DNA of 64,000 bases from Piromyces finnis finn (taxonomy: Eukaryota > Fungi > Neocallimastigomycota): assembly GCA_002104945.1 (NCBI GenBank), contig MCFH01000089.1:1-64000 (forward strand), read 5' to 3'. Below are positions 1-64,000 of this stretch, piece after piece. Under the pieces are notes generated by a model. That model was not told the DNA's origin. It ran no database searches and worked only from the letters and a program-made list of their open reading frames with translations. The position numbers were made by a program, and so were the translations under genes. The first letter of the stretch is position 1; every line of letters begins with the position of its first letter.

Positions 1-595
1 ATCGCTAAATATTTAAAAAAAAATAATGAATTTCTATTTTAAAATAATAAACAAAAATTAATATTTTTCAATTTTAAAATAGAATAGAAAATACAATCTT
101 TTCAAATTGTTATTCAAATATTGGTTATTTAATACAAGTAAAAGCTTCGACTATTGAAAACTCTATAATTATCAGAAATTCAACTTTTACAAGTAATATA
201 TAAATTACCTTTTTTCAAAACGGAAAAAAAAATATATTTTTAAAAAAAGTATATTTTATTTAATTAATAGTATTTATCTTATTATAAATATATATATAAT
301 ATATATTTAAATATTTAAAAAAAAATGAATAATACATTAGATGTGATGACAATTTTCAAGGATACAACTAGTACATATTCTATTTCTGATTCCATTTTTA
401 AAAATATTTCATCAAAAATTTCAATACCGGTAATATCTGATGGAAAGTATTCCATATTTACTTTTTCTAATACTGAGTTTAGAAATATAAGGTATTAATT
501 ATTCAGATGATAATTAATGATTTTTAAGATTCATTTCTTATTGATTAAAAAATATATATTTTTCTTTTCATTTATTATATTCGTTTTTTTTAAAA

Positions 596-626
<31 letters not shown>

Positions 627-3600
627 TGTAGAACAATTAATGAATTATTTAATGAAGAATCTTCATATACCTTTAATAATGTATCATTTAAAAATATCAC
701 AACAAATTCTAAATTTCTTATGCATTTTTCAAATCATGATGTGATAATAAATCAAATGGATGCTGAGAATGTATCATGTATTGGTGATAGTGGGAATTCA
801 TTTTTTATTGCTTATGATACAGATATAATAAAATATAATAAATTATTAATTGATGGGATTACCATTAAAAATGTCAATTCAAATGGTTCTATTATAAAAA
901 TAGAAGGAAGGAACAGTATATTTAGTATAAAAAATTCAACAATTATTAATAATTCTTCATATGGTCCTATTATTAATATTACCTCAGATAATGTATGAAA
1001 TTTGCATAGCCTCATGAATTAATATTAATAATTATTTATATATATGTATATATATATATATTAATTTTTTATATCAATACTTTTCTTAATATAGTCAACA
1101 AATTTAATATCCAATATAGAATTCAATAATAATTATAATATAAATAGATATAGTTGTGGGAATATTCATTTTAGTAATGATTTAAACATAACAATAACGA
1201 ATTCCACTTTTAATAATAATCAATTAAAGAGTAATGGAGGAGTCATGTAAATAAATATGATATTAAATTTATTATTACCTAATTTTTTAAGAGTTGAACA
1301 ATAATTAATCATCATAACCATTTACATATAATAATCTATATAAATTTTATTTGACTTTTTTTTAAAAAAAAAAAAAGTTGTATGGATAATATATATAATA
1401 TGGAATTAAATTTAATTTCTAATCATTTCATTGAGAATAAAGCCAAAAATGGTGGAGCTCTCTATTTAAAAAATAATGATCATATTGATTTACATAATAA
1501 TAGATCAATTACTATCGAAAATAATATATTTGAAAAAAATCAAGCAGATGATTTTGGTGGAGCCATCTATTCCGAATATAATAATTTGTATTTAGCAACA
1601 ACAAAGAATAACAAAATTAATTATAATGAAGCAGGCATTATGGGAGGTGGAATTTATTCTCCAAATTTTATTGAAAAAAATTTATTTAATATCGAACATT
1701 TTACTTTTAAAAATAATAAAATGGGTGATTATACCACGAAACCAGCCTATGCTATATTAACAAATAAAAATAATTTTGATGAACCTATTCAAATAACTAC
1801 AGGAGATCGCATACACTTAACATTTATATTAAAAGATGAATTTAATAATGTAATTAAAGATGAAACAAAATATTATTCTACAATAACATTAAGAGTAATT
1901 TTGGAAAAAAAATATAAAAATGATAAAGTAGAAACGCATAATGAATTGGATTATAATTTAATTGGAAATATGGGAACATTTTCTAATGGTAAAAAAAAAA
2001 GCATTTTGAATTTTATTATTAAAAAAAATTATTATAATTTTTTCTAAAGTTTTTTTGAAATAATACCAAACACAATAATATATTTATATATTAATGAAAT
2101 AATGAAAAAAAAAGAGAGAGACACATTTAAATTTAATTAATTTAAATTTTCTTTACTGAAAAAAAAAAAAAAAAACTAAAGTATAAAATTATATATTTTT
2201 TTTATCCTTATTTTAAATGGTATTTAGGGGTTTGTGATTTAAATACATTTTTAATTTACGCCAAACCAAATATATATATTATGAAATTTATTGTTGAAAA
2301 TTATAATAGCGAAATAAAATTTAATATCAATAATATTGAAATTCAAGTGAATGATTGTAATCAAAATCAAATAAAAAAATTAAATAGAAAAGAAATACCA
2401 TATTGTGAAGATCCAAAATGTAGAGATAGTTGTCCTGTGGGTATCTATGCAAAATGCATAAAAAGTGATAATATCACATTAGAAAATGATATTAAAAACA
2501 ATATATGTAGTTGTTACACCGGATATACTGGGGAAAATTGTGAAAATAAAATTTTTATTAATTATAGGTAATATTATAGCATATGAAAATAATTTATTAA
2601 TACAAATTTTATATTTAGATTATCTAATTAAAAAAAAATTCAGAAAAAAAAAAAAGAAAGAGAGAAATTATAGACTATTTTTATTAAAATATTATAATAT
2701 TAATATATATTTATTGTTTTCTTTATATACAAAATAACATATTGTATATACATCTTATTTTTTTTTATTTTCTAGTTTCCTAAATAAAGTTATCATTGGA
2801 ATAACTACATTTATTATATTAATTGTCATAGTAGTTAATATCTTTCTATGGGTGAATAGAAATCAAAGTATTGTTAAAGACTTTGGATTTTTAATCATAA
2901 TATTAATTTCACTAAGTTTAATATTATTTAGTGTTAGCTATTTGTTTTCAACTTATACATCCTACAAAACCTGTTCATTGAAGTTTTTCTTTAAACACTT
3001 TGGAATATCTATTTTACTTTACGTTTTCGTTATAACACTTATGTTAAATTTTAAGTTAGGGATTCGTAAAAATTTAAATAATATAAAGAATTTTGAATCG
3101 GCGGAAGCATCTTTTGAAAAATCCTATAATAAAACATATAGAATAGATAATGGAAATATCAAAAAAATAAATATTAAGGATATTATAAATACAGCGGTTA
3201 ATGATAGTAGTTCTTCCAACAAAGGAATAGACATAAGTAGAAATATGATTAAAAATTATAATGATTATGGTGATATTTGTTATTTCACAACTCAAGAAAC
3301 AGATATGTATGAAGGAATGTTGAAAAAAATCAAAGAAATTAATATGCTTTATTTAAAAGCACTTTTATTATTATTATTCTATGTAGTAATTTTGATGGGC
3401 ATGATATTTATTAAAAGACAAAAGGATGAAAATGATATTAATTTTATTAAAAATAGTAATGGAGAATGGATCTATAAATGTAAACTTGATAAAATGGATG
3501 TACTTTTAGATTTTATGGAACTGTTAATATTTATCTTTACCTTTACAAAAAGTAATCAATTAAATTTTTATAATGGAATATTTCGTTATACCATATATAT

Positions 3601-4416
3601 ATTTTATTCTACTGAGATTGGATTATCATTTGGACCTCTTGTTAATGTAAAATAAAAATAAGGCTATTTTATTATTATTATTAATTAGTAGTAGTAGTAA
3701 TAATAATAATACTAATAATAGTAATAGTAATAATAATAGTAGTATTAGTATAGTATTATTAATATTATTATTATAATAATAATAGTGGTATTAATATTCG
3801 TATAGTATTATTAATATTATTATTATTATAATAATAATAGTGGTATTAATATTCGTATAGTATTATTAATATTATTATTATAATAATAATAGTGGTATTA
3901 ATATTCGTATAGTATTATTAATATTATATGTATTACTATTATTAGTAGTAGTAATATTGATATAAACAATGCTACTTTTATTAATTTAAAAGATATTTTA
4001 TCATTTTATATTAACTCTTTTTATTTTCTTTGCATATAATATAGATAATTAGCTATTATATTTTAAGAAACCAAAGAAAATCAAAAATTATTTTTGAAAT
4101 TATTTTGAATTCCATGTGCTATATCACTATATATTCGATATTTTTATGGGATAAAATATATTATATATTTAAAAAGGAAGGAAATAATGTATTTAAATAT
4201 TTTATTTGTATAAGACATGAAACATGTTCTATTCATCACTCTACAACATGTGAATGCAGTTTATTAATGACTAAGGAAGAACTTTTAATAAATGCAAAGA
4301 AAACAATAAATGTTTATAATGTTTGCAGGAAAACTTTTGTAATTATAAACAAACGATTAGCCTATGTTAGCCCAAAAATCAAATTAAAATATTTAAAATT
4401 TAATGAAGAAATATAA
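1..4416 (+). CDS. Multi-exon receptor (5' partial): beta-helix/pectin-lyase-like repeats + EGF-like domain + 7TM, class C GPCR-like family of anaerobic fungi
   Basis: Exonic ORFs carry GGA(L/I)Y repeats (NKAKNGGALY, NQADDFGGAIYS, NEAGIMGGGIYS; 1382-2047), an EGF-like CSCYTGYTGENC (2281-2571) and hydrophobic helices (2776-3646). A GT-AG intron at 3647-4044 joins in frame to the last exon, which ends at TAA 4416. Upstream exon boundaries are approximate. Confidence 0.75.
3785..3925. repeat. Intronic tandem repeat of about 52-55 bp (about 3 copies) in low-complexity TAT/AAT sequence
   Basis: Repeated unit gtggtattaatattcgtatagtattattaatattattattataataataata. Confidence 0.7.
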
Positions 4417-5851
4417 AAAAAAAAAAAAAAAAAAAAAAACAATTTAAAGATTCTTATATCACTTTTTTAATTTCTATCAAAATTTTTATTTATATATATG
4501 TTTAATGTTTAAAATTCTATTAAAATATTATACATAAAAATTATAATTATTCATTATTAAAATTAGATATACATAAACAATCGCCTATATATATTATATA
4601 TACTACAATAACTATTATAATTATATATTTTCTATAAAAAGAAATCTTTTTTTTTTTTTTTAAATAAAAAAAAAACAACCTATATTATCAAAAAAAAAAA
4701 AAAAAAAGTAACCCATAAAATTATTCATTTTACAAACTTTAAAGTAAATAATAATTAATGGTTAAGAATTAAATTTCATATATAGAAATTTTAATTTTTA
4801 CATAGTAATAGCCTCATTCAAATCAAAATGATTTTTTTTTAATATTATTACTATCAAAAGTTGAATGAATAATATTCAACATCACAGTATCATCATCCTT
4901 TAATCAATAAAGTTTTTTTCTTTTTTTTAATTCCTCTTTTTGAAATGATTAATGAAATTTTAATAATTTTAAACTTTTTTTTTATCATTCTTTCTTTTTT
5001 TTTTCATAAACTCTTTCCTTGGTGATAATAAAACTTTATTTTTTTAAAAGGTTGGTAAACTTCTTTTTTAAATTTTTTTATTATAAAATAAAGTTTTTAA
5101 ACATTTTTAATTATTGAATCAACTTTAATTAATTGTATAATATATTAAAATATATTAATTCTTTTAATTTAATATTCATAATAAATTTTATAATGTTTAC
5201 ATTTTTTAATTAATGTAAAATACATCATTGCAATACAATAAAAAACAAGGTTTTTTATAATAGGTATAAAACGCATATACTACACATACTATTTCATTTT
5301 TTTACTGTAATAAAATTAATAAAAAAGACAGGAATAAGAAATATAAAATTAGGAATTAATCCTAATAAAAAAAGAAAAGTTTAAAAGTGAATGAATTTAC
5401 ATTAATGTACATTAATGTAATGGAATATACAGCTTATAATGTAAATTAAAAAAAAATTATTTTTAATTAAATTTTTTTAATATAAATGAATATAAATGAA
5501 TATATTGTGTTATTTTGATTTTATATATTAATTTTAAAATAAATAAAAAAAAAAAAAAAAAGATAATTTGATAAAAAAGTTTTTTATTTTTTTTTTAAAA
5601 GTGGCAATTGAAAAAAAGAATTAAATGTCATTTTAAATATATATGTATATATATATATATCAACATAAACATGAAATTGAAATAGCCAAAAAAAAAAAGA
5701 AAAAAAAAACATTCATGTATATATAACAAAATTTTCATAAAAAGAAAAAGAATAAAAAACAGTAATTTACAACTATTTTCAAAAAAAAAAAAAAAATTTC
5801 TTCATCTTAAAGTCAATTATCATTGGTAAAGCTTTTTTCATATAAGAAACA

Positions 5852-8800
5852 ATGCATGGAAGGTATAGAAGAGGTAGAAAAAAGAATTTATTACTTTGTA
5901 GTATTATATTTGGCCTATTTATATATTTTAATATAAAAATATCATTAGTTAAAAAAGAAAATTATAAATTTTCCAATGAAAATGTAAAAATAAAAAACAA
6001 GGAATTCTATAAAGAAAATAATGGTATAGAAAATAACTATGAAATTTATAGGAATCAATATAATCAGAAAAATAACAAATCAAATGTTGATAATGATAAT
6101 GACATTTTAAATTTAGGGTCAAAAAATATTGTAGATAATACTGATAATGATAATGCTTCGAAAGATAATTATATTGATATTGATATAAATGAATTTGGAA
6201 TTAGCGAAATTGATAATGAAGAACTGGATAATAATAAAATTAATGAAATTCCAAAAAATAATGATAATTCGCAATCATTTAAAAATATTGAAATTAATAA
6301 TGTTAAAAATGAAAAAGATAATTTATTGGAAAGTAATAACATTGCAGATGATATATTAGAAAATAATTTACATGAAAATCAAGAAATAAACAACCATTTG
6401 GGAAAGGATATTTTAAATAATAATCAGGAAAGTAATGATACGGATATGGAATTCATAGATAATAATGATATGGAAAAGGACAGTTTATATAAAGGTAAAA
6501 AAACATTTATAACAAATAATAAAGAAAATCAAATCGATAATAAAAAGAATTCTAAGGAAAGTAGTAGGGATTCATCATTAAATGAAAAAATACACGATCC
6601 AGATTGGGATATCATTAGAAGTTACAAAGGAGGCGAATTAGAACCTGAATGGGAATGGGCCAAAACTATTTCTATTGTTTATACTTGGGTAAATGGTAAT
6701 GATATTGATTTCTTAGATGAAAAATCAAAATATAATGGAGGTTATAGATCATTTAATAGTAGGGATCGTTCAGCGGATGAACTTCGTTATTCTATTCGTT
6801 CTTTAGAAAAATATATGCCATGGCATAAAGGAACCATTTACATTGTTACCAATAATCAAATACCCAAATGGCTGGATACGTCAAATCCAAGAATTAAGAT
6901 TATCTATCACCAACATTTCATTCCGGAATTTTACTTGCCAACCTATGACTCAAACGTCATAGAATTATTTTTAGATAAAATTCCAAACATTACTGAATAT
7001 TATTTATATTTTAATGATGATATTTTTTTAAATAATTATATTCATCCATCCTTCTTTTTTACCAGTAAAACTTTTTACCCAAAAGTTTATCGAAGTCGTG
7101 TTTTAACCTTGAAAAAAGATGTCGTAGATAAAGTCATTGAAGAAAACGATACCCGTAAAATGTTCCTTGCATCCAAATATTTTACTCGTGAAATACTTCG
7201 AGAATATTTTGATCCCAATTTTGAATATCGTTATTTACTTCATACCGTGTACGTTATATATCGTGATTTAATGGAACCATTCCGTCAACTTTTCAAAGAC
7301 GAAATTCAACTGATTTGTTCGGATAAGTTTAGAAGCCCTTTTGAACCTCACACCCTCTATCTCTATCAAACCTATTTATACTACGCAACACAACATGAAA
7401 AATTTCCAGTAAAATTAGGAGGACAAGGAAAAGCTTCAACATTTATAGGACACCCTCTTCCAAAAAAAATAGATAGTACTGTAAAAAAGTATTCTTGCGA
7501 AATGGTACCAGAAGAAATTAGTAAACAATATATTAAATTTGGAAGTATTACCAATAATTACAATATAAATCTTTTAAAATTCAACCGATTCAGAAATGAC
7601 AAAAATATCCTAGTATATAATTTCAATGATGAATATTCCACGGATATTTCCTTATATCAATTTACGGAATACATGATAAGTCGTTATCCAATCCCCTCCT
7701 CCTTTGAAAAAAAGGACTATATTGATTTAGAATTAGCCATTCAACCATTATTTGAACAAATTAATAAGCTAAGCGACACCATTGAAAATAAACTTCCAAA
7801 TAATTATAATAAAAAAGAAAATAAAAAAATGAATGAATTCCTAAAAAAATACCAATTAATCATGGTAAAGAATTATATAAATAATAAAGATTCTCTCTCC
7901 CCAATCCCCAGTCAAGTAAGTGAAAAAGAATATGAAGAAATTGATTTTCATTATTATTATGATCCTAATCTCCGATTAGAAGAAGAATGGGAATGGGCAA
8001 AACATATTTCTTTTGTTTATTATTTAGAAAAAAGAAGCAAAGATAAAAATAAGGAAAATAGAATTACAGAAGAAGACAAATTAAAGTATTCCCTACGATC
8101 TATACAAAAGTATTTACCATGGTTTAAAGGAACCATTTATATTATTACACAAAAGCAAGCCACAGAAAGGAATAATTATTTTTCCTGGTTAAACCAAAAT
8201 GCCCGTCAAATAAAAGTAGTATATCAAAATGATATTTTACCGGAGGCTTTTCAAAACACAAAAAATCGTCACGTTGTTGAAATGTATTTAGACCGACTTC
8301 CTGGACTATCAGAAAAGTTTATCTATATGAAATCGAATCAATATTTTATAAATTATACTCATCCACGATACTTTTTCAATATAAATCAATATCCAAAATT
8401 TATTTTCAAACCTCCTGTGTCCGAAGAAAGGGTCGGTCTTTTAAGTGAAAAAGACCAACCCTTTTATCAAACGCATGAACTCATTAAAAAATATTTTGGT
8501 AACAGTTTTTTCCGTTCCTATCGTTACCTTTACAATGCCCCGATATCTCTTTATCGTGATATTTTCCCACCGGTACGTGAATTATTTGAAGAGGAATTTT
8601 ATCATCGTATGATAGAAAGTAGAATTCCTAGTACTAAAGATCTTCTTCCTATGTACCTTATTACAAATTATATTATATATGGAGCATCTCAACCCTTTTA
8701 TCCTAGTTATGTTGCTGGTTACGGTGAAATTAGAAAGGTTAAACCACCGTTCCTTAATCCAGATCGTAGTGTTGTTTTTTACGGCTATGATATTCCTTCC

Positions 8801-9019
8801 AGAACAGTGAATCGAAATATTGCTGTATTGGAGCATCCCTTTTCAACAGAAATGGAATGGAATGAAATGAAATTGGAAGAATTATCAAAAAGTATAGATT
8901 ATGAAGTAATGATAAGTTTTGTTTTTATAAAACCAAGTAAATATACGTCAAAAATTAAACAACAATTTATGCATTTTATGGATAATTATTGTAAAGAAAA
9001 ATCTATTTTTGAACTTTAA
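5852..9019 (+). CDS. Stealth-family hexose-phosphate transferase, type II membrane protein with two Stealth domains (second degenerate)
   Basis: N-terminal TM segment and N/D-rich stem. CR1 ISIVYTWVNG, CR2 DELRYSIRSLEKYMPW...YLYFNDDIF, then a second copy ISFVYYL...KLKYSLRSIQKYLPW...FIYMKSNQYF. Intronless. Confidence 0.88.
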   Translation: MHGRYRRGRKKNLLLCSIIFGLFIYFNIKISLVKKENYKFSNENVKIKNKEFYKENNGIENNYEIYRNQYNQKNNKSNVDNDNDILNLGSKNIVDNTDNDNASKDNYIDIDINEFGISEIDNEELDNNKINEIPKNNDNSQSFKNIEINNVKNEKDNLLESNNIADDILENNLHENQEINNHLGKDILNNNQESNDTDMEFIDNNDMEKDSLYKGKKTFITNNKENQIDNKKNSKESSRDSSLNEKIHDPDWDIIRSYKGGELEPEWEWAKTISIVYTWVNGNDIDFLDEKSKYNGGYRSFNSRDRSADELRYSIRSLEKYMPWHKGTIYIVTNNQIPKWLDTSNPRIKIIYHQHFIPEFYLPTYDSNVIELFLDKIPNITEYYLYFNDDIFLNNYIHPSFFFTSKTFYPKVYRSRVLTLKKDVVDKVIEENDTRKMFLASKYFTREILREYFDPNFEYRYLLHTVYVIYRDLMEPFRQLFKDEIQLICSDKFRSPFEPHTLYLYQTYLYYATQHEKFPVKLGGQGKASTFIGHPLPKKIDSTVKKYSCEMVPEEISKQYIKFGSITNNYNINLLKFNRFRNDKNILVYNFNDEYSTDISLYQFTEYMISRYPIPSSFEKKDYIDLELAIQPLFEQINKLSDTIENKLPNNYNKKENKKMNEFLKKYQLIMVKNYINNKDSLSPIPSQVSEKEYEEIDFHYYYDPNLRLEEEWEWAKHISFVYYLEKRSKDKNKENRITEEDKLKYSLRSIQKYLPWFKGTIYIITQKQATERNNYFSWLNQNARQIKVVYQNDILPEAFQNTKNRHVVEMYLDRLPGLSEKFIYMKSNQYFINYTHPRYFFNINQYPKFIFKPPVSEERVGLLSEKDQPFYQTHELIKKYFGNSFFRSYRYLYNAPISLYRDIFPPVRELFEEEFYHRMIESRIPSTKDLLPMYLITNYIIYGASQPFYPSYVAGYGEIRKVKPPFLNPDRSVVFYGYDIPSRTVNRNIAVLEHPFSTEMEWNEMKLEELSKSIDYEVMISFVFIKPSKYTSKIKQQFMHFMDNYCKEKSIFEL

Positions 9020-10094
9020 AAAAAAAATCTTTTTTTTTTTTGATATTATTCTTTTTAATTCAATCCCCATATCCTTATTCTTATATCCTCTATATGAAAA
9101 TATTATTATTTAATTTAATTTATTAAAATTGGTTTATATATATATACATTTATCTTATTTATATTTCTATTAAAATTAGAAAAAAAAAAAAAAAAAGCAT
9201 TTCTCATAATTTAACATTTTAACATTTACTCCTAACTAAAATATTTTTTTTTCCTTCAAATTTTTGTATTATTTTTTTATTATTAATTAATTACAACTAT
9301 TATCGTATATCATATTTATTTAAAATCATTTTCATCACATAATATATATGGTATAGCCATATATATAATAATCATTATATATATATATATTTATTATAAA
9401 GAAATATAGCATTTATATTTATCCTTCATTATTAATTATTATTTTTATTTTTATTATCTGTTTTTAAAAAAAAAATAATAATAATAAAGAATTTTATTAT
9501 ATTTTATTATTATTAAAAAAAAAAGTAAAAATTTATTATAAAAGTAATTGATATCATTTAAATAACAAAAAAAAAAAAAGTTACACGGTAATTTAATATA
9601 TATAATGGCAGAGGTCGAATTTCTTCTGGCTAAAATCGTCAAAAATTTAGAATAATTATTTAAATTACTAATTCATCATACAATTTTTATTACTCAAATA
9701 TATTCTATAAAAACTTTAAATTTCAATAATTTATCTTTTTTAACAATTTACAACTATTTTCTCTTTCTTTTTTTTTTCTTATTATAAAGATTAAAAAAAT
9801 AAATTATAATTCCTTCTTAATAATAGAGTCATTGTATAAATAAAAAATATTATAGTTATTTATATTATCTAAATAATAATTAATTTTTTTCTTTTTTTTT
9901 TTTTTTTACTGTTTTATTATAATACTTCAAAAATTTTATATTTTATTTTCATTGTATTCTTAATAACATAAATTCATATTAATCATAACTTAATAATAAA
10001 AAGATATATTTTTAATAAAAGGCATTAAGATATAATACTACTAAATGAATGGATATATTAATTTTCTCTATATACATTATTTCTTATGTTGTTA

Positions 10095-10505
10095 CTTTGA
10101 CTATTACTTTGACTATTACTATTACTATTACTATTACTATTACTATTACTTTGACTATTACTATTACTATTACTATTACTATTACTATTACTATTACTAT
10201 TACTATTACTATTACTTTGACTATTACTATTACTATTACTATTACTATTATTATTACTATTACTATTACTATTACTATTACTATTACTATTACTATTACT
10301 ATTACTATTACTATTACTATTACTATTACTATTACTATTACTATTACTATTACTTTGACTATTACTATTACTATTACTATTACTATTACTATTACTATTA
10401 CTATTACTATTACTATTACTATTACTATTACTATTACTATTACTATTACTATTACTATTACTATTACTTTGACTATTACTATTACTATTACTTTGATTAT
10501 TACTT
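10095..10505. repeat. (ATTACT)n hexanucleotide microsatellite, about 410 bp
   Basis: Direct reading, with occasional TTTGACT interruptions. It explains the spurious poly-Y, IT and VI ORFs. Confidence 0.97.
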
Positions 10506-12224
10506 TCACTACGACAAGGCTTTGATAGAAATTTTCATTTAACAATTAATAGAATATTCTAATATTTTACAATGATACTTTTAGGTATTATATTAATTAT
10601 CAACTTCGATTTTAATATATTTGTATTATAGAAAATGAATGAGTCAAATAAGGTTGATAGTTAATATAACTTTTAATTAAATTTAGTTTAATTTATTATA
10701 TTGAAACTTTATTAATAATTATAAATTTTAATATATTTTTGTCATACATCAAAAGTAATATCATATGAAATATGAAACATAAAAATGACACTTTTTTTTT
10801 TATACTTGATTCTATGATTAAAAAATTTAATTGTTAAAAAAAAAAAAAAAAGTATTTAAAAGGAAATCTGTTTTATAATTTAATTTAATATTTATGGATA
10901 CTTTAGGAAAATAATAAATTTTCATTTCGTTCAATGTTTTATTATTATTTGCTTGTTCAATGTTGTAATTACAAAATAGTGTATTGTTTATTCAACATTC
11001 TATGTTATTTAATATTAATATTAGTTGTTGCCAAATGTTGTAATGATAAATGCGCTGTTATTCTATGCTTATGATCCCATATATGTTATTAAATAGTTAT
11101 ATATTCATTTTAACCTTTTTATAAATTTAGATGATAGTATTTAGATAAATATAGATTTGTTGTTGTTGTTGTTGTTGTTGTTAAAAACTCAAATAGTATT
11201 ATTAATACTAATAATTTTGATTTGAATTACTCAAAAAATGTAATTTTTCAATATTTTCTATATCATCTTTTTTAATATTTTACGTTGAAATATATATAAT
11301 AATAAGTTAATAACTAGTAAATAACAATAATTGAACTATTTTTATCATTTGGTACAGTTGGTCCTCTATTATTACCTCTCTAATAAGGAAAAAGGTAATT
11401 TCATATCTTAAAATTTAGAATATTATTTCTTATAAAGGCTAAAACGATTTCCATTTATTTTTAAAATTATAGATGTTCCAACTTTTAATCCTACATTTCT
11501 AAAATTGATGATTACTTGAAAGATTATTGATAAATTTATATACTTTTTACCTAAATTATATATATTATATATATGATATAATTGATCAAAGAATAAAAGA
11601 TTAAAAAAAGGACACATAAAATATATATTTTTTACTATATAAAATACGTATATATTTTATCATTATTTTATTTTTTATTAATAAGTTATTTTAATTTATT
11701 ATTTTAGTTATAATAAATATTTACAATGAAAAAATTAAATATTTTTTTTATATTTTTAAAAAAAAAAAAATCTATTGTTGAAAAGTTGTTGTTAATAAAT
11801 AATTAATTATAATTTATTTTAAAAGATATTTTAAACTACTATATAAATTATATAAATATTTTTAATTTATTGATATATTAAGCATTTCTTTTTTTTTTTA
11901 AAAAAAAAAAAAAAATACGATTATTGTTATTATATAACACACCATTAATGTTATATCTATCTTGATTTGTTGTTGTTGATTTTCTTTTTCATAATTTTCA
12001 TAATATATCGGTAAAATGAATTATTCCTTGACAAATGTTATCTTAAATATATTGCTTGTTTTTATTTGGTTTCTTATCAATCAAATTAATATACATATAT
12101 ATATATAATTCTTTACTATATTGAATGGATAATCCTTTAAATAATTCATAAAAGTCATATTATGATGAATAATTCAGAAATATATATATGGGTATAGCAT
12201 CTATTTCATTGGGAAAATAAAAAT

Positions 12225-13760
12225 TTAAACTCTATCCTCTGTTTGTTCCCATTCTTCACTTTTAGCTGGTAAGAAAGTAAATACCAAGGTTGCAATTATT
12301 AATACAGCCGCAGATATTAAAGTAAATATTAATTGTTCTGTTGTTCCAGATTTAATACTATCAATTAAACCACCAACCCAAATAATGATAATAAAGATTG
12401 GAAGAATAATTTTTACAATAAGTAACCACCATGTACCCACCTTTAAGAATCTACTTTTATTATTTAAGAAACCAATTAATTTCTTAGAATCAAATATCCA
12501 AGCAAAGACAACACATTCTAATACAACACCAATTAAAATGGCAACTTGATTGATAAAGGTATCTACAATACCTAAAAGAGATTCACCAAATTGGGTGGCA
12601 TAAAGCATTGAAATAACAGCACCAATACCGCATAATACTGACATTGTAGTGTGTCTAGACCATCCGAATTTATTTTGAATTGAAAAGGATAATGGTTCAA
12701 TAGTAGATAAAATACTAGTAATACCAGCAAGATAAACAGTAATGAAGAATAATGGACCAATAATTACAGAAAACTTTCCTAATACATTTAAAATAGTTGG
12801 ATAAACAACAAATACTAATCCAGCACCTTGAATATTTAATCCATCAGCACTTTTTGTATCTAAAAGTTGGTCCATACTTTTTCCTGATTGATTGGCCATG
12901 TAACCTAAAATAGAGAATACACCAAGAGCAGCAAAGTTTTCAAATGAACAATTAGCGATAGCAATAGATAAAGTATTGGTAATTAAATCAGTTTCCTTTT
13001 TAGTGTAACTGGCATAGGTAAAGGCAATAGACATACCAAGACTAAGAGAAAAAATGATTTGACCAAAGGCAGCCATCCATATATCAAACTTTAATAAATT
13101 TGACCAATCTGGTTTAAATAATTTTTCTAAACCGGTAGAAGCACCACTTAGAGATAAAGAGTAAATAACAATAAATACCATAATAATGAATAATAATGGA
13201 ACCAATAATTTTGATAATTTTCCAAGACCTTTTTCTAAATCTCTATGAGAAATAAACCAAATAATTACCCAACCAATAAGCATAGCTATAGCAATAATTG
13301 GAAGGAAATGAAATAATCCGGTATAACTTTCAGTGGATTGTAAAAGTTCTTTTCCAAAGTAAGTTTTTGGTTCGTTACCCCAACCTTTGAAAAAACTTAA
13401 TACGATATATATACCATCCCAACCTAAAATGGCTGAATAATAAATCATAATCATATATACTGATACTGGTAAAAACCAACCTAAAAATTCGAATTTTGAA
13501 TGAATCTTTTTGACAGCTTTAGCAAATGATGATTTGTAATTGTAACCAACACCATATTCTAAAATTAGAAAAGGTACACCCATTAAAAGAATAGCTACAA
13601 GGTATGGAATATAAAAAGCACCACCACCATTAAAACAAAGTACATATGGATATCTCCAAATATTTCCAAGACCAACTGCTGATCCAATCATAGCTAAAAT
13701 GAATGAAAGATTACTACCCCATTCATTTTGTTGAGTTTTTTTTCCTTCAACAACAGACAT
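12225..13760 (-). CDS. Sodium-dependent transporter, NSS/SNF (SLC6/LeuT) family, prokaryote-type
   Basis: TM1 motif AMIGSAVGLGNIWRYPY, GGGAFYIPY, TM6 WMAAFGQIIFSLSLG, TM8 AGITSILS. About 510 aa, intronless, with no long eukaryotic EL2 loop. Confidence 0.93.
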   Translation of the reverse strand: MSVVEGKKTQQNEWGSNLSFILAMIGSAVGLGNIWRYPYVLCFNGGGAFYIPYLVAILLMGVPFLILEYGVGYNYKSSFAKAVKKIHSKFEFLGWFLPVSVYMIMIYYSAILGWDGIYIVLSFFKGWGNEPKTYFGKELLQSTESYTGLFHFLPIIAIAMLIGWVIIWFISHRDLEKGLGKLSKLLVPLLFIIMVFIVIYSLSLSGASTGLEKLFKPDWSNLLKFDIWMAAFGQIIFSLSLGMSIAFTYASYTKKETDLITNTLSIAIANCSFENFAALGVFSILGYMANQSGKSMDQLLDTKSADGLNIQGAGLVFVVYPTILNVLGKFSVIIGPLFFITVYLAGITSILSTIEPLSFSIQNKFGWSRHTTMSVLCGIGAVISMLYATQFGESLLGIVDTFINQVAILIGVVLECVVFAWIFDSKKLIGFLNNKSRFLKVGTWWLLIVKIILPIFIIIIWVGGLIDSIKSGTTEQLIFTLISAAVLIIATLVFTFLPAKSEEWEQTEDRV

Positions 13761-13964
13761 TTTTTTTTATTTTATTTTTTTCTACTTTTATAAATATATA
13801 TTTAATAATTTTTATTATATATATATTCTTTTTTTTTTCTTCTTCTTCCTTTGACTCTTTTATTTATTAAGAAGCCAATATTTTCTTTTTTCTTTTCTTA
13901 TATAATTATATAATAATAATTTAAATTATTTTTTTTATATTATTATAATTTATTTAAAAAAAAA

Positions 13965-14772
13965 TAAAAAAGCTTCTTTATTATTCAATCAAGTTTTGAT
14001 TTATTATATGATTCAATATAAATTTTAAATAGTCTATTTATATTATTTATATATTATTACACAATTTATTCAAATAATAAATAAATTATATTTTAATAAA
14101 TTATTTTTGTATTCATAATCTGAATTATATACAATTGACTCTATATATATAATAATATATAAAATAATATATTACTATGTTGTTTATGAAAATCTGTTAA
14201 AATAGATTAAATCTTGTATCACAAAGCATTTTCACATGACTTGAAGGTATGACAAAAATAGAGGAAAGAAAACTAGACAAAAAGGAACATTGAAATTTTA
14301 TTAAGAGTTGTTTAATTTAGGATTTAGGTTTATAATTATGTCAACTTTATTAATATATTTTATGATAAAGAACTACTTGCGTTACATTCTTCTCAAACTA
14401 CATGTATTTATACATTTACATTGTGACTTAAACATATAATCAAATACAATATATACAAATACGTTTTAATATATTTCAATACATTTGAATACATGTGACA
14501 TAACGTTTCACATATTCTAACAAAATTAAAAAAGCTTCTTTATTATTCAATCAAGTTTTGATTTATTATATGATTCAATATAAATTTTAAATAGTCTATT
14601 TATATTATTTATATATTATTACACAATTTATTCAAACAATAAATAAATTATATTTTAATATGAAAATCTGTTAAAATAGATTAAATCTTGTATCACAAAG
14701 CATTTTCACATGACTTGAAGGTATGACAAAAATAGAGGAAAGAAAACTAGACAAAAAGGAACATTGAAATTT
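13965..14772. repeat. Direct duplication (13965-14298 and 14527-14772, second copy lacking about 88 bp) separated by a solo LTR-like element
   Basis: Near-identical blocks aaagcttctttattattcaatcaag... and atgaaaatctgttaaaatag...ggaacattgaaatt in both copies. Confidence 0.85.
14299..14522 (-). mobile_element. Short dispersed repeat, probable solo LTR (copy 1)
   Basis: About 220 bp, closely similar to 35188-35403. The minus strand begins TGTTAGAA. No matching TSD at this copy. Confidence 0.65.
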
Positions 14773-15344
14773 TTTAACCTTTTTTTTATTTATTTATTTA
14801 TTTAGTAATTTATTCATTCATTTATTAATAAATTAAAAATGGATGATTAAATTGGAAGGTATGACAAACAACAAACAAAATTAATCATTTTTTCCTTCAA
14901 CAACAGACATTTTAATGAAAAGTGGAATTTTTCAAATTTTAAGTTTTTTTTTTTTTTACCTTTCTTTATTTAATATTTTCTTAAAGAAAAAAGGACGTTT
15001 AGTGCAATTTTAATATTTCTAATATTTGCTGTAAAATATCTCTTTCTTTTTTTTTTGAAGCTTTATTACTGCTAAAGAAAAAAAAAAATAAGAAAAAAAA
15101 AGTTTTTGAGATTTTTTTAAAAAAAAAAAATTTAATTTAAAATAGATAGCACAAGAAAAATTTTTTATATTAAAAAAAAAATATAAAAAGATTAAATTTT
15201 GTGTAAAAAAAATAAAAATAATAAAAAGTAAAAAAATAATAACAAAAAGAAAAGTAATTATAAAAAAATAAAAATAAAAATAAAATAAAAATATATAAAG
15301 GACATTTTTTTTAAAATAGTTTAGATTTAAATAAAATTATAAAT

Positions 15345-16820
15345 ATGAAGACTGGTTCTTTATTTTTAACTTTATTAGGTTTAATTACAGCCTCTAGTTC
15401 AACAACTGTAAATACCATTACTAAATCTGGTTCAACTAAAACTGTTCCATACAGAACTGTATGTTCCACTTCACAAAAGCTTGTATCTGTTACTACAAGT
15501 ATTACTCCATCAAAAACAAATGCTTTAGATATCCCAGTTTACACTGTTGTTCCAAAAGCATATGAATATTGTACAAAGTTTTTGGAAAATTGTAAAGGAG
15601 GTCCAGTAACTATCTATGATTCTGTTAAAGGTGTACCAATCTATACTCAAATTGAATGTCCAGATCTTGGTTTTAGTAAGGATGATGTTATTGCTACCGC
15701 AAGTCCAAACCAAAAAAGTGCTTTTGATCCAAAGGAATTATATGACTTAGATCAAATAAAACTTACACTTAAAGAAAATACTGAATATATTATTCATGAT
15801 AAAACTTTATATTGTTATAAAAAGAGTTACACTATGAAACCAAGTGGTTTTTTTAGAAATGGTTGTAGTACAACTTTTTCTCCAGTTGAAATTTCTACTA
15901 AAATAGTTCCATCTGTTTCTACTACTTCCACCAAGGTTATCCCAACTACTATTACTTCCACCAAGATTATTCCAACTACTACTACTTCCACTAAGGTTAT
16001 CCCAACCACTACTACTTCAACCAAGGTTATTCCAACTACTACTACTTCAACCAAGGTTATTCCAACTACTACTACTTCAACCAAGGTTATTCCAACTACT
16101 ACTACTTCCACTAAGGTTATCCCAACTACTACTACTTCAACCAAGGTTATCCCAACTACTACTACTTCAACCAAGGTTATTCCAACTACTACTACTTCCA
16201 CTAAGGTTATTCCAACTACTACTACTTCAACCAAGGTTATTCCAACCACTACTACTTCTACCAAGGTTATTCCAACCACTACTACTTCAACCAAGGTTAT
16301 TCCAACCACTACTACTTCTACCAAGGTTATCCCAACTACTACTTCTACCAAGGTTATCCCAACTACTACTTCTACCAAGGTTATCCCAACTACTACTACT
16401 TCCACTAAGGTTATCCCAACTACTACTACTTCAACCAAGGTTATTCCAACCACTACTACTTCCACTAAGGTTATCCCAACTACTACTACTTCCACTAAGG
16501 TTATCCCAACTACTACTACTTCAACCAAGGTTATTCCAACCACTACTACTTCAACCAAGGTTATTCCAACTACCACTAAAACAATTTCAAATGGATGTGC
16601 TCCTGTTACTATCACTGTTACCAAAAAAGAAACAATTACTATGAAGGAAACAATTACAGTAACTGTTGGTGGAAATTCATCTCCAACTAATGGAGCTCAA
16701 GCTCAAAACTGTGCTTCTAGATGGGAACAATGTGGTGGTATAGGTTTTAATGGACCAACTTGTTGTCAATCAGGATTTAAATGCCAAAAAATTAGTGATT
16801 ACTATTATCAATGTTTATAA
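15345..16820 (+). CDS. Secreted protein with unknown Cys-containing N-terminal domain, about 22 TTTTSTKVIP repeats and C-terminal CBM1
   Basis: Signal peptide MKTGSLFLTLLGLITASS, 30-bp tandem repeat at about 15920-16570, CBM1 pattern CASRWEQCGGIGFNGPTCCQSGFKCQKISDYYYQCL. Confidence 0.92.
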   Translation: MKTGSLFLTLLGLITASSSTTVNTITKSGSTKTVPYRTVCSTSQKLVSVTTSITPSKTNALDIPVYTVVPKAYEYCTKFLENCKGGPVTIYDSVKGVPIYTQIECPDLGFSKDDVIATASPNQKSAFDPKELYDLDQIKLTLKENTEYIIHDKTLYCYKKSYTMKPSGFFRNGCSTTFSPVEISTKIVPSVSTTSTKVIPTTITSTKIIPTTTTSTKVIPTTTTSTKVIPTTTTSTKVIPTTTTSTKVIPTTTTSTKVIPTTTTSTKVIPTTTTSTKVIPTTTTSTKVIPTTTTSTKVIPTTTTSTKVIPTTTTSTKVIPTTTTSTKVIPTTTSTKVIPTTTSTKVIPTTTTSTKVIPTTTTSTKVIPTTTTSTKVIPTTTTSTKVIPTTTTSTKVIPTTTTSTKVIPTTTKTISNGCAPVTITVTKKETITMKETITVTVGGNSSPTNGAQAQNCASRWEQCGGIGFNGPTCCQSGFKCQKISDYYYQCL

Positions 16821-17329
16821 ATAACGAACATCTAATCTATATCATTATAAATTAAAAACAAAAATTTATAAATATAATTTTATATGGAAAAACAAATAAA
16901 ATAAATTAAAAATTTAGAAATTTTTAAAAAATTCGAACATACATTATTAAAGAGAAAAAATATATATAAAGTATTTATATTTACAAGTTATTAAGAAACA
17001 AAACAAAATAAAAAAAAAGTATTTTCATTTAAAAAATTTCAATAGATTTATTTGTGTTTTTTTTAAAAAAAATAATTTGTGGATCATTTGAATTTTTTTA
17101 ATTAATTGCATAAAAATTATTTGAAATTCATTTTACTGGTTAATTTAATGGGTTTAAAAAAGAATTTTTTTTTTTTAAATTGAACCTAAATGACTAGAAT
17201 GGGTATTTAAGTGATTTTAATAAAGGGCAAGGAAGAACACAGATAATTTTCATTTTATTAAAATGAATTTTTTTGTAGGAAAGAAATTTATTTATTAACC
17301 AGGTACACTCTTACAAGAAACGTAAGAGT

Positions 17330-17590
17330 TATCTCTTCTTGTTAGTTATTTTTACTCACTTACAAAGGAACACCATTCTTGACCATTCTTGACGATAACA
17401 GCAGAACTTCTAACCATAATCATGCCTTTTGTTATTGACCAGCAATGATCAATGTTCAAAAGGTTTGAAGCAACAGCCAAGAGCGTCAATGCTGAAGAAA
17501 CAGTATGACAGGCCAGGAGGGCCAGCACAACCAATGGAGATCTTTGACTAGGTGTCCCATTGGAAGTCAAATACAATTATTGTACTTTAG
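17330..17590 (+). pseudogene. Possible degraded non-LTR (LINE-like) reverse transcriptase fragment
   Basis: GC-richer island. Broken frames read LLTIIMPFVIDQQ*SMFKR... and IFD*VSHW, resembling RT segments (I...Q.GF...R and AFD.V.H). Stops and a frameshift are present. Confidence 0.35.
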
Positions 17591-18180
17591 TATGATAGTG
17601 GCTTTCTTACTTTAATTAAAGTGACTTGAATATATTATACCCAATTTTTATTCATTTGTGTTTATTTAATCCTATTTTTTTTTTTATTTTTATTTGTGTT
17701 TATTAAGACATATTTTTTTTATAACATGTATTATAATTTTAATAATAAAGTTTAAAAATAGTTGATGTCGTTAAAAAAAAAGTTATTTGTAGTGAACAAG
17801 CAAGAATGTTTTATTTAATAAAGAAAATCATGTATTTAAATTATTACTTGTAATAGAATTACACCTATCTAAATCTAAAACCTTGTGTCTATTCATAGTA
17901 AATGATGATGAATCATTGAATTTTTTGAATATTCTTTATTGAATAATACAAAATAACTTTATTTTTTGGCTTTTTTCTTTCATATTAAATTTAAGAATTA
18001 ATTTAATATTCTTATATATTAATATTTATATTCATGATTCAATGTAGAATTTCATTTTATTGTAATACTAATTTGTATTACATTACTTTTTACTTTTATA
18101 GTAATATTTCATTTATGTAAAATATATTATATTATATCTTATTTAATTATCAGTCATATATTATGAATGCATTATATAAT

Positions 18181-19243
18181 TGATATTCAATTATATTTAA
18201 TTCTAGAAATTTCATAATATATAGATGCTTAATAATTAATTAGAGAGATTTGATATAAAATATAAATTATAAACCTTAATTATTATAAATTGGTAAATTT
18301 ATAATAATTACATAAAATCCGATAAAAATCTTAAATTTACATAAAAAGTTATAGTCGTGGCGTATATTTAAATTATGATTATCACGAGAAATTATTGTAC
18401 ATAAATAAATGTTATTTCTTATTTTATTAATGTTTCTATATTTATTTTATATATTATTATTAATTCCATTATATTTATATTATCTACTAGTTCTAAATTA
18501 AATTTTATATTAATTATTCTTGAGAAAATTTATAATATTGTTTTTAATATAAACTTTATTTATTAATATTATTAATAAAAAGGTAATTACAAAGTACATA
18601 AATAGTTCATAAATTTATTCTCTATTTATACTAAGGATTGTGGCGTATTATTTATCATGAGAATATTCTATGACTAAATATATTAGTAATACATAATTCT
18701 ATTCTATTCTACATATTTCTAGATTTAAGTTAAATTATTAATGTTTAACATTCCCCCCTCAAATTTGTTTTTATGAAAAATAAAAATAAAATTTGAAGAG
18801 ATTAAGAAATTGAAAAATTTAAGTAGTAGAATGTAAAATATAAAATATAAGATATTAATAAAATAAAGTTGATTATAAGTTTTTGCAAATTTTGTTATTT
18901 TTTAAATATAGTGTCAGTGAACTTTTTCATTTTTGATCCATTAATATTTTTTGTTAAAAAGTCTGCTAGCATATTGTTTGTGTCGATATATTCTAATTTA
19001 ATTTTGTTATTTTTAATATTGTCTCTATTGAAATGAAATTTTATATTTATGTGTTTAAGTTTGGAATTTAATTCACCATTTTCAATTGCTCTTTTACTTG
19101 CTAAGTTGTCAGTATAAATAGTTATAGGTTCGTTGAATTTGAATAATTCTTCTAAGATATTTCTAAAGTATAAAATTTTCTTAGTGCATTCTGTAGTACT
19201 GATATATTCGGCTTCAGCAGTAGAAGTAGCAACAGTTTGTTGT
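18181..19243 (-). mobile_element. Ty1/copia 3' remnant: RNase H C-terminus (18895-19243), PPT and 3' LTR starting at 18750
   Basis: QTVATSTAEAEYISTTECTKKILYFRNILEELF...IYTDN...KLKHINIKFHF...YIDTNNMLADFLTK. PPT GAGGGGGGAA (18751-18760) is followed by TGTTAAACA. The left LTR boundary is a guess. Confidence 0.85.
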
Positions 19244-19848
19244 TGTAATGTTGAACACTGAAAGAATAGATTAGGATATCTATTCTATTACAATAACACA
19301 AGATTTTGAAAAAATAAAATAAAAAATTGTTTTATAAAATATCTTTTATTATAATAGAATTTTAATAATAACAATTACATCGATAAAATGATGAAAAATA
19401 TCTTCTATTTATATTTTTCCTAAATACATTTATATTATATTATAACTATTTATTTCTTATATATTATTATTTAAAATCTACACTAAAATCTTAATTATTA
19501 ATAAATATTTAAACTATAACTATTTTTAGTAAAATACAATTGGCAATTCAAATTAAGTACTATTTAATTTGAATATGTGCCCATGTATTATTGATATATT
19601 AATCATTTATTATTTATCTATTTCTATAAAAAACAATACTAAAACTAGGGATTTAAATTGAGAATATTAATTTGCTTGTTAAACATTAAAAATAAATTAA
19701 TAATTTATTTTGTTTTAAACTTTAATTATTAATAAATAAATTATGTCTCATTTTCTTTTTCTGAATATAATTTGTGTAACTTAAACAATAATACTTGTGG
19801 CTTAAGTTACATTAAAGATATCAAACAGAGGCGTTTGATATCTTTACA
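19244..19848 (-). repeat. 3' LTR of element A
   Basis: Near-identical to 31732-32336, with TG...CA ends. Confidence 0.95.
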
Positions 19849-19884
19849 ATCTCTCTCTCTAAGTCGAGCTCCTGCGAGATTAAT

Positions 19885-22800
19885 TTATAAGGAATCTTTT
19901 CTCGAAGGAATTTCAATTACAAATGGTTGGTATCTATGCTTGATTAGATTACCAACTTTATTCTCTCTAATTTTCATGGAGGAGTCGTTCGACTTATATT
20001 TTGACTTTTTAGAGTTTCTTTCAAACTCTTGTATTAATTGTTTATCTGGAATCTGATCTTCAGAAATCCAAGTGGATTTGTCAAATCCTTTCCATGATAA
20101 CTTATAAAATGTTTCACCATTAACAGATTTCATCTTTTCAATTTTCTCTGGAATTTTTTCAATTAAATCTGTGTTAAGGTGAATGTTCCTCTTCCTACGA
20201 TTAGACCTGTCGTTAAACTTGTTTTCAAAATATGGTTCTAACAATGAAAATGAAAGACTGGATGACATCTCATTGTCTTTGGAAGTTTCAATTTGAAAGC
20301 GAGAGAACTAACTTTTTCAATTATCTCAAATGGACCAAGCATTTGAGGTGCTAATTTTCTCTTTAGGTTAGTTCCAGGAGAATCTTTCAATAACCATACC
20401 TTCTTTCCTACTTCGAACTCCGGGGGAATCATTCTCTTCATATCGGCATATTTCTTATATGTTTCTTTTGCTTTTTCTAAGTTTTCTTTTAATAATTTAA
20501 AGTTTTCATTCATATCAATTACTCTTTGTTCAGCTCTACTAGGTCTATCATTAGCTGGAATTTCTAAGCTGAACTTTGGATGAAAACCATAATTAGCAAA
20601 GAATGGGGATTGATTTATAGATTGTTGTAAAGTATTATTATATGCAAATTCAGCAAATGGGATAAGATCAACCCAGTTATTCTGCTTTTTATTTATAAAA
20701 CAACGGAAATATTGTTCTAATATGCCGTTCACCCTCTCCGTTTGACCATCTGTCTGCGGATGGTTGGCAGTCGATAATGAATGATTGATATTAAGAAGGT
20801 CACAAAGTCTTGACCAAAAGTCAGAAGTAAATTGCGAGCCTCTATCAGAAATGATGGAATCAGGAAGACCATGCAAACGGAAGACATTAGCAATAAAAGC
20901 ATCAGCAGCAATCGAAGCAGTAGGAAGACAACGTAAAGGAATGGCGTGAGCAAATTTAGTAAATCTATCGACAACAACCATGAGAGTTGTCATATCTCTG
21001 GACTTAGGAAGATCAACAATAAAATCAATAGAAATATCAGACCAGGGCCTACTGGGAGTGCCCAAGGGGGATAACAATCCATAAGGCTTATGTCTGGGGA
21101 CTTTGGATTTGCAACAAGTCACGCAAGATTTGATAAAAGATTTAACGTCTGAATGAAACCTTGGCCACCAAAAGTTTCTGGAAATCAGTTCAGTGGTTTT
21201 CTTAATACCGAAATGACCAGCAGCAACAGAATCATGATGAAGTTCCAAAACTCTTGTCCTAAGAGATTTAGGAACATAAATAAGATTATTATATAACAAA
21301 AATCCTTCATTATCAATAATAACTTTATCAATATTTTTAATAGGTGCATTACATGCAGAACCATTCATTTTAAATTGGACAATAGAATTATACAAATCGT
21401 CATTTTTAAGTTCTAATAAAATAGAATCGATTAACGGTTTGTTATCGCTATGATGAAACGAAATAGTAAGACAAGAAACATCAGAATTAATATTATTCTC
21501 TAAATGGTCACTTCTACGAGACAGGATATCAGGCTTACCGGATTTCTTTCCAGCTCTATAAATGAGTTTAAAATCAAATCTGGATAAGAACAAATTCCAT
21601 CTAATTTGTCTCTGAGATAACATTTCAGGTTTTCTAGGAAATGTTAAATTCTTGTGATCAGTATAAATTATGAACGGATGGCGTGCACCTTCTAAATAAT
21701 GACGCCATTCTTCAAGAGCAATTACAATAGCTAAAAGTTCCTTGTCATATATAGGATAGTTTCTTTGACAACTCGTCAAACTTTTAGAAAGAAATGCAAT
21801 AGGATGTAATTTGCCATCAAATTCTTGAGAGAGAATAGCACCGACAGCATAATTACTAGCATCAGTTTCTACAATAAATTGTTTATTACTATCCGCATGT
21901 TTCAGAATAGGAGCTGACGTGAACAGAGATTTTAATAAAATAAAAGCGTCCTGATCTTCTTTCACCCAGTTAAAAGCAACATTCTTTCTAGTGAGTTTGT
22001 GAAGAGGGTTTGCAATTTTAGCAAAGTCTTTAATAAAAATTCTGTAATAGTTGCATAAACCAATAAAAGACTGAACCTCTTTAACATTCTTGGGAACCGG
22101 CCAATCGAGAATTGCTTTAACTTTATTTTCATCCATTTGCAATCCATCCTTTGAAATGACATAACCAAGAAAAGTGGTTTTCTCAACATCAAACTCACAT
22201 TTTTCTAATTTAACATAAAGATTATTTTCAAGTAGTTTCTTAAGTACCTTTTTAACATGCTCATGATGCTCTTCGATATTATTAGAATAAATAAGGATAT
22301 CATCAATATACGAGATAACAAAATCGTCTAAGTAATCACTGAGAACATCGTTAATAAAGTGTTGAAAAGTTGCAGGTGCATTCTTTAATCCAAAAGGCAT
22401 AACTAGATATTCATAATGACCATACCTAGTACGAAAAGCTGTTTTGTATTCGTCACCTTCTTTAATACGAATAAGATTATAAGCAGATTTGAGATCTAAT
22501 TTAGTGAAAATTTTAGCATTTTTCACTCTTTCCAGAAGGTCACTAATTAAAGGTAAAGGATATGAATTACGAATGGTAATGTCATTCAACTTTCTATAAT
22601 CAATACAAAGTCTCAGGGAGCCATCCTTCTTTTTAACAAACAAAATTGGAGCCTTTGCAGGAGACGATGATTTCCTAATAAAACCCTTATTTAAATTTTC
22701 ATCTATATATTTTTTAAGTTCCTCTCTTTCAACTTCAGTTAATGGATACAAGGGTCCATAAAATAAAGTTGAATCATCCTTAAGCTTGATTTCACAATCA

Positions 22801-24410
22801 TAAGGTCTATGAGGAGGTAACACTTCACAATTTTTTTCGTTAAACACTTCTAAAAATTCAATATATTCGGATGGTACGGTGACCATTTTTTCTTTATTTA
22901 ATTCATTATTCTTAATCTTTGTTTCTATTAAACTAAGACTATTTTCATTACATTCATAATTACATTTATTATTACTATTACATGTTTCACTAATTTTACT
23001 AATTATACATTTAACTTTTTTATTATAATTGTCTCCGTCATCTTCGCTGTCTTCTTCATCATTAATAGTTCTTACTAGGCGTCCTCTAACGTACTCCTTG
23101 TCTTCATTATTCGAGGTGTTTGCATTATCCGAGAGACCGATGGATTTAGCCGATTTTTTCATAATACTTTTGTCGAGGACTTCATGGTCTAATTCGTCCT
23201 TCTTAGATTTCTTCTTACTTTTTCTATTTCTTTTCCCATGGTTACAGTGTCTAGCGCAATATCCCGAACTAAAATTGATTTTCTTGGAATCATAAAAAGC
23301 CTCAGGATTGTGCTTTTTAATCCATGGTAGTCCAAGAATTACGTCGACACCAGGAACCTTTAAACTATATAATTGAATAGTTTCAAAATGATTTCTACAT
23401 CTTAATATGCACTTTTCACTCCGTTCCATTACACAAGAAATCCCATCGTTAACTCCTGAAACTCGGAAAGGCTCAACAGTTTCAAAATGAATTCCAATTT
23501 CTTTAGCAAGTTCAGGATTAATAAAACTTAATTCGGATCCTGAATCAACTAACACTCTAACTTTAACTTCCGGAATATTGTTTGTACTTAAATAAAAATC
23601 GATAATATTTACGTCTTTTTTGCTATCCATGACTCCCACTTTATAAATCCTTGGATTAGCAATTCTAGGAGTCTTTTCCTTAATAATCCGGAATACTCTT
23701 TTTGGTTTAACTCTATTAGGACAATTGAATTTCAAATGTCCTGGTTTCTTGCAAAGAAAACAAACACCCTTTTTTCTTTCTTCTTCAAAATTATTTGATC
23801 TCTCCTCATAACGACCGCTGGATCCTTGAATGTTGATATAACGCTTACGTTTCCTATCCGCACTAATTTTAAAAACATCAACATCCATAGGATCTCCCGC
23901 AATCCTATTGTTAAAATAGAATTCACTTAAAGAATTTCTTTTCATCATATCTTCAACCAAAATTGTTGATGATATTAACTGTTCCATTGAATTTGAATTG
24001 GTTTCAACAAAAGCCAACCTTTCTCTTAACTGTGGGTTTAAACCTTTCAGAAACATATAGATCTTTGCACTTTCATTAAAGTTTGAATTTTGGCTTATTC
24101 TTTGAAACTCGGTAATATAATCAACAACATATCCAAGTTTTTTTTGTCGGATGTTGTCTAATTTACCATTCGCAACAACAGTATCATAACGGTCACATCC
24201 GAAATTAGCCCTCAAACGATCTATAAATTCATCATAATTGTTTAATATCCCACTATTATTCCGCATTAGTGATGAAGCCCATTCCAACGGTTTCCCAGAG
24301 AAGTAGGAAATAACGAAGTCAACCCGGACGCGATCTGTATTATACAGTGCCGGTCGAGTTCGGAAAACCAATTCCACTCTGGTTAAAAAACCATCTAATT
24401 CCCTTTGCCT
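19885..24410 (-). pseudogene. Element A gag-pol (main part), with a 1-bp frameshift near 20250 before the chromodomain; 5' end displaced to 31214-31285
   Basis: Zn knuckle CFLCKKPGHLKFNC, protease LVDSGS, RT YIDDILIYS, RNase H ETDASNYAVGA, integrase HDSVAAGH...C..C, ISIDFI and GQTER. Chromodomain-like YKLSWKGFDKSTWISEDQI in ORF 19885-20268. Confidence 0.93.
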
Positions 24411-24415
24411 ACCAG

Positions 24416-25142
24416 TGTAAAAATTTTAAAATTTAAAACAGATTATAAAATTTTACAATAAAACATAAAACACGAAATAAATAAAAAGAAACAAGAAAAA
24501 CAAAATCTATTTAAAAATATCTCTTTTATTAATTTTATTTAGTTATTAACTAAATAATAGTCAATAACAATTATATCGTTTAACTATGAAATTTTACATG
24601 TATTTATATTTTTTACAAATTATATTTTAATATACTATTCTATTTAATTATACATATATTCAATATAAAATAAACAAAACTAATTTAATATTAATTTAAT
24701 TAAATAATAAAATAATAAAACTAAACTAAAATTAATTAAATACACTTTTGATTCAATTTGAGTAAACTACAAATTGAATACAGTCCATGTATTACCTATA
24801 TATTAATTAAATATTAATAATACTATTTATTATATATTTACTATTAAAAAATACTAATTTAAAACTACGCTAAAGTTATTAAACTATTTTTAATTAAATA
24901 AGAACTTTTTAAGATTTAATTTGAATATTTAAAATATTTAAATTTAATTATCCATTAATTTAAATATTTATCCAAATTTCATTTCCAATTTTGATATTTT
25001 AAAATTAATATTTATTTAATTATTCCTTAAAATTTATATAATAAATTTTATAAATAATTTTTCATTAAAAATATCAAAATTATTATTTAATAATTATTAA
25101 TTAATTATTAAATAATTTAAAGATATATATTATATCTTTACA
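24416..25142 (-). repeat. 3' LTR of element B
   Basis: TGTAA...TTACA ends; matches 30488-31213. Confidence 0.95.
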
Positions 25143-25174
25143 ATCTCGCCCTTTAAAGTCGAGCTCCTGCGAGA

Positions 25175-28100
25175 TCATTTCTTTGAAGGAATATCAATTA
25201 CAAATGGTTGATATCTATGTTTGATCATACCATTGTTATTCCTTGTATAGACTTGATCTTGACTTTCTTTTCTAGACTTTTTATTTTTTCTATAAAATTC
25301 TTGGATCAATTGTACATCTGTAATTTGATCTTCCGGGATCCAAGTATTTTCGTCAAGATTTTTCCATGTCATCAAGAAAGATTTCTTTCCATGATAATTT
25401 CTTTCTTGAATAATCTTATCAGGAATCCTATCAATAGTATCAGTAGTTAACTTAACATTTTTTCTTTTATTCATTACTGATCTATTTACAAATTCATTTT
25501 CGTTATAAGGTTCTAATAACGAAACATGAAAAATAGGGTGGCAACGTAAATTGTTTGGTAGTTTTAATTCAAATGCTAAAGGGCTTACCTTCTTGATTAT
25601 TTCAAAAGGTCCAAGCATTTGATCAGCAAGTTTTCTTTTGATATTTTTATTTGAAGGATTAATACCTTTTAATAACCAAACTTTTTTACCAACTTCGAAA
25701 TCTGGGGATTCCATTCTCTTTTGATCAGCATACTTTTTGTAGGTTTCTTTTGCTTGATCAAGATTTACTTTTAAAAATTTAATGTTTTCAGTAATATCCA
25801 AAATTCTTTGTTCAGCTCTATTTGGTCTATTCGCTGAAGGGATTTCAGGGTTAAATTTTGGATTGAACCCATAATTAGCGAAAAACGGAGATTGGTTGAT
25901 TGATTGCTGTAAAGTATTGTTATAAGCAAATTCAGCAAAAGGTAACAAGTCAACCCAATTATTCTGTTTTTCGTTAATAAAACAACGGAGATATTGTTCC
26001 AATATCCCGTTTACCCTCTCCGTTTGACCATCAGTTTCAGGATGGTTTGCAGTAGAAAAAGCAAGTTTAATATTTAACAAATTACATAAACGATTCCAAA
26101 AGTCTGAGGTAAATTGAGTACCTCGATCAGAAATGATGGAATCAGGAAAACCATGTAATTTAAAGATATTGTTAACAAAAACATCAGCTGCTATAGAAGC
26201 AGTAGGCAAACATCTTAAAGGAATAAAATGAGCCATTTTTGTTAACCTATCTACTATAACCATAATGGTAGTCATGTCTTTGGATTTAGGAAGCTCGACA
26301 ATAAAATCCATTGACAATTCCGACCAAGCTCTATTAGGTGTGGAAAGAGGAGAAAGCAAACCATATGGTTTATGTCTTGGAACTTTAGCTTTACAACAAG
26401 TTTCACAAGACTTTATAAACTTTTTAACATCATAACTAAACTTTGGCCACCAAAAATTTCTACTAATTAATTCAATAGTTTTATTAACACCAAAGTGACC
26501 AGCAGAAATAGAATCATGATGTAATTCTAAGACCCTAGTTCTTAGTGAAGAAGGAACATAAATTAAATTATCATAAAGTAAAAATCCTTCTTTATCAATT
26601 TTAACTTTATTAATATTCCTAATCGGAGGGGACGAAGAATTTTTATCATTAAGAAATACACAAACTTTATTATATAAATCATCATTTTTTAAGGAACATA
26701 GAATAGAATTAATTAAAGAATCATCTTTATTAAAAGAATTAATTACATTACATGAAATAAAATTACAACTAAAATTACTACATTCAATATTTTCATTAAT
26801 CCTATCATTATTATAAATATTACAGATATGATCACTACGTCTGGATAACAAATCAGGTTTACCAGACTTTTTTTCCAGCTCTATAAATTAACTTAAAATC
26901 AAATCTTGATAAAAATTCATACCATCTTATCTGTCGTTGTGAGAGCATCTCAGGCTTTCTTAGAAAGGTTAAATTCTTATGATCAGTATAAATGATGAAC
27001 TGATGCTTTGCACCTTCCAGATAATGCCTCCATTCTTCAAGAGCCACTTTGATAGCGAGCAACTCTTTATCATAAATTTGATAGTTTCTTTGAGACTTGG
27101 TTAAGCTAGATGAAATAAAAGCAATAGGGTGCAATTGCCCTTCAAATTCTTGTGAAAGAATTGCACCGACAGCAAAGTTACTAGCGTCAGTCTCAACAAT
27201 AAAAGGTTTGTTGCTATCAGGGTTCATTAAGATAGGAGCTGAAGTAAAAGCCTTTTTAAGTGTAACAAATGCATTTTGACACTCAGAAACCCAATTAAAA
27301 GGAACATTTTTCCTAGTAAGTTTGTGTAGAGGACTAGCAATTTTCGCAAAGTCTTTAATAAAAATTCTATAATAATTACATAATCCAATAAAGGATTGAA
27401 CTTCTTTAACGTTTGTAGGAACAGGCCAGTCGAGGATAGCTTTAACTTTATCTCTATCCATTTTCAGACCATCTTTGGATAATACATAACCAAGGAAAGT
27501 GGTTTCTGAAACATCAAACTCACACTTCTCTAACTTAACATATAAATTATTTTCTAATAATTTTTTCAATACTTTTTTAACATGTTCATGATGTTCTTCT
27601 AGGCTATTTGAATATATTAGAATATCATCAATATATGATATAGCAAAATCATCTAAGTAATCACTAAGGACATCATTTATGAAATGTTGAAACGTAGCTG
27701 GTGCATTCTTTAAACCAAAAGGCATGACGAGATATTCAAAATGCCCATATCTTGTTCTAAAGGCAGTTTTGTATTCATCACCCTCTTTGATTCTTACTAA
27801 ATTATAAGCAGACTTTAAGTCCAATTTAGTAAAGTACTTCGCACCCTTCACTCTATCCAATAAGTCACCAATTAACGGAAGAGGATATGAATTTCTAATT
27901 GTCATGTCATTTAGCTTCCTATAATCAACGCAAAGTCTTAATGACCCATCTTTCTTTTTGACAAATAAAACAGGTGCACCGGCAGGAGATGTAGATTTCC
28001 TAATGAAACCTTTTTCTAAATTTTCATTAATATAATTTTTTAATTCATCTCTCTCTGCCTCTGTTAAAGGATAAAGAGGACCATAAAACAAGTTAGAATT

Positions 28101-30041
28101 ATCCTTTAACCTGATTTCACAATCGTATACACGATGTGGAGGTAAAATATCACAATTCTTTTCATTGAAAACCTCTTTAAATAATAAATATTGTTTTGGA
28201 ATATCAACAGATTTTTTATCTTTATTTAAATTATTATTTTCAGTTTTACATTTATTAATAATATTACAAGATAAATCATTATGGTTTCTATCTGAATTTA
28301 TTACACAATAATTGCTATTATAAAACACTTTTTTTGAAAATGAGTATTGTTTTGGTCCGGGGACCGAATTATTATCTTTATTTAAATTTTCATCAATACA
28401 ATTAATATTATTACATGTACATTTAAAATTACAATTATTATCATTATTATTATTTAAACTGTTACTACATTTAATTTTATCCAAACTATCTAATTTACTA
28501 ATGGTTTTAACAGAGGTTCTTCGACCTCTAATATTAACAGTTTCCTCGTCATCACTGGAGTCACAATAAGAGGATTCGTCATATTCGGGGGAACCAAGGT
28601 CACTACAATAGGATTGTTCGTTTTCACTATCCAAGACAGCTTCTTTCCCTTTTCTTGATGATGTCATAGATTCCCTATTCTTATTGATTGTGCCCTTATT
28701 TTTTCTTTTACCTACATTACAGTGTCGAGCACAGTATCCGGAGCTAAAGGCAATTTTGGAGGAATCGTGATAATAAACCGGACAATGTTTCTCGATCCAA
28801 GGTACTCCAAGAATTATATCAACTTCAGGAATTCTAAGTGCATATAATTGAATGATTTCGTAATGATTTCTCAAACGAAGGATGCACTTTTCGGATTCCT
28901 TTTTCACGGTAGATGTACCTTGCCCTAAACCAGAAACCTTGAAAGATTCAGCAATATTTGAAAGTTTAATATTATTGACTCGGGCGAACTCGGGGTGGAT
29001 GAAATTAAGATCGGAACCAGAATCAATAAGTACCTTAGCCTTGACTTCATCAATATCATTGGTTTTGATATAAAAATCAATGATATTTTTCTTTTCACCT
29101 TTATGAATTTCGAATATGTTTGAAGTTCCCTTGGAATTAAGATTATCCTTTTTAATTTTCTTGATTGAAGGGCTAGCTTCGTCTTCTGAATAGCATCTCT
29201 TGATAATTTTTACATTTTTTGGTTTCTTTTTGTTTGGACAATTGAATTGAAAGTGTCCAGACTTTCCACAAGTAAAGCAAACTCCCTTCTTCTTAGCCTC
29301 AGTGCGATTTATTTTATTTTCATCGTAATTACTTCTATGAGGAGGGAAGTAATTAACCTTTCTTTGACCTAAACTGATCCTATATAAGTCCACATCCATA
29401 GGATCATTTTGGTTATAATTTCTTCGGTCTTGATGCGTCATGTAATATTCACTGATATCATTTCTCTTAGTAAGATTTTCAATACTAAGGACATCAGAAT
29501 AAAGACGCTCTAATTGAGAGGGATTTGGATTCACTACAGCTAAATGTTCACGCATTTTTGGATGTAATCCTTTTGTGAACATGTATATTTTTGCTGCTTC
29601 ATTGAAATTCGAATTTTGGCTAACGCGTTGAAATTCGTTAATGTATTCGAACACCTTGCCAAATTTTCTTTGTTTAATGTTGCAAAGTCTTCCATTTGCA
29701 ACAATCGTATCATTATTCGGATCCCCGAAATTGGTACGAAGGGCAGTAATAAATTGATCATAGTTCCTTAGAACGGCGTCGTTATTTTGTCTTAAACGGG
29801 CGGCCCATTCTAAAGGTCTATTAACAAAGTAGGATATCAAGAAGCGGACTCTCGCTTCATCATTAACGAATCTATCAGGGTTAGCTTCAATAGCTAGCTC
29901 AACCCTAGTCAAGAACCCGTCTAGTTCTTGTCTGCGGCCTGTGAAAACCGGAGGATCATTAACTATCCTCAAGGACTCTCCTTGGCGTTCCATGTTTTCG
30001 TCTAAGTGTAATTTATCTAAGAGATGGTTTATTTCTTCCAA
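25175..30041 (-). CDS. Element B gag-pol with chromodomain; single frameshift in a T7 run at about 26868
   Basis: ORF 26859-30041 (gag, CFTCGKSGHFQFNC, LIDSGS, YIDD, RNase H) and ORF 25175-26851 (integrase, chromodomain). Removing one T restores RAGKKSGKPD as in element A. Confidence 0.93.
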
Positions 30042-30236
30042 TATGATTATGTTATAAATATTTAATTTTTTATAATATTTTAGTTAAGATGTCGTCGTAA
30101 CTCTATCCTGTCAAACGGTGTTAGACGAGCTCTTAAAAATATTATAACAAAATTAAATATATTCAATATATATGGAAGACCTTTGAGTAACAAGCACCAA
30201 GTTAACTAGCCCTCAGAAGGTACGATGAAATTCCGA

Positions 30237-30412
30237 AACGCGGTAGATTTTCCTAAAAACGCGGTAGATTCCCTATACACACAGTAGATTCCCTATACAC
30301 ACAGTAGATTTTCCTAGAAACGCGGTAGATTCCCTATACACACAGTAGATTTTCCTAGAAACGCGGTAGATTCCCTATACACACGGTAGATTTTCCTAGA
30401 AACGCGGTAGAT
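30237..30412. repeat. Tandem array of 20-21 bp GTAGATT-core units in the leader of element B
   Basis: Alternating units acgcggtagattttcctagaa and acacagtagattccctatac, about 9 units. Confidence 0.9.
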
Positions 30413-30476
30413 ATGAAAAAAAATTTAAAATATGTTTTATTAGAAAAATTTTATAACGTGTTTTATTATGCAAAAG

Positions 30477-30487
30477 GTAATTGTTAT
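30477..30487 (-). promoter_or_regulatory. Self-priming PBS of element B (ATAACAATTAC)
   Basis: Abuts the 5' LTR and is the exact complement of LTR positions 30636-30646. Confidence 0.85.
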
Positions 30488-31213
30488 TGTAAAAATTTTA
30501 AAATTTAAAACAGATTATAAAATTTTACAATAAAACATAAAACACGAAATAAATAAAAAGAAACAAGAAAAACAAAATCTATTTAAAAATATCTCTTTTA
30601 TTAATTTTATTTAGTTATTAACTAAATAATAGTCAATAACAATTACATCGTTTAACTATGAAATTTTACATGTATTTATATTTTTTACAAATTATATTTT
30701 AATATACTATTCTATTTAATTATACATATATTCAATATAAAATAAACAAAACTAATTTAATATTAATTTAATTAAATAATAAAATAATAAAACTAAACTA
30801 AAATTAATTAAATACACTTTTGATTCAATTTGAGTAAACTACAAATTGAATACAGTCCATGTATTACCTATATATTAATTAAATATTAATAATACTATTT
30901 ATTATATATTTACTATTAAAAAATACTAATTTAAAACTACGCTAAAGTTATTAAACTATTTTTAATTAAATAAGAACTTTTTAAGATTTAATTTGAATAT
31001 TTAAAATATTTAAATTTAATTATCCATTAATTTAAATATTTATCCAAATTTCATTTCCAATTTTGATATTTTAAAATTAATATTTATTTAATTATTCCTT
31101 AAAATTTATATAATAAATTTTATAAATAATTTTTCATTAAAATATCAAAATTATTATTTAATAATTATTAATTAATTATTAAATAATTTAAAGATATATA
31201 TTATATCTTTACA
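30488..31213 (-). repeat. 5' LTR of element B
   Basis: Matches 24416-25142. Confidence 0.95.
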
Positions 31214-31285
31214 ACCAGTGAATAATGGTGGAGCATTAATAATGCTTCCATGATTCCCAGCAGCATTCTCCATTCTATCCGTCAT
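31214..31285 (-). pseudogene. Displaced 5' end of element A gag
   Basis: MTDRMENAAGNHGSIINAPPLFTG joins in frame to RQRELDGFLTRVEL at 24410 once B and one TSD copy are removed. It parallels PPVFTGRRQELDGFLTRVEL in B. Confidence 0.9.
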
Positions 31286-31399
31286 TTCCTCCAAATTCCA
31301 ATTATCAAATATATTTATTAATTCCTCCAATTCACCAACTAGACACTAAATGAAAAAATTAAGATTACCGATTGTTTCCTGCTACTATTACAAGCAAGT

Positions 31400-31442
<43 letters not shown>

Positions 31443-31559
31443 CAAAGTAACTAAAGAAAAATCTATACTAAAACGTTGCTTCAGACTCTCTCTGTATGTT
31501 ACAGTGTCGAGCAAGATAATAGAATAAATTTATAAAAATGGTAGCTCACAAAGACACTA

Positions 31560-31697
31560 GTAGTTATCCAAGATATCCGGTAGTTCCAAAAGATATCAGT
31601 AGTTATCCAAAATATCCGGTAGTTCCAAAAGATATCAGTAGTTATCCAAAATATCTGGTAGTTCCCAAAGTTATCAGTAGTTATCCAAGATATCCTA
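31560..31697. repeat. 39-bp tandem array (two GTAGTT-core subunits) in the leader of element A
   Basis: Unit gtagttatccaaaatatccggtagttccaaaagatatca, about 3.5 copies. Confidence 0.9.
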
Positions 31698-31720
31698 ACG
31701 TACTCTTATTTGTATGTTAG

Positions 31721-31731
31721 GTAATTGTTAT
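31721..31731 (-). promoter_or_regulatory. Self-priming PBS of element A (ATAACAATTAC)
   Basis: Abuts the 5' LTR and is the exact complement of LTR positions 31856-31866. Confidence 0.85.
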
Positions 31732-32336
31732 TGTAATGTTGAACACTGAAAGAATAGATTAGGATATCTATTCTATTACAATAACACAAGATTTTGAAAA
31801 AATAAAATAAAAAATTGTTTTATAAAATATCTTTTATTATAATAGAATTTTAATAATAACAATTACATCGATAAAATGATGAAAAATATCTTCTATTTAT
31901 ATTTTTCCTAAATACATTTATATTATATTATAACTATTTATTTCTTATATATTATTATTTAAAATCTACACTAAAATCTTAATTATTAATAAATATTTAA
32001 ACTATAACTATTTTTAGTAAAATACAATTGGCAATTCAAATTAAGTACTATTTAATTTGAATATGTGCCCATGTATTATTGATATATTAATCATTTATTA
32101 TTTATCTATTTCTATAAAAAACAATACTAAAACTAGGGATTTAAATTGAGAATATTAATTTGCTTGTTAAACATTAAAAATAAATTAATAATTTATTTTG
32201 TTTTAAACTTTAATTATTAATAAATAAATTATGTCTCATTTTCTTTGTCTGAATATAATTTGTGTAACTTACACAATAATACTTGTGGCTTAAGTTACAT
32301 TAAAGATATCAAACAGAGGCGTTTGATATCTTTACA
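31732..32336 (-). repeat. 5' LTR of element A
   Basis: Matches 19244-19848. Confidence 0.95.
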
Positions 32337-33881
32337 ACTAATACCAAGATCAGCAAAACTAGCAACTCCTTGAGCTGCATTAATACCTGTATCTAATTTA
32401 TGTGCTGTACTAGATTTACCTCCTCTTTTAGATAATGCTTTAACTTCTTTTTTAACTGCTTTCTTACCTATAGATTTAATAAGCTTTTTAGCAACATATT
32501 TAGTTGCTTGTTTTACTACTTCTTTTGCTAATGATCTAACAGCTGTACTAGCAGCAAAATCAATAACTACAGGTACTAATGCTGCTAATGGAAAGAATCT
32601 TTTTTCTAAATGAGTTTCATTATTATATGTATTGACATTATCGTCAACTAAAATAAAATCATAACTATTTTCATTTCGTTTATTTTTATTTTTATAAGAT
32701 GTATTTTCATTTATATAATCTATTTTACCTATTTCTATATATTCATTATCAAAATGTTCATAATCTTCTTTACTTAAATAATTATGTTCTGTAGTACTAG
32801 ATTTTTCTGTATAACCACTCCAATTTTTTTCTCTAGTAACGCCTGTAGTATTAGTTATAGCATGAGTATCATCTTCCGTAATTCCATGAATAGCAGATTC
32901 AGAATGCTCAATATTACCTGATAAATTTTTATCATCGGTTTTTGTAGATCCTTCAGAATGAGCAATAGAAACTGCTAATTCTAATGAATTAGTATCAGCA
33001 TTTGATTCTGATTGAGTAATACTATCAGTATGAGATAATGTAGAAGCCACTTCAATAATATTAGAAATTTCATCAGTTAAAATATCCGTATTACTTTCAA
33101 TATTTCCTATACTATGGGATATAACATGTCCTTCAGAGTTAGTAATGGAATATTGACGTTCATTATTAAAGGTAACAAGAGCATCACAAACAACTGTACA
33201 ACCTTTACAATTACTTACAGCTGCACAATTTGTAAAACCTTGTGATATTCCATTAGCAACATCATTTGAAATATTATTAATAACATTATTAATAGAATTA
33301 GGTAATTTCATTATACCACCTGTTGCATGTCTAATATTAGGAATACGATCATTAATGCCTATAATTAATGATTTATGGTAAGGATTATATTTTGGATTAT
33401 TACTAACTAATGGTATACACTGTTTATCACTATCTTTTAATTTATCATAAATAGAATTAATATAATTTGCAATTATTTTCTTTGATTCTTCAATTGTATT
33501 TTTACCTCTTACATATGGATTATTTACTTTATTTTTATTTTCAGGTATTTCATCATCATCATTATTATTATCTGCTTTATTTTCATTTTCTTGATTAGAT
33601 CTTTTTCTTAAATTTTCTTGAATCGATGAGATATCATAATAAATTCCAATACTATTAACCATAGTACTATTATCACACCAAGAAACTCCATACCAAGTAG
33701 GTCCTAAAATCTTTGCATATTCTTCTATTGTTTTAGCGAATACAACATTACCATCTTTGTCGAAATAAGCAGGATCATAAACTTTAGTTACACCTTGATG
33801 ATTATAACGACAAAATATTTTAGATTCGTTTGCTAAAATACTATTAGCAAAGAATATACAAAGTACAATATTAATTAACAT
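32337..33881 (-). pseudogene. Secreted toxin-like protein truncated at codon 515 by LTR A (Ser/Thr-rich beta-strand region, KR processing sites, cationic amphipathic segment)
   Basis: Signal peptide MLINIVLCIFFANSILA. Alternating S/T-rich stretch (SLELAVSIAHSEGSTKT) and KR sites LRKR, LEKR, LSKR. The last 13 aa of the called ORF (CKDIKRLCLISLM) are LTR sequence. Confidence 0.7.
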
Positions 33882-34473
33882 TAAAATTTTATATAATAAT
33901 TTTTGTCTTTTAAAAATAGTTTCAAAAAATCAGTTTATAAAGTATTTAAATAATTATTATTTATTAATATTTTTATTTAAAAAAAATTATTATTACATTT
34001 TTTTTTTATTAATGTTATTTCCTATATATATATATATATATATTTAAAACTAAAATTTAAATATAATTTATTAATTTCTTATTTATTATTATATTTTTAA
34101 AAAATATAAATAAACATAATTCTAATTTAAATATAGTAAAGCGTTAAAATCCAACGTAACTATTAACAATACTACATTTATTATAATTATTATATTATTT
34201 AAAAAGTTTAATAATAGAATTATTAAATATATCCAGAGAAATTTAACTCTAGTATTATAATTATACTTATATATATATATTTTTTGTAGTATTTTATTAT
34301 TATTATTTTTAAACGTTTTAAAAAACTTATGTATTTATTTACACAAGTTTTTTATTTTTTTTTTTAAAAAAAAATATAAAATATTTTAATTTTTTAATTA
34401 ATATTTATTTTTTATATTTCTATACTTTGAAATATTTTTATTATAATTAAAGATAGAAATTATATTATTAATT

Positions 34474-35184
34474 TTAATACAATAATATTAATAATAAAAA
34501 TAAAAATAATAAAATATTATTATTATTTTTAATATTGGTAGCATTATTAGTAATTTGTAAATTTCTACATTCATCTGATTCTAATATAGAAACAAAAGAA
34601 TTGAATGAAGTTAATTCTTCATAAGAATATTCACCAGAAGTAAGGGTTAAATTTTCATAAGCAATCAAATTATCAATATTAATACTTTTGTAAAACTTTA
34701 TTAAAGAATCAGTACATTTTTTAGATTTACAATTATCAATTAATACATTTGACTTATCACCTTTTACAATTGAATATATAGAAAATGGGCATAATTCATT
34801 ATTTTCATCTGTTAAACATTTAATATCATATGTTTGTGTTAAAGCTTTAAGTGTATTTGGTTGAAGAAATTCATTATATTGAGGAAATTGATTGCAAATT
34901 GGATAATATTTTGATGGATTGGGATCATTATAAAAATTTTGACATTTTTCAGATTTAATACTTTGACATTTTTCCTTATAATTGTTTAAAGTAATATAAG
35001 GTAAACAATTACTGCTAATATCTGAATGTTGATCTTCTTCAATACATTCTTCACTTAAATTATTATATACTTCTTCATCAAATTCTACATTTCTTTTATA
35101 TAAATCTAAAATATTAATAGAATTTACTTTAGAAATAATAGAAATTATTAAAATAATACTAATATATAAAAAATTAGTATTCAT
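34474..35184 (-). CDS. Secreted Cys-rich protein with hydrophobic C-terminus (probable GPI anchor); paralog of 42181-42894
   Basis: Signal peptide; Cys pattern SEECIEE...C.P.IT..NYKE.C..IKSEKCQ.FYNDP...CLTDENNELCPFSIY...CKSKKCT; C-terminal ILLFLFLLLILLY. Confidence 0.8.
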   Translation of the reverse strand: MNTNFLYISIILIISIISKVNSINILDLYKRNVEFDEEVYNNLSEECIEEDQHSDISSNCLPYITLNNYKEKCQSIKSEKCQNFYNDPNPSKYYPICNQFPQYNEFLQPNTLKALTQTYDIKCLTDENNELCPFSIYSIVKGDKSNVLIDNCKSKKCTDSLIKFYKSINIDNLIAYENLTLTSGEYSYEELTSFNSFVSILESDECRNLQITNNATNIKNNNNILLFLFLLLILLY

Positions 35185-35187
35185 TTT

Positions 35188-35403
35188 TATTAAGAGTTGT
35201 TTAATTTAGGTTTATAATTATGTCAACTTTATTAATATATTTTATGATAAAGAACTACTTAAGTTACATTCTTCTCAAACTACATGTATTTATACATTTA
35301 CATTGTGGCTTAAACATATAAAGTAATACAATACAAACAAATACGTTTCAATACATTTTAATACATGTCAATACATGTGACATACGTTTCACATATTCTA
35401 ACA
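35188..35403 (-). mobile_element. Short dispersed repeat, probable solo LTR (copy 2), with ATTTT TSD
   Basis: Homologous to 14299-14522. Flanked by ATTTT at 35183-35187 and 35404-35408. Confidence 0.7.
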
Positions 35404-35787
35404 ATTTTTATATATATTTTTATATATGATATTAATTTATTTTTATTATTATTAATATATTAATATAATTTATATTATAATATTTATTAATATTATTTTT
35501 AATATTAATTATTTTTTTTTTTTAAAAAAAATCATTTTATAAAATATTACATTTTAACTAATTATTCAATTGTATAAAGAAAGTATTAATGATAGAAGCA
35601 ATTATAAAATATTTAAGATTTTATTAGTTATAATATAAATACTTGTAAATGAAATATTATTTATTAAAGATAAATTGTATAAATTGTATAAATTGTGTAA
35701 ATTGATTTATTTTATTTATTATATAAATTAGAAAATTATATAATATAAATATATAAATATATTTGAAACTAATTTATAAATTTAAAA

Positions 35788-36660
35788 ATGGTTAAAATAA
35801 ATAGTTCTAATGAAACTTATAATAGTAAATTAATAATAAATTTACTTAAAAGATATGGTCTTTTTAGTAATAATAATATATATTTACTGGATATAAGAAT
35901 TTTAATATGTAGAATAATTAAATGTAAAGAATATAATGATTTAAAGAATATACTTGAATTATTATTTGAATATAATAATGATGATATTTTAAAATTACTT
36001 TTTTATTATAAAAATAAAATAATAATTTCAGAAAATGATTTAAAAAATATAATATCTCAAAAAGATAAAATAAATTTATATATTAATTTTATTATAGAAA
36101 ATATTCATTATAAAAATTATATTGTAGAATTTTGTTACGATACAACAGGAACTGTAACACCTTTACATGTTGCTACTCGACATAATGCAAGAAATATCAT
36201 AGATTTATTGATGAGTTATGGAGCAGATATAAATATAGTTAATAATAAGGGTGAAACTGCATTTTTTTTTAATTGTAAATATTATTCTTCTCTTTTAGGT
36301 ATTGACTCATTACTTAAATATAATATAAACATTTTTATTAAAAATAATGAAAATGAATCATTAGTATTTTCATTTATTAGATATATAGGTTCTAAATTTG
36401 AATTTCAGTATATTTCCATGTTAGAATATTTATTTAAATTAGGATTTGATGTTAATGAAACAGATAAAGATGGTAGAACACCATTAATGGAAGCAAGTTA
36501 TTGTGGAAATATTAATGTAATGGAAGTTTGTTTAAAACATGGAGCGAATTTATATAGGAAAGATAATAAAGGAAATACAGCATTATCACTTGCACAAACA
36601 TTAACTAATAAAAGAGTAGAAAATTATTTAATTGAACATGGTGCTACATGGAAATTTTAA
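35788..36660 (+). CDS. Ankyrin-repeat protein with conserved N-terminal helical domain
   Basis: TPLHVA, GETAFF, GRTPLMEA and GNTALSLA repeats. N-terminus LLFYYKNKIIISENDLK is shared with 40177-41373. Confidence 0.9.
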   Translation: MVKINSSNETYNSKLIINLLKRYGLFSNNNIYLLDIRILICRIIKCKEYNDLKNILELLFEYNNDDILKLLFYYKNKIIISENDLKNIISQKDKINLYINFIIENIHYKNYIVEFCYDTTGTVTPLHVATRHNARNIIDLLMSYGADINIVNNKGETAFFFNCKYYSSLLGIDSLLKYNINIFIKNNENESLVFSFIRYIGSKFEFQYISMLEYLFKLGFDVNETDKDGRTPLMEASYCGNINVMEVCLKHGANLYRKDNKGNTALSLAQTLTNKRVENYLIEHGATWKF

Positions 36661-39600
36661 GGATTTTAATATCTTCTCATCTAAATTCATTTGTCCATCA
36701 GCATCATTATTGGATTCGTTTGAATTTTCAATATTTGAACTGGTATCCCTTAATTCAATATCAATTACTTTTAAATCGTTTTCTGAAGGCTTAATATCTT
36801 CATCAATATCCATATCATTTATTCTTGCTACTGTATTGTATAAAATATGAACTACTTCTGAATTCAAAGAAGTTTCATCATTCTTATATAACTCTATTTT
36901 GTTAATACTTCTAAGGTCATCTAAATCATTATATATTGTATCGATATCTTCAATTTCTCCTACATTACTCAACTTATCACATAAATTTTGTATTGCTGAT
37001 TTTGAATTATCAGACTTTAATATTGAATCTGGATCAATTTCTGTAATTTCAGATAAGTGAATGATGATTTTCTTAAATTTTTCTTTAAACAACGATGATT
37101 GTGAATCAAATTCATCAAACGAATGTAAAGAATTGTCTTCAATACTTTCCTTATACTTATTTTCATGTGCTTTAACGGTGCTAAAATATAATGAAATCAT
37201 ATTTTCTAATTCATTTCTAGTTATTTTAATATCACTATATTTATTTGCATAATTAGAATCTCTTAATACTAAAACGTAATCATTAACTATATTATTAAAC
37301 TTACTGACAAACTCTTCACTTTGTTCTTTATCAAATAAATCTTGGTTTTCAGTATACGTCTTAACAATATTACTCCATAATTCATCCATTGAGTTAGCAC
37401 CTTTATATAAGGAATTTATATCTTTCATATCGTATTTATCAGTATCAACTGGTAATATGTTGGGATCTAATTTCATATCTTTAAATGTTCTTAGGATTTC
37501 TAGGGTTGTGGATGAAATTTGAATATCAGTTTCTACTTTCAATTGATTACAAAATTTACAAGATTCACCTCCACTTCTTTTCGCTAATTTATTTTTGCAT
37601 TGGTTGAATACTGCATTGTAACTACTCTTACTATAAGCTACTTTGGATAAACTACTAGCTGCTGAATGTTCAATAAAATGGGGTCCATCATTTATAATAT
37701 TAACAAACTTATATTTATCTTCTGCTCCAATATTTATATTAACAGGATAGGTTTTTTCTATAAAGTTTTGGGTTGCTAAATGCCCAATAATTGTAAATTC
37801 GTCCTTTTCAGCGTTTTTAGTATTTTTTCTAGCTGTCAAAAATTTTAATCTATTGTTTATATCAGATAATTTAGTATTTAATATACTTGTCATTTTTTCT
37901 TTAACTGATTTACTACTCCTTGCTTTTTCATATTCACTTTCTATTAACAAACTTTTTTGCTCTTCATAAAATCTGTCAAAATTTCCGTTTGTATTTATAA
38001 TATAGTTTCTCATCATTTCACTATTTTTAGCTGTATTACCTATTTTTTCCAATTCATCGTAATTCTCATCTTCATAACCATTTTTAAATTCATTATAAAA
38101 TGTGCTTATAACATTTTTTTTACTCGATTTTTTATCTAAGAAATCTATAAAGTCAAAAATGTTCTCTTGCACAAAATCATCTATATTTTTTTCACTATTT
38201 GAATTTTTGTAATTTTCATATTTGCTTAGATTTTCTTCTATATTAATATAAGTATTCTTCATTTTGTTTAATTTGTCTTTATTTTCGTTAAAAAAATTTT
38301 CAAAAATTGATTTTTTTTGTTCTTCAAATTTCGCTTTTATATGTGCTTCTTTCGCGTTATTATATATTTTATTTAAATCACTTTCATGATTTCTTTCATA
38401 CCTTTCTTTATGCGATTCATAACCACTACTGATACTTGTACTTAACTCCATCAATTCATATTTTAGATTATCATCTAAACTATCAAACGTAGGGTAATTT
38501 GTTTCAAAAGATACTTTGAAATCACGGTTACTTAAAAAATAAATTTCATTAGTCAGCAATTTTTTTAACTCATCCTTTTCATTTTGCTTTTGCTTTTGGT
38601 TTTTAGAAAAACTTTTATAAAATGTATCTAATATATTTATAATGTCTTGATTAACATTATTCATATTTAACTCTTTGTTTTCTATTTCTTTTATAATCTC
38701 TGGAATATTAATATTCATACTATTAAATTCGCTGATTTTATTATGAAGATTTGAATGTTCATTACTTCGAGCTTCTATAAACTTAGATGCCTCTTCTTCA
38801 ATGCCAATATAATCTGTATTGGAATAATAACATAATAAATTATCATCGCTTTTATAAATATTACTATTAAACAATTTTTCATTTAATTGATTATCAATTC
38901 TATTACCACTTCTATCTGAAACTATATAATTATCAGGAATGTAAGACGGTGGTTGCTGTGTTGGAAGTATATTTCTAGTAGTAAGAATTATACCACAATC
39001 TGGAATTATACTAATATCATCCCCTTTAATAAAAGCACTATTACTTGTGTATTCAGAAGATTTACCATATCCTTGAATTATGTCATTTAAATCGTTTAAT
39101 GATTCATTGTCATAACTATTCATAATATATTGACCGTTATTATTTTTTAATTGAAACGCATGTATATTATTATTAAGACTAACAATAAAATATAAATTAT
39201 CATTAGAATCATCTTTGATTAAACTGTATGTTGGATTAGAATTATCAAATAAAATTTTGCAAGTTTGTAATTGATGACATTGTGATGCTACATCTTTAAA
39301 ATAATTAACAATATAACTGTTGGAATGATTATTATCATATTGTGGTGCAAAAGGAACATTGTTTTTAATAGCATCTCTAAATTTAATTTTATTAGAGTTT
39401 ATATTACTATCTTTTCTATAAAAAGATAACGTAGTCATGTCATTTTCACCGTTAATTAATCCAATACCATCAGTATTCAATTTTCTAAATACATCCAAAT
39501 TTTCAAAATGCGTTTTAACCAGTTCATTATTATTATCAGCATTGTTATTATCAGCATTGTTATTATTATTAACATTGTTATTATTAGTTTCAGTTCTAAA

Positions 39601-39966
39601 GGCATCAAATAATGTGCTCTCAATAGTTAATCCTAATCTATGAATAGCTAATTTTTCAGCTTTTTTATACAACTCTTTAAATTTGATTTCAATTCTTTGA
39701 TTTTGTCTTTCTATATCATTTTCATGTTTTCTTATTTCTCTTAAACTTGGAATAATATCGATTATATCTTTCTCTACTTTATTACTTGGATCTTTACTAA
39801 TATTAATTTTCATAAATTCAAGATTTGCATCCTTAACTATATTTCCATCATGATCTCCAGCAGATAAAATTAATAATGCTAATTGAATATCTAAATGATT
39901 GTAAGGACTACAATATATTTTTGTAATACTTATTAAAATCAGAATAAACCATTTAATTATTCTCAT
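36628..39966 (-). CDS. Large (about 1110 aa) secreted protein of unknown function
   Basis: Likely start MRIIKWFILILISITKIYC (signal peptide) at 39966. Intronless, with a C..LAKRSGG..C motif. The 3' end overlaps the convergent ankyrin gene by 33 bp. Confidence 0.75.
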   Translation of the reverse strand: MRIIKWFILILISITKIYCSPYNHLDIQLALLILSAGDHDGNIVKDANLEFMKINISKDPSNKVEKDIIDIIPSLREIRKHENDIERQNQRIEIKFKELYKKAEKLAIHRLGLTIESTLFDAFRTETNNNNVNNNNNADNNNADNNNELVKTHFENLDVFRKLNTDGIGLINGENDMTTLSFYRKDSNINSNKIKFRDAIKNNVPFAPQYDNNHSNSYIVNYFKDVASQCHQLQTCKILFDNSNPTYSLIKDDSNDNLYFIVSLNNNIHAFQLKNNNGQYIMNSYDNESLNDLNDIIQGYGKSSEYTSNSAFIKGDDISIIPDCGIILTTRNILPTQQPPSYIPDNYIVSDRSGNRIDNQLNEKLFNSNIYKSDDNLLCYYSNTDYIGIEEEASKFIEARSNEHSNLHNKISEFNSMNINIPEIIKEIENKELNMNNVNQDIINILDTFYKSFSKNQKQKQNEKDELKKLLTNEIYFLSNRDFKVSFETNYPTFDSLDDNLKYELMELSTSISSGYESHKERYERNHESDLNKIYNNAKEAHIKAKFEEQKKSIFENFFNENKDKLNKMKNTYINIEENLSKYENYKNSNSEKNIDDFVQENIFDFIDFLDKKSSKKNVISTFYNEFKNGYEDENYDELEKIGNTAKNSEMMRNYIINTNGNFDRFYEEQKSLLIESEYEKARSSKSVKEKMTSILNTKLSDINNRLKFLTARKNTKNAEKDEFTIIGHLATQNFIEKTYPVNINIGAEDKYKFVNIINDGPHFIEHSAASSLSKVAYSKSSYNAVFNQCKNKLAKRSGGESCKFCNQLKVETDIQISSTTLEILRTFKDMKLDPNILPVDTDKYDMKDINSLYKGANSMDELWSNIVKTYTENQDLFDKEQSEEFVSKFNNIVNDYVLVLRDSNYANKYSDIKITRNELENMISLYFSTVKAHENKYKESIEDNSLHSFDEFDSQSSLFKEKFKKIIIHLSEITEIDPDSILKSDNSKSAIQNLCDKLSNVGEIEDIDTIYNDLDDLRSINKIELYKNDETSLNSEVVHILYNTVARINDMDIDEDIKPSENDLKVIDIELRDTSSNIENSNESNNDADGQMNLDEKILKSLKFPCSTMFN

Positions 39967-40176
39967 CTTTAATTTATTAAAGATTTTATATAAATAAAAA
40001 TAAAATATTATAATCATTTTATATTTATTAGTTTATTTTACTTTATTTTAAAAATATATATTATTTATATATCTATTGTAAATTTTAATGATATATAATT
40101 ATTTAAATAAGCTCTATTCGAATAAAAATACCTTAATTATAACATCAAACAAATAAAAATTATATTTACTTTCATA

Positions 40177-41373
40177 TTATTTTGCTCCATGGATAATTAA
40201 ACTTTTAATACTAGCTTTTTCACTAAGATTCTTACGTGCAATACTTAATGGAGTATTACCATCATTATCCATTTTATTTATATCTGCTCCATGATCAATG
40301 AAATAATTTATTATACAATTATTTCCATGTTCACATAATTCATGAAAAGGTATTCTTCCATTTTTATTCGCTTTATTTATATCTGCTCCATTCTCAATAA
40401 AATATCGCTTTAACCTTGAAATAGAAAGCTTACTATCATCACGACAACTTATTAATAATGGTGTATTACCATCATTATCAGCTATATTAACATCAGCACC
40501 ACACTCTACCAATTTTTTTACCAATCTATCATCTCCGTATTTACAAGTTACAAGTAATGCTGTTTCACCTTTATTATTTCGTATATTAATTTCTGCACCA
40601 TTTTCCAGTAATAACGGTATATAAAAATATTTTGTTGTATACCTACACAATTCTATTAATGGAGTATTTCCTTCATTATTAACTTTATTTATATCTAAGC
40701 CTTTTTCTATTAAAAAATTAAATAATTTTACATCATTATCACTACGTCTTTTACAAAATTTGTGTAATAATGTATTTCCATAATTATCTACATCATATAT
40801 CTTAGCTTTGTATTTATCAATTAGTAATTTTATAATATCAAGAGAAAGATTACATTTACATAAATATAATAAAGCTGTTTCACCTATATTATTTCGGAAA
40901 TTTACATTCGCCCCATAATCAAATAACATTTTTACTATTTCTTCATTATTACTGACACAAGCAATATATAAAGGTGTAACAAAATAGTAATCAAAATTAA
41001 AAATATATCTATCAGCTATATAAAAATTAACAATAGAATTAGACTTTTTTTCTTTTTCTTTAATTAATAATAGCTTTAGTTCTTTATTCGAAAACTGTGT
41101 TTTATTTTTGTAATAAATAAGTAAAGTTATTATAAAATCATTGTCAAACCTAAATTGTTTATCAAATTCATAATCTCTATCATATCTATAATTTTCAAAT
41201 AATTCGCTCAATACATTTTTTAAATTTCTTGCTTCTCCATACATTACTAATTTGCAAATTAATTCTTTTATATTTTCAGAATTAAAATTTCCTTCATTAT
41301 ATATTTTGTAATGTTTAAGCAACTTTATTACCTCTGAATCTTCTTTATTCTTATAATACTCGATATTGTTCAT
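40177..41373 (-). CDS. Ankyrin-repeat protein (about 8 repeats)
   Basis: TPLYIAC, GETALL, GNTLLH, GNTPLI, GNTPLL, GRIPFH and GNTPLS repeats. Confidence 0.93.
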   Translation of the reverse strand: MNNIEYYKNKEDSEVIKLLKHYKIYNEGNFNSENIKELICKLVMYGEARNLKNVLSELFENYRYDRDYEFDKQFRFDNDFIITLLIYYKNKTQFSNKELKLLLIKEKEKKSNSIVNFYIADRYIFNFDYYFVTPLYIACVSNNEEIVKMLFDYGANVNFRNNIGETALLYLCKCNLSLDIIKLLIDKYKAKIYDVDNYGNTLLHKFCKRRSDNDVKLFNFLIEKGLDINKVNNEGNTPLIELCRYTTKYFYIPLLLENGAEINIRNNKGETALLVTCKYGDDRLVKKLVECGADVNIADNDGNTPLLISCRDDSKLSISRLKRYFIENGADINKANKNGRIPFHELCEHGNNCIINYFIDHGADINKMDNDGNTPLSIARKNLSEKASIKSLIIHGAK

Positions 41374-41965
41374 ATTCCGAAAATATTATTATAACATGCA
41401 ATATTATTTATATTTCGAAAAGAGTAAATATATAAAACAATAAACAAAACTTATACCTATATATTATTTCTATTAATAAAAATCATTTTAAAACTAGATA
41501 TAAAAAAAAATAAAGACTTTATTTTTTTGAATTTTGTTACATTTTTGGAAATTAATAATATTTTATTTTATTTAAATATTTTAATTAAATGATTTATATT
41601 ATAATATATTATAATACATTTTATTTAATGTAAATCATTAATTTAAATTTAATTAAATAATTTACTCATTATATAATATATAATAATTTATATTGTATTG
41701 TATATTTATTTATAAAAAAAAATAATATTTACATTTTTATTAATGTGCCAAAGCAAAATTTTATTTTTTGTATAATATGAACAATATTATCATCTAGTGA
41801 TATTTTTTTACATGAATGTGGATATGAATGTAGATGGATTTAATTAATGTAATTCAAAGTAATTAATATCAATGTATTATTCATAAAATAAATTTAAATA
41901 ATAGAAAATAATATAATATATTAATAATAATATAATATAATATAATAAATTGTTTTACTAATTTG

Positions 41966-42002
41966 AATAAAACAGTAATATTAGTAATATTACTGTTTTA
42001 TT
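41966..42002. other. Perfect 17-bp inverted repeat with 3-nt loop
   Basis: AATAAAACAGTAATATT-agt-AATATTACTGTTTTATT. Confidence 0.85.
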
Positions 42003-42180
42003 TTTATAAAGTATTTTATAAACTGATTTAATAAAAATATAATTAAAACATAAATTATAATAAAAATATTATTATTAATAATATTAAATTAAAATATTTA
42101 AATATCATCGAAAAAAAAAATAGTAGTAATAAAAAAAAAAGTAGTATTGATATTTTTAAATAAGTAAAAAAGAAAAAAAA

Positions 42181-42894
42181 ATGAAAACTTTTAATCTTTT
42201 AATACTTATCTTAATTACAACAATAGCTTCAACTTTTGCTAACTCTACCTTTTTTTCTAATTTGTTAAAAAGAGATAATTTTGTTGACTCTGAAGCCAGT
42301 GCTATTTCTGAAGAATGTATCGAAGAAAACAATAATTCCGAATATAGTAACGACTGTATGCCTATCATTACTATTGGAAATTATAAAGAAGCTTGCTCTA
42401 ATATCAAATCTGAAAAATGTCAAGCATTCTATAATGATCCATTAAAGTACTTCCCAATTTGCAGTAAAATTCCTCAATTTGTAGAAGCAATGCAACCCCT
42501 TATAATTAGGGATTTAGTACAAGGCTTAGAAAGTAAATGTTTCACCGATGAAAATAATGAGTTATGTCCATTCTCTATATATGCAATCACATTAACTGGT
42601 GAAGATGAAGCTTTATCAGACACATGTAAATCAAAAAAATGTACTGAATCTTTAATTAAGTCTTTCAAAGAAATTAATGTCGACCGCTTTGCTGCTTACG
42701 AAAATTTATCATTTACTACTGAAAGTTATACTTATCAAGATATAAATTCTATCAAAAATTCAATTTCTTTCTTAGAATCTGATAAATGCAAATCTTCTCA
42801 TGAAACAAGTGATGCAGGCGATTATATTACTACTAAAATTACTACTGTTTTATTACCTTTATTAATTTTAACCTTATTATTATTCTTATATTAA
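42181..42894 (+). CDS. Secreted Cys-rich protein, probable GPI anchor; paralog of 34474-35184
   Basis: Same Cys spacing (ISEECIEE, CFTDENNELCPFSIY, CKSKKCT), signal peptide and hydrophobic tail. Confidence 0.8.
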   Translation: MKTFNLLILILITTIASTFANSTFFSNLLKRDNFVDSEASAISEECIEENNNSEYSNDCMPIITIGNYKEACSNIKSEKCQAFYNDPLKYFPICSKIPQFVEAMQPLIIRDLVQGLESKCFTDENNELCPFSIYAITLTGEDEALSDTCKSKKCTESLIKSFKEINVDRFAAYENLSFTTESYTYQDINSIKNSISFLESDKCKSSHETSDAGDYITTKITTVLLPLLILTLLLFLY

Positions 42895-43947
42895 ATAAAA
42901 TTAAAATTACTATCATATACATATAAATATTAAAATATTATATATAAAAGAATTATAATAATTAATTCAATGACCTTTTAATAACTCTATTTATACTTTT
43001 ATAAATATAATTATTTGGTTTTATTAATATTTATTTATAATATAAGGTGTTGTTGTACTAATTTTATATATCTTTAATATTTAAAATAAAAATATTAATA
43101 AATAATATATTTTTATTTATTACATGGATAATAAAATTTAAAACTATTAAAAATTTGTTTTTTTTTTTTTTTTTAAAATAGTATAAATATATATATATTC
43201 TATTTTTTTTATATTAAATTAATTATTTCTATACATTTTTTTTTTATAAAAAAAATTTCTATAATAATTGGTTTTACTCATTAATAGTATAGTAATAAAT
43301 ATAATTATTTAAAGCAGTCATTTTTATAATGAAAATATAGAAATATAATATGAAGTATTTTATTACAAAATTAATTTTTTTTTTTAAAAAAAAAAGCTAC
43401 TTTAAATATGATAAATATTTAATAAAAATATAAGAAGAAATAACTTTTAACAATTTAATATTTCATTATTTATTATAATTATCATTTTTATTGTTATAGA
43501 CTATTGTTTATCAAATGTCATTACCATTATTAGAATAATAGAATAATATAATTAATATTATTATTAATAGTACAATTATACATTATACCTTATTCCTAAG
43601 TATCGCTTGATATTAAAGTATTATATATCGTTAATTTAATATTTTTATTTTTAATTTTTTATATTACATGTATTATAATTTTAATTAAATTAATAATAAA
43701 GTTTAAAATATTTGATGCCGTTAAAAAAATTTAATATTTTATAGTTATAAATATATAAATTCTTATTTTAAAAAAATACTATTTTAAAAGATTTTAACAA
43801 AGTTCTATTTATTATACTTCTTTTTAATATATATAATATGTATAGAATGTTATATATATATATGTGAATATCTATTGCCTATTATATTTTATTATATTAA
43901 TTTACATTAATATATTTATATTATATATAATTTATATATTCTATGGA

Positions 43948-44619
43948 TTACCAACATTTTCCATAATTTGGTTTGCATCCTGTACTACAATAAGCATCAC
44001 TTGTACCACAATAACCATATTTGCTACAACATTTATTATTTTTACATATATAAACACCATCAGATTTACTTCCACATTTATCAGTAGATAATATAGTTGG
44101 GATTGAAGGGTTTTTCTGTGTTGTAATATTATTAGCATAATAGGTTTTAGTACCAACAATATAAGTTTTATTAGGAACAGTAAAAGTGTTTGTATAAGTG
44201 ACTACTTTATTAACTTTGGTAGTAGTGGATTTGGATTTAATGCCATTAGTAGTAGATTTGGCTTTAATAGAAGTACTATTTTTAGTTTTAGTTACAGTAG
44301 TTTTAAATGTTTTTGGATTTGATGTAGTAGTTTTAAAATTAACATTAATATCATTGTTATTCATTTCGCCTTTTAATTTGTCGAAAATATCATTGTTATT
44401 TATTTCGCCTTTTAATTTGTCGAAAATATCATTGTTATTCATTTCGCCTTTTAATTTGTCGAAAATATCAGAATTATTCATTTCATTTTTTAAATTATCA
44501 AAGATATCAGAATTGTTCATTTCATTTCTTAAATTGTCAAAGGCATCAGAATCGAAAACACCATTTGAATATACCATATTAATAATTGGTAGTAATAAAA
44601 GAAAAATATTGAATAACAT
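43948..44619 (-). CDS. Secreted chitin-binding protein (C-terminal CBM18/hevein) with 13-aa repeats and Thr-rich linker
   Basis: CGSKSDGVYICKNNKCCSKYGYCGTSDAYCSTGCKPNYGKCW; repeats DIFDKLKGEMNNN; signal peptide. Confidence 0.9.
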   Translation of the reverse strand: MLFNIFLLLLPIINMVYSNGVFDSDAFDNLRNEMNNSDIFDNLKNEMNNSDIFDKLKGEMNNNDIFDKLKGEINNNDIFDKLKGEMNNNDINVNFKTTTSNPKTFKTTVTKTKNSTSIKAKSTTNGIKSKSTTTKVNKVVTYTNTFTVPNKTYIVGTKTYYANNITTQKNPSIPTILSTDKCGSKSDGVYICKNNKCCSKYGYCGTSDAYCSTGCKPNYGKCW

Positions 44620-44887
44620 TTTATTCTAAATTAATAATAAGGGATTAAACTATCTAGTTTATTTTTTTTTTTGTTGTCTTTATTTAAATATTGATAATAT
44701 TTATTAATATTAAATATTATTTTTATTAATTATTAATTTCAAAATTTTATTTTTACTTTAAATAAATAAAAAAAAATCAATTTAGATTTTAATGGTTTAT
44801 ATGTTTCTTTTTCTTTTTAAAAAAAATACAGTTTTTAAATAGTTTAACTTGTCATATTTATTATTTTGTAGTTTGTATAAGGGTTAT

Positions 44888-45517
44888 TCACCATGAGATT
44901 GTGAACCCAAGTTCACAAGCAAGTTCTCGGGCCTTACAAAAGCATTTAGATTTTTTAAATTCATTGTATTCATAAATAGGATGTGGAACTTCTACCACCG
45001 ACGACTTTATTTCGTTAATGGACTTTCGAACCGAAATGGCTTTTGCACCAAATAGCATAAAAACAACAGGATGGTCATTTGAAATATAGTGTACTAAATT
45101 ATTAATAAAAGGTTCCCATAACAAATGATAATGATATGGTAAAGGATCAGCAATAGTTCGTGTAAAGCAAAAATTACATAAAAATATTCCATTATTTAGC
45201 CATTTATCTAAGTGATGATTGTATGGTCGCTGAAAAGTAGCTACTGTATCTTCTAAATTTTTGTAAATACGTTCCAATAATAATGGTGGATTACAGTTTT
45301 TAGATCCAAAAGCTATGTCTGAAATATCTCGAGTATTTTTATACGGCATATCACCTATCATTACAACTTTAACATCACTTAACTTGACATACTTGAAGAT
45401 TCCAAATACATCTTCCAGTGGTGGTGTAAAATAAGTATTTCTCAACTGATTATATATATGTAATACTAATTTAGAATTTTTTATAAAGAAATCGTCCCAA
45501 GACATGTGCGTCACCAC
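44888..45517 (-). CDS. ung: Uracil-DNA glycosylase family 1-like, divergent motifs
   Basis: VKVVMIGDMPY (GQDPY position), LDKWLNNGIFLCN, WEPF, VVFMLFGAKA, VVEVPHP. Confidence 0.88.
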   Translation of the reverse strand: MVTHMSWDDFFIKNSKLVLHIYNQLRNTYFTPPLEDVFGIFKYVKLSDVKVVMIGDMPYKNTRDISDIAFGSKNCNPPLLLERIYKNLEDTVATFQRPYNHHLDKWLNNGIFLCNFCFTRTIADPLPYHYHLLWEPFINNLVHYISNDHPVVFMLFGAKAISVRKSINEIKSSVVEVPHPIYEYNEFKKSKCFCKARELACELGFTISW

Positions 45518-46407
45518 TAATTTTATTTTCTTCCACTTTCACTCTTAACTTTTATTATTTATTAATTTTCTTAATATTTAATATTAATCAAAATTATAAA
45601 GATAAAGCTATCAATAAATATAATTTTTTATTTTAATTTTAATAAATTATTCATAAAACAAATCAAGGATAGGAGAAAGTTTTTATAAAATGGTTTTTCC
45701 AAAATTAAAATATTTTTGATATCTCAATACTAATCGTCATTTATTTTCATTTGACATTAATATAATAATGTAAAAAAAAAAGTTGCTATTATTTATGATT
45801 GGTTCATGAATTTAATGAAATAAAAATACTTTTTTTTATTTCTTTATAGTATTTTCATAGGAAATACTTTTGGAAATATATTATATTTTAAAAAATGAAA
45901 TATTAAATATATAATATTTCAATTATTTAAAATTTTTAGATATATATAATATAATAATATAATAATATAATAATATAATAATATTGTTTTTTTAAAAAAT
46001 ATTACATTATATAAAAGGTTTTTAAGGATATTTAGATTTAATTATCAAAGTGTCAATTATAAATTCAAATTAACAAATTTATATAATTATTTTTATTTTT
46101 ATTTTTTTTAAATATTATTAAATTTTAAATAATTTTATTAGTTTTACAATAATAATTAATAAGAGTGAATTATGTATTATTAAAGGAAAGATATACAGTA
46201 AATTTAATTTCATTGGTCATCATAAAAATAAAATAAAAAAAAAGTTATTATTCTATTTAAATAATAGTATAATAAACTATAATTTTATTGTTCTACATAC
46301 ATGTATTTCTATTTACTATAAATTATAAATAAAAACCAAATAAATTTTCAAATGTAATAAATATAAATTTTATAAATATAAATGTAAATATAAATATTTA
46401 ATACTTA

Positions 46408-47769
46408 TTAATTTTTTAACGACATTGAAAAAGCATATTCCAAAAATGAATCATCTATATCTTGGACGTTTGTAGAAAAAGGATAATAATAGATTTCATC
46501 ATTATTATAATCACGTACAAAACCATCTTTATCGGTAATAAGGTCTTCCATACTCTTGACCAGTTCTCTTTGCATGTAGCCTGTAGAAGAAGTGTTGAGA
46601 GAAGTTGAAATAATTCCAGCACGGCCTGATTTTGAATGTATAAATAGTTCCTTTGCTGTAAGTCCTTCGGAATAGGAACTCTTAATATAGCAACTTTGCA
46701 AAACGGCTTGAACTCCTACTGACATTAAAATTTGAATGACATTATCGATTTTCCCTTTCGAACCACTATTGACAATATTGGTTAGATTATTGCTAATCGA
46801 TTTAGATAAACTTTCTAATAATGGATAATTTTCTAAATAATACTTTCTTATTTTTTTTATTTCTTTACTATCTTTGTCTTGAGAGATAATAGAAGAATCT
46901 AAATTTGGTAGTTGTATAGCCGATAAAGTGTCAGGAATTTTTTCCAAAATGGATGTAAATTCATTTTCAATGCTTGGGTCTGGTATACAATCTGAAATGG
47001 AAATACTTATAATGTGAAATAAATTGTATTCATGAACCATACGTTGTACATCCCACATAAACTTCAAGTAAAAATCGTTACCATAGTGAGTAATAGAATT
47101 TAACAATACAGTTTGATTGGCACCATTAATAGTGTGAAGTAGAATACCATGGTCTACTAAATATTTATCACCCATTTTTAAAGTTAGTGATTTTGGAATC
47201 AACAATGAAAGTAAGTGCTTATATGGTATTTTATCGGTATTCATTCGTGATTTATAATATTTACAAAATATATTCCATTCCTTTTTTGATATTTTTAATC
47301 GTTTACATATGTTTTCGATAATATGGGGTTCGACAATACTGTGATCCTTTGTCATATTGTATAAGCCAGTTAAGGTATCTTGAATAAATTTAATCATGAG
47401 TGATCCATCCTTGAATGAACGGATATTATTTGAAATGTTCAATTTAGTAACCAATTCTTTTTTGGATTCTTCTCCCGGCAGCCAAAAAATATTCATTTCA
47501 TCCCCGTCAAAATCAGCCTGAAAAACACTGGCTATTAGAGGATTAATTTGGATGGTCCGACTGCTGCTGGGAAAGGAGCGAACAGATAATATAGAAGTAG
47601 TTTGGAGTGTAGGTTGCCTATTAATAATTACATAGTCATTTGGCTTATATCCGTATGGAATTAATTGATCCGTAAATTCTTTTGGTATCAATATTTTATC
47701 CAGGGGAATATTTATATTTGGCACGATGACACTACGAAGACAAAAGTTTTGTCTTTTAGCCAAACACAT
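46408..47769 (-). CDS. rpb1: Viral RNA polymerase largest subunit, N-terminal (A'-like) part: catalytic core to bridge helix
   Basis: AKRQNFCLRSVI, NRQPTL, QADFDGDEMN (catalytic Asp triad intact), IQDTLTG, SGSKG, bridge helix TSSTGYMQRELVKSMEDL. Stop about 43 codons after the bridge helix. Confidence 0.92.
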   Translation of the reverse strand: MCLAKRQNFCLRSVIVPNINIPLDKILIPKEFTDQLIPYGYKPNDYVIINRQPTLQTTSILSVRSFPSSSRTIQINPLIASVFQADFDGDEMNIFWLPGEESKKELVTKLNISNNIRSFKDGSLMIKFIQDTLTGLYNMTKDHSIVEPHIIENICKRLKISKKEWNIFCKYYKSRMNTDKIPYKHLLSLLIPKSLTLKMGDKYLVDHGILLHTINGANQTVLLNSITHYGNDFYLKFMWDVQRMVHEYNLFHIISISISDCIPDPSIENEFTSILEKIPDTLSAIQLPNLDSSIISQDKDSKEIKKIRKYYLENYPLLESLSKSISNNLTNIVNSGSKGKIDNVIQILMSVGVQAVLQSCYIKSSYSEGLTAKELFIHSKSGRAGIISTSLNTSSTGYMQRELVKSMEDLITDKDGFVRDYNNDEIYYYPFSTNVQDIDDSFLEYAFSMSLKN

Positions 47770-48570
47770 ACTTCTAAAAATTCCCGTTTTTCCCGATAAT
47801 ATTTGCTTAATAAATTTTTATCTGAATTTTCGGTAGTATCGGTGGAACTGTGGATTCCAAGGATTTTTTTATATAAATTGTATACCCTTAATCCATATCC
47901 ACTATAAGAAATGAGACTAGTACACTTTGAAACTGATGGTTTAAATCTAATAGTCTTATATACATGGATGTTATATTATTATGAATTATAATGTTGTTGG
48001 AATCCATAATGGAAGGCCTCATATTTATGGGTAATACAGGTATGTTTTTAAGAAATACTTTTAGTAATTTATTTTTTAGTTCGGGGTTTTCGCTGAAATC
48101 AAAAGTATGGATTAATTCATACATCTTAATAACACTAAACCATTGATTCCCAAATAAAAAGGCATATTCCGATTGAGTTTTATTTTCATTTTTTTTATTG
48201 GATTTACCATTAGAATTTGAATTGGTATTTTTTATGTAAATTTGTGTAAGGAAAATGAAGTACTTTTTATTCGGGTTCCACAGCATTTTGATTTAATATC
48301 GAGAGTAACATTATATTTTTTACAAATAGGACATATATGTGTAAGCTCTTTACATACTATATTTACAAATAATGGGTGGACAATGTATTGATAAATAGGA
48401 ATTCTTCCTAAATGACCAGGACATTCAATGACTTTTTTGCATTGCTTACATGGTAATTGTGGATCTAATATATAAGATGTGGTATTGTCAGTCAATTCAC
48501 TCTTATTTGAAATTAAAATAGCTAATCTTTCTACTTCTTCGTTACTATATAAATCAAATTTTAGATACAT
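47770..48570 (-). pseudogene. rpb1: Frameshifted N-terminal clamp region of the same RPB1 gene
   Basis: Zn motifs CKQCKKVIECPGHLG and CPICK...CCG, IPVLPINMRPSI, ILSGKTGIFRS. Three -1 frameshifts link it to ORF 46408-47769. Confidence 0.88.
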
Positions 48571-48902
48571 TGGTATTTTATTAATTAAATGAAAAATTTT
48601 ATTTTAATAATATTATATGTTTATATATATATACTAAAATCAATTTAAAATTTTTAATTTTATAAGAAATATTTTTTATATTTATTTGTATTATTATTAA
48701 TTTTTAAAGCTATATTCTATTAAATAAAAATACTTATATACATATATAAATAAATAAATAGTTAATATAATTAGATTTTAAAAAATAAAAAATAAAAAAT
48801 AATAATAATAAAAATAATAATAATAAAAATAATAATAATAAAAATAATAATAATTATATATTTATATAGTTTAACTTATTATCTTGGATATATTTCCTAT
48901 TT

Positions 48903-51513
48903 TTAATAATTATTAGTATTTGAAAATTCGACTACTTTAAGAAAAGAAGAATATTTATTTTGATATTTATTTAGTAATGGAAATTCTTTAATTGAATATT
49001 GATTTTTTAATTCAAATCCATTTTCCTTAAATATACTAATTACTTTTGCGGAATTGATAGCACATTCATAGTGATTGGTTACATTTGAATCAATGATGTT
49101 TGCATACATTATATTGTCACATTCTCCGTGGGAATATCTAAGACAACCTAACAAATAAGTTAATGATAATTTATCCAGTGTATTTATAATTTTATAATTT
49201 TCATTGTAATACATTTTCGATAAATTAATGATGGTGATGCTATATTTTCACTAAATAAAGAATAATCAAAAAATAAAACAATAAATGTTTTATTTATAAA
49301 ACTTTTAATATTTTTTAACATTCTTGATATATCAGTATAGGTCATATCATTTAGTGCGAAAAAGCATGTGGCAATATCAAAATGATCATTTAACGTAGCT
49401 TCTTGAATATTATTTGGAATAATTTTAATCCTATTTTTAATTTCTGAATTTGAAATTCTTTTATTTAAGTTTTTCAATTTTTCCGGGCTCGGTTCAACAC
49501 AAATAATTTTACGGAAATGATTCCACTTGTGTATATCACCCCATTGCCTGTACCGATATCTAATAAAGTTCCTCTAAATCACTTAAAATAGTTTGCTTTA
49601 TTATATTATGGTATTTACGCATAAAACATTGGATTTAGGTGAAAAAATATCAATATTGATTTTTTGATAGGAAGCCAATAAAACACTATTAAATGTATTT
49701 ATGCTATTTGATACAGTTTATCTTCGCGAACTTTAAAAATTTTTTATTATCTAAATCATACTCTATTATAAAATTTATTTTTTTATTTTTAATACGATGA
49801 TATTTAACTATCTTTTTGTTGATGGTACGCCTTCTATAATTTCTATTTTCTTTCTATAATAATACTTTTCAGTAGTAGTTGTACTATTGCGATTTCGCAC
49901 TTTAAACTTATTATACAATTTACATATATTTTTTATTTTTCTATTGATAAATTTAAAAGAGATTTTTTACTCTATATTCCCTAGCTAAAAAATAACGTCC
50001 ATTGAATTCGATTCTACTGTATTAACAGTTTTAATTTTATAAACTTTAGTATTTTCAAAATAGGTTGATGTCCACTGGTTATGACAATACCATCGTTTGG
50101 TGCGTATTTTCTAATTCGGATAATATAAATGTTTGAATATCTTGAAAATCTTACAGCATTTTATAATTTTTTACCTATAATTTTTTCAAATTTAAGGTAA
50201 TCTAAAAATTAAGAAGCTTACCTTTCTTTGTAAGAGTAATTTCTTAAATCAGATTCACTGTATAAAATTCAAAAGGAATAAAAGTATTATTAATAATTCA
50301 CAATCTAATATTAAATGGAAATCCTTCAATTTCTCTTATAAATTCTACTGAAAAATTTTCAGTTATACTATAATTTGATTATTAATAACAATTATTAATT
50401 TTCTGATACCATCGTTTTTGCTGATACGAAAAAAGATCTTTATTAACGTTTCAACATTTTTGAATATATGTCTAAGACGGTGTAATTGGTTTTTGAAATC
50501 GAAATTTGGTAAAAGCATAAATAAATAATCTATAATGAAACGGATATATCAATAATATGCATAACGTTATGAACATTTTAATCATGTCTAATCGTCATGA
50601 TAAATGTTTTTTGTGAAATCTATTTCGAATTGACTAATTTCATTGAAGTAGGTAACATCTACTTGAACATCTTGATTCATAATAAAAGACCGTCTTTTTT
50701 TCAGAATTGGTTCAGTAAAATTTAGAATAGTAATTTCTTTAGATTCTTTAATAAATTCTTTATTTGATTTATCATTACTATTACTATTACTATTACTATT
50801 ATTATTATTATTAATATTATCATTATCATTATCATTATCATTATATTATTATTATTACTATCATTAATATTAATATTATTATTATTATTATTATATTTAT
50901 TATTATTAATTTTAAATAATTTAAAATATTATCGGTATTTAAGGATGTTTCAATATTAAGTGTATTTTAAATACAAAATAATAAGCAGTTATTAATGTCA
51001 ATTTTTTTATATACTCTACATGTTATCAAAATCAATACTAATTTCTTTTTCACTATTTTCTGTAATATATCTAATTAACTTTGAATTTGAACTTTCACGT
51101 TTCTTATTTCCATTTAAATTATTATTATCATTATTGTCATTATCATATTTATTGTTATTGATATTGTCGTAGTTGATTTTATTAATATCGTTGGTATCAT
51201 GAATATCTTCACTAGTTTGTTCTTCCGTACTATTAAAAATGTATTGAGAATTACAAATTATTCTATATTTAGTAGATTGGTTTTCCTTCAATAAATGTTC
51301 AAAATATTGATGTGAATTATATTTTACAAATTCTTCTACATCTATATTCGTATATTTATTTTGAAGTCGAAATTCTAATTCAAAGGTTATATTTTTCGGA
51401 ATTAAAATGAGGATGTTGCTTTATAATCTCAATTTGATTATATATATTATTTAAAACTTCTTTTAAAGATTTTGTTTTTTTAAATATATACAATTGTTTG
51501 ATGGAATGTCCAT
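48903..51513 (-). pseudogene. Trifunctional viral mRNA capping enzyme (triphosphatase, guanylyltransferase, N7-methyltransferase), multiply frameshifted
   Basis: Hand translation gives FELEFRL (about 51370), KxDGIR (about 50415), LILDCEL (about 50300), PNDGIVI (about 50090), YKIKTVNT (about 50030), LLDIGTGNG-GDIHKW...ICVEP (about 49550) and FDIATCFFAL (ORF 49184-49477). Confidence 0.85.
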
Positions 51514-51965
51514 TTTCAATTCAATACTATAAAAAAATTAAAATAAATAAAAAAATAAATAAACAATATATATATATAGAAATATAAATATATAAATATA
51601 CAAATACAAATATAAATTTATATATATTTATATATATTACTACGAATATAAAATATAGAATAATTTTAATATATATAAAGATTTTTAATTTATAATAAGT
51701 TCGCCCCTTTTTTTTCTTTAGAATTTAAATACTTAGTAAATGTAAAATTAATTAATGTGGAGATAGTTATAATTAAAATAAATGTAATTTTTAAAATTTT
51801 TTTATTAATATTGTAATAATTAAGCTTTACGAATCATCAGTAGAATAAAACATAATAATAAAAGCTAAATATTAAAGTAGTAGCAGTTTAAAATATATCT
51901 ATTTTCAAATGATTATATTTGTAAAGTAAAGATTTATAAATTTTTTATAGAGTTTGTTTCATAAC

Positions 51966-52586
51966 ATGAATACGACATACAGCGCCTTCCATCATCACCA
52001 ATAATACAGATTATTTAACAAAATTTATCGATAAATACAATGTATTTGCAAATATTGATAAACTGTTCGTAAAAAAAATCTATGATATAAAAGAATTTTT
52101 GGAAAAAACTATTCCGGAATTAAATCATTTGACCATTTCCATACCAGATACCAATTATGATCAATTGATGGTGAAAAAAGACTATTATTATATATCATTG
52201 ATTCAAGAGCCTTACGAAATAAAAATACCTGCACCTATTGATGGCGTATTTATAGTGGATGGTGTTGAAAAAGTTATTATATCACAGGAAATATTTTGTA
52301 CACCCTGTTTCATTTATAAAGATGATTGTATAGATACAAAGAATGTAATCAGTATGGGAAATTCCAATCGTTGGAAATGTTTACCGATTATAATTATATC
52401 AAGTATTTAAAAAGAGTGCTTGCTGAAAATGATCAAAATCTTCAATTAAAAATGTTCATACAAATTTTGATATCTATTATACCTTTTCAAATGAAGACCG
52501 CCAAAAAAAGCTTTCGAAAGTTAAAAGACATATTTATTTGGACATACGAGTTTATTTTTCTTTATTTTTTCAGTATTTGCGTGTAA
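51966..52586 (+). pseudogene. rpb2: Frameshifted N-terminal part of viral RPB2
   Basis: DGVFIVDGVEKVIISQE matches the conserved G.FI.NG.EKV.I.QE motif. Successive -1 shifts lead into ORF 52538-55291. Confidence 0.8.
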
Positions 52587-55291
52587 AAGGAATTAAATCT
52601 CACCAAAAACAAAATATTTCTCTGTTGTATATTCTTCACTATTTAAAACCGGAATTATCATTGAGTGAAATAAAGAATATTATCATTTCTACAGTTATTG
52701 GAAAGAATCTGCCAAAAAACATCGATATTATTATTCCGGAAGCATTACCGGAAGATACATTCGAAAGCATTATTTCTCATCGAAAGGAGTCAAAAGACGA
52801 AATAATAACTGTAATTAACAAAATAATAGATAGTTATTTTACTCCTGACTCGCTCCATCCTGTTGTTGATAATGAATCGGAAAATAAATCAGATTACAAT
52901 AATACTAAATTTTATACTTATTTGTCCATGGCAAGAGCTTTCTTTTGTGATACAAAAGAACATTATAATAATCGCATTGATACTTTCCCATACTCGATGT
53001 ATCGTTTTATTAAGTATTACGCGTTGGAAAATAAAAAAGTACCATTAAATAAATTCGTAAAAGATTTAAACTTTAAATTATTTAGCAATGTTAAGACAGG
53101 AATAGTTCGTTCTTACTTTAAAGATTATTCGGCAATCGCTGTACAAACCCTTAGCAAACGATCTTACTATGATAAATTGTCACATTTAAGGAGAGTTCAA
53201 ATTCCGATTAATACGGAAAGTGAAAATTCGGAATTGAGAATGTCTTATGATTATGGATATTTTTGTCCTTTTGAAACACCGGAATCTAAAGATGTAGGCC
53301 TTGTAAAATATTTTGGATTATCGGTATTGGTAGCTCCGGACTTTTCAATAGACAAAGCAATTTTACGCTCTTTCATTAATGATCACATGAATACTTGTTC
53401 AAAAGACTTACTGGAATATCCTGTATTATTGAATAGTAGGTTCATTGGTTTCACTTCCATTGACTTTGTCGAACATACCTACAAAGAATTGAAATTAACT
53501 TATCCATTTATTAGTTGCTTATTTGATAATGCTGCATTCTATTTATTTACGGATGAAGGAAGAATTATGAGACCGTTAAAAGTGTTAAAAAATGAAATTG
53601 AAATAGGCGTAAGATTTATTGATATTTCTGAATACAAATGTAATACTGAATATGTATATGAAGAAATAGATCCCAATTTTGTATTTGGTCTAATCAGCGC
53701 GCTTTCACCCTTTCCAGGAAACAATCATGTTCCAAGATTAACATTTCAAGCCGGTATGACAAAGCAATGTATGTCAAATGATAGTACGATATTTCAATTT
53801 AATGATAATTCAAGGAAATTAATTAATGCCCAACGTCCATTTTGTATGACTAAATTAGAATCTATTTTATCACGCAGACTTTGTCATTATCAACCTTTGA
53901 ATATTTTATTTAATGCTACCAATTATACCTTGAATAATTTATTTAATTTATTTACAAACATTGATGATGAAAATAATGGTAATGAATTTGAAATCAACGG
54001 TTTTAAAGAAAATAATAAAAAATATTTAGATGAAATTATAAAGGGTAATAATTTTGAAAGAAATATACAGATAAATAATGAAGAATTCAGAAATCGAATT
54101 AACCTTCTTACAAATATAAATATTGAAAAAGATGAAAATAACAGGAATAGTAATTCAACGACAACATCATCAACAATAACAAATAATAATACTTATCATA
54201 GATTTGGTGGTCAAAATGCAGTGGTAGCTATTATGGCATTTGGAAATAATCAAGAAGATAGTGTTATATTCAATGCCAAAAGTATAGAAAATGGTTTGTT
54301 TAGTAATATTAAATATAGATATCAATATATCTCCTACAATATTAAAGAAGAGATATTATTGAATATAAATGAAAATTACGAGAATGGATTGCCAAAACCA
54401 AATACACCGATTGCACAAGATTCATCGTGTTCCAATGAAATAATTTTTAAGAAATATAATCTTGTAAAGAATGAAGTTGAAGATATAGAAAATATTTTTA
54501 GAAAACCTGTTATTGTTGAGCACAGCAGTTTGTTTATTAAAGATGATATATGTTATTGTTGCGTGGAGGTACGCCATATGTATAAACCACAACAAGGAGA
54601 TAAGTTTGCTAGTCGCTATGCTCAAAAGGGAGTCATTGGTTCAATATTACCAGAAGATGTATTACCTAGAACAGAATATGGCATAATACCAGATATCATT
54701 GTTAATCCACATGCTTTTCCATCTAGAATGACAGTTGGTCATTTGATCGAAATGTACGTCGGTAAATGTATGGTGATTGATCCTCAAAAATTTGGAACGT
54801 TTTTTGATGCTTCCATAGAAAGTGATGATATAAAAAACTTCCGTTCAACATTCATTAAAAGTGGAATACCTATCATGGAAAAAATGATTGATCCAAAAAC
54901 AGAAATGAATATAGGATCCGCATTTGTAGGTGTTTGCTACTATACAGCTTTACAACATCAAGTGGAAGAAAAAATGTTTTATCGTATTACCGGAAATGTT
55001 AATTCTATTAGTAAGCAACCAACTGAAGGAAAGGCTAATAATGGTGGACTAAGAATAGGTGAAATGGAAAAGGACGCTTTAGTAGCACACGGTGCTAATG
55101 CAATATTAAAAGATATGTTTCGAAATAACACTGACATTATGGAAATTAAATATTGTACTACTTGTCATTCAATAAGTACATCCGAAAAATGTTGCAATTC
55201 AGAAACAAAATCTCTAACAATTTCAAATAGTTTTAATATCATGAATTCATATTTAAACTCCATTAATATACAAACAACGATGTATGAATGA
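52538..55291 (+). CDS. rpb2: Viral RNA polymerase second-largest subunit (main ORF)
   Basis: SHLRR, CPFETPESKDVGLVK, NNHVPRLTFQAGMTKQ, GNNQEDS, GDKFASRYAQKG, PDIIVNPHAFPSRMTVG, GGLRIGEMEKD, C-terminal Zn ribbon. Confidence 0.95.
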   Translation: MDIRVYFSLFFQYLRVKGIKSHQKQNISLLYILHYLKPELSLSEIKNIIISTVIGKNLPKNIDIIIPEALPEDTFESIISHRKESKDEIITVINKIIDSYFTPDSLHPVVDNESENKSDYNNTKFYTYLSMARAFFCDTKEHYNNRIDTFPYSMYRFIKYYALENKKVPLNKFVKDLNFKLFSNVKTGIVRSYFKDYSAIAVQTLSKRSYYDKLSHLRRVQIPINTESENSELRMSYDYGYFCPFETPESKDVGLVKYFGLSVLVAPDFSIDKAILRSFINDHMNTCSKDLLEYPVLLNSRFIGFTSIDFVEHTYKELKLTYPFISCLFDNAAFYLFTDEGRIMRPLKVLKNEIEIGVRFIDISEYKCNTEYVYEEIDPNFVFGLISALSPFPGNNHVPRLTFQAGMTKQCMSNDSTIFQFNDNSRKLINAQRPFCMTKLESILSRRLCHYQPLNILFNATNYTLNNLFNLFTNIDDENNGNEFEINGFKENNKKYLDEIIKGNNFERNIQINNEEFRNRINLLTNINIEKDENNRNSNSTTTSSTITNNNTYHRFGGQNAVVAIMAFGNNQEDSVIFNAKSIENGLFSNIKYRYQYISYNIKEEILLNINENYENGLPKPNTPIAQDSSCSNEIIFKKYNLVKNEVEDIENIFRKPVIVEHSSLFIKDDICYCCVEVRHMYKPQQGDKFASRYAQKGVIGSILPEDVLPRTEYGIIPDIIVNPHAFPSRMTVGHLIEMYVGKCMVIDPQKFGTFFDASIESDDIKNFRSTFIKSGIPIMEKMIDPKTEMNIGSAFVGVCYYTALQHQVEEKMFYRITGNVNSISKQPTEGKANNGGLRIGEMEKDALVAHGANAILKDMFRNNTDIMEIKYCTTCHSISTSEKCCNSETKSLTISNSFNIMNSYLNSINIQTTMYE

Positions 55292-55294
55292 ATA

Positions 55295-55390
55295 ATATTA
55301 ATAATCAAATTTAATATATTAATAATCAAATTTAGTAATTTAATAATCAAATTTAGTAATTTAATAATCAAATTTAGTAATTTAATATTA
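55295..55390. repeat. 21-bp tandem repeat just downstream of RPB2
   Basis: aataatcaaatttagtaattt, about 4 copies. Confidence 0.85.
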
Positions 55391-55869
55391 TATTTTTTAA
55401 AAAATGTATATATTTATTTAATTTTAATTTTTCGTTTTTTTTTTTAAAAAAAATGCAATTGAATTTTTTTTTTTTAACTTTATCATAATAGATTTATGAA
55501 AGCATTGCTTAATAACACAATAAAAAATCATTGACAAATAAATATATATAAATATAATTATAAAAGAAAACTTAAATAATATTATAGTAAAATTTATACA
55601 TATATGTACAATATACAATTTTTATTAATATCATGATTAATAATATTTTATTTATCATATAAAATATAATACATGAATTATTCAACCTATAATATTAATA
55701 TAGTTAAATTTATTTAATTTTGTAATATTTTAATTTTTATAAAAAATAATAAAATATTATTTTTTTTTTCATTATAAATTACTAAAATATTATTAAATAT
55801 ATATATGTATATAATAACAATAACTATATAGTTTCTACTTGATATTATATTTTTATTTAATAAGTAGTT

Positions 55870-57660
55870 TTAATTTAATATTCGATATCCTATAATAGAT
55901 TCAATTGAACGATTTGTATCGGTTGTCATTACATTATTTATCCTGATGTTATATTTTGTTAAATCCATGCGAAAATCTTCTAAACTGTAATTAATAGCTC
56001 TGGTTGAAACATATTGTTTAAACCAATCTTTATATAAAGAATAAAGTTCATCGATAGGAATGGCAAAGGTATCATTTTTATCAATTATATACTTTTCCAA
56101 GAATCGAGCTATATGGTCGCATCTCATAATGAAATGTTTTGTGGCGTGAACTACACTTTGAGGTATCTCCAAATTTGTATAGTCTTTTTGATAATTTTGA
56201 ATCAAAATATGGATTAATGCTTCAGCATAACTTTGAACATGGGAACCTTGCCACATTGTATTGGCATGCTTAATGGAGGTATTGCTAATGTTTTGGGTGG
56301 AGGATAATATTGAAATATTCATCTTGTTCACAAAACGTTGAGTGAAAGGAATTACCAAGATTCTATCAATTAAGGCATTGTCTAAATTAGATATAGTTAA
56401 TTTATCGTTAGTATTGATAATCGGTAATAAGTCAACATAAACAGTTTGTAAATCTTTATATAAAGATCTAGTCTTTATATACCCGACATTTCCTGTAATG
56501 GCTTTAGCATCACCGGTGATATTAATGGATCGAGCATCTGGTTCTTCACATATTGAAATTCTACAATTATTAAGATCCATCATATGAGGACTAGGTTTAT
56601 CGGCACTTGTAGACTTTCCTAGAAATAAGGATACATTTGGAGTGGCAGCATAATCTCCAAGAGCAAGACGTAACATATTGGTAAAAGTAGTTTTACCATT
56701 ACGACCAGATCCGATGAAAAATAGAATGGAACGTAATTTATTACCAAGAGTAAGGGTAGAAGCGATCACCTTCAAAACATATTCTATTAAGTCATCCTCA
56801 ACGAAAATATCTCTTAGAAATTGATAAACTTCTTCCATTTTATCTTTGTTATCATTGTAATAATTGTAATTGGTTGATTTCAGACAAAAGTCATTAGGAC
56901 GTCCAGGACGTGGAGCATTGATACCAAAATCATAAACACAATCTTCGAATCTTAATACATTACCTTTATCAATGCATTTAATAAAATCATTTGTATAAAA
57001 GAAAGTTTCGAGTTGTTCCAAGTGATTGTAAATTATGGTATGATTAGTAAAGAAATTCATTAATTCGTTAGTGATACCATCTAAGGATATATTGTATTCG
57101 AGGCACATGTTCTTAATATTTCCGGTTAAATATAAATTTATTTCTTTAGCTATATCGTAAGAACTAATTGATTCCCATCCATTAAGATTATAGAAAAATT
57201 TATACCATTCTTTGTCACTATATACAAAATATCCCAAATTTAAAATAATAAATATATTGAATATGGAATGATTTGTTAATACGGTTTTAGTGTAATATTT
57301 TTTTATAGTCAATAATCGAGCAATATTTACAACGCGTAATCCGAATTCGTCAATACAACTATAAATTATGTCGATGATGTCATTTTTGAATTTTTTATTT
57401 TCCAAGCCATTATTGTTTCCTTCAATCTTTATATTATTTAATCGTTTATTAAGAATACCAATTTCTACATTTGTCACTGTATTTTTTTCCTCTTCTTTAT
57501 CAACTCTTACATTATATTTCTCTAGGTAATTAGCAATTAAAGCATAAGATTTTGATTTTTTAGTTTCATCATGTTTTAAGAGGATAAATAAAAAGTATAC
57601 AATTGGATGGTATAAGTTAATACCATTTGTATCTATTTCTTGAGTATTTAATGACACCAT
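55870..57660 (-). CDS. D5-like SF3 helicase (D5_N plus helicase), no recognisable primase domain
   Basis: Walker A FFIGSGRNGKTTF, Walker B RISICEEPD, motif C IINTN, D5_N-like FEDCVYDFG...RPGRPNDF. Confidence 0.9.
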   Translation of the reverse strand: MVSLNTQEIDTNGINLYHPIVYFLFILLKHDETKKSKSYALIANYLEKYNVRVDKEEEKNTVTNVEIGILNKRLNNIKIEGNNNGLENKKFKNDIIDIIYSCIDEFGLRVVNIARLLTIKKYYTKTVLTNHSIFNIFIILNLGYFVYSDKEWYKFFYNLNGWESISSYDIAKEINLYLTGNIKNMCLEYNISLDGITNELMNFFTNHTIIYNHLEQLETFFYTNDFIKCIDKGNVLRFEDCVYDFGINAPRPGRPNDFCLKSTNYNYYNDNKDKMEEVYQFLRDIFVEDDLIEYVLKVIASTLTLGNKLRSILFFIGSGRNGKTTFTNMLRLALGDYAATPNVSLFLGKSTSADKPSPHMMDLNNCRISICEEPDARSINITGDAKAITGNVGYIKTRSLYKDLQTVYVDLLPIINTNDKLTISNLDNALIDRILVIPFTQRFVNKMNISILSSTQNISNTSIKHANTMWQGSHVQSYAEALIHILIQNYQKDYTNLEIPQSVVHATKHFIMRCDHIARFLEKYIIDKNDTFAIPIDELYSLYKDWFKQYVSTRAINYSLEDFRMDLTKYNIRINNVMTTDTNRSIESIIGYRILN

Positions 57661-58194
57661 TAATAAATTAATATTATTATTAATAAAAACTTTGTAAACT
57701 TAAAATGCAACAAATTATTTTCATTTTAAAAAAAAATTTTTTTTTTTTTTGATAATTAATATATTTAAATTATAAATATATATTATTTTCAATAAAATTT
57801 ACATTAATAACATTATAAATTTAAAGGCAACAATTACTTTTTTAAAAAAAATTACTTAATAATTTATTAATATTAAAATAAAAATAAATAAAATATATGA
57901 AAAAATATAAAATACATGAAATATATACATCTGTATAATTTATGTAATTTACATTATATATTATATATATTAGTTTTTAATTTTAATATATCTGTCTTTA
58001 TTATCTTTATTTTTTATAATATTAATCGCATATTATATTTACATTTAAACATCCAATAATATTAGTGAAATAGATGGATAAATGACGTCATAACTAAAAT
58101 ATTTACAAACATATATTTTTTTTTAGTAATTAAATCAAGTATACTATCTTTTCATTAATATATTAAAAGGGTTAAAAGTGTTGAGCAATTATTA

Positions 58195-58779
58195 TTAAAT
58201 AAATTCGTATTTAGTTTTAATTTCATGAGAAAGTGCATCTTTGCTAATTTCAACATTATCGAGTAATATCTCAATAATTTCACGTTTTGAATATTTGTTT
58301 TCTTCAGCATAAGTAATAATGTATTCCTTGTCGTCAATATTTAATGGTAATACAAAGAAATGATAATATTCTGGCAATTTTTGTAGCTTGATATCCTTTT
58401 TAATTTCCTTGTAAGAAATTTCTAAAGCTAATTGAATATTTGGTGTGAATATAATTGGTGCACTTTCAAAGATTTCCTTATTACTAGTATTTTTAAGTGG
58501 TGGTTTGTAACAAAACGTATTACTTAAGTTGCTTGTGATATGAGGTTTTAATGAACTAATAATATCTGAAGGGAATTGGTCGTAATTTGAGTCAGCGAGT
58601 AGTTTGTACATTAATTCAATTGTTTTTGTTAATTTCTTAACAGTAAAAGATTTATCTTTTTCTTTTATTGAAACTTGCTTACTTATCGTATTTAAAACAA
58701 GAGCAATAGCATCTGTAATTGCAGTACGCTTTAGTTCGTTTAATCTCTTTTGAGATAAATTCTTTATAATATCTGACAT
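58195..58779 (-). CDS. Hypothetical protein (viral block)
   Basis: 194-aa intronless ORF with normal amino-acid complexity; no motif recognised. Confidence 0.6.
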   Translation of the reverse strand: MSDIIKNLSQKRLNELKRTAITDAIALVLNTISKQVSIKEKDKSFTVKKLTKTIELMYKLLADSNYDQFPSDIISSLKPHITSNLSNTFCYKPPLKNTSNKEIFESAPIIFTPNIQLALEISYKEIKKDIKLQKLPEYYHFFVLPLNIDDKEYIITYAEENKYSKREIIEILLDNVEISKDALSHEIKTKYEFI

Positions 58780-58786
58780 TTCCTTG

Positions 58787-58817
<31 letters not shown>

Positions 58818-59244
58818 TTTTTTGAGCTTTTCTTATTTATTAGTTTTTACAGATAAAAGGAACTTTATTTTCTGATTTCTAATTTATAAATATTAAATAA
58901 AATAATTAAAAATCATTTGTTGTAGATAGAATAACAATGATTTATATACATTTATACATATATGCTATATATATTTTATATGAATGTATATAATGTAATA
59001 ATGTATATTTATGTATTTTTAAATAAAATAATTGATTAATTATTAATTTAAAGTTTTACTCTATATAAAAAAATGCATTTATTAAATACCTATTTATATA
59101 TTTAAAATAAATAGATTAATAAATGAGTAATAATTAATTGATTGATTAAATAATTGATTAAATAATTAACTGTTTGATTGAATATAATATAAAATGATTA
59201 AAACAACAAGTCTCATTTGATAAAAAGTAACTTAAATATATATA

Positions 59245-59685
59245 ATGAATATAGAATCTTCTAAGATTACTCATCAATTAAAAGGAAACTGTTTCAGTTA
59301 TGATAAAAGTATACATCAGCAAATTCACTATAAATTGTTAAGTACTACTACTGGAAAGTATAATAATTCACTATACATTAATGAATTTATTAACTTTTTG
59401 AAGATTCATGTATTTCAACATAGTGAATCCAATGAAAACGAAAATCGATTCAGTAAATTAAACATTCCTATGCTATATTTAATTTTTATTATTAAAAATT
59501 ATGAATATCCGAACTTCCATTCCAGTGACATTAATAATACTAATTATAGAGATAAAATTAATGAACTTTTAAAAAACATTATAAGAATGGACAAGGATGA
59601 GAGTTACATGGAATATGCTTTTGATATTATACGCTATTTATATATATATAATTTAATTGCTAATGATAAATATATTTCATTATAA
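59245..59685 (+). CDS. Hypothetical protein (viral block)
   Basis: 146-aa ORF ending 79 bp upstream of PolB on the same strand. Confidence 0.55.
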   Translation: MNIESSKITHQLKGNCFSYDKSIHQQIHYKLLSTTTGKYNNSLYINEFINFLKIHVFQHSESNENENRFSKLNIPMLYLIFIIKNYEYPNFHSSDINNTNYRDKINELLKNIIRMDKDESYMEYAFDIIRYLYIYNLIANDKYISL

Positions 59686-59764
59686 TTATATAATTATAAT
59701 TGATTTTTTATTTTTAATACATATTTTAGTAAACACATAATTTTATAGAACACATATTTTTATT

Positions 59765-62700
59765 ATGGCATTAACCTGTTTTATCTATAATTGGGAATTA
59801 TTCATTAACGATGATTCTCCCATTATTATCGGATTTGGTTATAACGAAAATAATAATAAAATAGCAATTGTTATTAAAGATTTTCCTTTGTTTAAATATT
59901 CTGAGTCTTTAAATATAAGTTTCAATTATATTAATAATAAAAAAGAAATTTTACAAAAAAAGTTATTGCGTCATTATCTTGATGGGGAAAAGAAAATTTA
60001 TAAAGTGTATTTTAAAAAATATTCGGAATATGCTTCATTTCATTCGACACTGTTTAATGTTGATATAGTGTCATCTTTTCTTTCAACTCAAAATCTAGAT
60101 ACCATTGGATGGGTTTATTCAAATATATATCGAAAAAATGAATCAGAACAATATACCACTTTTAATATGGAATACATCATCAGCTATAAAGATATTCATA
60201 CAAAAAATGTCGACCATTATCCAGATCCTTCCATATTGTCATTTGATATTGAATGTATGTCACACGATTTTGAATCATTTCCAAATTGCTATTTATATAA
60301 TGATTTTATATCTACTATTAGTATTGTATATCATTATAAAGATATTCAAAAAAATATTGCTATTTGTGTAAAATACAAAAACAAAAATAATATAGTAAGT
60401 CAATCACAATTAAATGAAATAGATCCTTCATTCATATCCTTTATAGATATTGAAAAGTTTAATAATTCATGTAAAGATTTTATATTTTTTGATGAGAAAA
60501 TTAAAAATGAAAACAATAATGAAAATTTATTACTTAATAATAATAAAGATGATTCATGTTCTACAGAATTAGGTAAATTAGCTGATATTAAGAGCAATGT
60601 AGTAGTTGCTGAAGAAAATAATAAAGTGAATAATGTAAATAGTAATATAAATGATATAAATGATATAAATGATATAAATGATATAAATGATATAAGTGAT
60701 ATAAATGATATAAATAATTTAAATAATTATGATTCAAGTCATACTAATTTAGTTGACAGAATGATTAATATTAATAAATCTACATCAGTTAGTATGGATA
60801 TAAATGATTCTCTTTTTAGTAATAATATCCCTACTACTACTACTATATTATCTTCTTTTTCTAATAATAATAACAACAATCATATTAAAAATAATAGTAA
60901 TAATGAGGTGGAAAATAGATACAATAGACTAAAAAAAATTTTAAGTAACAATAATTGCACATATAATTCCAGTACTAAAAATAGATTTAATAGGTTAAAA
61001 AATATGATTAATAATAGTTTGAGAAATGAAAATTTGATTAAAAATTCACTAAATTGTACTACAAAGAAAGAAGAAAAAGAAAAGGAAGAAGAAAGTTCTT
61101 TAGAATCTATAGAAGAATTTATTGTGAAACATGAAAAATCTAAAAAAGATAAACTTCTAAAAAGCGATATTTTAAAGGATCCATATGATATTATATTTGT
61201 TGAATCTGAATATGATTTAATTTGCGAGTTTTTTAATCAAATTCGGAAATTAGATCCAGACTTAATTATTGGGTATAATACCTTTGGATTCGATTATAAA
61301 TATTTGGCACAAAGAGCTGGTATGTATTCGATTATTGATCAAAAGAGTTCTCCTTTTAAAGCTAATAGAATTTTAAATATGCCAACAAAATTTATGACTA
61401 TCTCCTCAAGTAATGAAGTTGAACTTAAGATACCGGGTAGAATTGCAATAGATATTTTCAAATATGCCAAATCTTTAAATATGCCATCGGCTAGTTTAAA
61501 TTATGTTTCTGAGCAATTATTAAATAAGCATAAAATTGATTTACCCTACAAAGATATGTTTTATTTGATTTACGAGAACACCGACGACTCTTTGAATAAA
61601 GTGGCGATGTATTGTATTATGGATTCCATCCTAACTCTGGAAATATTTAATGTTTCATATCAATGGATCCAGCTCTTGGAGATTGCTAAAACCTCAAGAA
61701 TCCGTGTGGATGAAGTTTATAAAAATGGTCAGAGTAAAAAGTTTGCAAACTTATTATACAAATATTGCTACGACAATGATATTTGTATAGATATTGATAA
61801 TTCGAACATAGTTAGTTATAAAGGTGCTACTGTTATTGAACCATTATCTGGTGTATACAACTACTGTACTATGCTAGATTTCACAAGTTTATATCCAAGT
61901 GTCATCATTACTCATAATATATGCTATACAACATTAATTAACCCTAATGATATTGGGAATTATTCCGAAGATGAATATCATAAGATTGATATAGGCAATA
62001 AATTATACTATTTTACAAAACGACATGTTGGCATCTTACCTCGAATGATGAAGCTGTTGCTTTCAGAAAGAATTCGTTATAAAAACATGATGAAAAAGGC
62101 ATCTGGTTCAGATTATATTATATACGATAAACGTCAATACGCATTGAAGATACAAGCTAACTCTATTTATGGATGTCTTGGTTCAAGTTCCTTAAAGTAT
62201 TTAAGATTCTTACCAGGTGCTGAATGTACCACAGGAATGGGAAGAAACTACTTGAATAAAACTATTGCCTTAATTTGTGAAAATACCAAATTTAGAGTAA
62301 TTTATGGTGATACAGATTCATGTCTTATTGAATATAAGAAGGATATAGAAAGGGAAAGTAATGGAAAAAATCTTGATACTAAAGATTTTGATGTAAATAA
62401 ATTTATTGAAGATTGCAAATTAGTAGCGGAATATGTTACCAATCAATTACCGGAAGGAATGCATTTAAAATATGAAAACACATTCAAAAGAATGCTAATT
62501 CTATCCAAAAAAAAGTATTGTGGTGTTTTAGCAAATACATCGGAATTGTACATTAAAGGGATAGATATTATTAAAAAAAATACTTGTGTTTTTATTAGAG
62601 ATTATTATAAAATATTTTTATATATGATTCTTTTTGATTATCCGGAAAAGCAGATACGTTATAAAGTATTGGAAATGAAAAATAAATTACTTTCTGGGGA

Positions 62701-63061
62701 TGTACCATTAGAAAAGTTATTAATGAAAATGACCATTGGACCAAAGTATGTAAATAAATCCTATTATGTTTTACTATTTGTTAATAATCATAAAATGTAT
62801 AACTTAGATTACAAAATCGGTGAAAAAATTGATTATATAATTATAGATACCAATTCATTCTCATTTAATAAGAATTCAAAATTATTAGGAGACAAAATGA
62901 TATCTTTAGACTTGTATAAAAATATATGTGAAAAGGCTACTAAAAATAAAAATATTAATAAACCTAAGTTAGATTATCATTATTATTACTACCATTATGT
63001 AGAAACAGGGTTTAAAAGTTTACTAAAAGTTTTGAATACCAATATTAGCGATTTATTATAA
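59765..63061 (+). CDS. polB: Family B DNA polymerase (viral type) with proofreading domain and Asn-rich insertion
   Basis: ExoI SFDIEC, ExoII IIGYNTFGFD, ExoIII YCIMDS, motif A LDFTSLYPS, motif B ALKIQANSIYG, motif C YGDTDS, KKKYCG. Confidence 0.97.
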   Translation: MALTCFIYNWELFINDDSPIIIGFGYNENNNKIAIVIKDFPLFKYSESLNISFNYINNKKEILQKKLLRHYLDGEKKIYKVYFKKYSEYASFHSTLFNVDIVSSFLSTQNLDTIGWVYSNIYRKNESEQYTTFNMEYIISYKDIHTKNVDHYPDPSILSFDIECMSHDFESFPNCYLYNDFISTISIVYHYKDIQKNIAICVKYKNKNNIVSQSQLNEIDPSFISFIDIEKFNNSCKDFIFFDEKIKNENNNENLLLNNNKDDSCSTELGKLADIKSNVVVAEENNKVNNVNSNINDINDINDINDINDISDINDINNLNNYDSSHTNLVDRMININKSTSVSMDINDSLFSNNIPTTTTILSSFSNNNNNNHIKNNSNNEVENRYNRLKKILSNNNCTYNSSTKNRFNRLKNMINNSLRNENLIKNSLNCTTKKEEKEKEEESSLESIEEFIVKHEKSKKDKLLKSDILKDPYDIIFVESEYDLICEFFNQIRKLDPDLIIGYNTFGFDYKYLAQRAGMYSIIDQKSSPFKANRILNMPTKFMTISSSNEVELKIPGRIAIDIFKYAKSLNMPSASLNYVSEQLLNKHKIDLPYKDMFYLIYENTDDSLNKVAMYCIMDSILTLEIFNVSYQWIQLLEIAKTSRIRVDEVYKNGQSKKFANLLYKYCYDNDICIDIDNSNIVSYKGATVIEPLSGVYNYCTMLDFTSLYPSVIITHNICYTTLINPNDIGNYSEDEYHKIDIGNKLYYFTKRHVGILPRMMKLLLSERIRYKNMMKKASGSDYIIYDKRQYALKIQANSIYGCLGSSSLKYLRFLPGAECTTGMGRNYLNKTIALICENTKFRVIYGDTDSCLIEYKKDIERESNGKNLDTKDFDVNKFIEDCKLVAEYVTNQLPEGMHLKYENTFKRMLILSKKKYCGVLANTSELYIKGIDIIKKNTCVFIRDYYKIFLYMILFDYPEKQIRYKVLEMKNKLLSGDVPLEKLLMKMTIGPKYVNKSYYVLLFVNNHKMYNLDYKIGEKIDYIIIDTNSFSFNKNSKLLGDKMISLDLYKNICEKATKNKNINKPKLDYHYYYYHYVETGFKSLLKVLNTNISDLL

Positions 63062-63578
63062 CCCCTAATGAATAAATTTAAAAATAATTACTTTATATTT
63101 TATCTATTAAATTTTATTTATTTAATTATTTAAAATTTTAATATTTTAATAATTTTTTAAAAATTTATTTTTATTTAAATATATACATATATACATGTAT
63201 ATGTTTATAATTTTTAAAATGAAAAAAAAAAGCACACACACAAATAAAATATTTATAAATGTATAATATAATAATAAATAATTATGTAATTTATGTATAA
63301 ATAAAGATTTATTTTATATTTTTTTTTTAAAAAAAAAAAGATAAATATCAATTATTAAATTCCATTTAAAATAAAATAAATTGTATATACAAAATGTTTA
63401 AATTTAATTACTAATATATATAGTGATATAGTATTATTTACATTTATTTAAATAATAATAATGATATTACAAAAATTAAATTTATTTAATTCTATATGAA
63501 AATAAATTTTAAAAAAATCATAATAGAAAACAATAAATTAAATAATGTAATAGGTGAATTACAAGTTAATATATATTA

Positions 63579-64000
63579 TTACTTTTTATCATTTTCAACA
63601 ATCTCTTCATCTTTTTCGTTAAATGTATTATTATTAAAATTATCATTGTATATTCCAGTAATTAATTTTGAAGATATAGATGTTAATCTATCTTCGACAC
63701 CATAAAATATATTTTGAATTACGCTATAAGGGTCCTCAAAAGATAATTGAGATATAAAAGAATAATTACCTTTTTTCATTCCAAAACGGGACATTGGCAA
63801 AATTGTGTTATCACGACACATAAAATTAGTTAATAATTCTGTATGTTGATTATTATAAGATGAAGAAGAATCGACATTAACAATTCTTTTTAATTGCATT
63901 AAAATATTCTTCTTACGTAATTCAAAATCAATGTCCATTGAATTACCATATACAATATATCTAGACCTATTCTTGTCAATGTATTTGTTATTAAAAAGAG
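63579..64000 (-). CDS. RPB1 C-terminal (A''-like) subunit, 5' end beyond the window
   Basis: The frame is open to 64000. YNNQHTELLTNFM...ILPMSRFGM...SQLSFEDPYSVI...DRLTSISSKLITG aligns with RPB1 YVNYRHLALLCDVM...ITRHG...RCSFEE...D.L.GVSENIMLG. Confidence 0.82.
   Translation of the reverse strand, partial: LFNNKYIDKNRSRYIVYGNSMDIDFELRKKNILMQLKRIVNVDSSSSYNNQHTELLTNFMCRDNTILPMSRFGMKKGNYSFISQLSFEDPYSVIQNIFYGVEDRLTSISSKLITGIYNDNFNNNTFNEKDEEIVENDKK

What the first reader, a model, noticed from the sequence alone, without database searches (positions are those of the whole stretch)
44888..64000. Giant-virus core machinery embedded in an anaerobic-fungus genome
Within 19 kb there is a nearly complete cytoplasmic-virus toolkit: PolB, D5-type SF3 helicase, UDG, both large RNA polymerase subunits and a trifunctional capping enzyme (all seen as motifs). 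This set is the established Nucleocytoviricota core. Fungal nuclei do not use a fused TPase-GTase-MTase, and the RNAP motifs are far from host Pol II (QADFDGD, RYAQKG). Endogenous giant viruses are reported in some early-diverging fungi, but whether this lineage is described is unknown to me. No major capsid protein or A32 ATPase is in the window, so it could be a provirus or a capsid-less virus-like replicon (inference).
Basis: partly seen in the sequence, partly recalled or inferred. Interest (0 to 1): 0.92.

Follow-up and report, generated by a model that had tools for sequence, protein, structure and literature searches.

The report
Decayed giant-virus-like insert in gut fungus
The right end of this window is one partly broken, chromosomally inserted copy of a small giant-virus-like element in the gut fungus Piromyces finnis, a kind already published in 2020, although complete relatives of about 42 kb with a circular map and no recognisable capsid gene turn up in public assemblies.

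Summary
The window is Piromyces finnis contig MCFH01000089.1, bases 1-64000. From 44.9 kb it carries a uracil-DNA glycosylase, a split RNA polymerase largest subunit, a capping enzyme gene, RPB2, a D5 helicase and PolB.

The interpretation also holds, but it is not new. Gong, Zhang and Han 2020 (PMC7017919) described these endogenous "fundsalphavirus" elements in P. finnis and four other anaerobic fungi.

- The block extends beyond the reported coordinates, right to at least 73 kb and probably left to about 32-34 kb.
- In this copy RPB1-N, RPB2 and the capping gene are broken. The other core genes are intact.
- A second copy 54 kb downstream shows no breaks in the eight genes I could see whole.
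- Copies differ at dS 0.3-1.4 with dN/dS 0.05-0.3, which suggests repeated insertion of replicating lineages.
- Intact relatives form contigs of about 42.3-42.5 kb with a circular map in many Logan assemblies. They encode replication and early-transcription genes and a shared AAAWTGA upstream motif, but no detectable capsid protein or packaging ATPase.

Novelty: already known. The 42-kb unit is the part worth following up.

The parts
44888..45517 (-). Uracil-DNA glycosylase (family 1 type), intact
   Evidence: PDB phmmer E 4e-22 to E. coli and human UNG. It is 91% identical to the 207-aa gene of the 42-kb relatives. Cluster members are named 'DNA glycosylase [Piromyces finnis]'. It has GDMPY where UNG has GQDPY.
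46408..48570 (-). RNA polymerase largest subunit, N-terminal gene (RPB1-N). Broken: 3 frame changes, no in-frame stop.
   Evidence: Pfam Rpb1 domains 1-4 and the start of domain 5. QADFDGD at 47500-47520. The intact homologue is 717 aa. Break counts.
48903..51513 (-). Capping enzyme gene (guanylyltransferase, OB domain and N7-methyltransferase, with a putative N-terminal triphosphatase). Heavily broken: 4 frame changes and about 29 in-frame stops by homology-guided count; at least 18 breaks as a lower bound.
   Evidence: Methyltransferase piece. KNDGIR at 50402-50419. Intact homologues of 808-872 aa carry collinear capping-enzyme domains. Break counts.
52003..55291 (+). RNA polymerase second-largest subunit (RPB2). 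Broken: 2 frame changes, no in-frame stop.
   Evidence: Pfam Rpb2_6 E 1.8e-53, plus Rpb2_7 and Rpb2_3. RYAQKG at 54614-54631. The intact homologue is 1074 aa. Break counts.
55870..57660 (-). D5-type primase-helicase (SF3), intact
   Evidence: Pfam D5_N. Walker A GSGRNGKT. It is 93% identical to the 592-aa gene of the 42-kb relatives.
58195..58779 (-). Conserved 194-aa protein of unknown function, intact
   Evidence: Syntenic in every copy at 69-92% identity, dN/dS 0.10-0.23. No Pfam or PDB match.
59245..59685 (+). Conserved 146-aa protein of unknown function, intact
   Evidence: Syntenic in every copy at 58-83% identity, dN/dS 0.17-0.31. No Pfam or PDB match.
59765..63061 (+). Family B DNA polymerase, intact, with a variable Asn/Lys-rich insert
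   Evidence: Pfam DNA_pol_B E 3.7e-67 and exonuclease domain. YGDTDS at 62303-62320. 197 bits to yeast Pol delta. Paralogues in P. finnis and Neocallimastix.
63579..64000 (-). RNA polymerase largest subunit, C-terminal gene (RPB1-C). It runs past the window end to contig base 65111 and is intact there (510 aa).
   Evidence: Pfam Rpb1 domain 5, profile positions 66-264. It is a separate gene in all copies.
43948..44619 (-). Chitin-binding protein. Accessory gene of the element's variable arm (probable).
   Evidence: Pfam Chitin_bind_1. The domain is 53-57% identical to the chitin-binding genes of the ENA and Logan elements.
42181..42894 (+). Member of the element's 227-aa gene family
   Evidence: tblastn 45% identity, E 6e-40 to the 227-aa gene beside the SNF2 helicase in the 42-kb unit.
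36628..40017 (-). 1129-aa ORF. Its N-terminus resembles the 1526-aa protein of the 42-kb unit. Membership probable.
   Evidence: tblastn 47% identity over about 90 residues, E 9e-13. No Pfam family.
34474..35184 (-). Second member of the 227-aa gene family
   Evidence: tblastn 40% identity, E 3e-38.
35788..36660 (+). Ankyrin-repeat gene; membership uncertain
   Evidence: Pfam Ank families. AAAWTGA motif 89 nt upstream.
40177..41373 (-). Ankyrin-repeat gene; membership uncertain
   Evidence: Pfam Ank families. AAAWTGA motif 116 nt upstream.
19237..32344 (.). Nested Ty3-type LTR retrotransposons (neighbour). They separate clearly host-like genes (up to 16.8 kb) from the element's left arm.
   Evidence: Pfam RVT_1, RNase H, rve and gag. 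Two LTR pairs, each 100% identical over 300 nt. Related copies truncate or interrupt other element copies.

Best explanation
The block is one integrated, partly decayed copy of a small Nucleocytoviricota-related element, the 'fundsalphavirus' of Gong et al. 2020. It sits in a chromosome-type contig of Piromyces finnis.

What the complete relatives look like (shown): units of about 42 kb with a circular map and about 22 genes.
- Replication module: PolB, D5 primase-helicase, UDG.
- Transcription module: RPB1 split into two genes, RPB2, a TFIIS-type zinc ribbon, a guanylyltransferase-methyltransferase capping enzyme, an SNF2 helicase of the D6/D11 type, and a 728-aa protein that looks like the large subunit of the poxvirus-type early transcription factor.

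How it probably works (inferred): the element's own polymerase, guided by that factor, starts at AAAWTGA-type promoters about 45-75 nt upstream of the genes and caps its own mRNA. PolB, D5 and UDG copy the DNA.

The copy in the window (shown): it cannot supply this machinery itself, because RPB1-N, RPB2 and the capping gene are disrupted. A second copy 54 kb downstream is open in the eight genes I could see whole.

Origin of the copies (inferred): they diverged under strong purifying selection. They therefore most likely come from repeated insertions of replicating lineages, not from duplication and neutral decay inside the genome.
For: - Identity of the window: with a sequence identity check.
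- Gene identifications.
- Not host enzymes.
- Same gene order in P. finnis contigs 83, 69 and 89 (twice), in ENA and JGI metagenome contigs, and in Logan assemblies.
- Integration: a Ty3 element 90% identical to the window's truncates the copy on contig 83, and a retrotransposon fragment interrupts RPB1-C on contig 69. The LTR pairs are young.
- Break counts. Copy 2 is open.
- Selection: dN/dS 0.05-0.31 at dS 0.3-1.4 for five genes, including copy 1 against copy 2.
- Circular map: the two ends of the 42285-bp contig abut with a 9-nt overlap inside other contigs. Contigs of 42285-42490 bp start at different points of the same map.
- 728-aa protein: the top two BFVD matches, and eight of the top 30, are early-transcription-factor large subunits of pithovirus-like, marseillevirus-like and Solivirus genomes (E down to 4e-8).
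- Promoter motif: 12 hits in 20 upstream windows of 100 nt, against 85 hits in 83 kb. Fisher p 9e-7, with 2 antisense hits. It is partly conserved in other lineages and matches the early-promoter core quoted in PMC5294985.
- Prior description: PMC7017919.
Against: - I built no phylogeny with named giant-virus references. Placement rests on PMC7017919 and on fold matches from a low-confidence model (pLDDT 49).
- The frame changes in RPB1-N and RPB2 (3 and 2) could be homopolymer errors in a long-read assembly of very AT-rich DNA. I did not check the sequencing platform, and I had no reads to test this. Only the capping gene's decay is beyond such doubt.
- A circular map is also what an assembler gives for a tandem array, so an extrachromosomal form is not shown.
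- The left boundary is not fixed. Genes at 32-44 kb share only family-level similarity with the 42-kb unit.
- Low dN/dS among genomic copies could also reflect selection in the host.
- No expression data.
Confidence: 0.85

Rival explanations
1. The block is a fragment of a much larger conventional giant virus of 100 kb or more. The conserved 42-kb map is then only a repeat-bounded or collapsed part, and the capsid, packaging ATPase and late genes lie elsewhere.
For: - All established Nucleocytoviricota that encode an RNA polymerase have much larger genomes (own knowledge).
- PMC7017919 reports some capsid-like and A32-like hits in fungal genomes.
- I see only 73 of the 127 kb of this contig.
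Against: - At least three contigs of 42.3-42.5 kb with different start points close on themselves, with every ORF intact and short spacers.
- None of the roughly 25 proteins has a capsid or A32 Pfam hit, or a Walker A motif other than D5.
- The two copies on contig 89 lie 54 kb apart, about one unit plus insertions.
Confidence: 0.2
2. The lineage is a capsid-less, plasmid-like replicon derived from a giant virus. It persists as an episome or tandem array and occasionally integrates, with no virion stage.
For: - No capsid protein, packaging ATPase or VLTF3 was recognisable in the complete 42-kb map.
- The candidate 728-aa protein looks like a transcription factor subunit, not a capsid protein.
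- The map is circular.
Against: - About ten proteins remain unassigned: 145, 194, 227, 268, 282, 469, 723, 927-1725 and 1526 aa.
- A divergent double jelly-roll would escape Pfam and PDB sequence searches.
- The large, polymorphic lectin and chitin-binding protein suggests contact with fungal cell walls from outside.
Confidence: 0.25
3. The genes were captured by the host and are now domesticated, maintained for a fungal function rather than as a virus-like element.
For: - dN/dS is well below 1 among copies within one genome.
- Many ORFs are intact in several copies.
Against: - Key subunits are broken in copy 1.
- Copies are truncated by retrotransposons.
- Whole-block synteny is retained, with the element's own promoter motif.
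- Nearly identical intact units circulate in many metagenome runs.
Confidence: 0.05
4. The join between host-like genes and the element is an assembly chimaera or contamination.
For: Between the host-like genes (up to 16.8 kb) and the element there is a 13-kb nest of repeats (19.2-32.3 kb). That is a typical place for misjoins.
Against: - At least four loci on three contigs of the same assembly carry the block.
- Retrotransposons of the same families lie inside or against other copies.
- Base composition matches the host, 18-28% GC.
- Homologues occur in five other anaerobic-fungus genomes.
- PMC7017919 argues the same point.
Confidence: 0.03

Closest known systems
Endogenous 'fundsalphavirus' elements of fungi (Gong, Zhang and Han 2020, PMC7017919)
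   Same: Same host species is listed (Piromyces finnis). Same shared genes: PolB, D5, D6/D11-like SNF2 helicase, SAM methyltransferase, RPB2, and RPB1 split into N and C genes. Retrotransposons lie nearby, and some copies carry stops and frameshifts.
   Different: The paper names RPB5, which I could not identify. As far as I read it, it does not report the UDG, the guanylyltransferase part of the methyltransferase protein, the TFIIS ribbon, the VETF-large-like protein, the promoter motif, the intact second copy or the 42-kb circular-map relatives.
Pithovirus-like and marseillevirus-like giant viruses (Pimascovirales)
   Same: The best fold matches of the 728-aa protein are their early-transcription-factor large subunits. 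The published PolB tree puts the fungal elements next to Pithovirus. Marseilleviruses have circular genomes and AT-rich promoter motifs (PMC7192143 abstract).
   Different: Their genomes are hundreds of kilobases and encode capsid and morphogenesis genes. The fungal unit is about 42 kb with none recognised. PolB identity to anything outside the fungal lineage is about 25%.
Poxvirus-type early transcription system (VETF small and large subunits, early promoter, capping enzyme)
   Same: It works alike on paper. It has an SNF2/D6-like helicase, a VETF-large-like protein, an AAAWTGA motif that fits the AAAANTGAAAA early core quoted in PMC5294985, a multisubunit polymerase and a fused capping enzyme.
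   Different: No sequence-level match to poxvirus proteins beyond weak family hits (MCEL_GT_NTPase E 0.006; rpo132 93 bits). Promoter use and factor binding are inferred, not shown.
Giant endogenous viral elements and Mycodnaviridae of zoosporic fungi (PMC13533422)
   Same: Giant-virus-related DNA inside, or persisting with, early-diverging fungi.
   Different: Mycodnaviridae belong to the Imitervirales with far larger genomes. That paper does not mention anaerobic gut fungi. No close PolB relative of that kind was returned.
Yeast cytoplasmic linear 'killer' plasmids (pGKL2 type; own knowledge, not tested here)
   Same: A small fungal DNA element with its own DNA polymerase, RNA polymerase, helicase and capping enzyme and no capsid.
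   Different: Those use a protein-primed polymerase and have linear genomes with terminal inverted repeats. Here the polymerase is of the Pol delta-like DNA_pol_B type with a D5 primase-helicase, and the map is circular.

Membership tests
Nucleocytoviricota (core gene set) | Family B DNA polymerase distinct from cellular Pol delta | tested here: met
   Pfam E 3.7e-67. Only 197 bits to yeast Pol delta. Nearest non-fungal relatives about 25% identical.
Nucleocytoviricota (core gene set) | D5-type primase-helicase | tested here: met
   D5_N domain and Walker A. No primase domain was recognised by Pfam.
Nucleocytoviricota (core gene set) | Two large RNA polymerase subunits | tested here: met
   Rpb1 domains 1-5 across two genes, and Rpb2 domains 3, 6 and 7. 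About 211-221 bits to archaeal Rpo2 and Pol II Rpb2, 106 bits to the ASFV RPB2 homologue and 93 bits to vaccinia rpo132.
Nucleocytoviricota (core gene set) | mRNA capping enzyme (triphosphatase, guanylyltransferase, methyltransferase) | tested here: inconclusive
   The guanylyltransferase, OB and N7-methyltransferase hits are collinear in two copies, but each falls below Pfam's cut-off. KxDGxR is present. The triphosphatase rests on a motif only. The structure model failed at pLDDT 30.
Nucleocytoviricota (core gene set) | Early transcription factor: SNF2 D6/D11-type helicase and A7-type large subunit; TFIIS | tested here: inconclusive
   SNF2, DEAD and Helicase_C domains, and the TFIIS zinc ribbon (E 1.5e-9), are met just right of the window. 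The large subunit rests only on Foldseek hits from a pLDDT-49 model.
Nucleocytoviricota (core gene set) | Double jelly-roll major capsid protein | tested here: not met
   No Pfam capsid hit in the window, the right extension or any protein of the 42-kb unit. The 469-aa and 728-aa candidates have no PDB match. A very divergent fold is not excluded.
Nucleocytoviricota (core gene set) | A32-type packaging ATPase | tested here: not met
   D5 is the only protein of 25 with a Walker A motif. No Pfam hit.
Nucleocytoviricota (core gene set) | Phylogenetic placement among reference giant viruses | not testable with these tools
   No named reference set could be fetched. I rely on the published PolB, RPB1 and RPB2 trees in PMC7017919.
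Fundsalphavirus endogenous elements (PMC7017919) | Found in the listed hosts | tested here: met
   The window is P. finnis GCA_002104945.1 contig MCFH01000089.1. The species is named in the paper.
Fundsalphavirus endogenous elements (PMC7017919) | Shared genes: PolB, D5, SNF2 helicase, SAM methyltransferase, RPB2, RPB1-N and RPB1-C | tested here: met
   All are present in the published combination.
Fundsalphavirus endogenous elements (PMC7017919) | RPB5 gene | tested here: inconclusive
   No Rpb5 hit in any ORF. The conserved 194-aa and 146-aa proteins have no Pfam or PDB match.
Host replicative and transcriptive polymerases (Pol delta, Pol I/II/III) | High similarity to fungal orthologues | tested here: not met
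   About 200 bits to the yeast enzymes over about 1000 residues. No ordinary eukaryotic Pol delta appears among the hits.
Protein-primed linear plasmids and polinton-like elements | Protein-primed PolB, terminal inverted repeats, retroviral-type integrase | tested here: not met
   The polymerase is of the DNA_pol_B plus exo1 type. The map is circular. The only rve integrases belong to the Ty3 retrotransposons.

The most novel reading that the evidence does not exclude
The window's block is a dead copy of a lineage that still circulates among anaerobic gut fungi as a genome of about 42 kb with a circular map. That genome carries a full giant-virus replication and early-transcription apparatus but no recognisable capsid protein or packaging ATPase. 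To my knowledge this would be by far the smallest polymerase-encoding relative of the giant viruses, either capsid-less or with an unrecognised virion. One chromosomal copy in P. finnis also looks intact over every gene I could see.
Probability: 0.35. Interest if true: 0.85.

Novelty: already known. Interest (0 to 1): 0.5.

Why it matters
As reported, the finding repeats a published result: giant-virus-like DNA is endogenous in anaerobic gut fungi.

It still matters for two reasons. First, no DNA virus of these fungi, which are important fibre degraders in herbivores, has been characterised. Second, complete units with a circular map would put a lower bound of about 42 kb on a genome that keeps its own multisubunit RNA polymerase, early transcription factor, capping enzyme and replication genes. 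That bears on how giant viruses grew or shrank, and on whether such a core can persist without a capsid module.

The locus also offers a natural comparison between a decayed copy and an apparently open copy on one contig.

Tried and rejected
- **Locus searches with PolB.** The single-protein search of IMG/VR and JGI contigs used low-complexity peptide patterns and returned only 25-29% identical polymerases. Repeating it with an alignment gave 26 IMG/VR loci, all at or below 34% identity. The lineage is therefore not catalogued there by these patterns.
- **Is the 728-aa protein the capsid protein?** It has no relatives outside the lineage (31 hits) and no PDB match. Its fold matches point to an early-transcription-factor large subunit instead. 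I rejected the capsid idea.
- **Capping enzyme structure.** The model had pLDDT 30, and its fold search returned unrelated hits. I used neither.
- **Profile searches against PDB.** The 268-, 194-, 146- and 469-aa proteins matched nothing.
- **Egoviruses.** These are gut-associated relatives of poxviruses, which I considered as the source. Their preprint links them to ciliates and parabasalids and does not mention fungi. I tested no sequence link.
- **Origin of the Logan runs.** A literature search for the SRR accessions found nothing, so I do not know the sample type.
- **Host polymerase reading.** Rejected.

- Scripts printed coordinates of open segments inside genes later found to be broken. 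I used such pieces as separate queries. None of these coordinates is repeated in this report.
- The short generic catalytic-motif patterns were typed from general knowledge.
- No tool received it as a comparator.
- The consensus lines that the alignment tool prints were not used.

Full report
**Where the window comes from.** The PolB gene model of the window is found once in the public collection, on Piromyces finnis GCA_002104945.1 contig MCFH01000089.1 (127,315 bp). Window coordinates equal contig coordinates 1-64000 (sequence identity checked). The DNA is 14-33% GC throughout, with no compositional step at the element.

**Checking the observation.**
- Pfam finds PolB (59765-63061, +), a D5_N helicase (55870-57660, -) and RPB2 (+). 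RPB1 domains 1-4 plus the start of domain 5 lie on several open pieces of the minus strand at 46.4-48.6 kb. The rest of RPB1 domain 5 is on a separate minus-strand ORF that starts at 63579 and runs off the window.
- The ORF at 44888-45517 has no Pfam hit. It matches family-1 uracil-DNA glycosylases in the PDB at E 4e-22.
- Between RPB1-N and RPB2 only a methyltransferase piece is recognisable in the window.
The only soft spot is the 'trifunctional' label of the capping enzyme.

**The capping enzyme.** Intact homologues exist: 808 aa in the Logan assemblies and 872 aa in a second P. finnis copy.
- They show a methyltransferase domain (E 6e-9). Upstream of it, in order, come sub-threshold hits to mRNA_cap_enzyme or MCEL_GT_NTPase (E 0.006), mRNA_cap_C (E 0.0006) and, in one copy, mRNA_G-N7_MeTrfase (E 1.7e-5).
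- KTDGIR is invariant at residues 308-313, and ELEFR lies near the N-terminus.
- The best PDB profile hits are human cap N7-methyltransferase (E 0.05).
- I accept the guanylyltransferase-methyltransferase assignment. The triphosphatase remains inferred.
- The structure model was useless (pLDDT 30).

**Not host genes.**
- RPB2 scores about 211-221 bits against archaeal Rpo2 and Pol II Rpb2, 106 bits against the ASFV RPB2 homologue and 93 bits against vaccinia rpo132.
- PolB scores 197 bits against yeast Pol delta.
- The large-database search returned only anaerobic-fungus and gut-metagenome proteins at 46-88% identity, then unrelated polymerases at about 25%.

**Extent and neighbours.**
- To the right (contig 64-73 kb) the block continues with RPB1-C (510 aa), a 730-aa protein, a TFIIS zinc ribbon, a 279-aa protein and an SNF2 helicase.
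- To the left of the UDG lie seven ORFs. These are a chitin-binding gene, two members of a 227-aa family, a 1129-aa ORF whose N-terminus resembles a 1526-aa protein of the complete relatives, two ankyrin genes and a 528-aa ORF. The first four tie this arm to the element family. The rest are uncertain.
- At 19237-32344 sit two nested Ty3-type retrotransposons with identical LTR pairs.
- Clearly host-like genes (CBM1 protein, SNF transporter, Stealth protein) lie at or below 16.8 kb.

**Other copies.**
- P. finnis contigs 83 and 69 carry the same gene order at 76-86% DNA identity. The former is cut at D5 by a Ty3 element 90% identical to the window's. The latter is interrupted in RPB1-C by a retrotransposon fragment.
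- Contig 89 itself has a second copy in the same orientation, 54 kb downstream (contig 99916-121715).
- Cluster listings show at least six P. finnis UDG loci and at least six D5 loci.
- Homologues occur in Neocallimastix lanati, N. californiae, N. 'constans', Anaeromyces robustus, Piromyces sp. E2 and Orpinomyces.

**State of the copy in the window.**
- Measured against the intact relatives, RPB1-N has 3 frame changes and RPB2 has 2.
- The capping gene has 4 frame changes and about 29 in-frame stops. A homology-free lower bound gives at least 18 breaks.
- UDG, D5, the 194- and 146-aa genes, PolB, RPB1-C, the 730-aa gene, TFIIS and the 279-aa gene are unbroken.
- The few frame changes might be long-read homopolymer errors. 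The capping gene's decay cannot be explained that way.
- Copy 2 has full-length ORFs for all eight genes visible whole.

**Selection.** For five genes, all pairwise comparisons among P. finnis copies and metagenome lineages give dN/dS 0.05-0.31 at dS 0.3-1.4. This includes copy 1 against copy 2. The copies therefore diverged while their proteins were in use. That fits repeated insertion of replicating lineages better than in-situ duplication.

**Complete relatives.**
- The D5, UDG and 723-aa proteins of one lineage sit on contigs of 42,285-42,490 bp in many Logan assemblies.
- The contigs start at different points of one gene map.
- The two ends of contig SRR25667310_978 are adjacent, with a 9-nt overlap, inside contigs from other runs. 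They are separated by about 80 nt in a length variant. The end of SRR25667315_2293 maps beside its predicted start.
- The map is therefore circular. A circular or permuted genome, a concatemer and a tandem array would all give this result.
- All ORFs are intact and closely spaced.
- Gene order: lectin and chitin-binding protein (927+546, 1179+492 or 1725 aa), 227, 282, SNF2, 268, TFIIS, 728, RPB1-C, PolB, 145, 194, D5, RPB2, capping enzyme, RPB1-N, UDG, 53, 469, 1526, 37, 723.
- The window is the mirror image of the UDG-to-PolB segment.

**Searching for a capsid module.**
- No protein of the unit has a capsid or A32 Pfam hit. Only D5 has a Walker A motif.
- The conserved 728-aa protein has no relatives outside the lineage.
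- Its model is poor (pLDDT 49). Even so, the top two BFVD matches, and eight of the top 30, are early-transcription-factor large subunits of pithovirus-like, marseillevirus-like and Solivirus genomes (E down to 4e-8).
- The equally poor capping-enzyme model gave only unrelated hits. That makes the 728-aa result more credible.

**Promoter-like motif.** AAAWTGA occurs 12 times in the 20 sense-strand windows of 100 nt upstream of the unit's genes, mostly 44-77 nt from the ATG. Over 83 kb of both strands it occurs 85 times (Fisher p 9e-7), with 2 antisense hits. It recurs upstream of D5 and the 145/146-aa gene in every lineage checked. It fits the early-promoter cores quoted in PMC5294985.

**Literature.**
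- PMC7017919 screened 1,006 fungal genomes and defined fundsalphaviruses in Neocallimastix californiae, Piromyces finnis, Anaeromyces robustus, Piromyces sp. E2, Pecoramyces and others.
- It listed D5, a D6/D11-like helicase, a SAM methyltransferase, RPB2, RPB5 and the split RPB1 as shared genes. It noted nearby retrotransposons, stops and frameshifts, and placed PolB next to Pithovirus. No other paper in the library uses the name.
- The Mycodnaviridae and egovirus papers do not cover anaerobic fungi.

**Verdict.** The finding is real and correctly interpreted, but already published. New here are:
- the fuller gene assignment (UDG, guanylyltransferase, TFIIS, VETF-large-like protein);
- the wider extent of the element;
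- the break census;
- the apparently open second copy;
- the selection signal;
- the promoter motif;
- the 42-kb relatives with a circular map and no recognisable capsid module.

Noticed in passing
contig MCFH01000089.1 99916-121715 (L019), outside the window: A second copy of the core block lies on the same contig, in the same orientation, about 54 kb downstream. All eight genes visible whole are full-length ORFs, unlike the copy in the window.
   Followed up: partly
Logan contigs of 42285-42490 bp (L015, L017, L018, L020-L032): Intact relatives give a circular map of about 42.4 kb in many runs of one accession series. The sample type is unknown and no paper cites the runs.
   Followed up: partly
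L024 4603-9665, L025 452-5595, L033 452-5629: The unit's large lectin and chitin-binding gene (B-lectin, ricin-B and chitin-binding domains) differs in structure between runs. It appears as two ORFs of 927+546 aa, two of 1179+492 aa, or one of 1725 aa. The contigs tend to break there.
   Followed up: no
window 19237-32344: Two nested Ty3-type LTR retrotransposons, each with an LTR pair 100% identical over 300 nt (19237/31725 and 24416/30488). These are very recent insertions at the edge of the element's left arm.
   Followed up: partly
upstream of genes in L017 and L024; window upstream of 48570, 57660 and 59245: The AAAWTGA motif is enriched about 6.7-fold in sense orientation within 100 nt upstream of the element's genes. 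It matches published giant-virus early-promoter cores (PMC5294985).
   Followed up: partly
window 46408-48570 and 63579-64000 (continuing to 65111): RPB1 is split inside Pfam domain 5: the N gene ends at profile position about 53-55 and the C gene starts at about 66. The split is the same in every copy and lineage, and the two genes lie on the same strand about 15 kb apart. From my own knowledge this resembles the archaeal A'/A'' split; I did not test that.
   Followed up: partly
window 45341-45355 (-): The UDG has GDMPY where E. coli UNG has GQDPY in the aligned active-site loop, so the aspartate position is shifted. Whether it is an active glycosylase or has another role is unknown.
   Followed up: no
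window 48903-51513 (-): The capping gene is much more decayed (at least 18 breaks) than its flanking genes (2-3 breaks). It also contains a stretch similar to a simple-repeat family seen at 10.0-10.5 kb and on contig 83. I have no explanation for the uneven decay.
   Followed up: no
window 60540-60900 (+), inside PolB: PolB has an Asn/Lys-rich low-complexity insert that varies in length between copies and does not align across lineages. The deposited gene model starts after it (755 aa against an ORF of 1098 aa).
   Followed up: no
L008 and L009 (JGI metagenome contigs): A more distant PolB lineage (59% identical) sits alone beside pectate-lyase and CBM1 genes, with none of the other element genes. 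It looks like a solitary relic in another anaerobic fungus.
   Followed up: no
window 10045-10545: Three overlapping ORFs on both strands lie over a low-complexity repeat. The repeat recurs on contig 83 (L002 about 22.8-23.1 kb) and inside the decayed capping gene.
   Followed up: no
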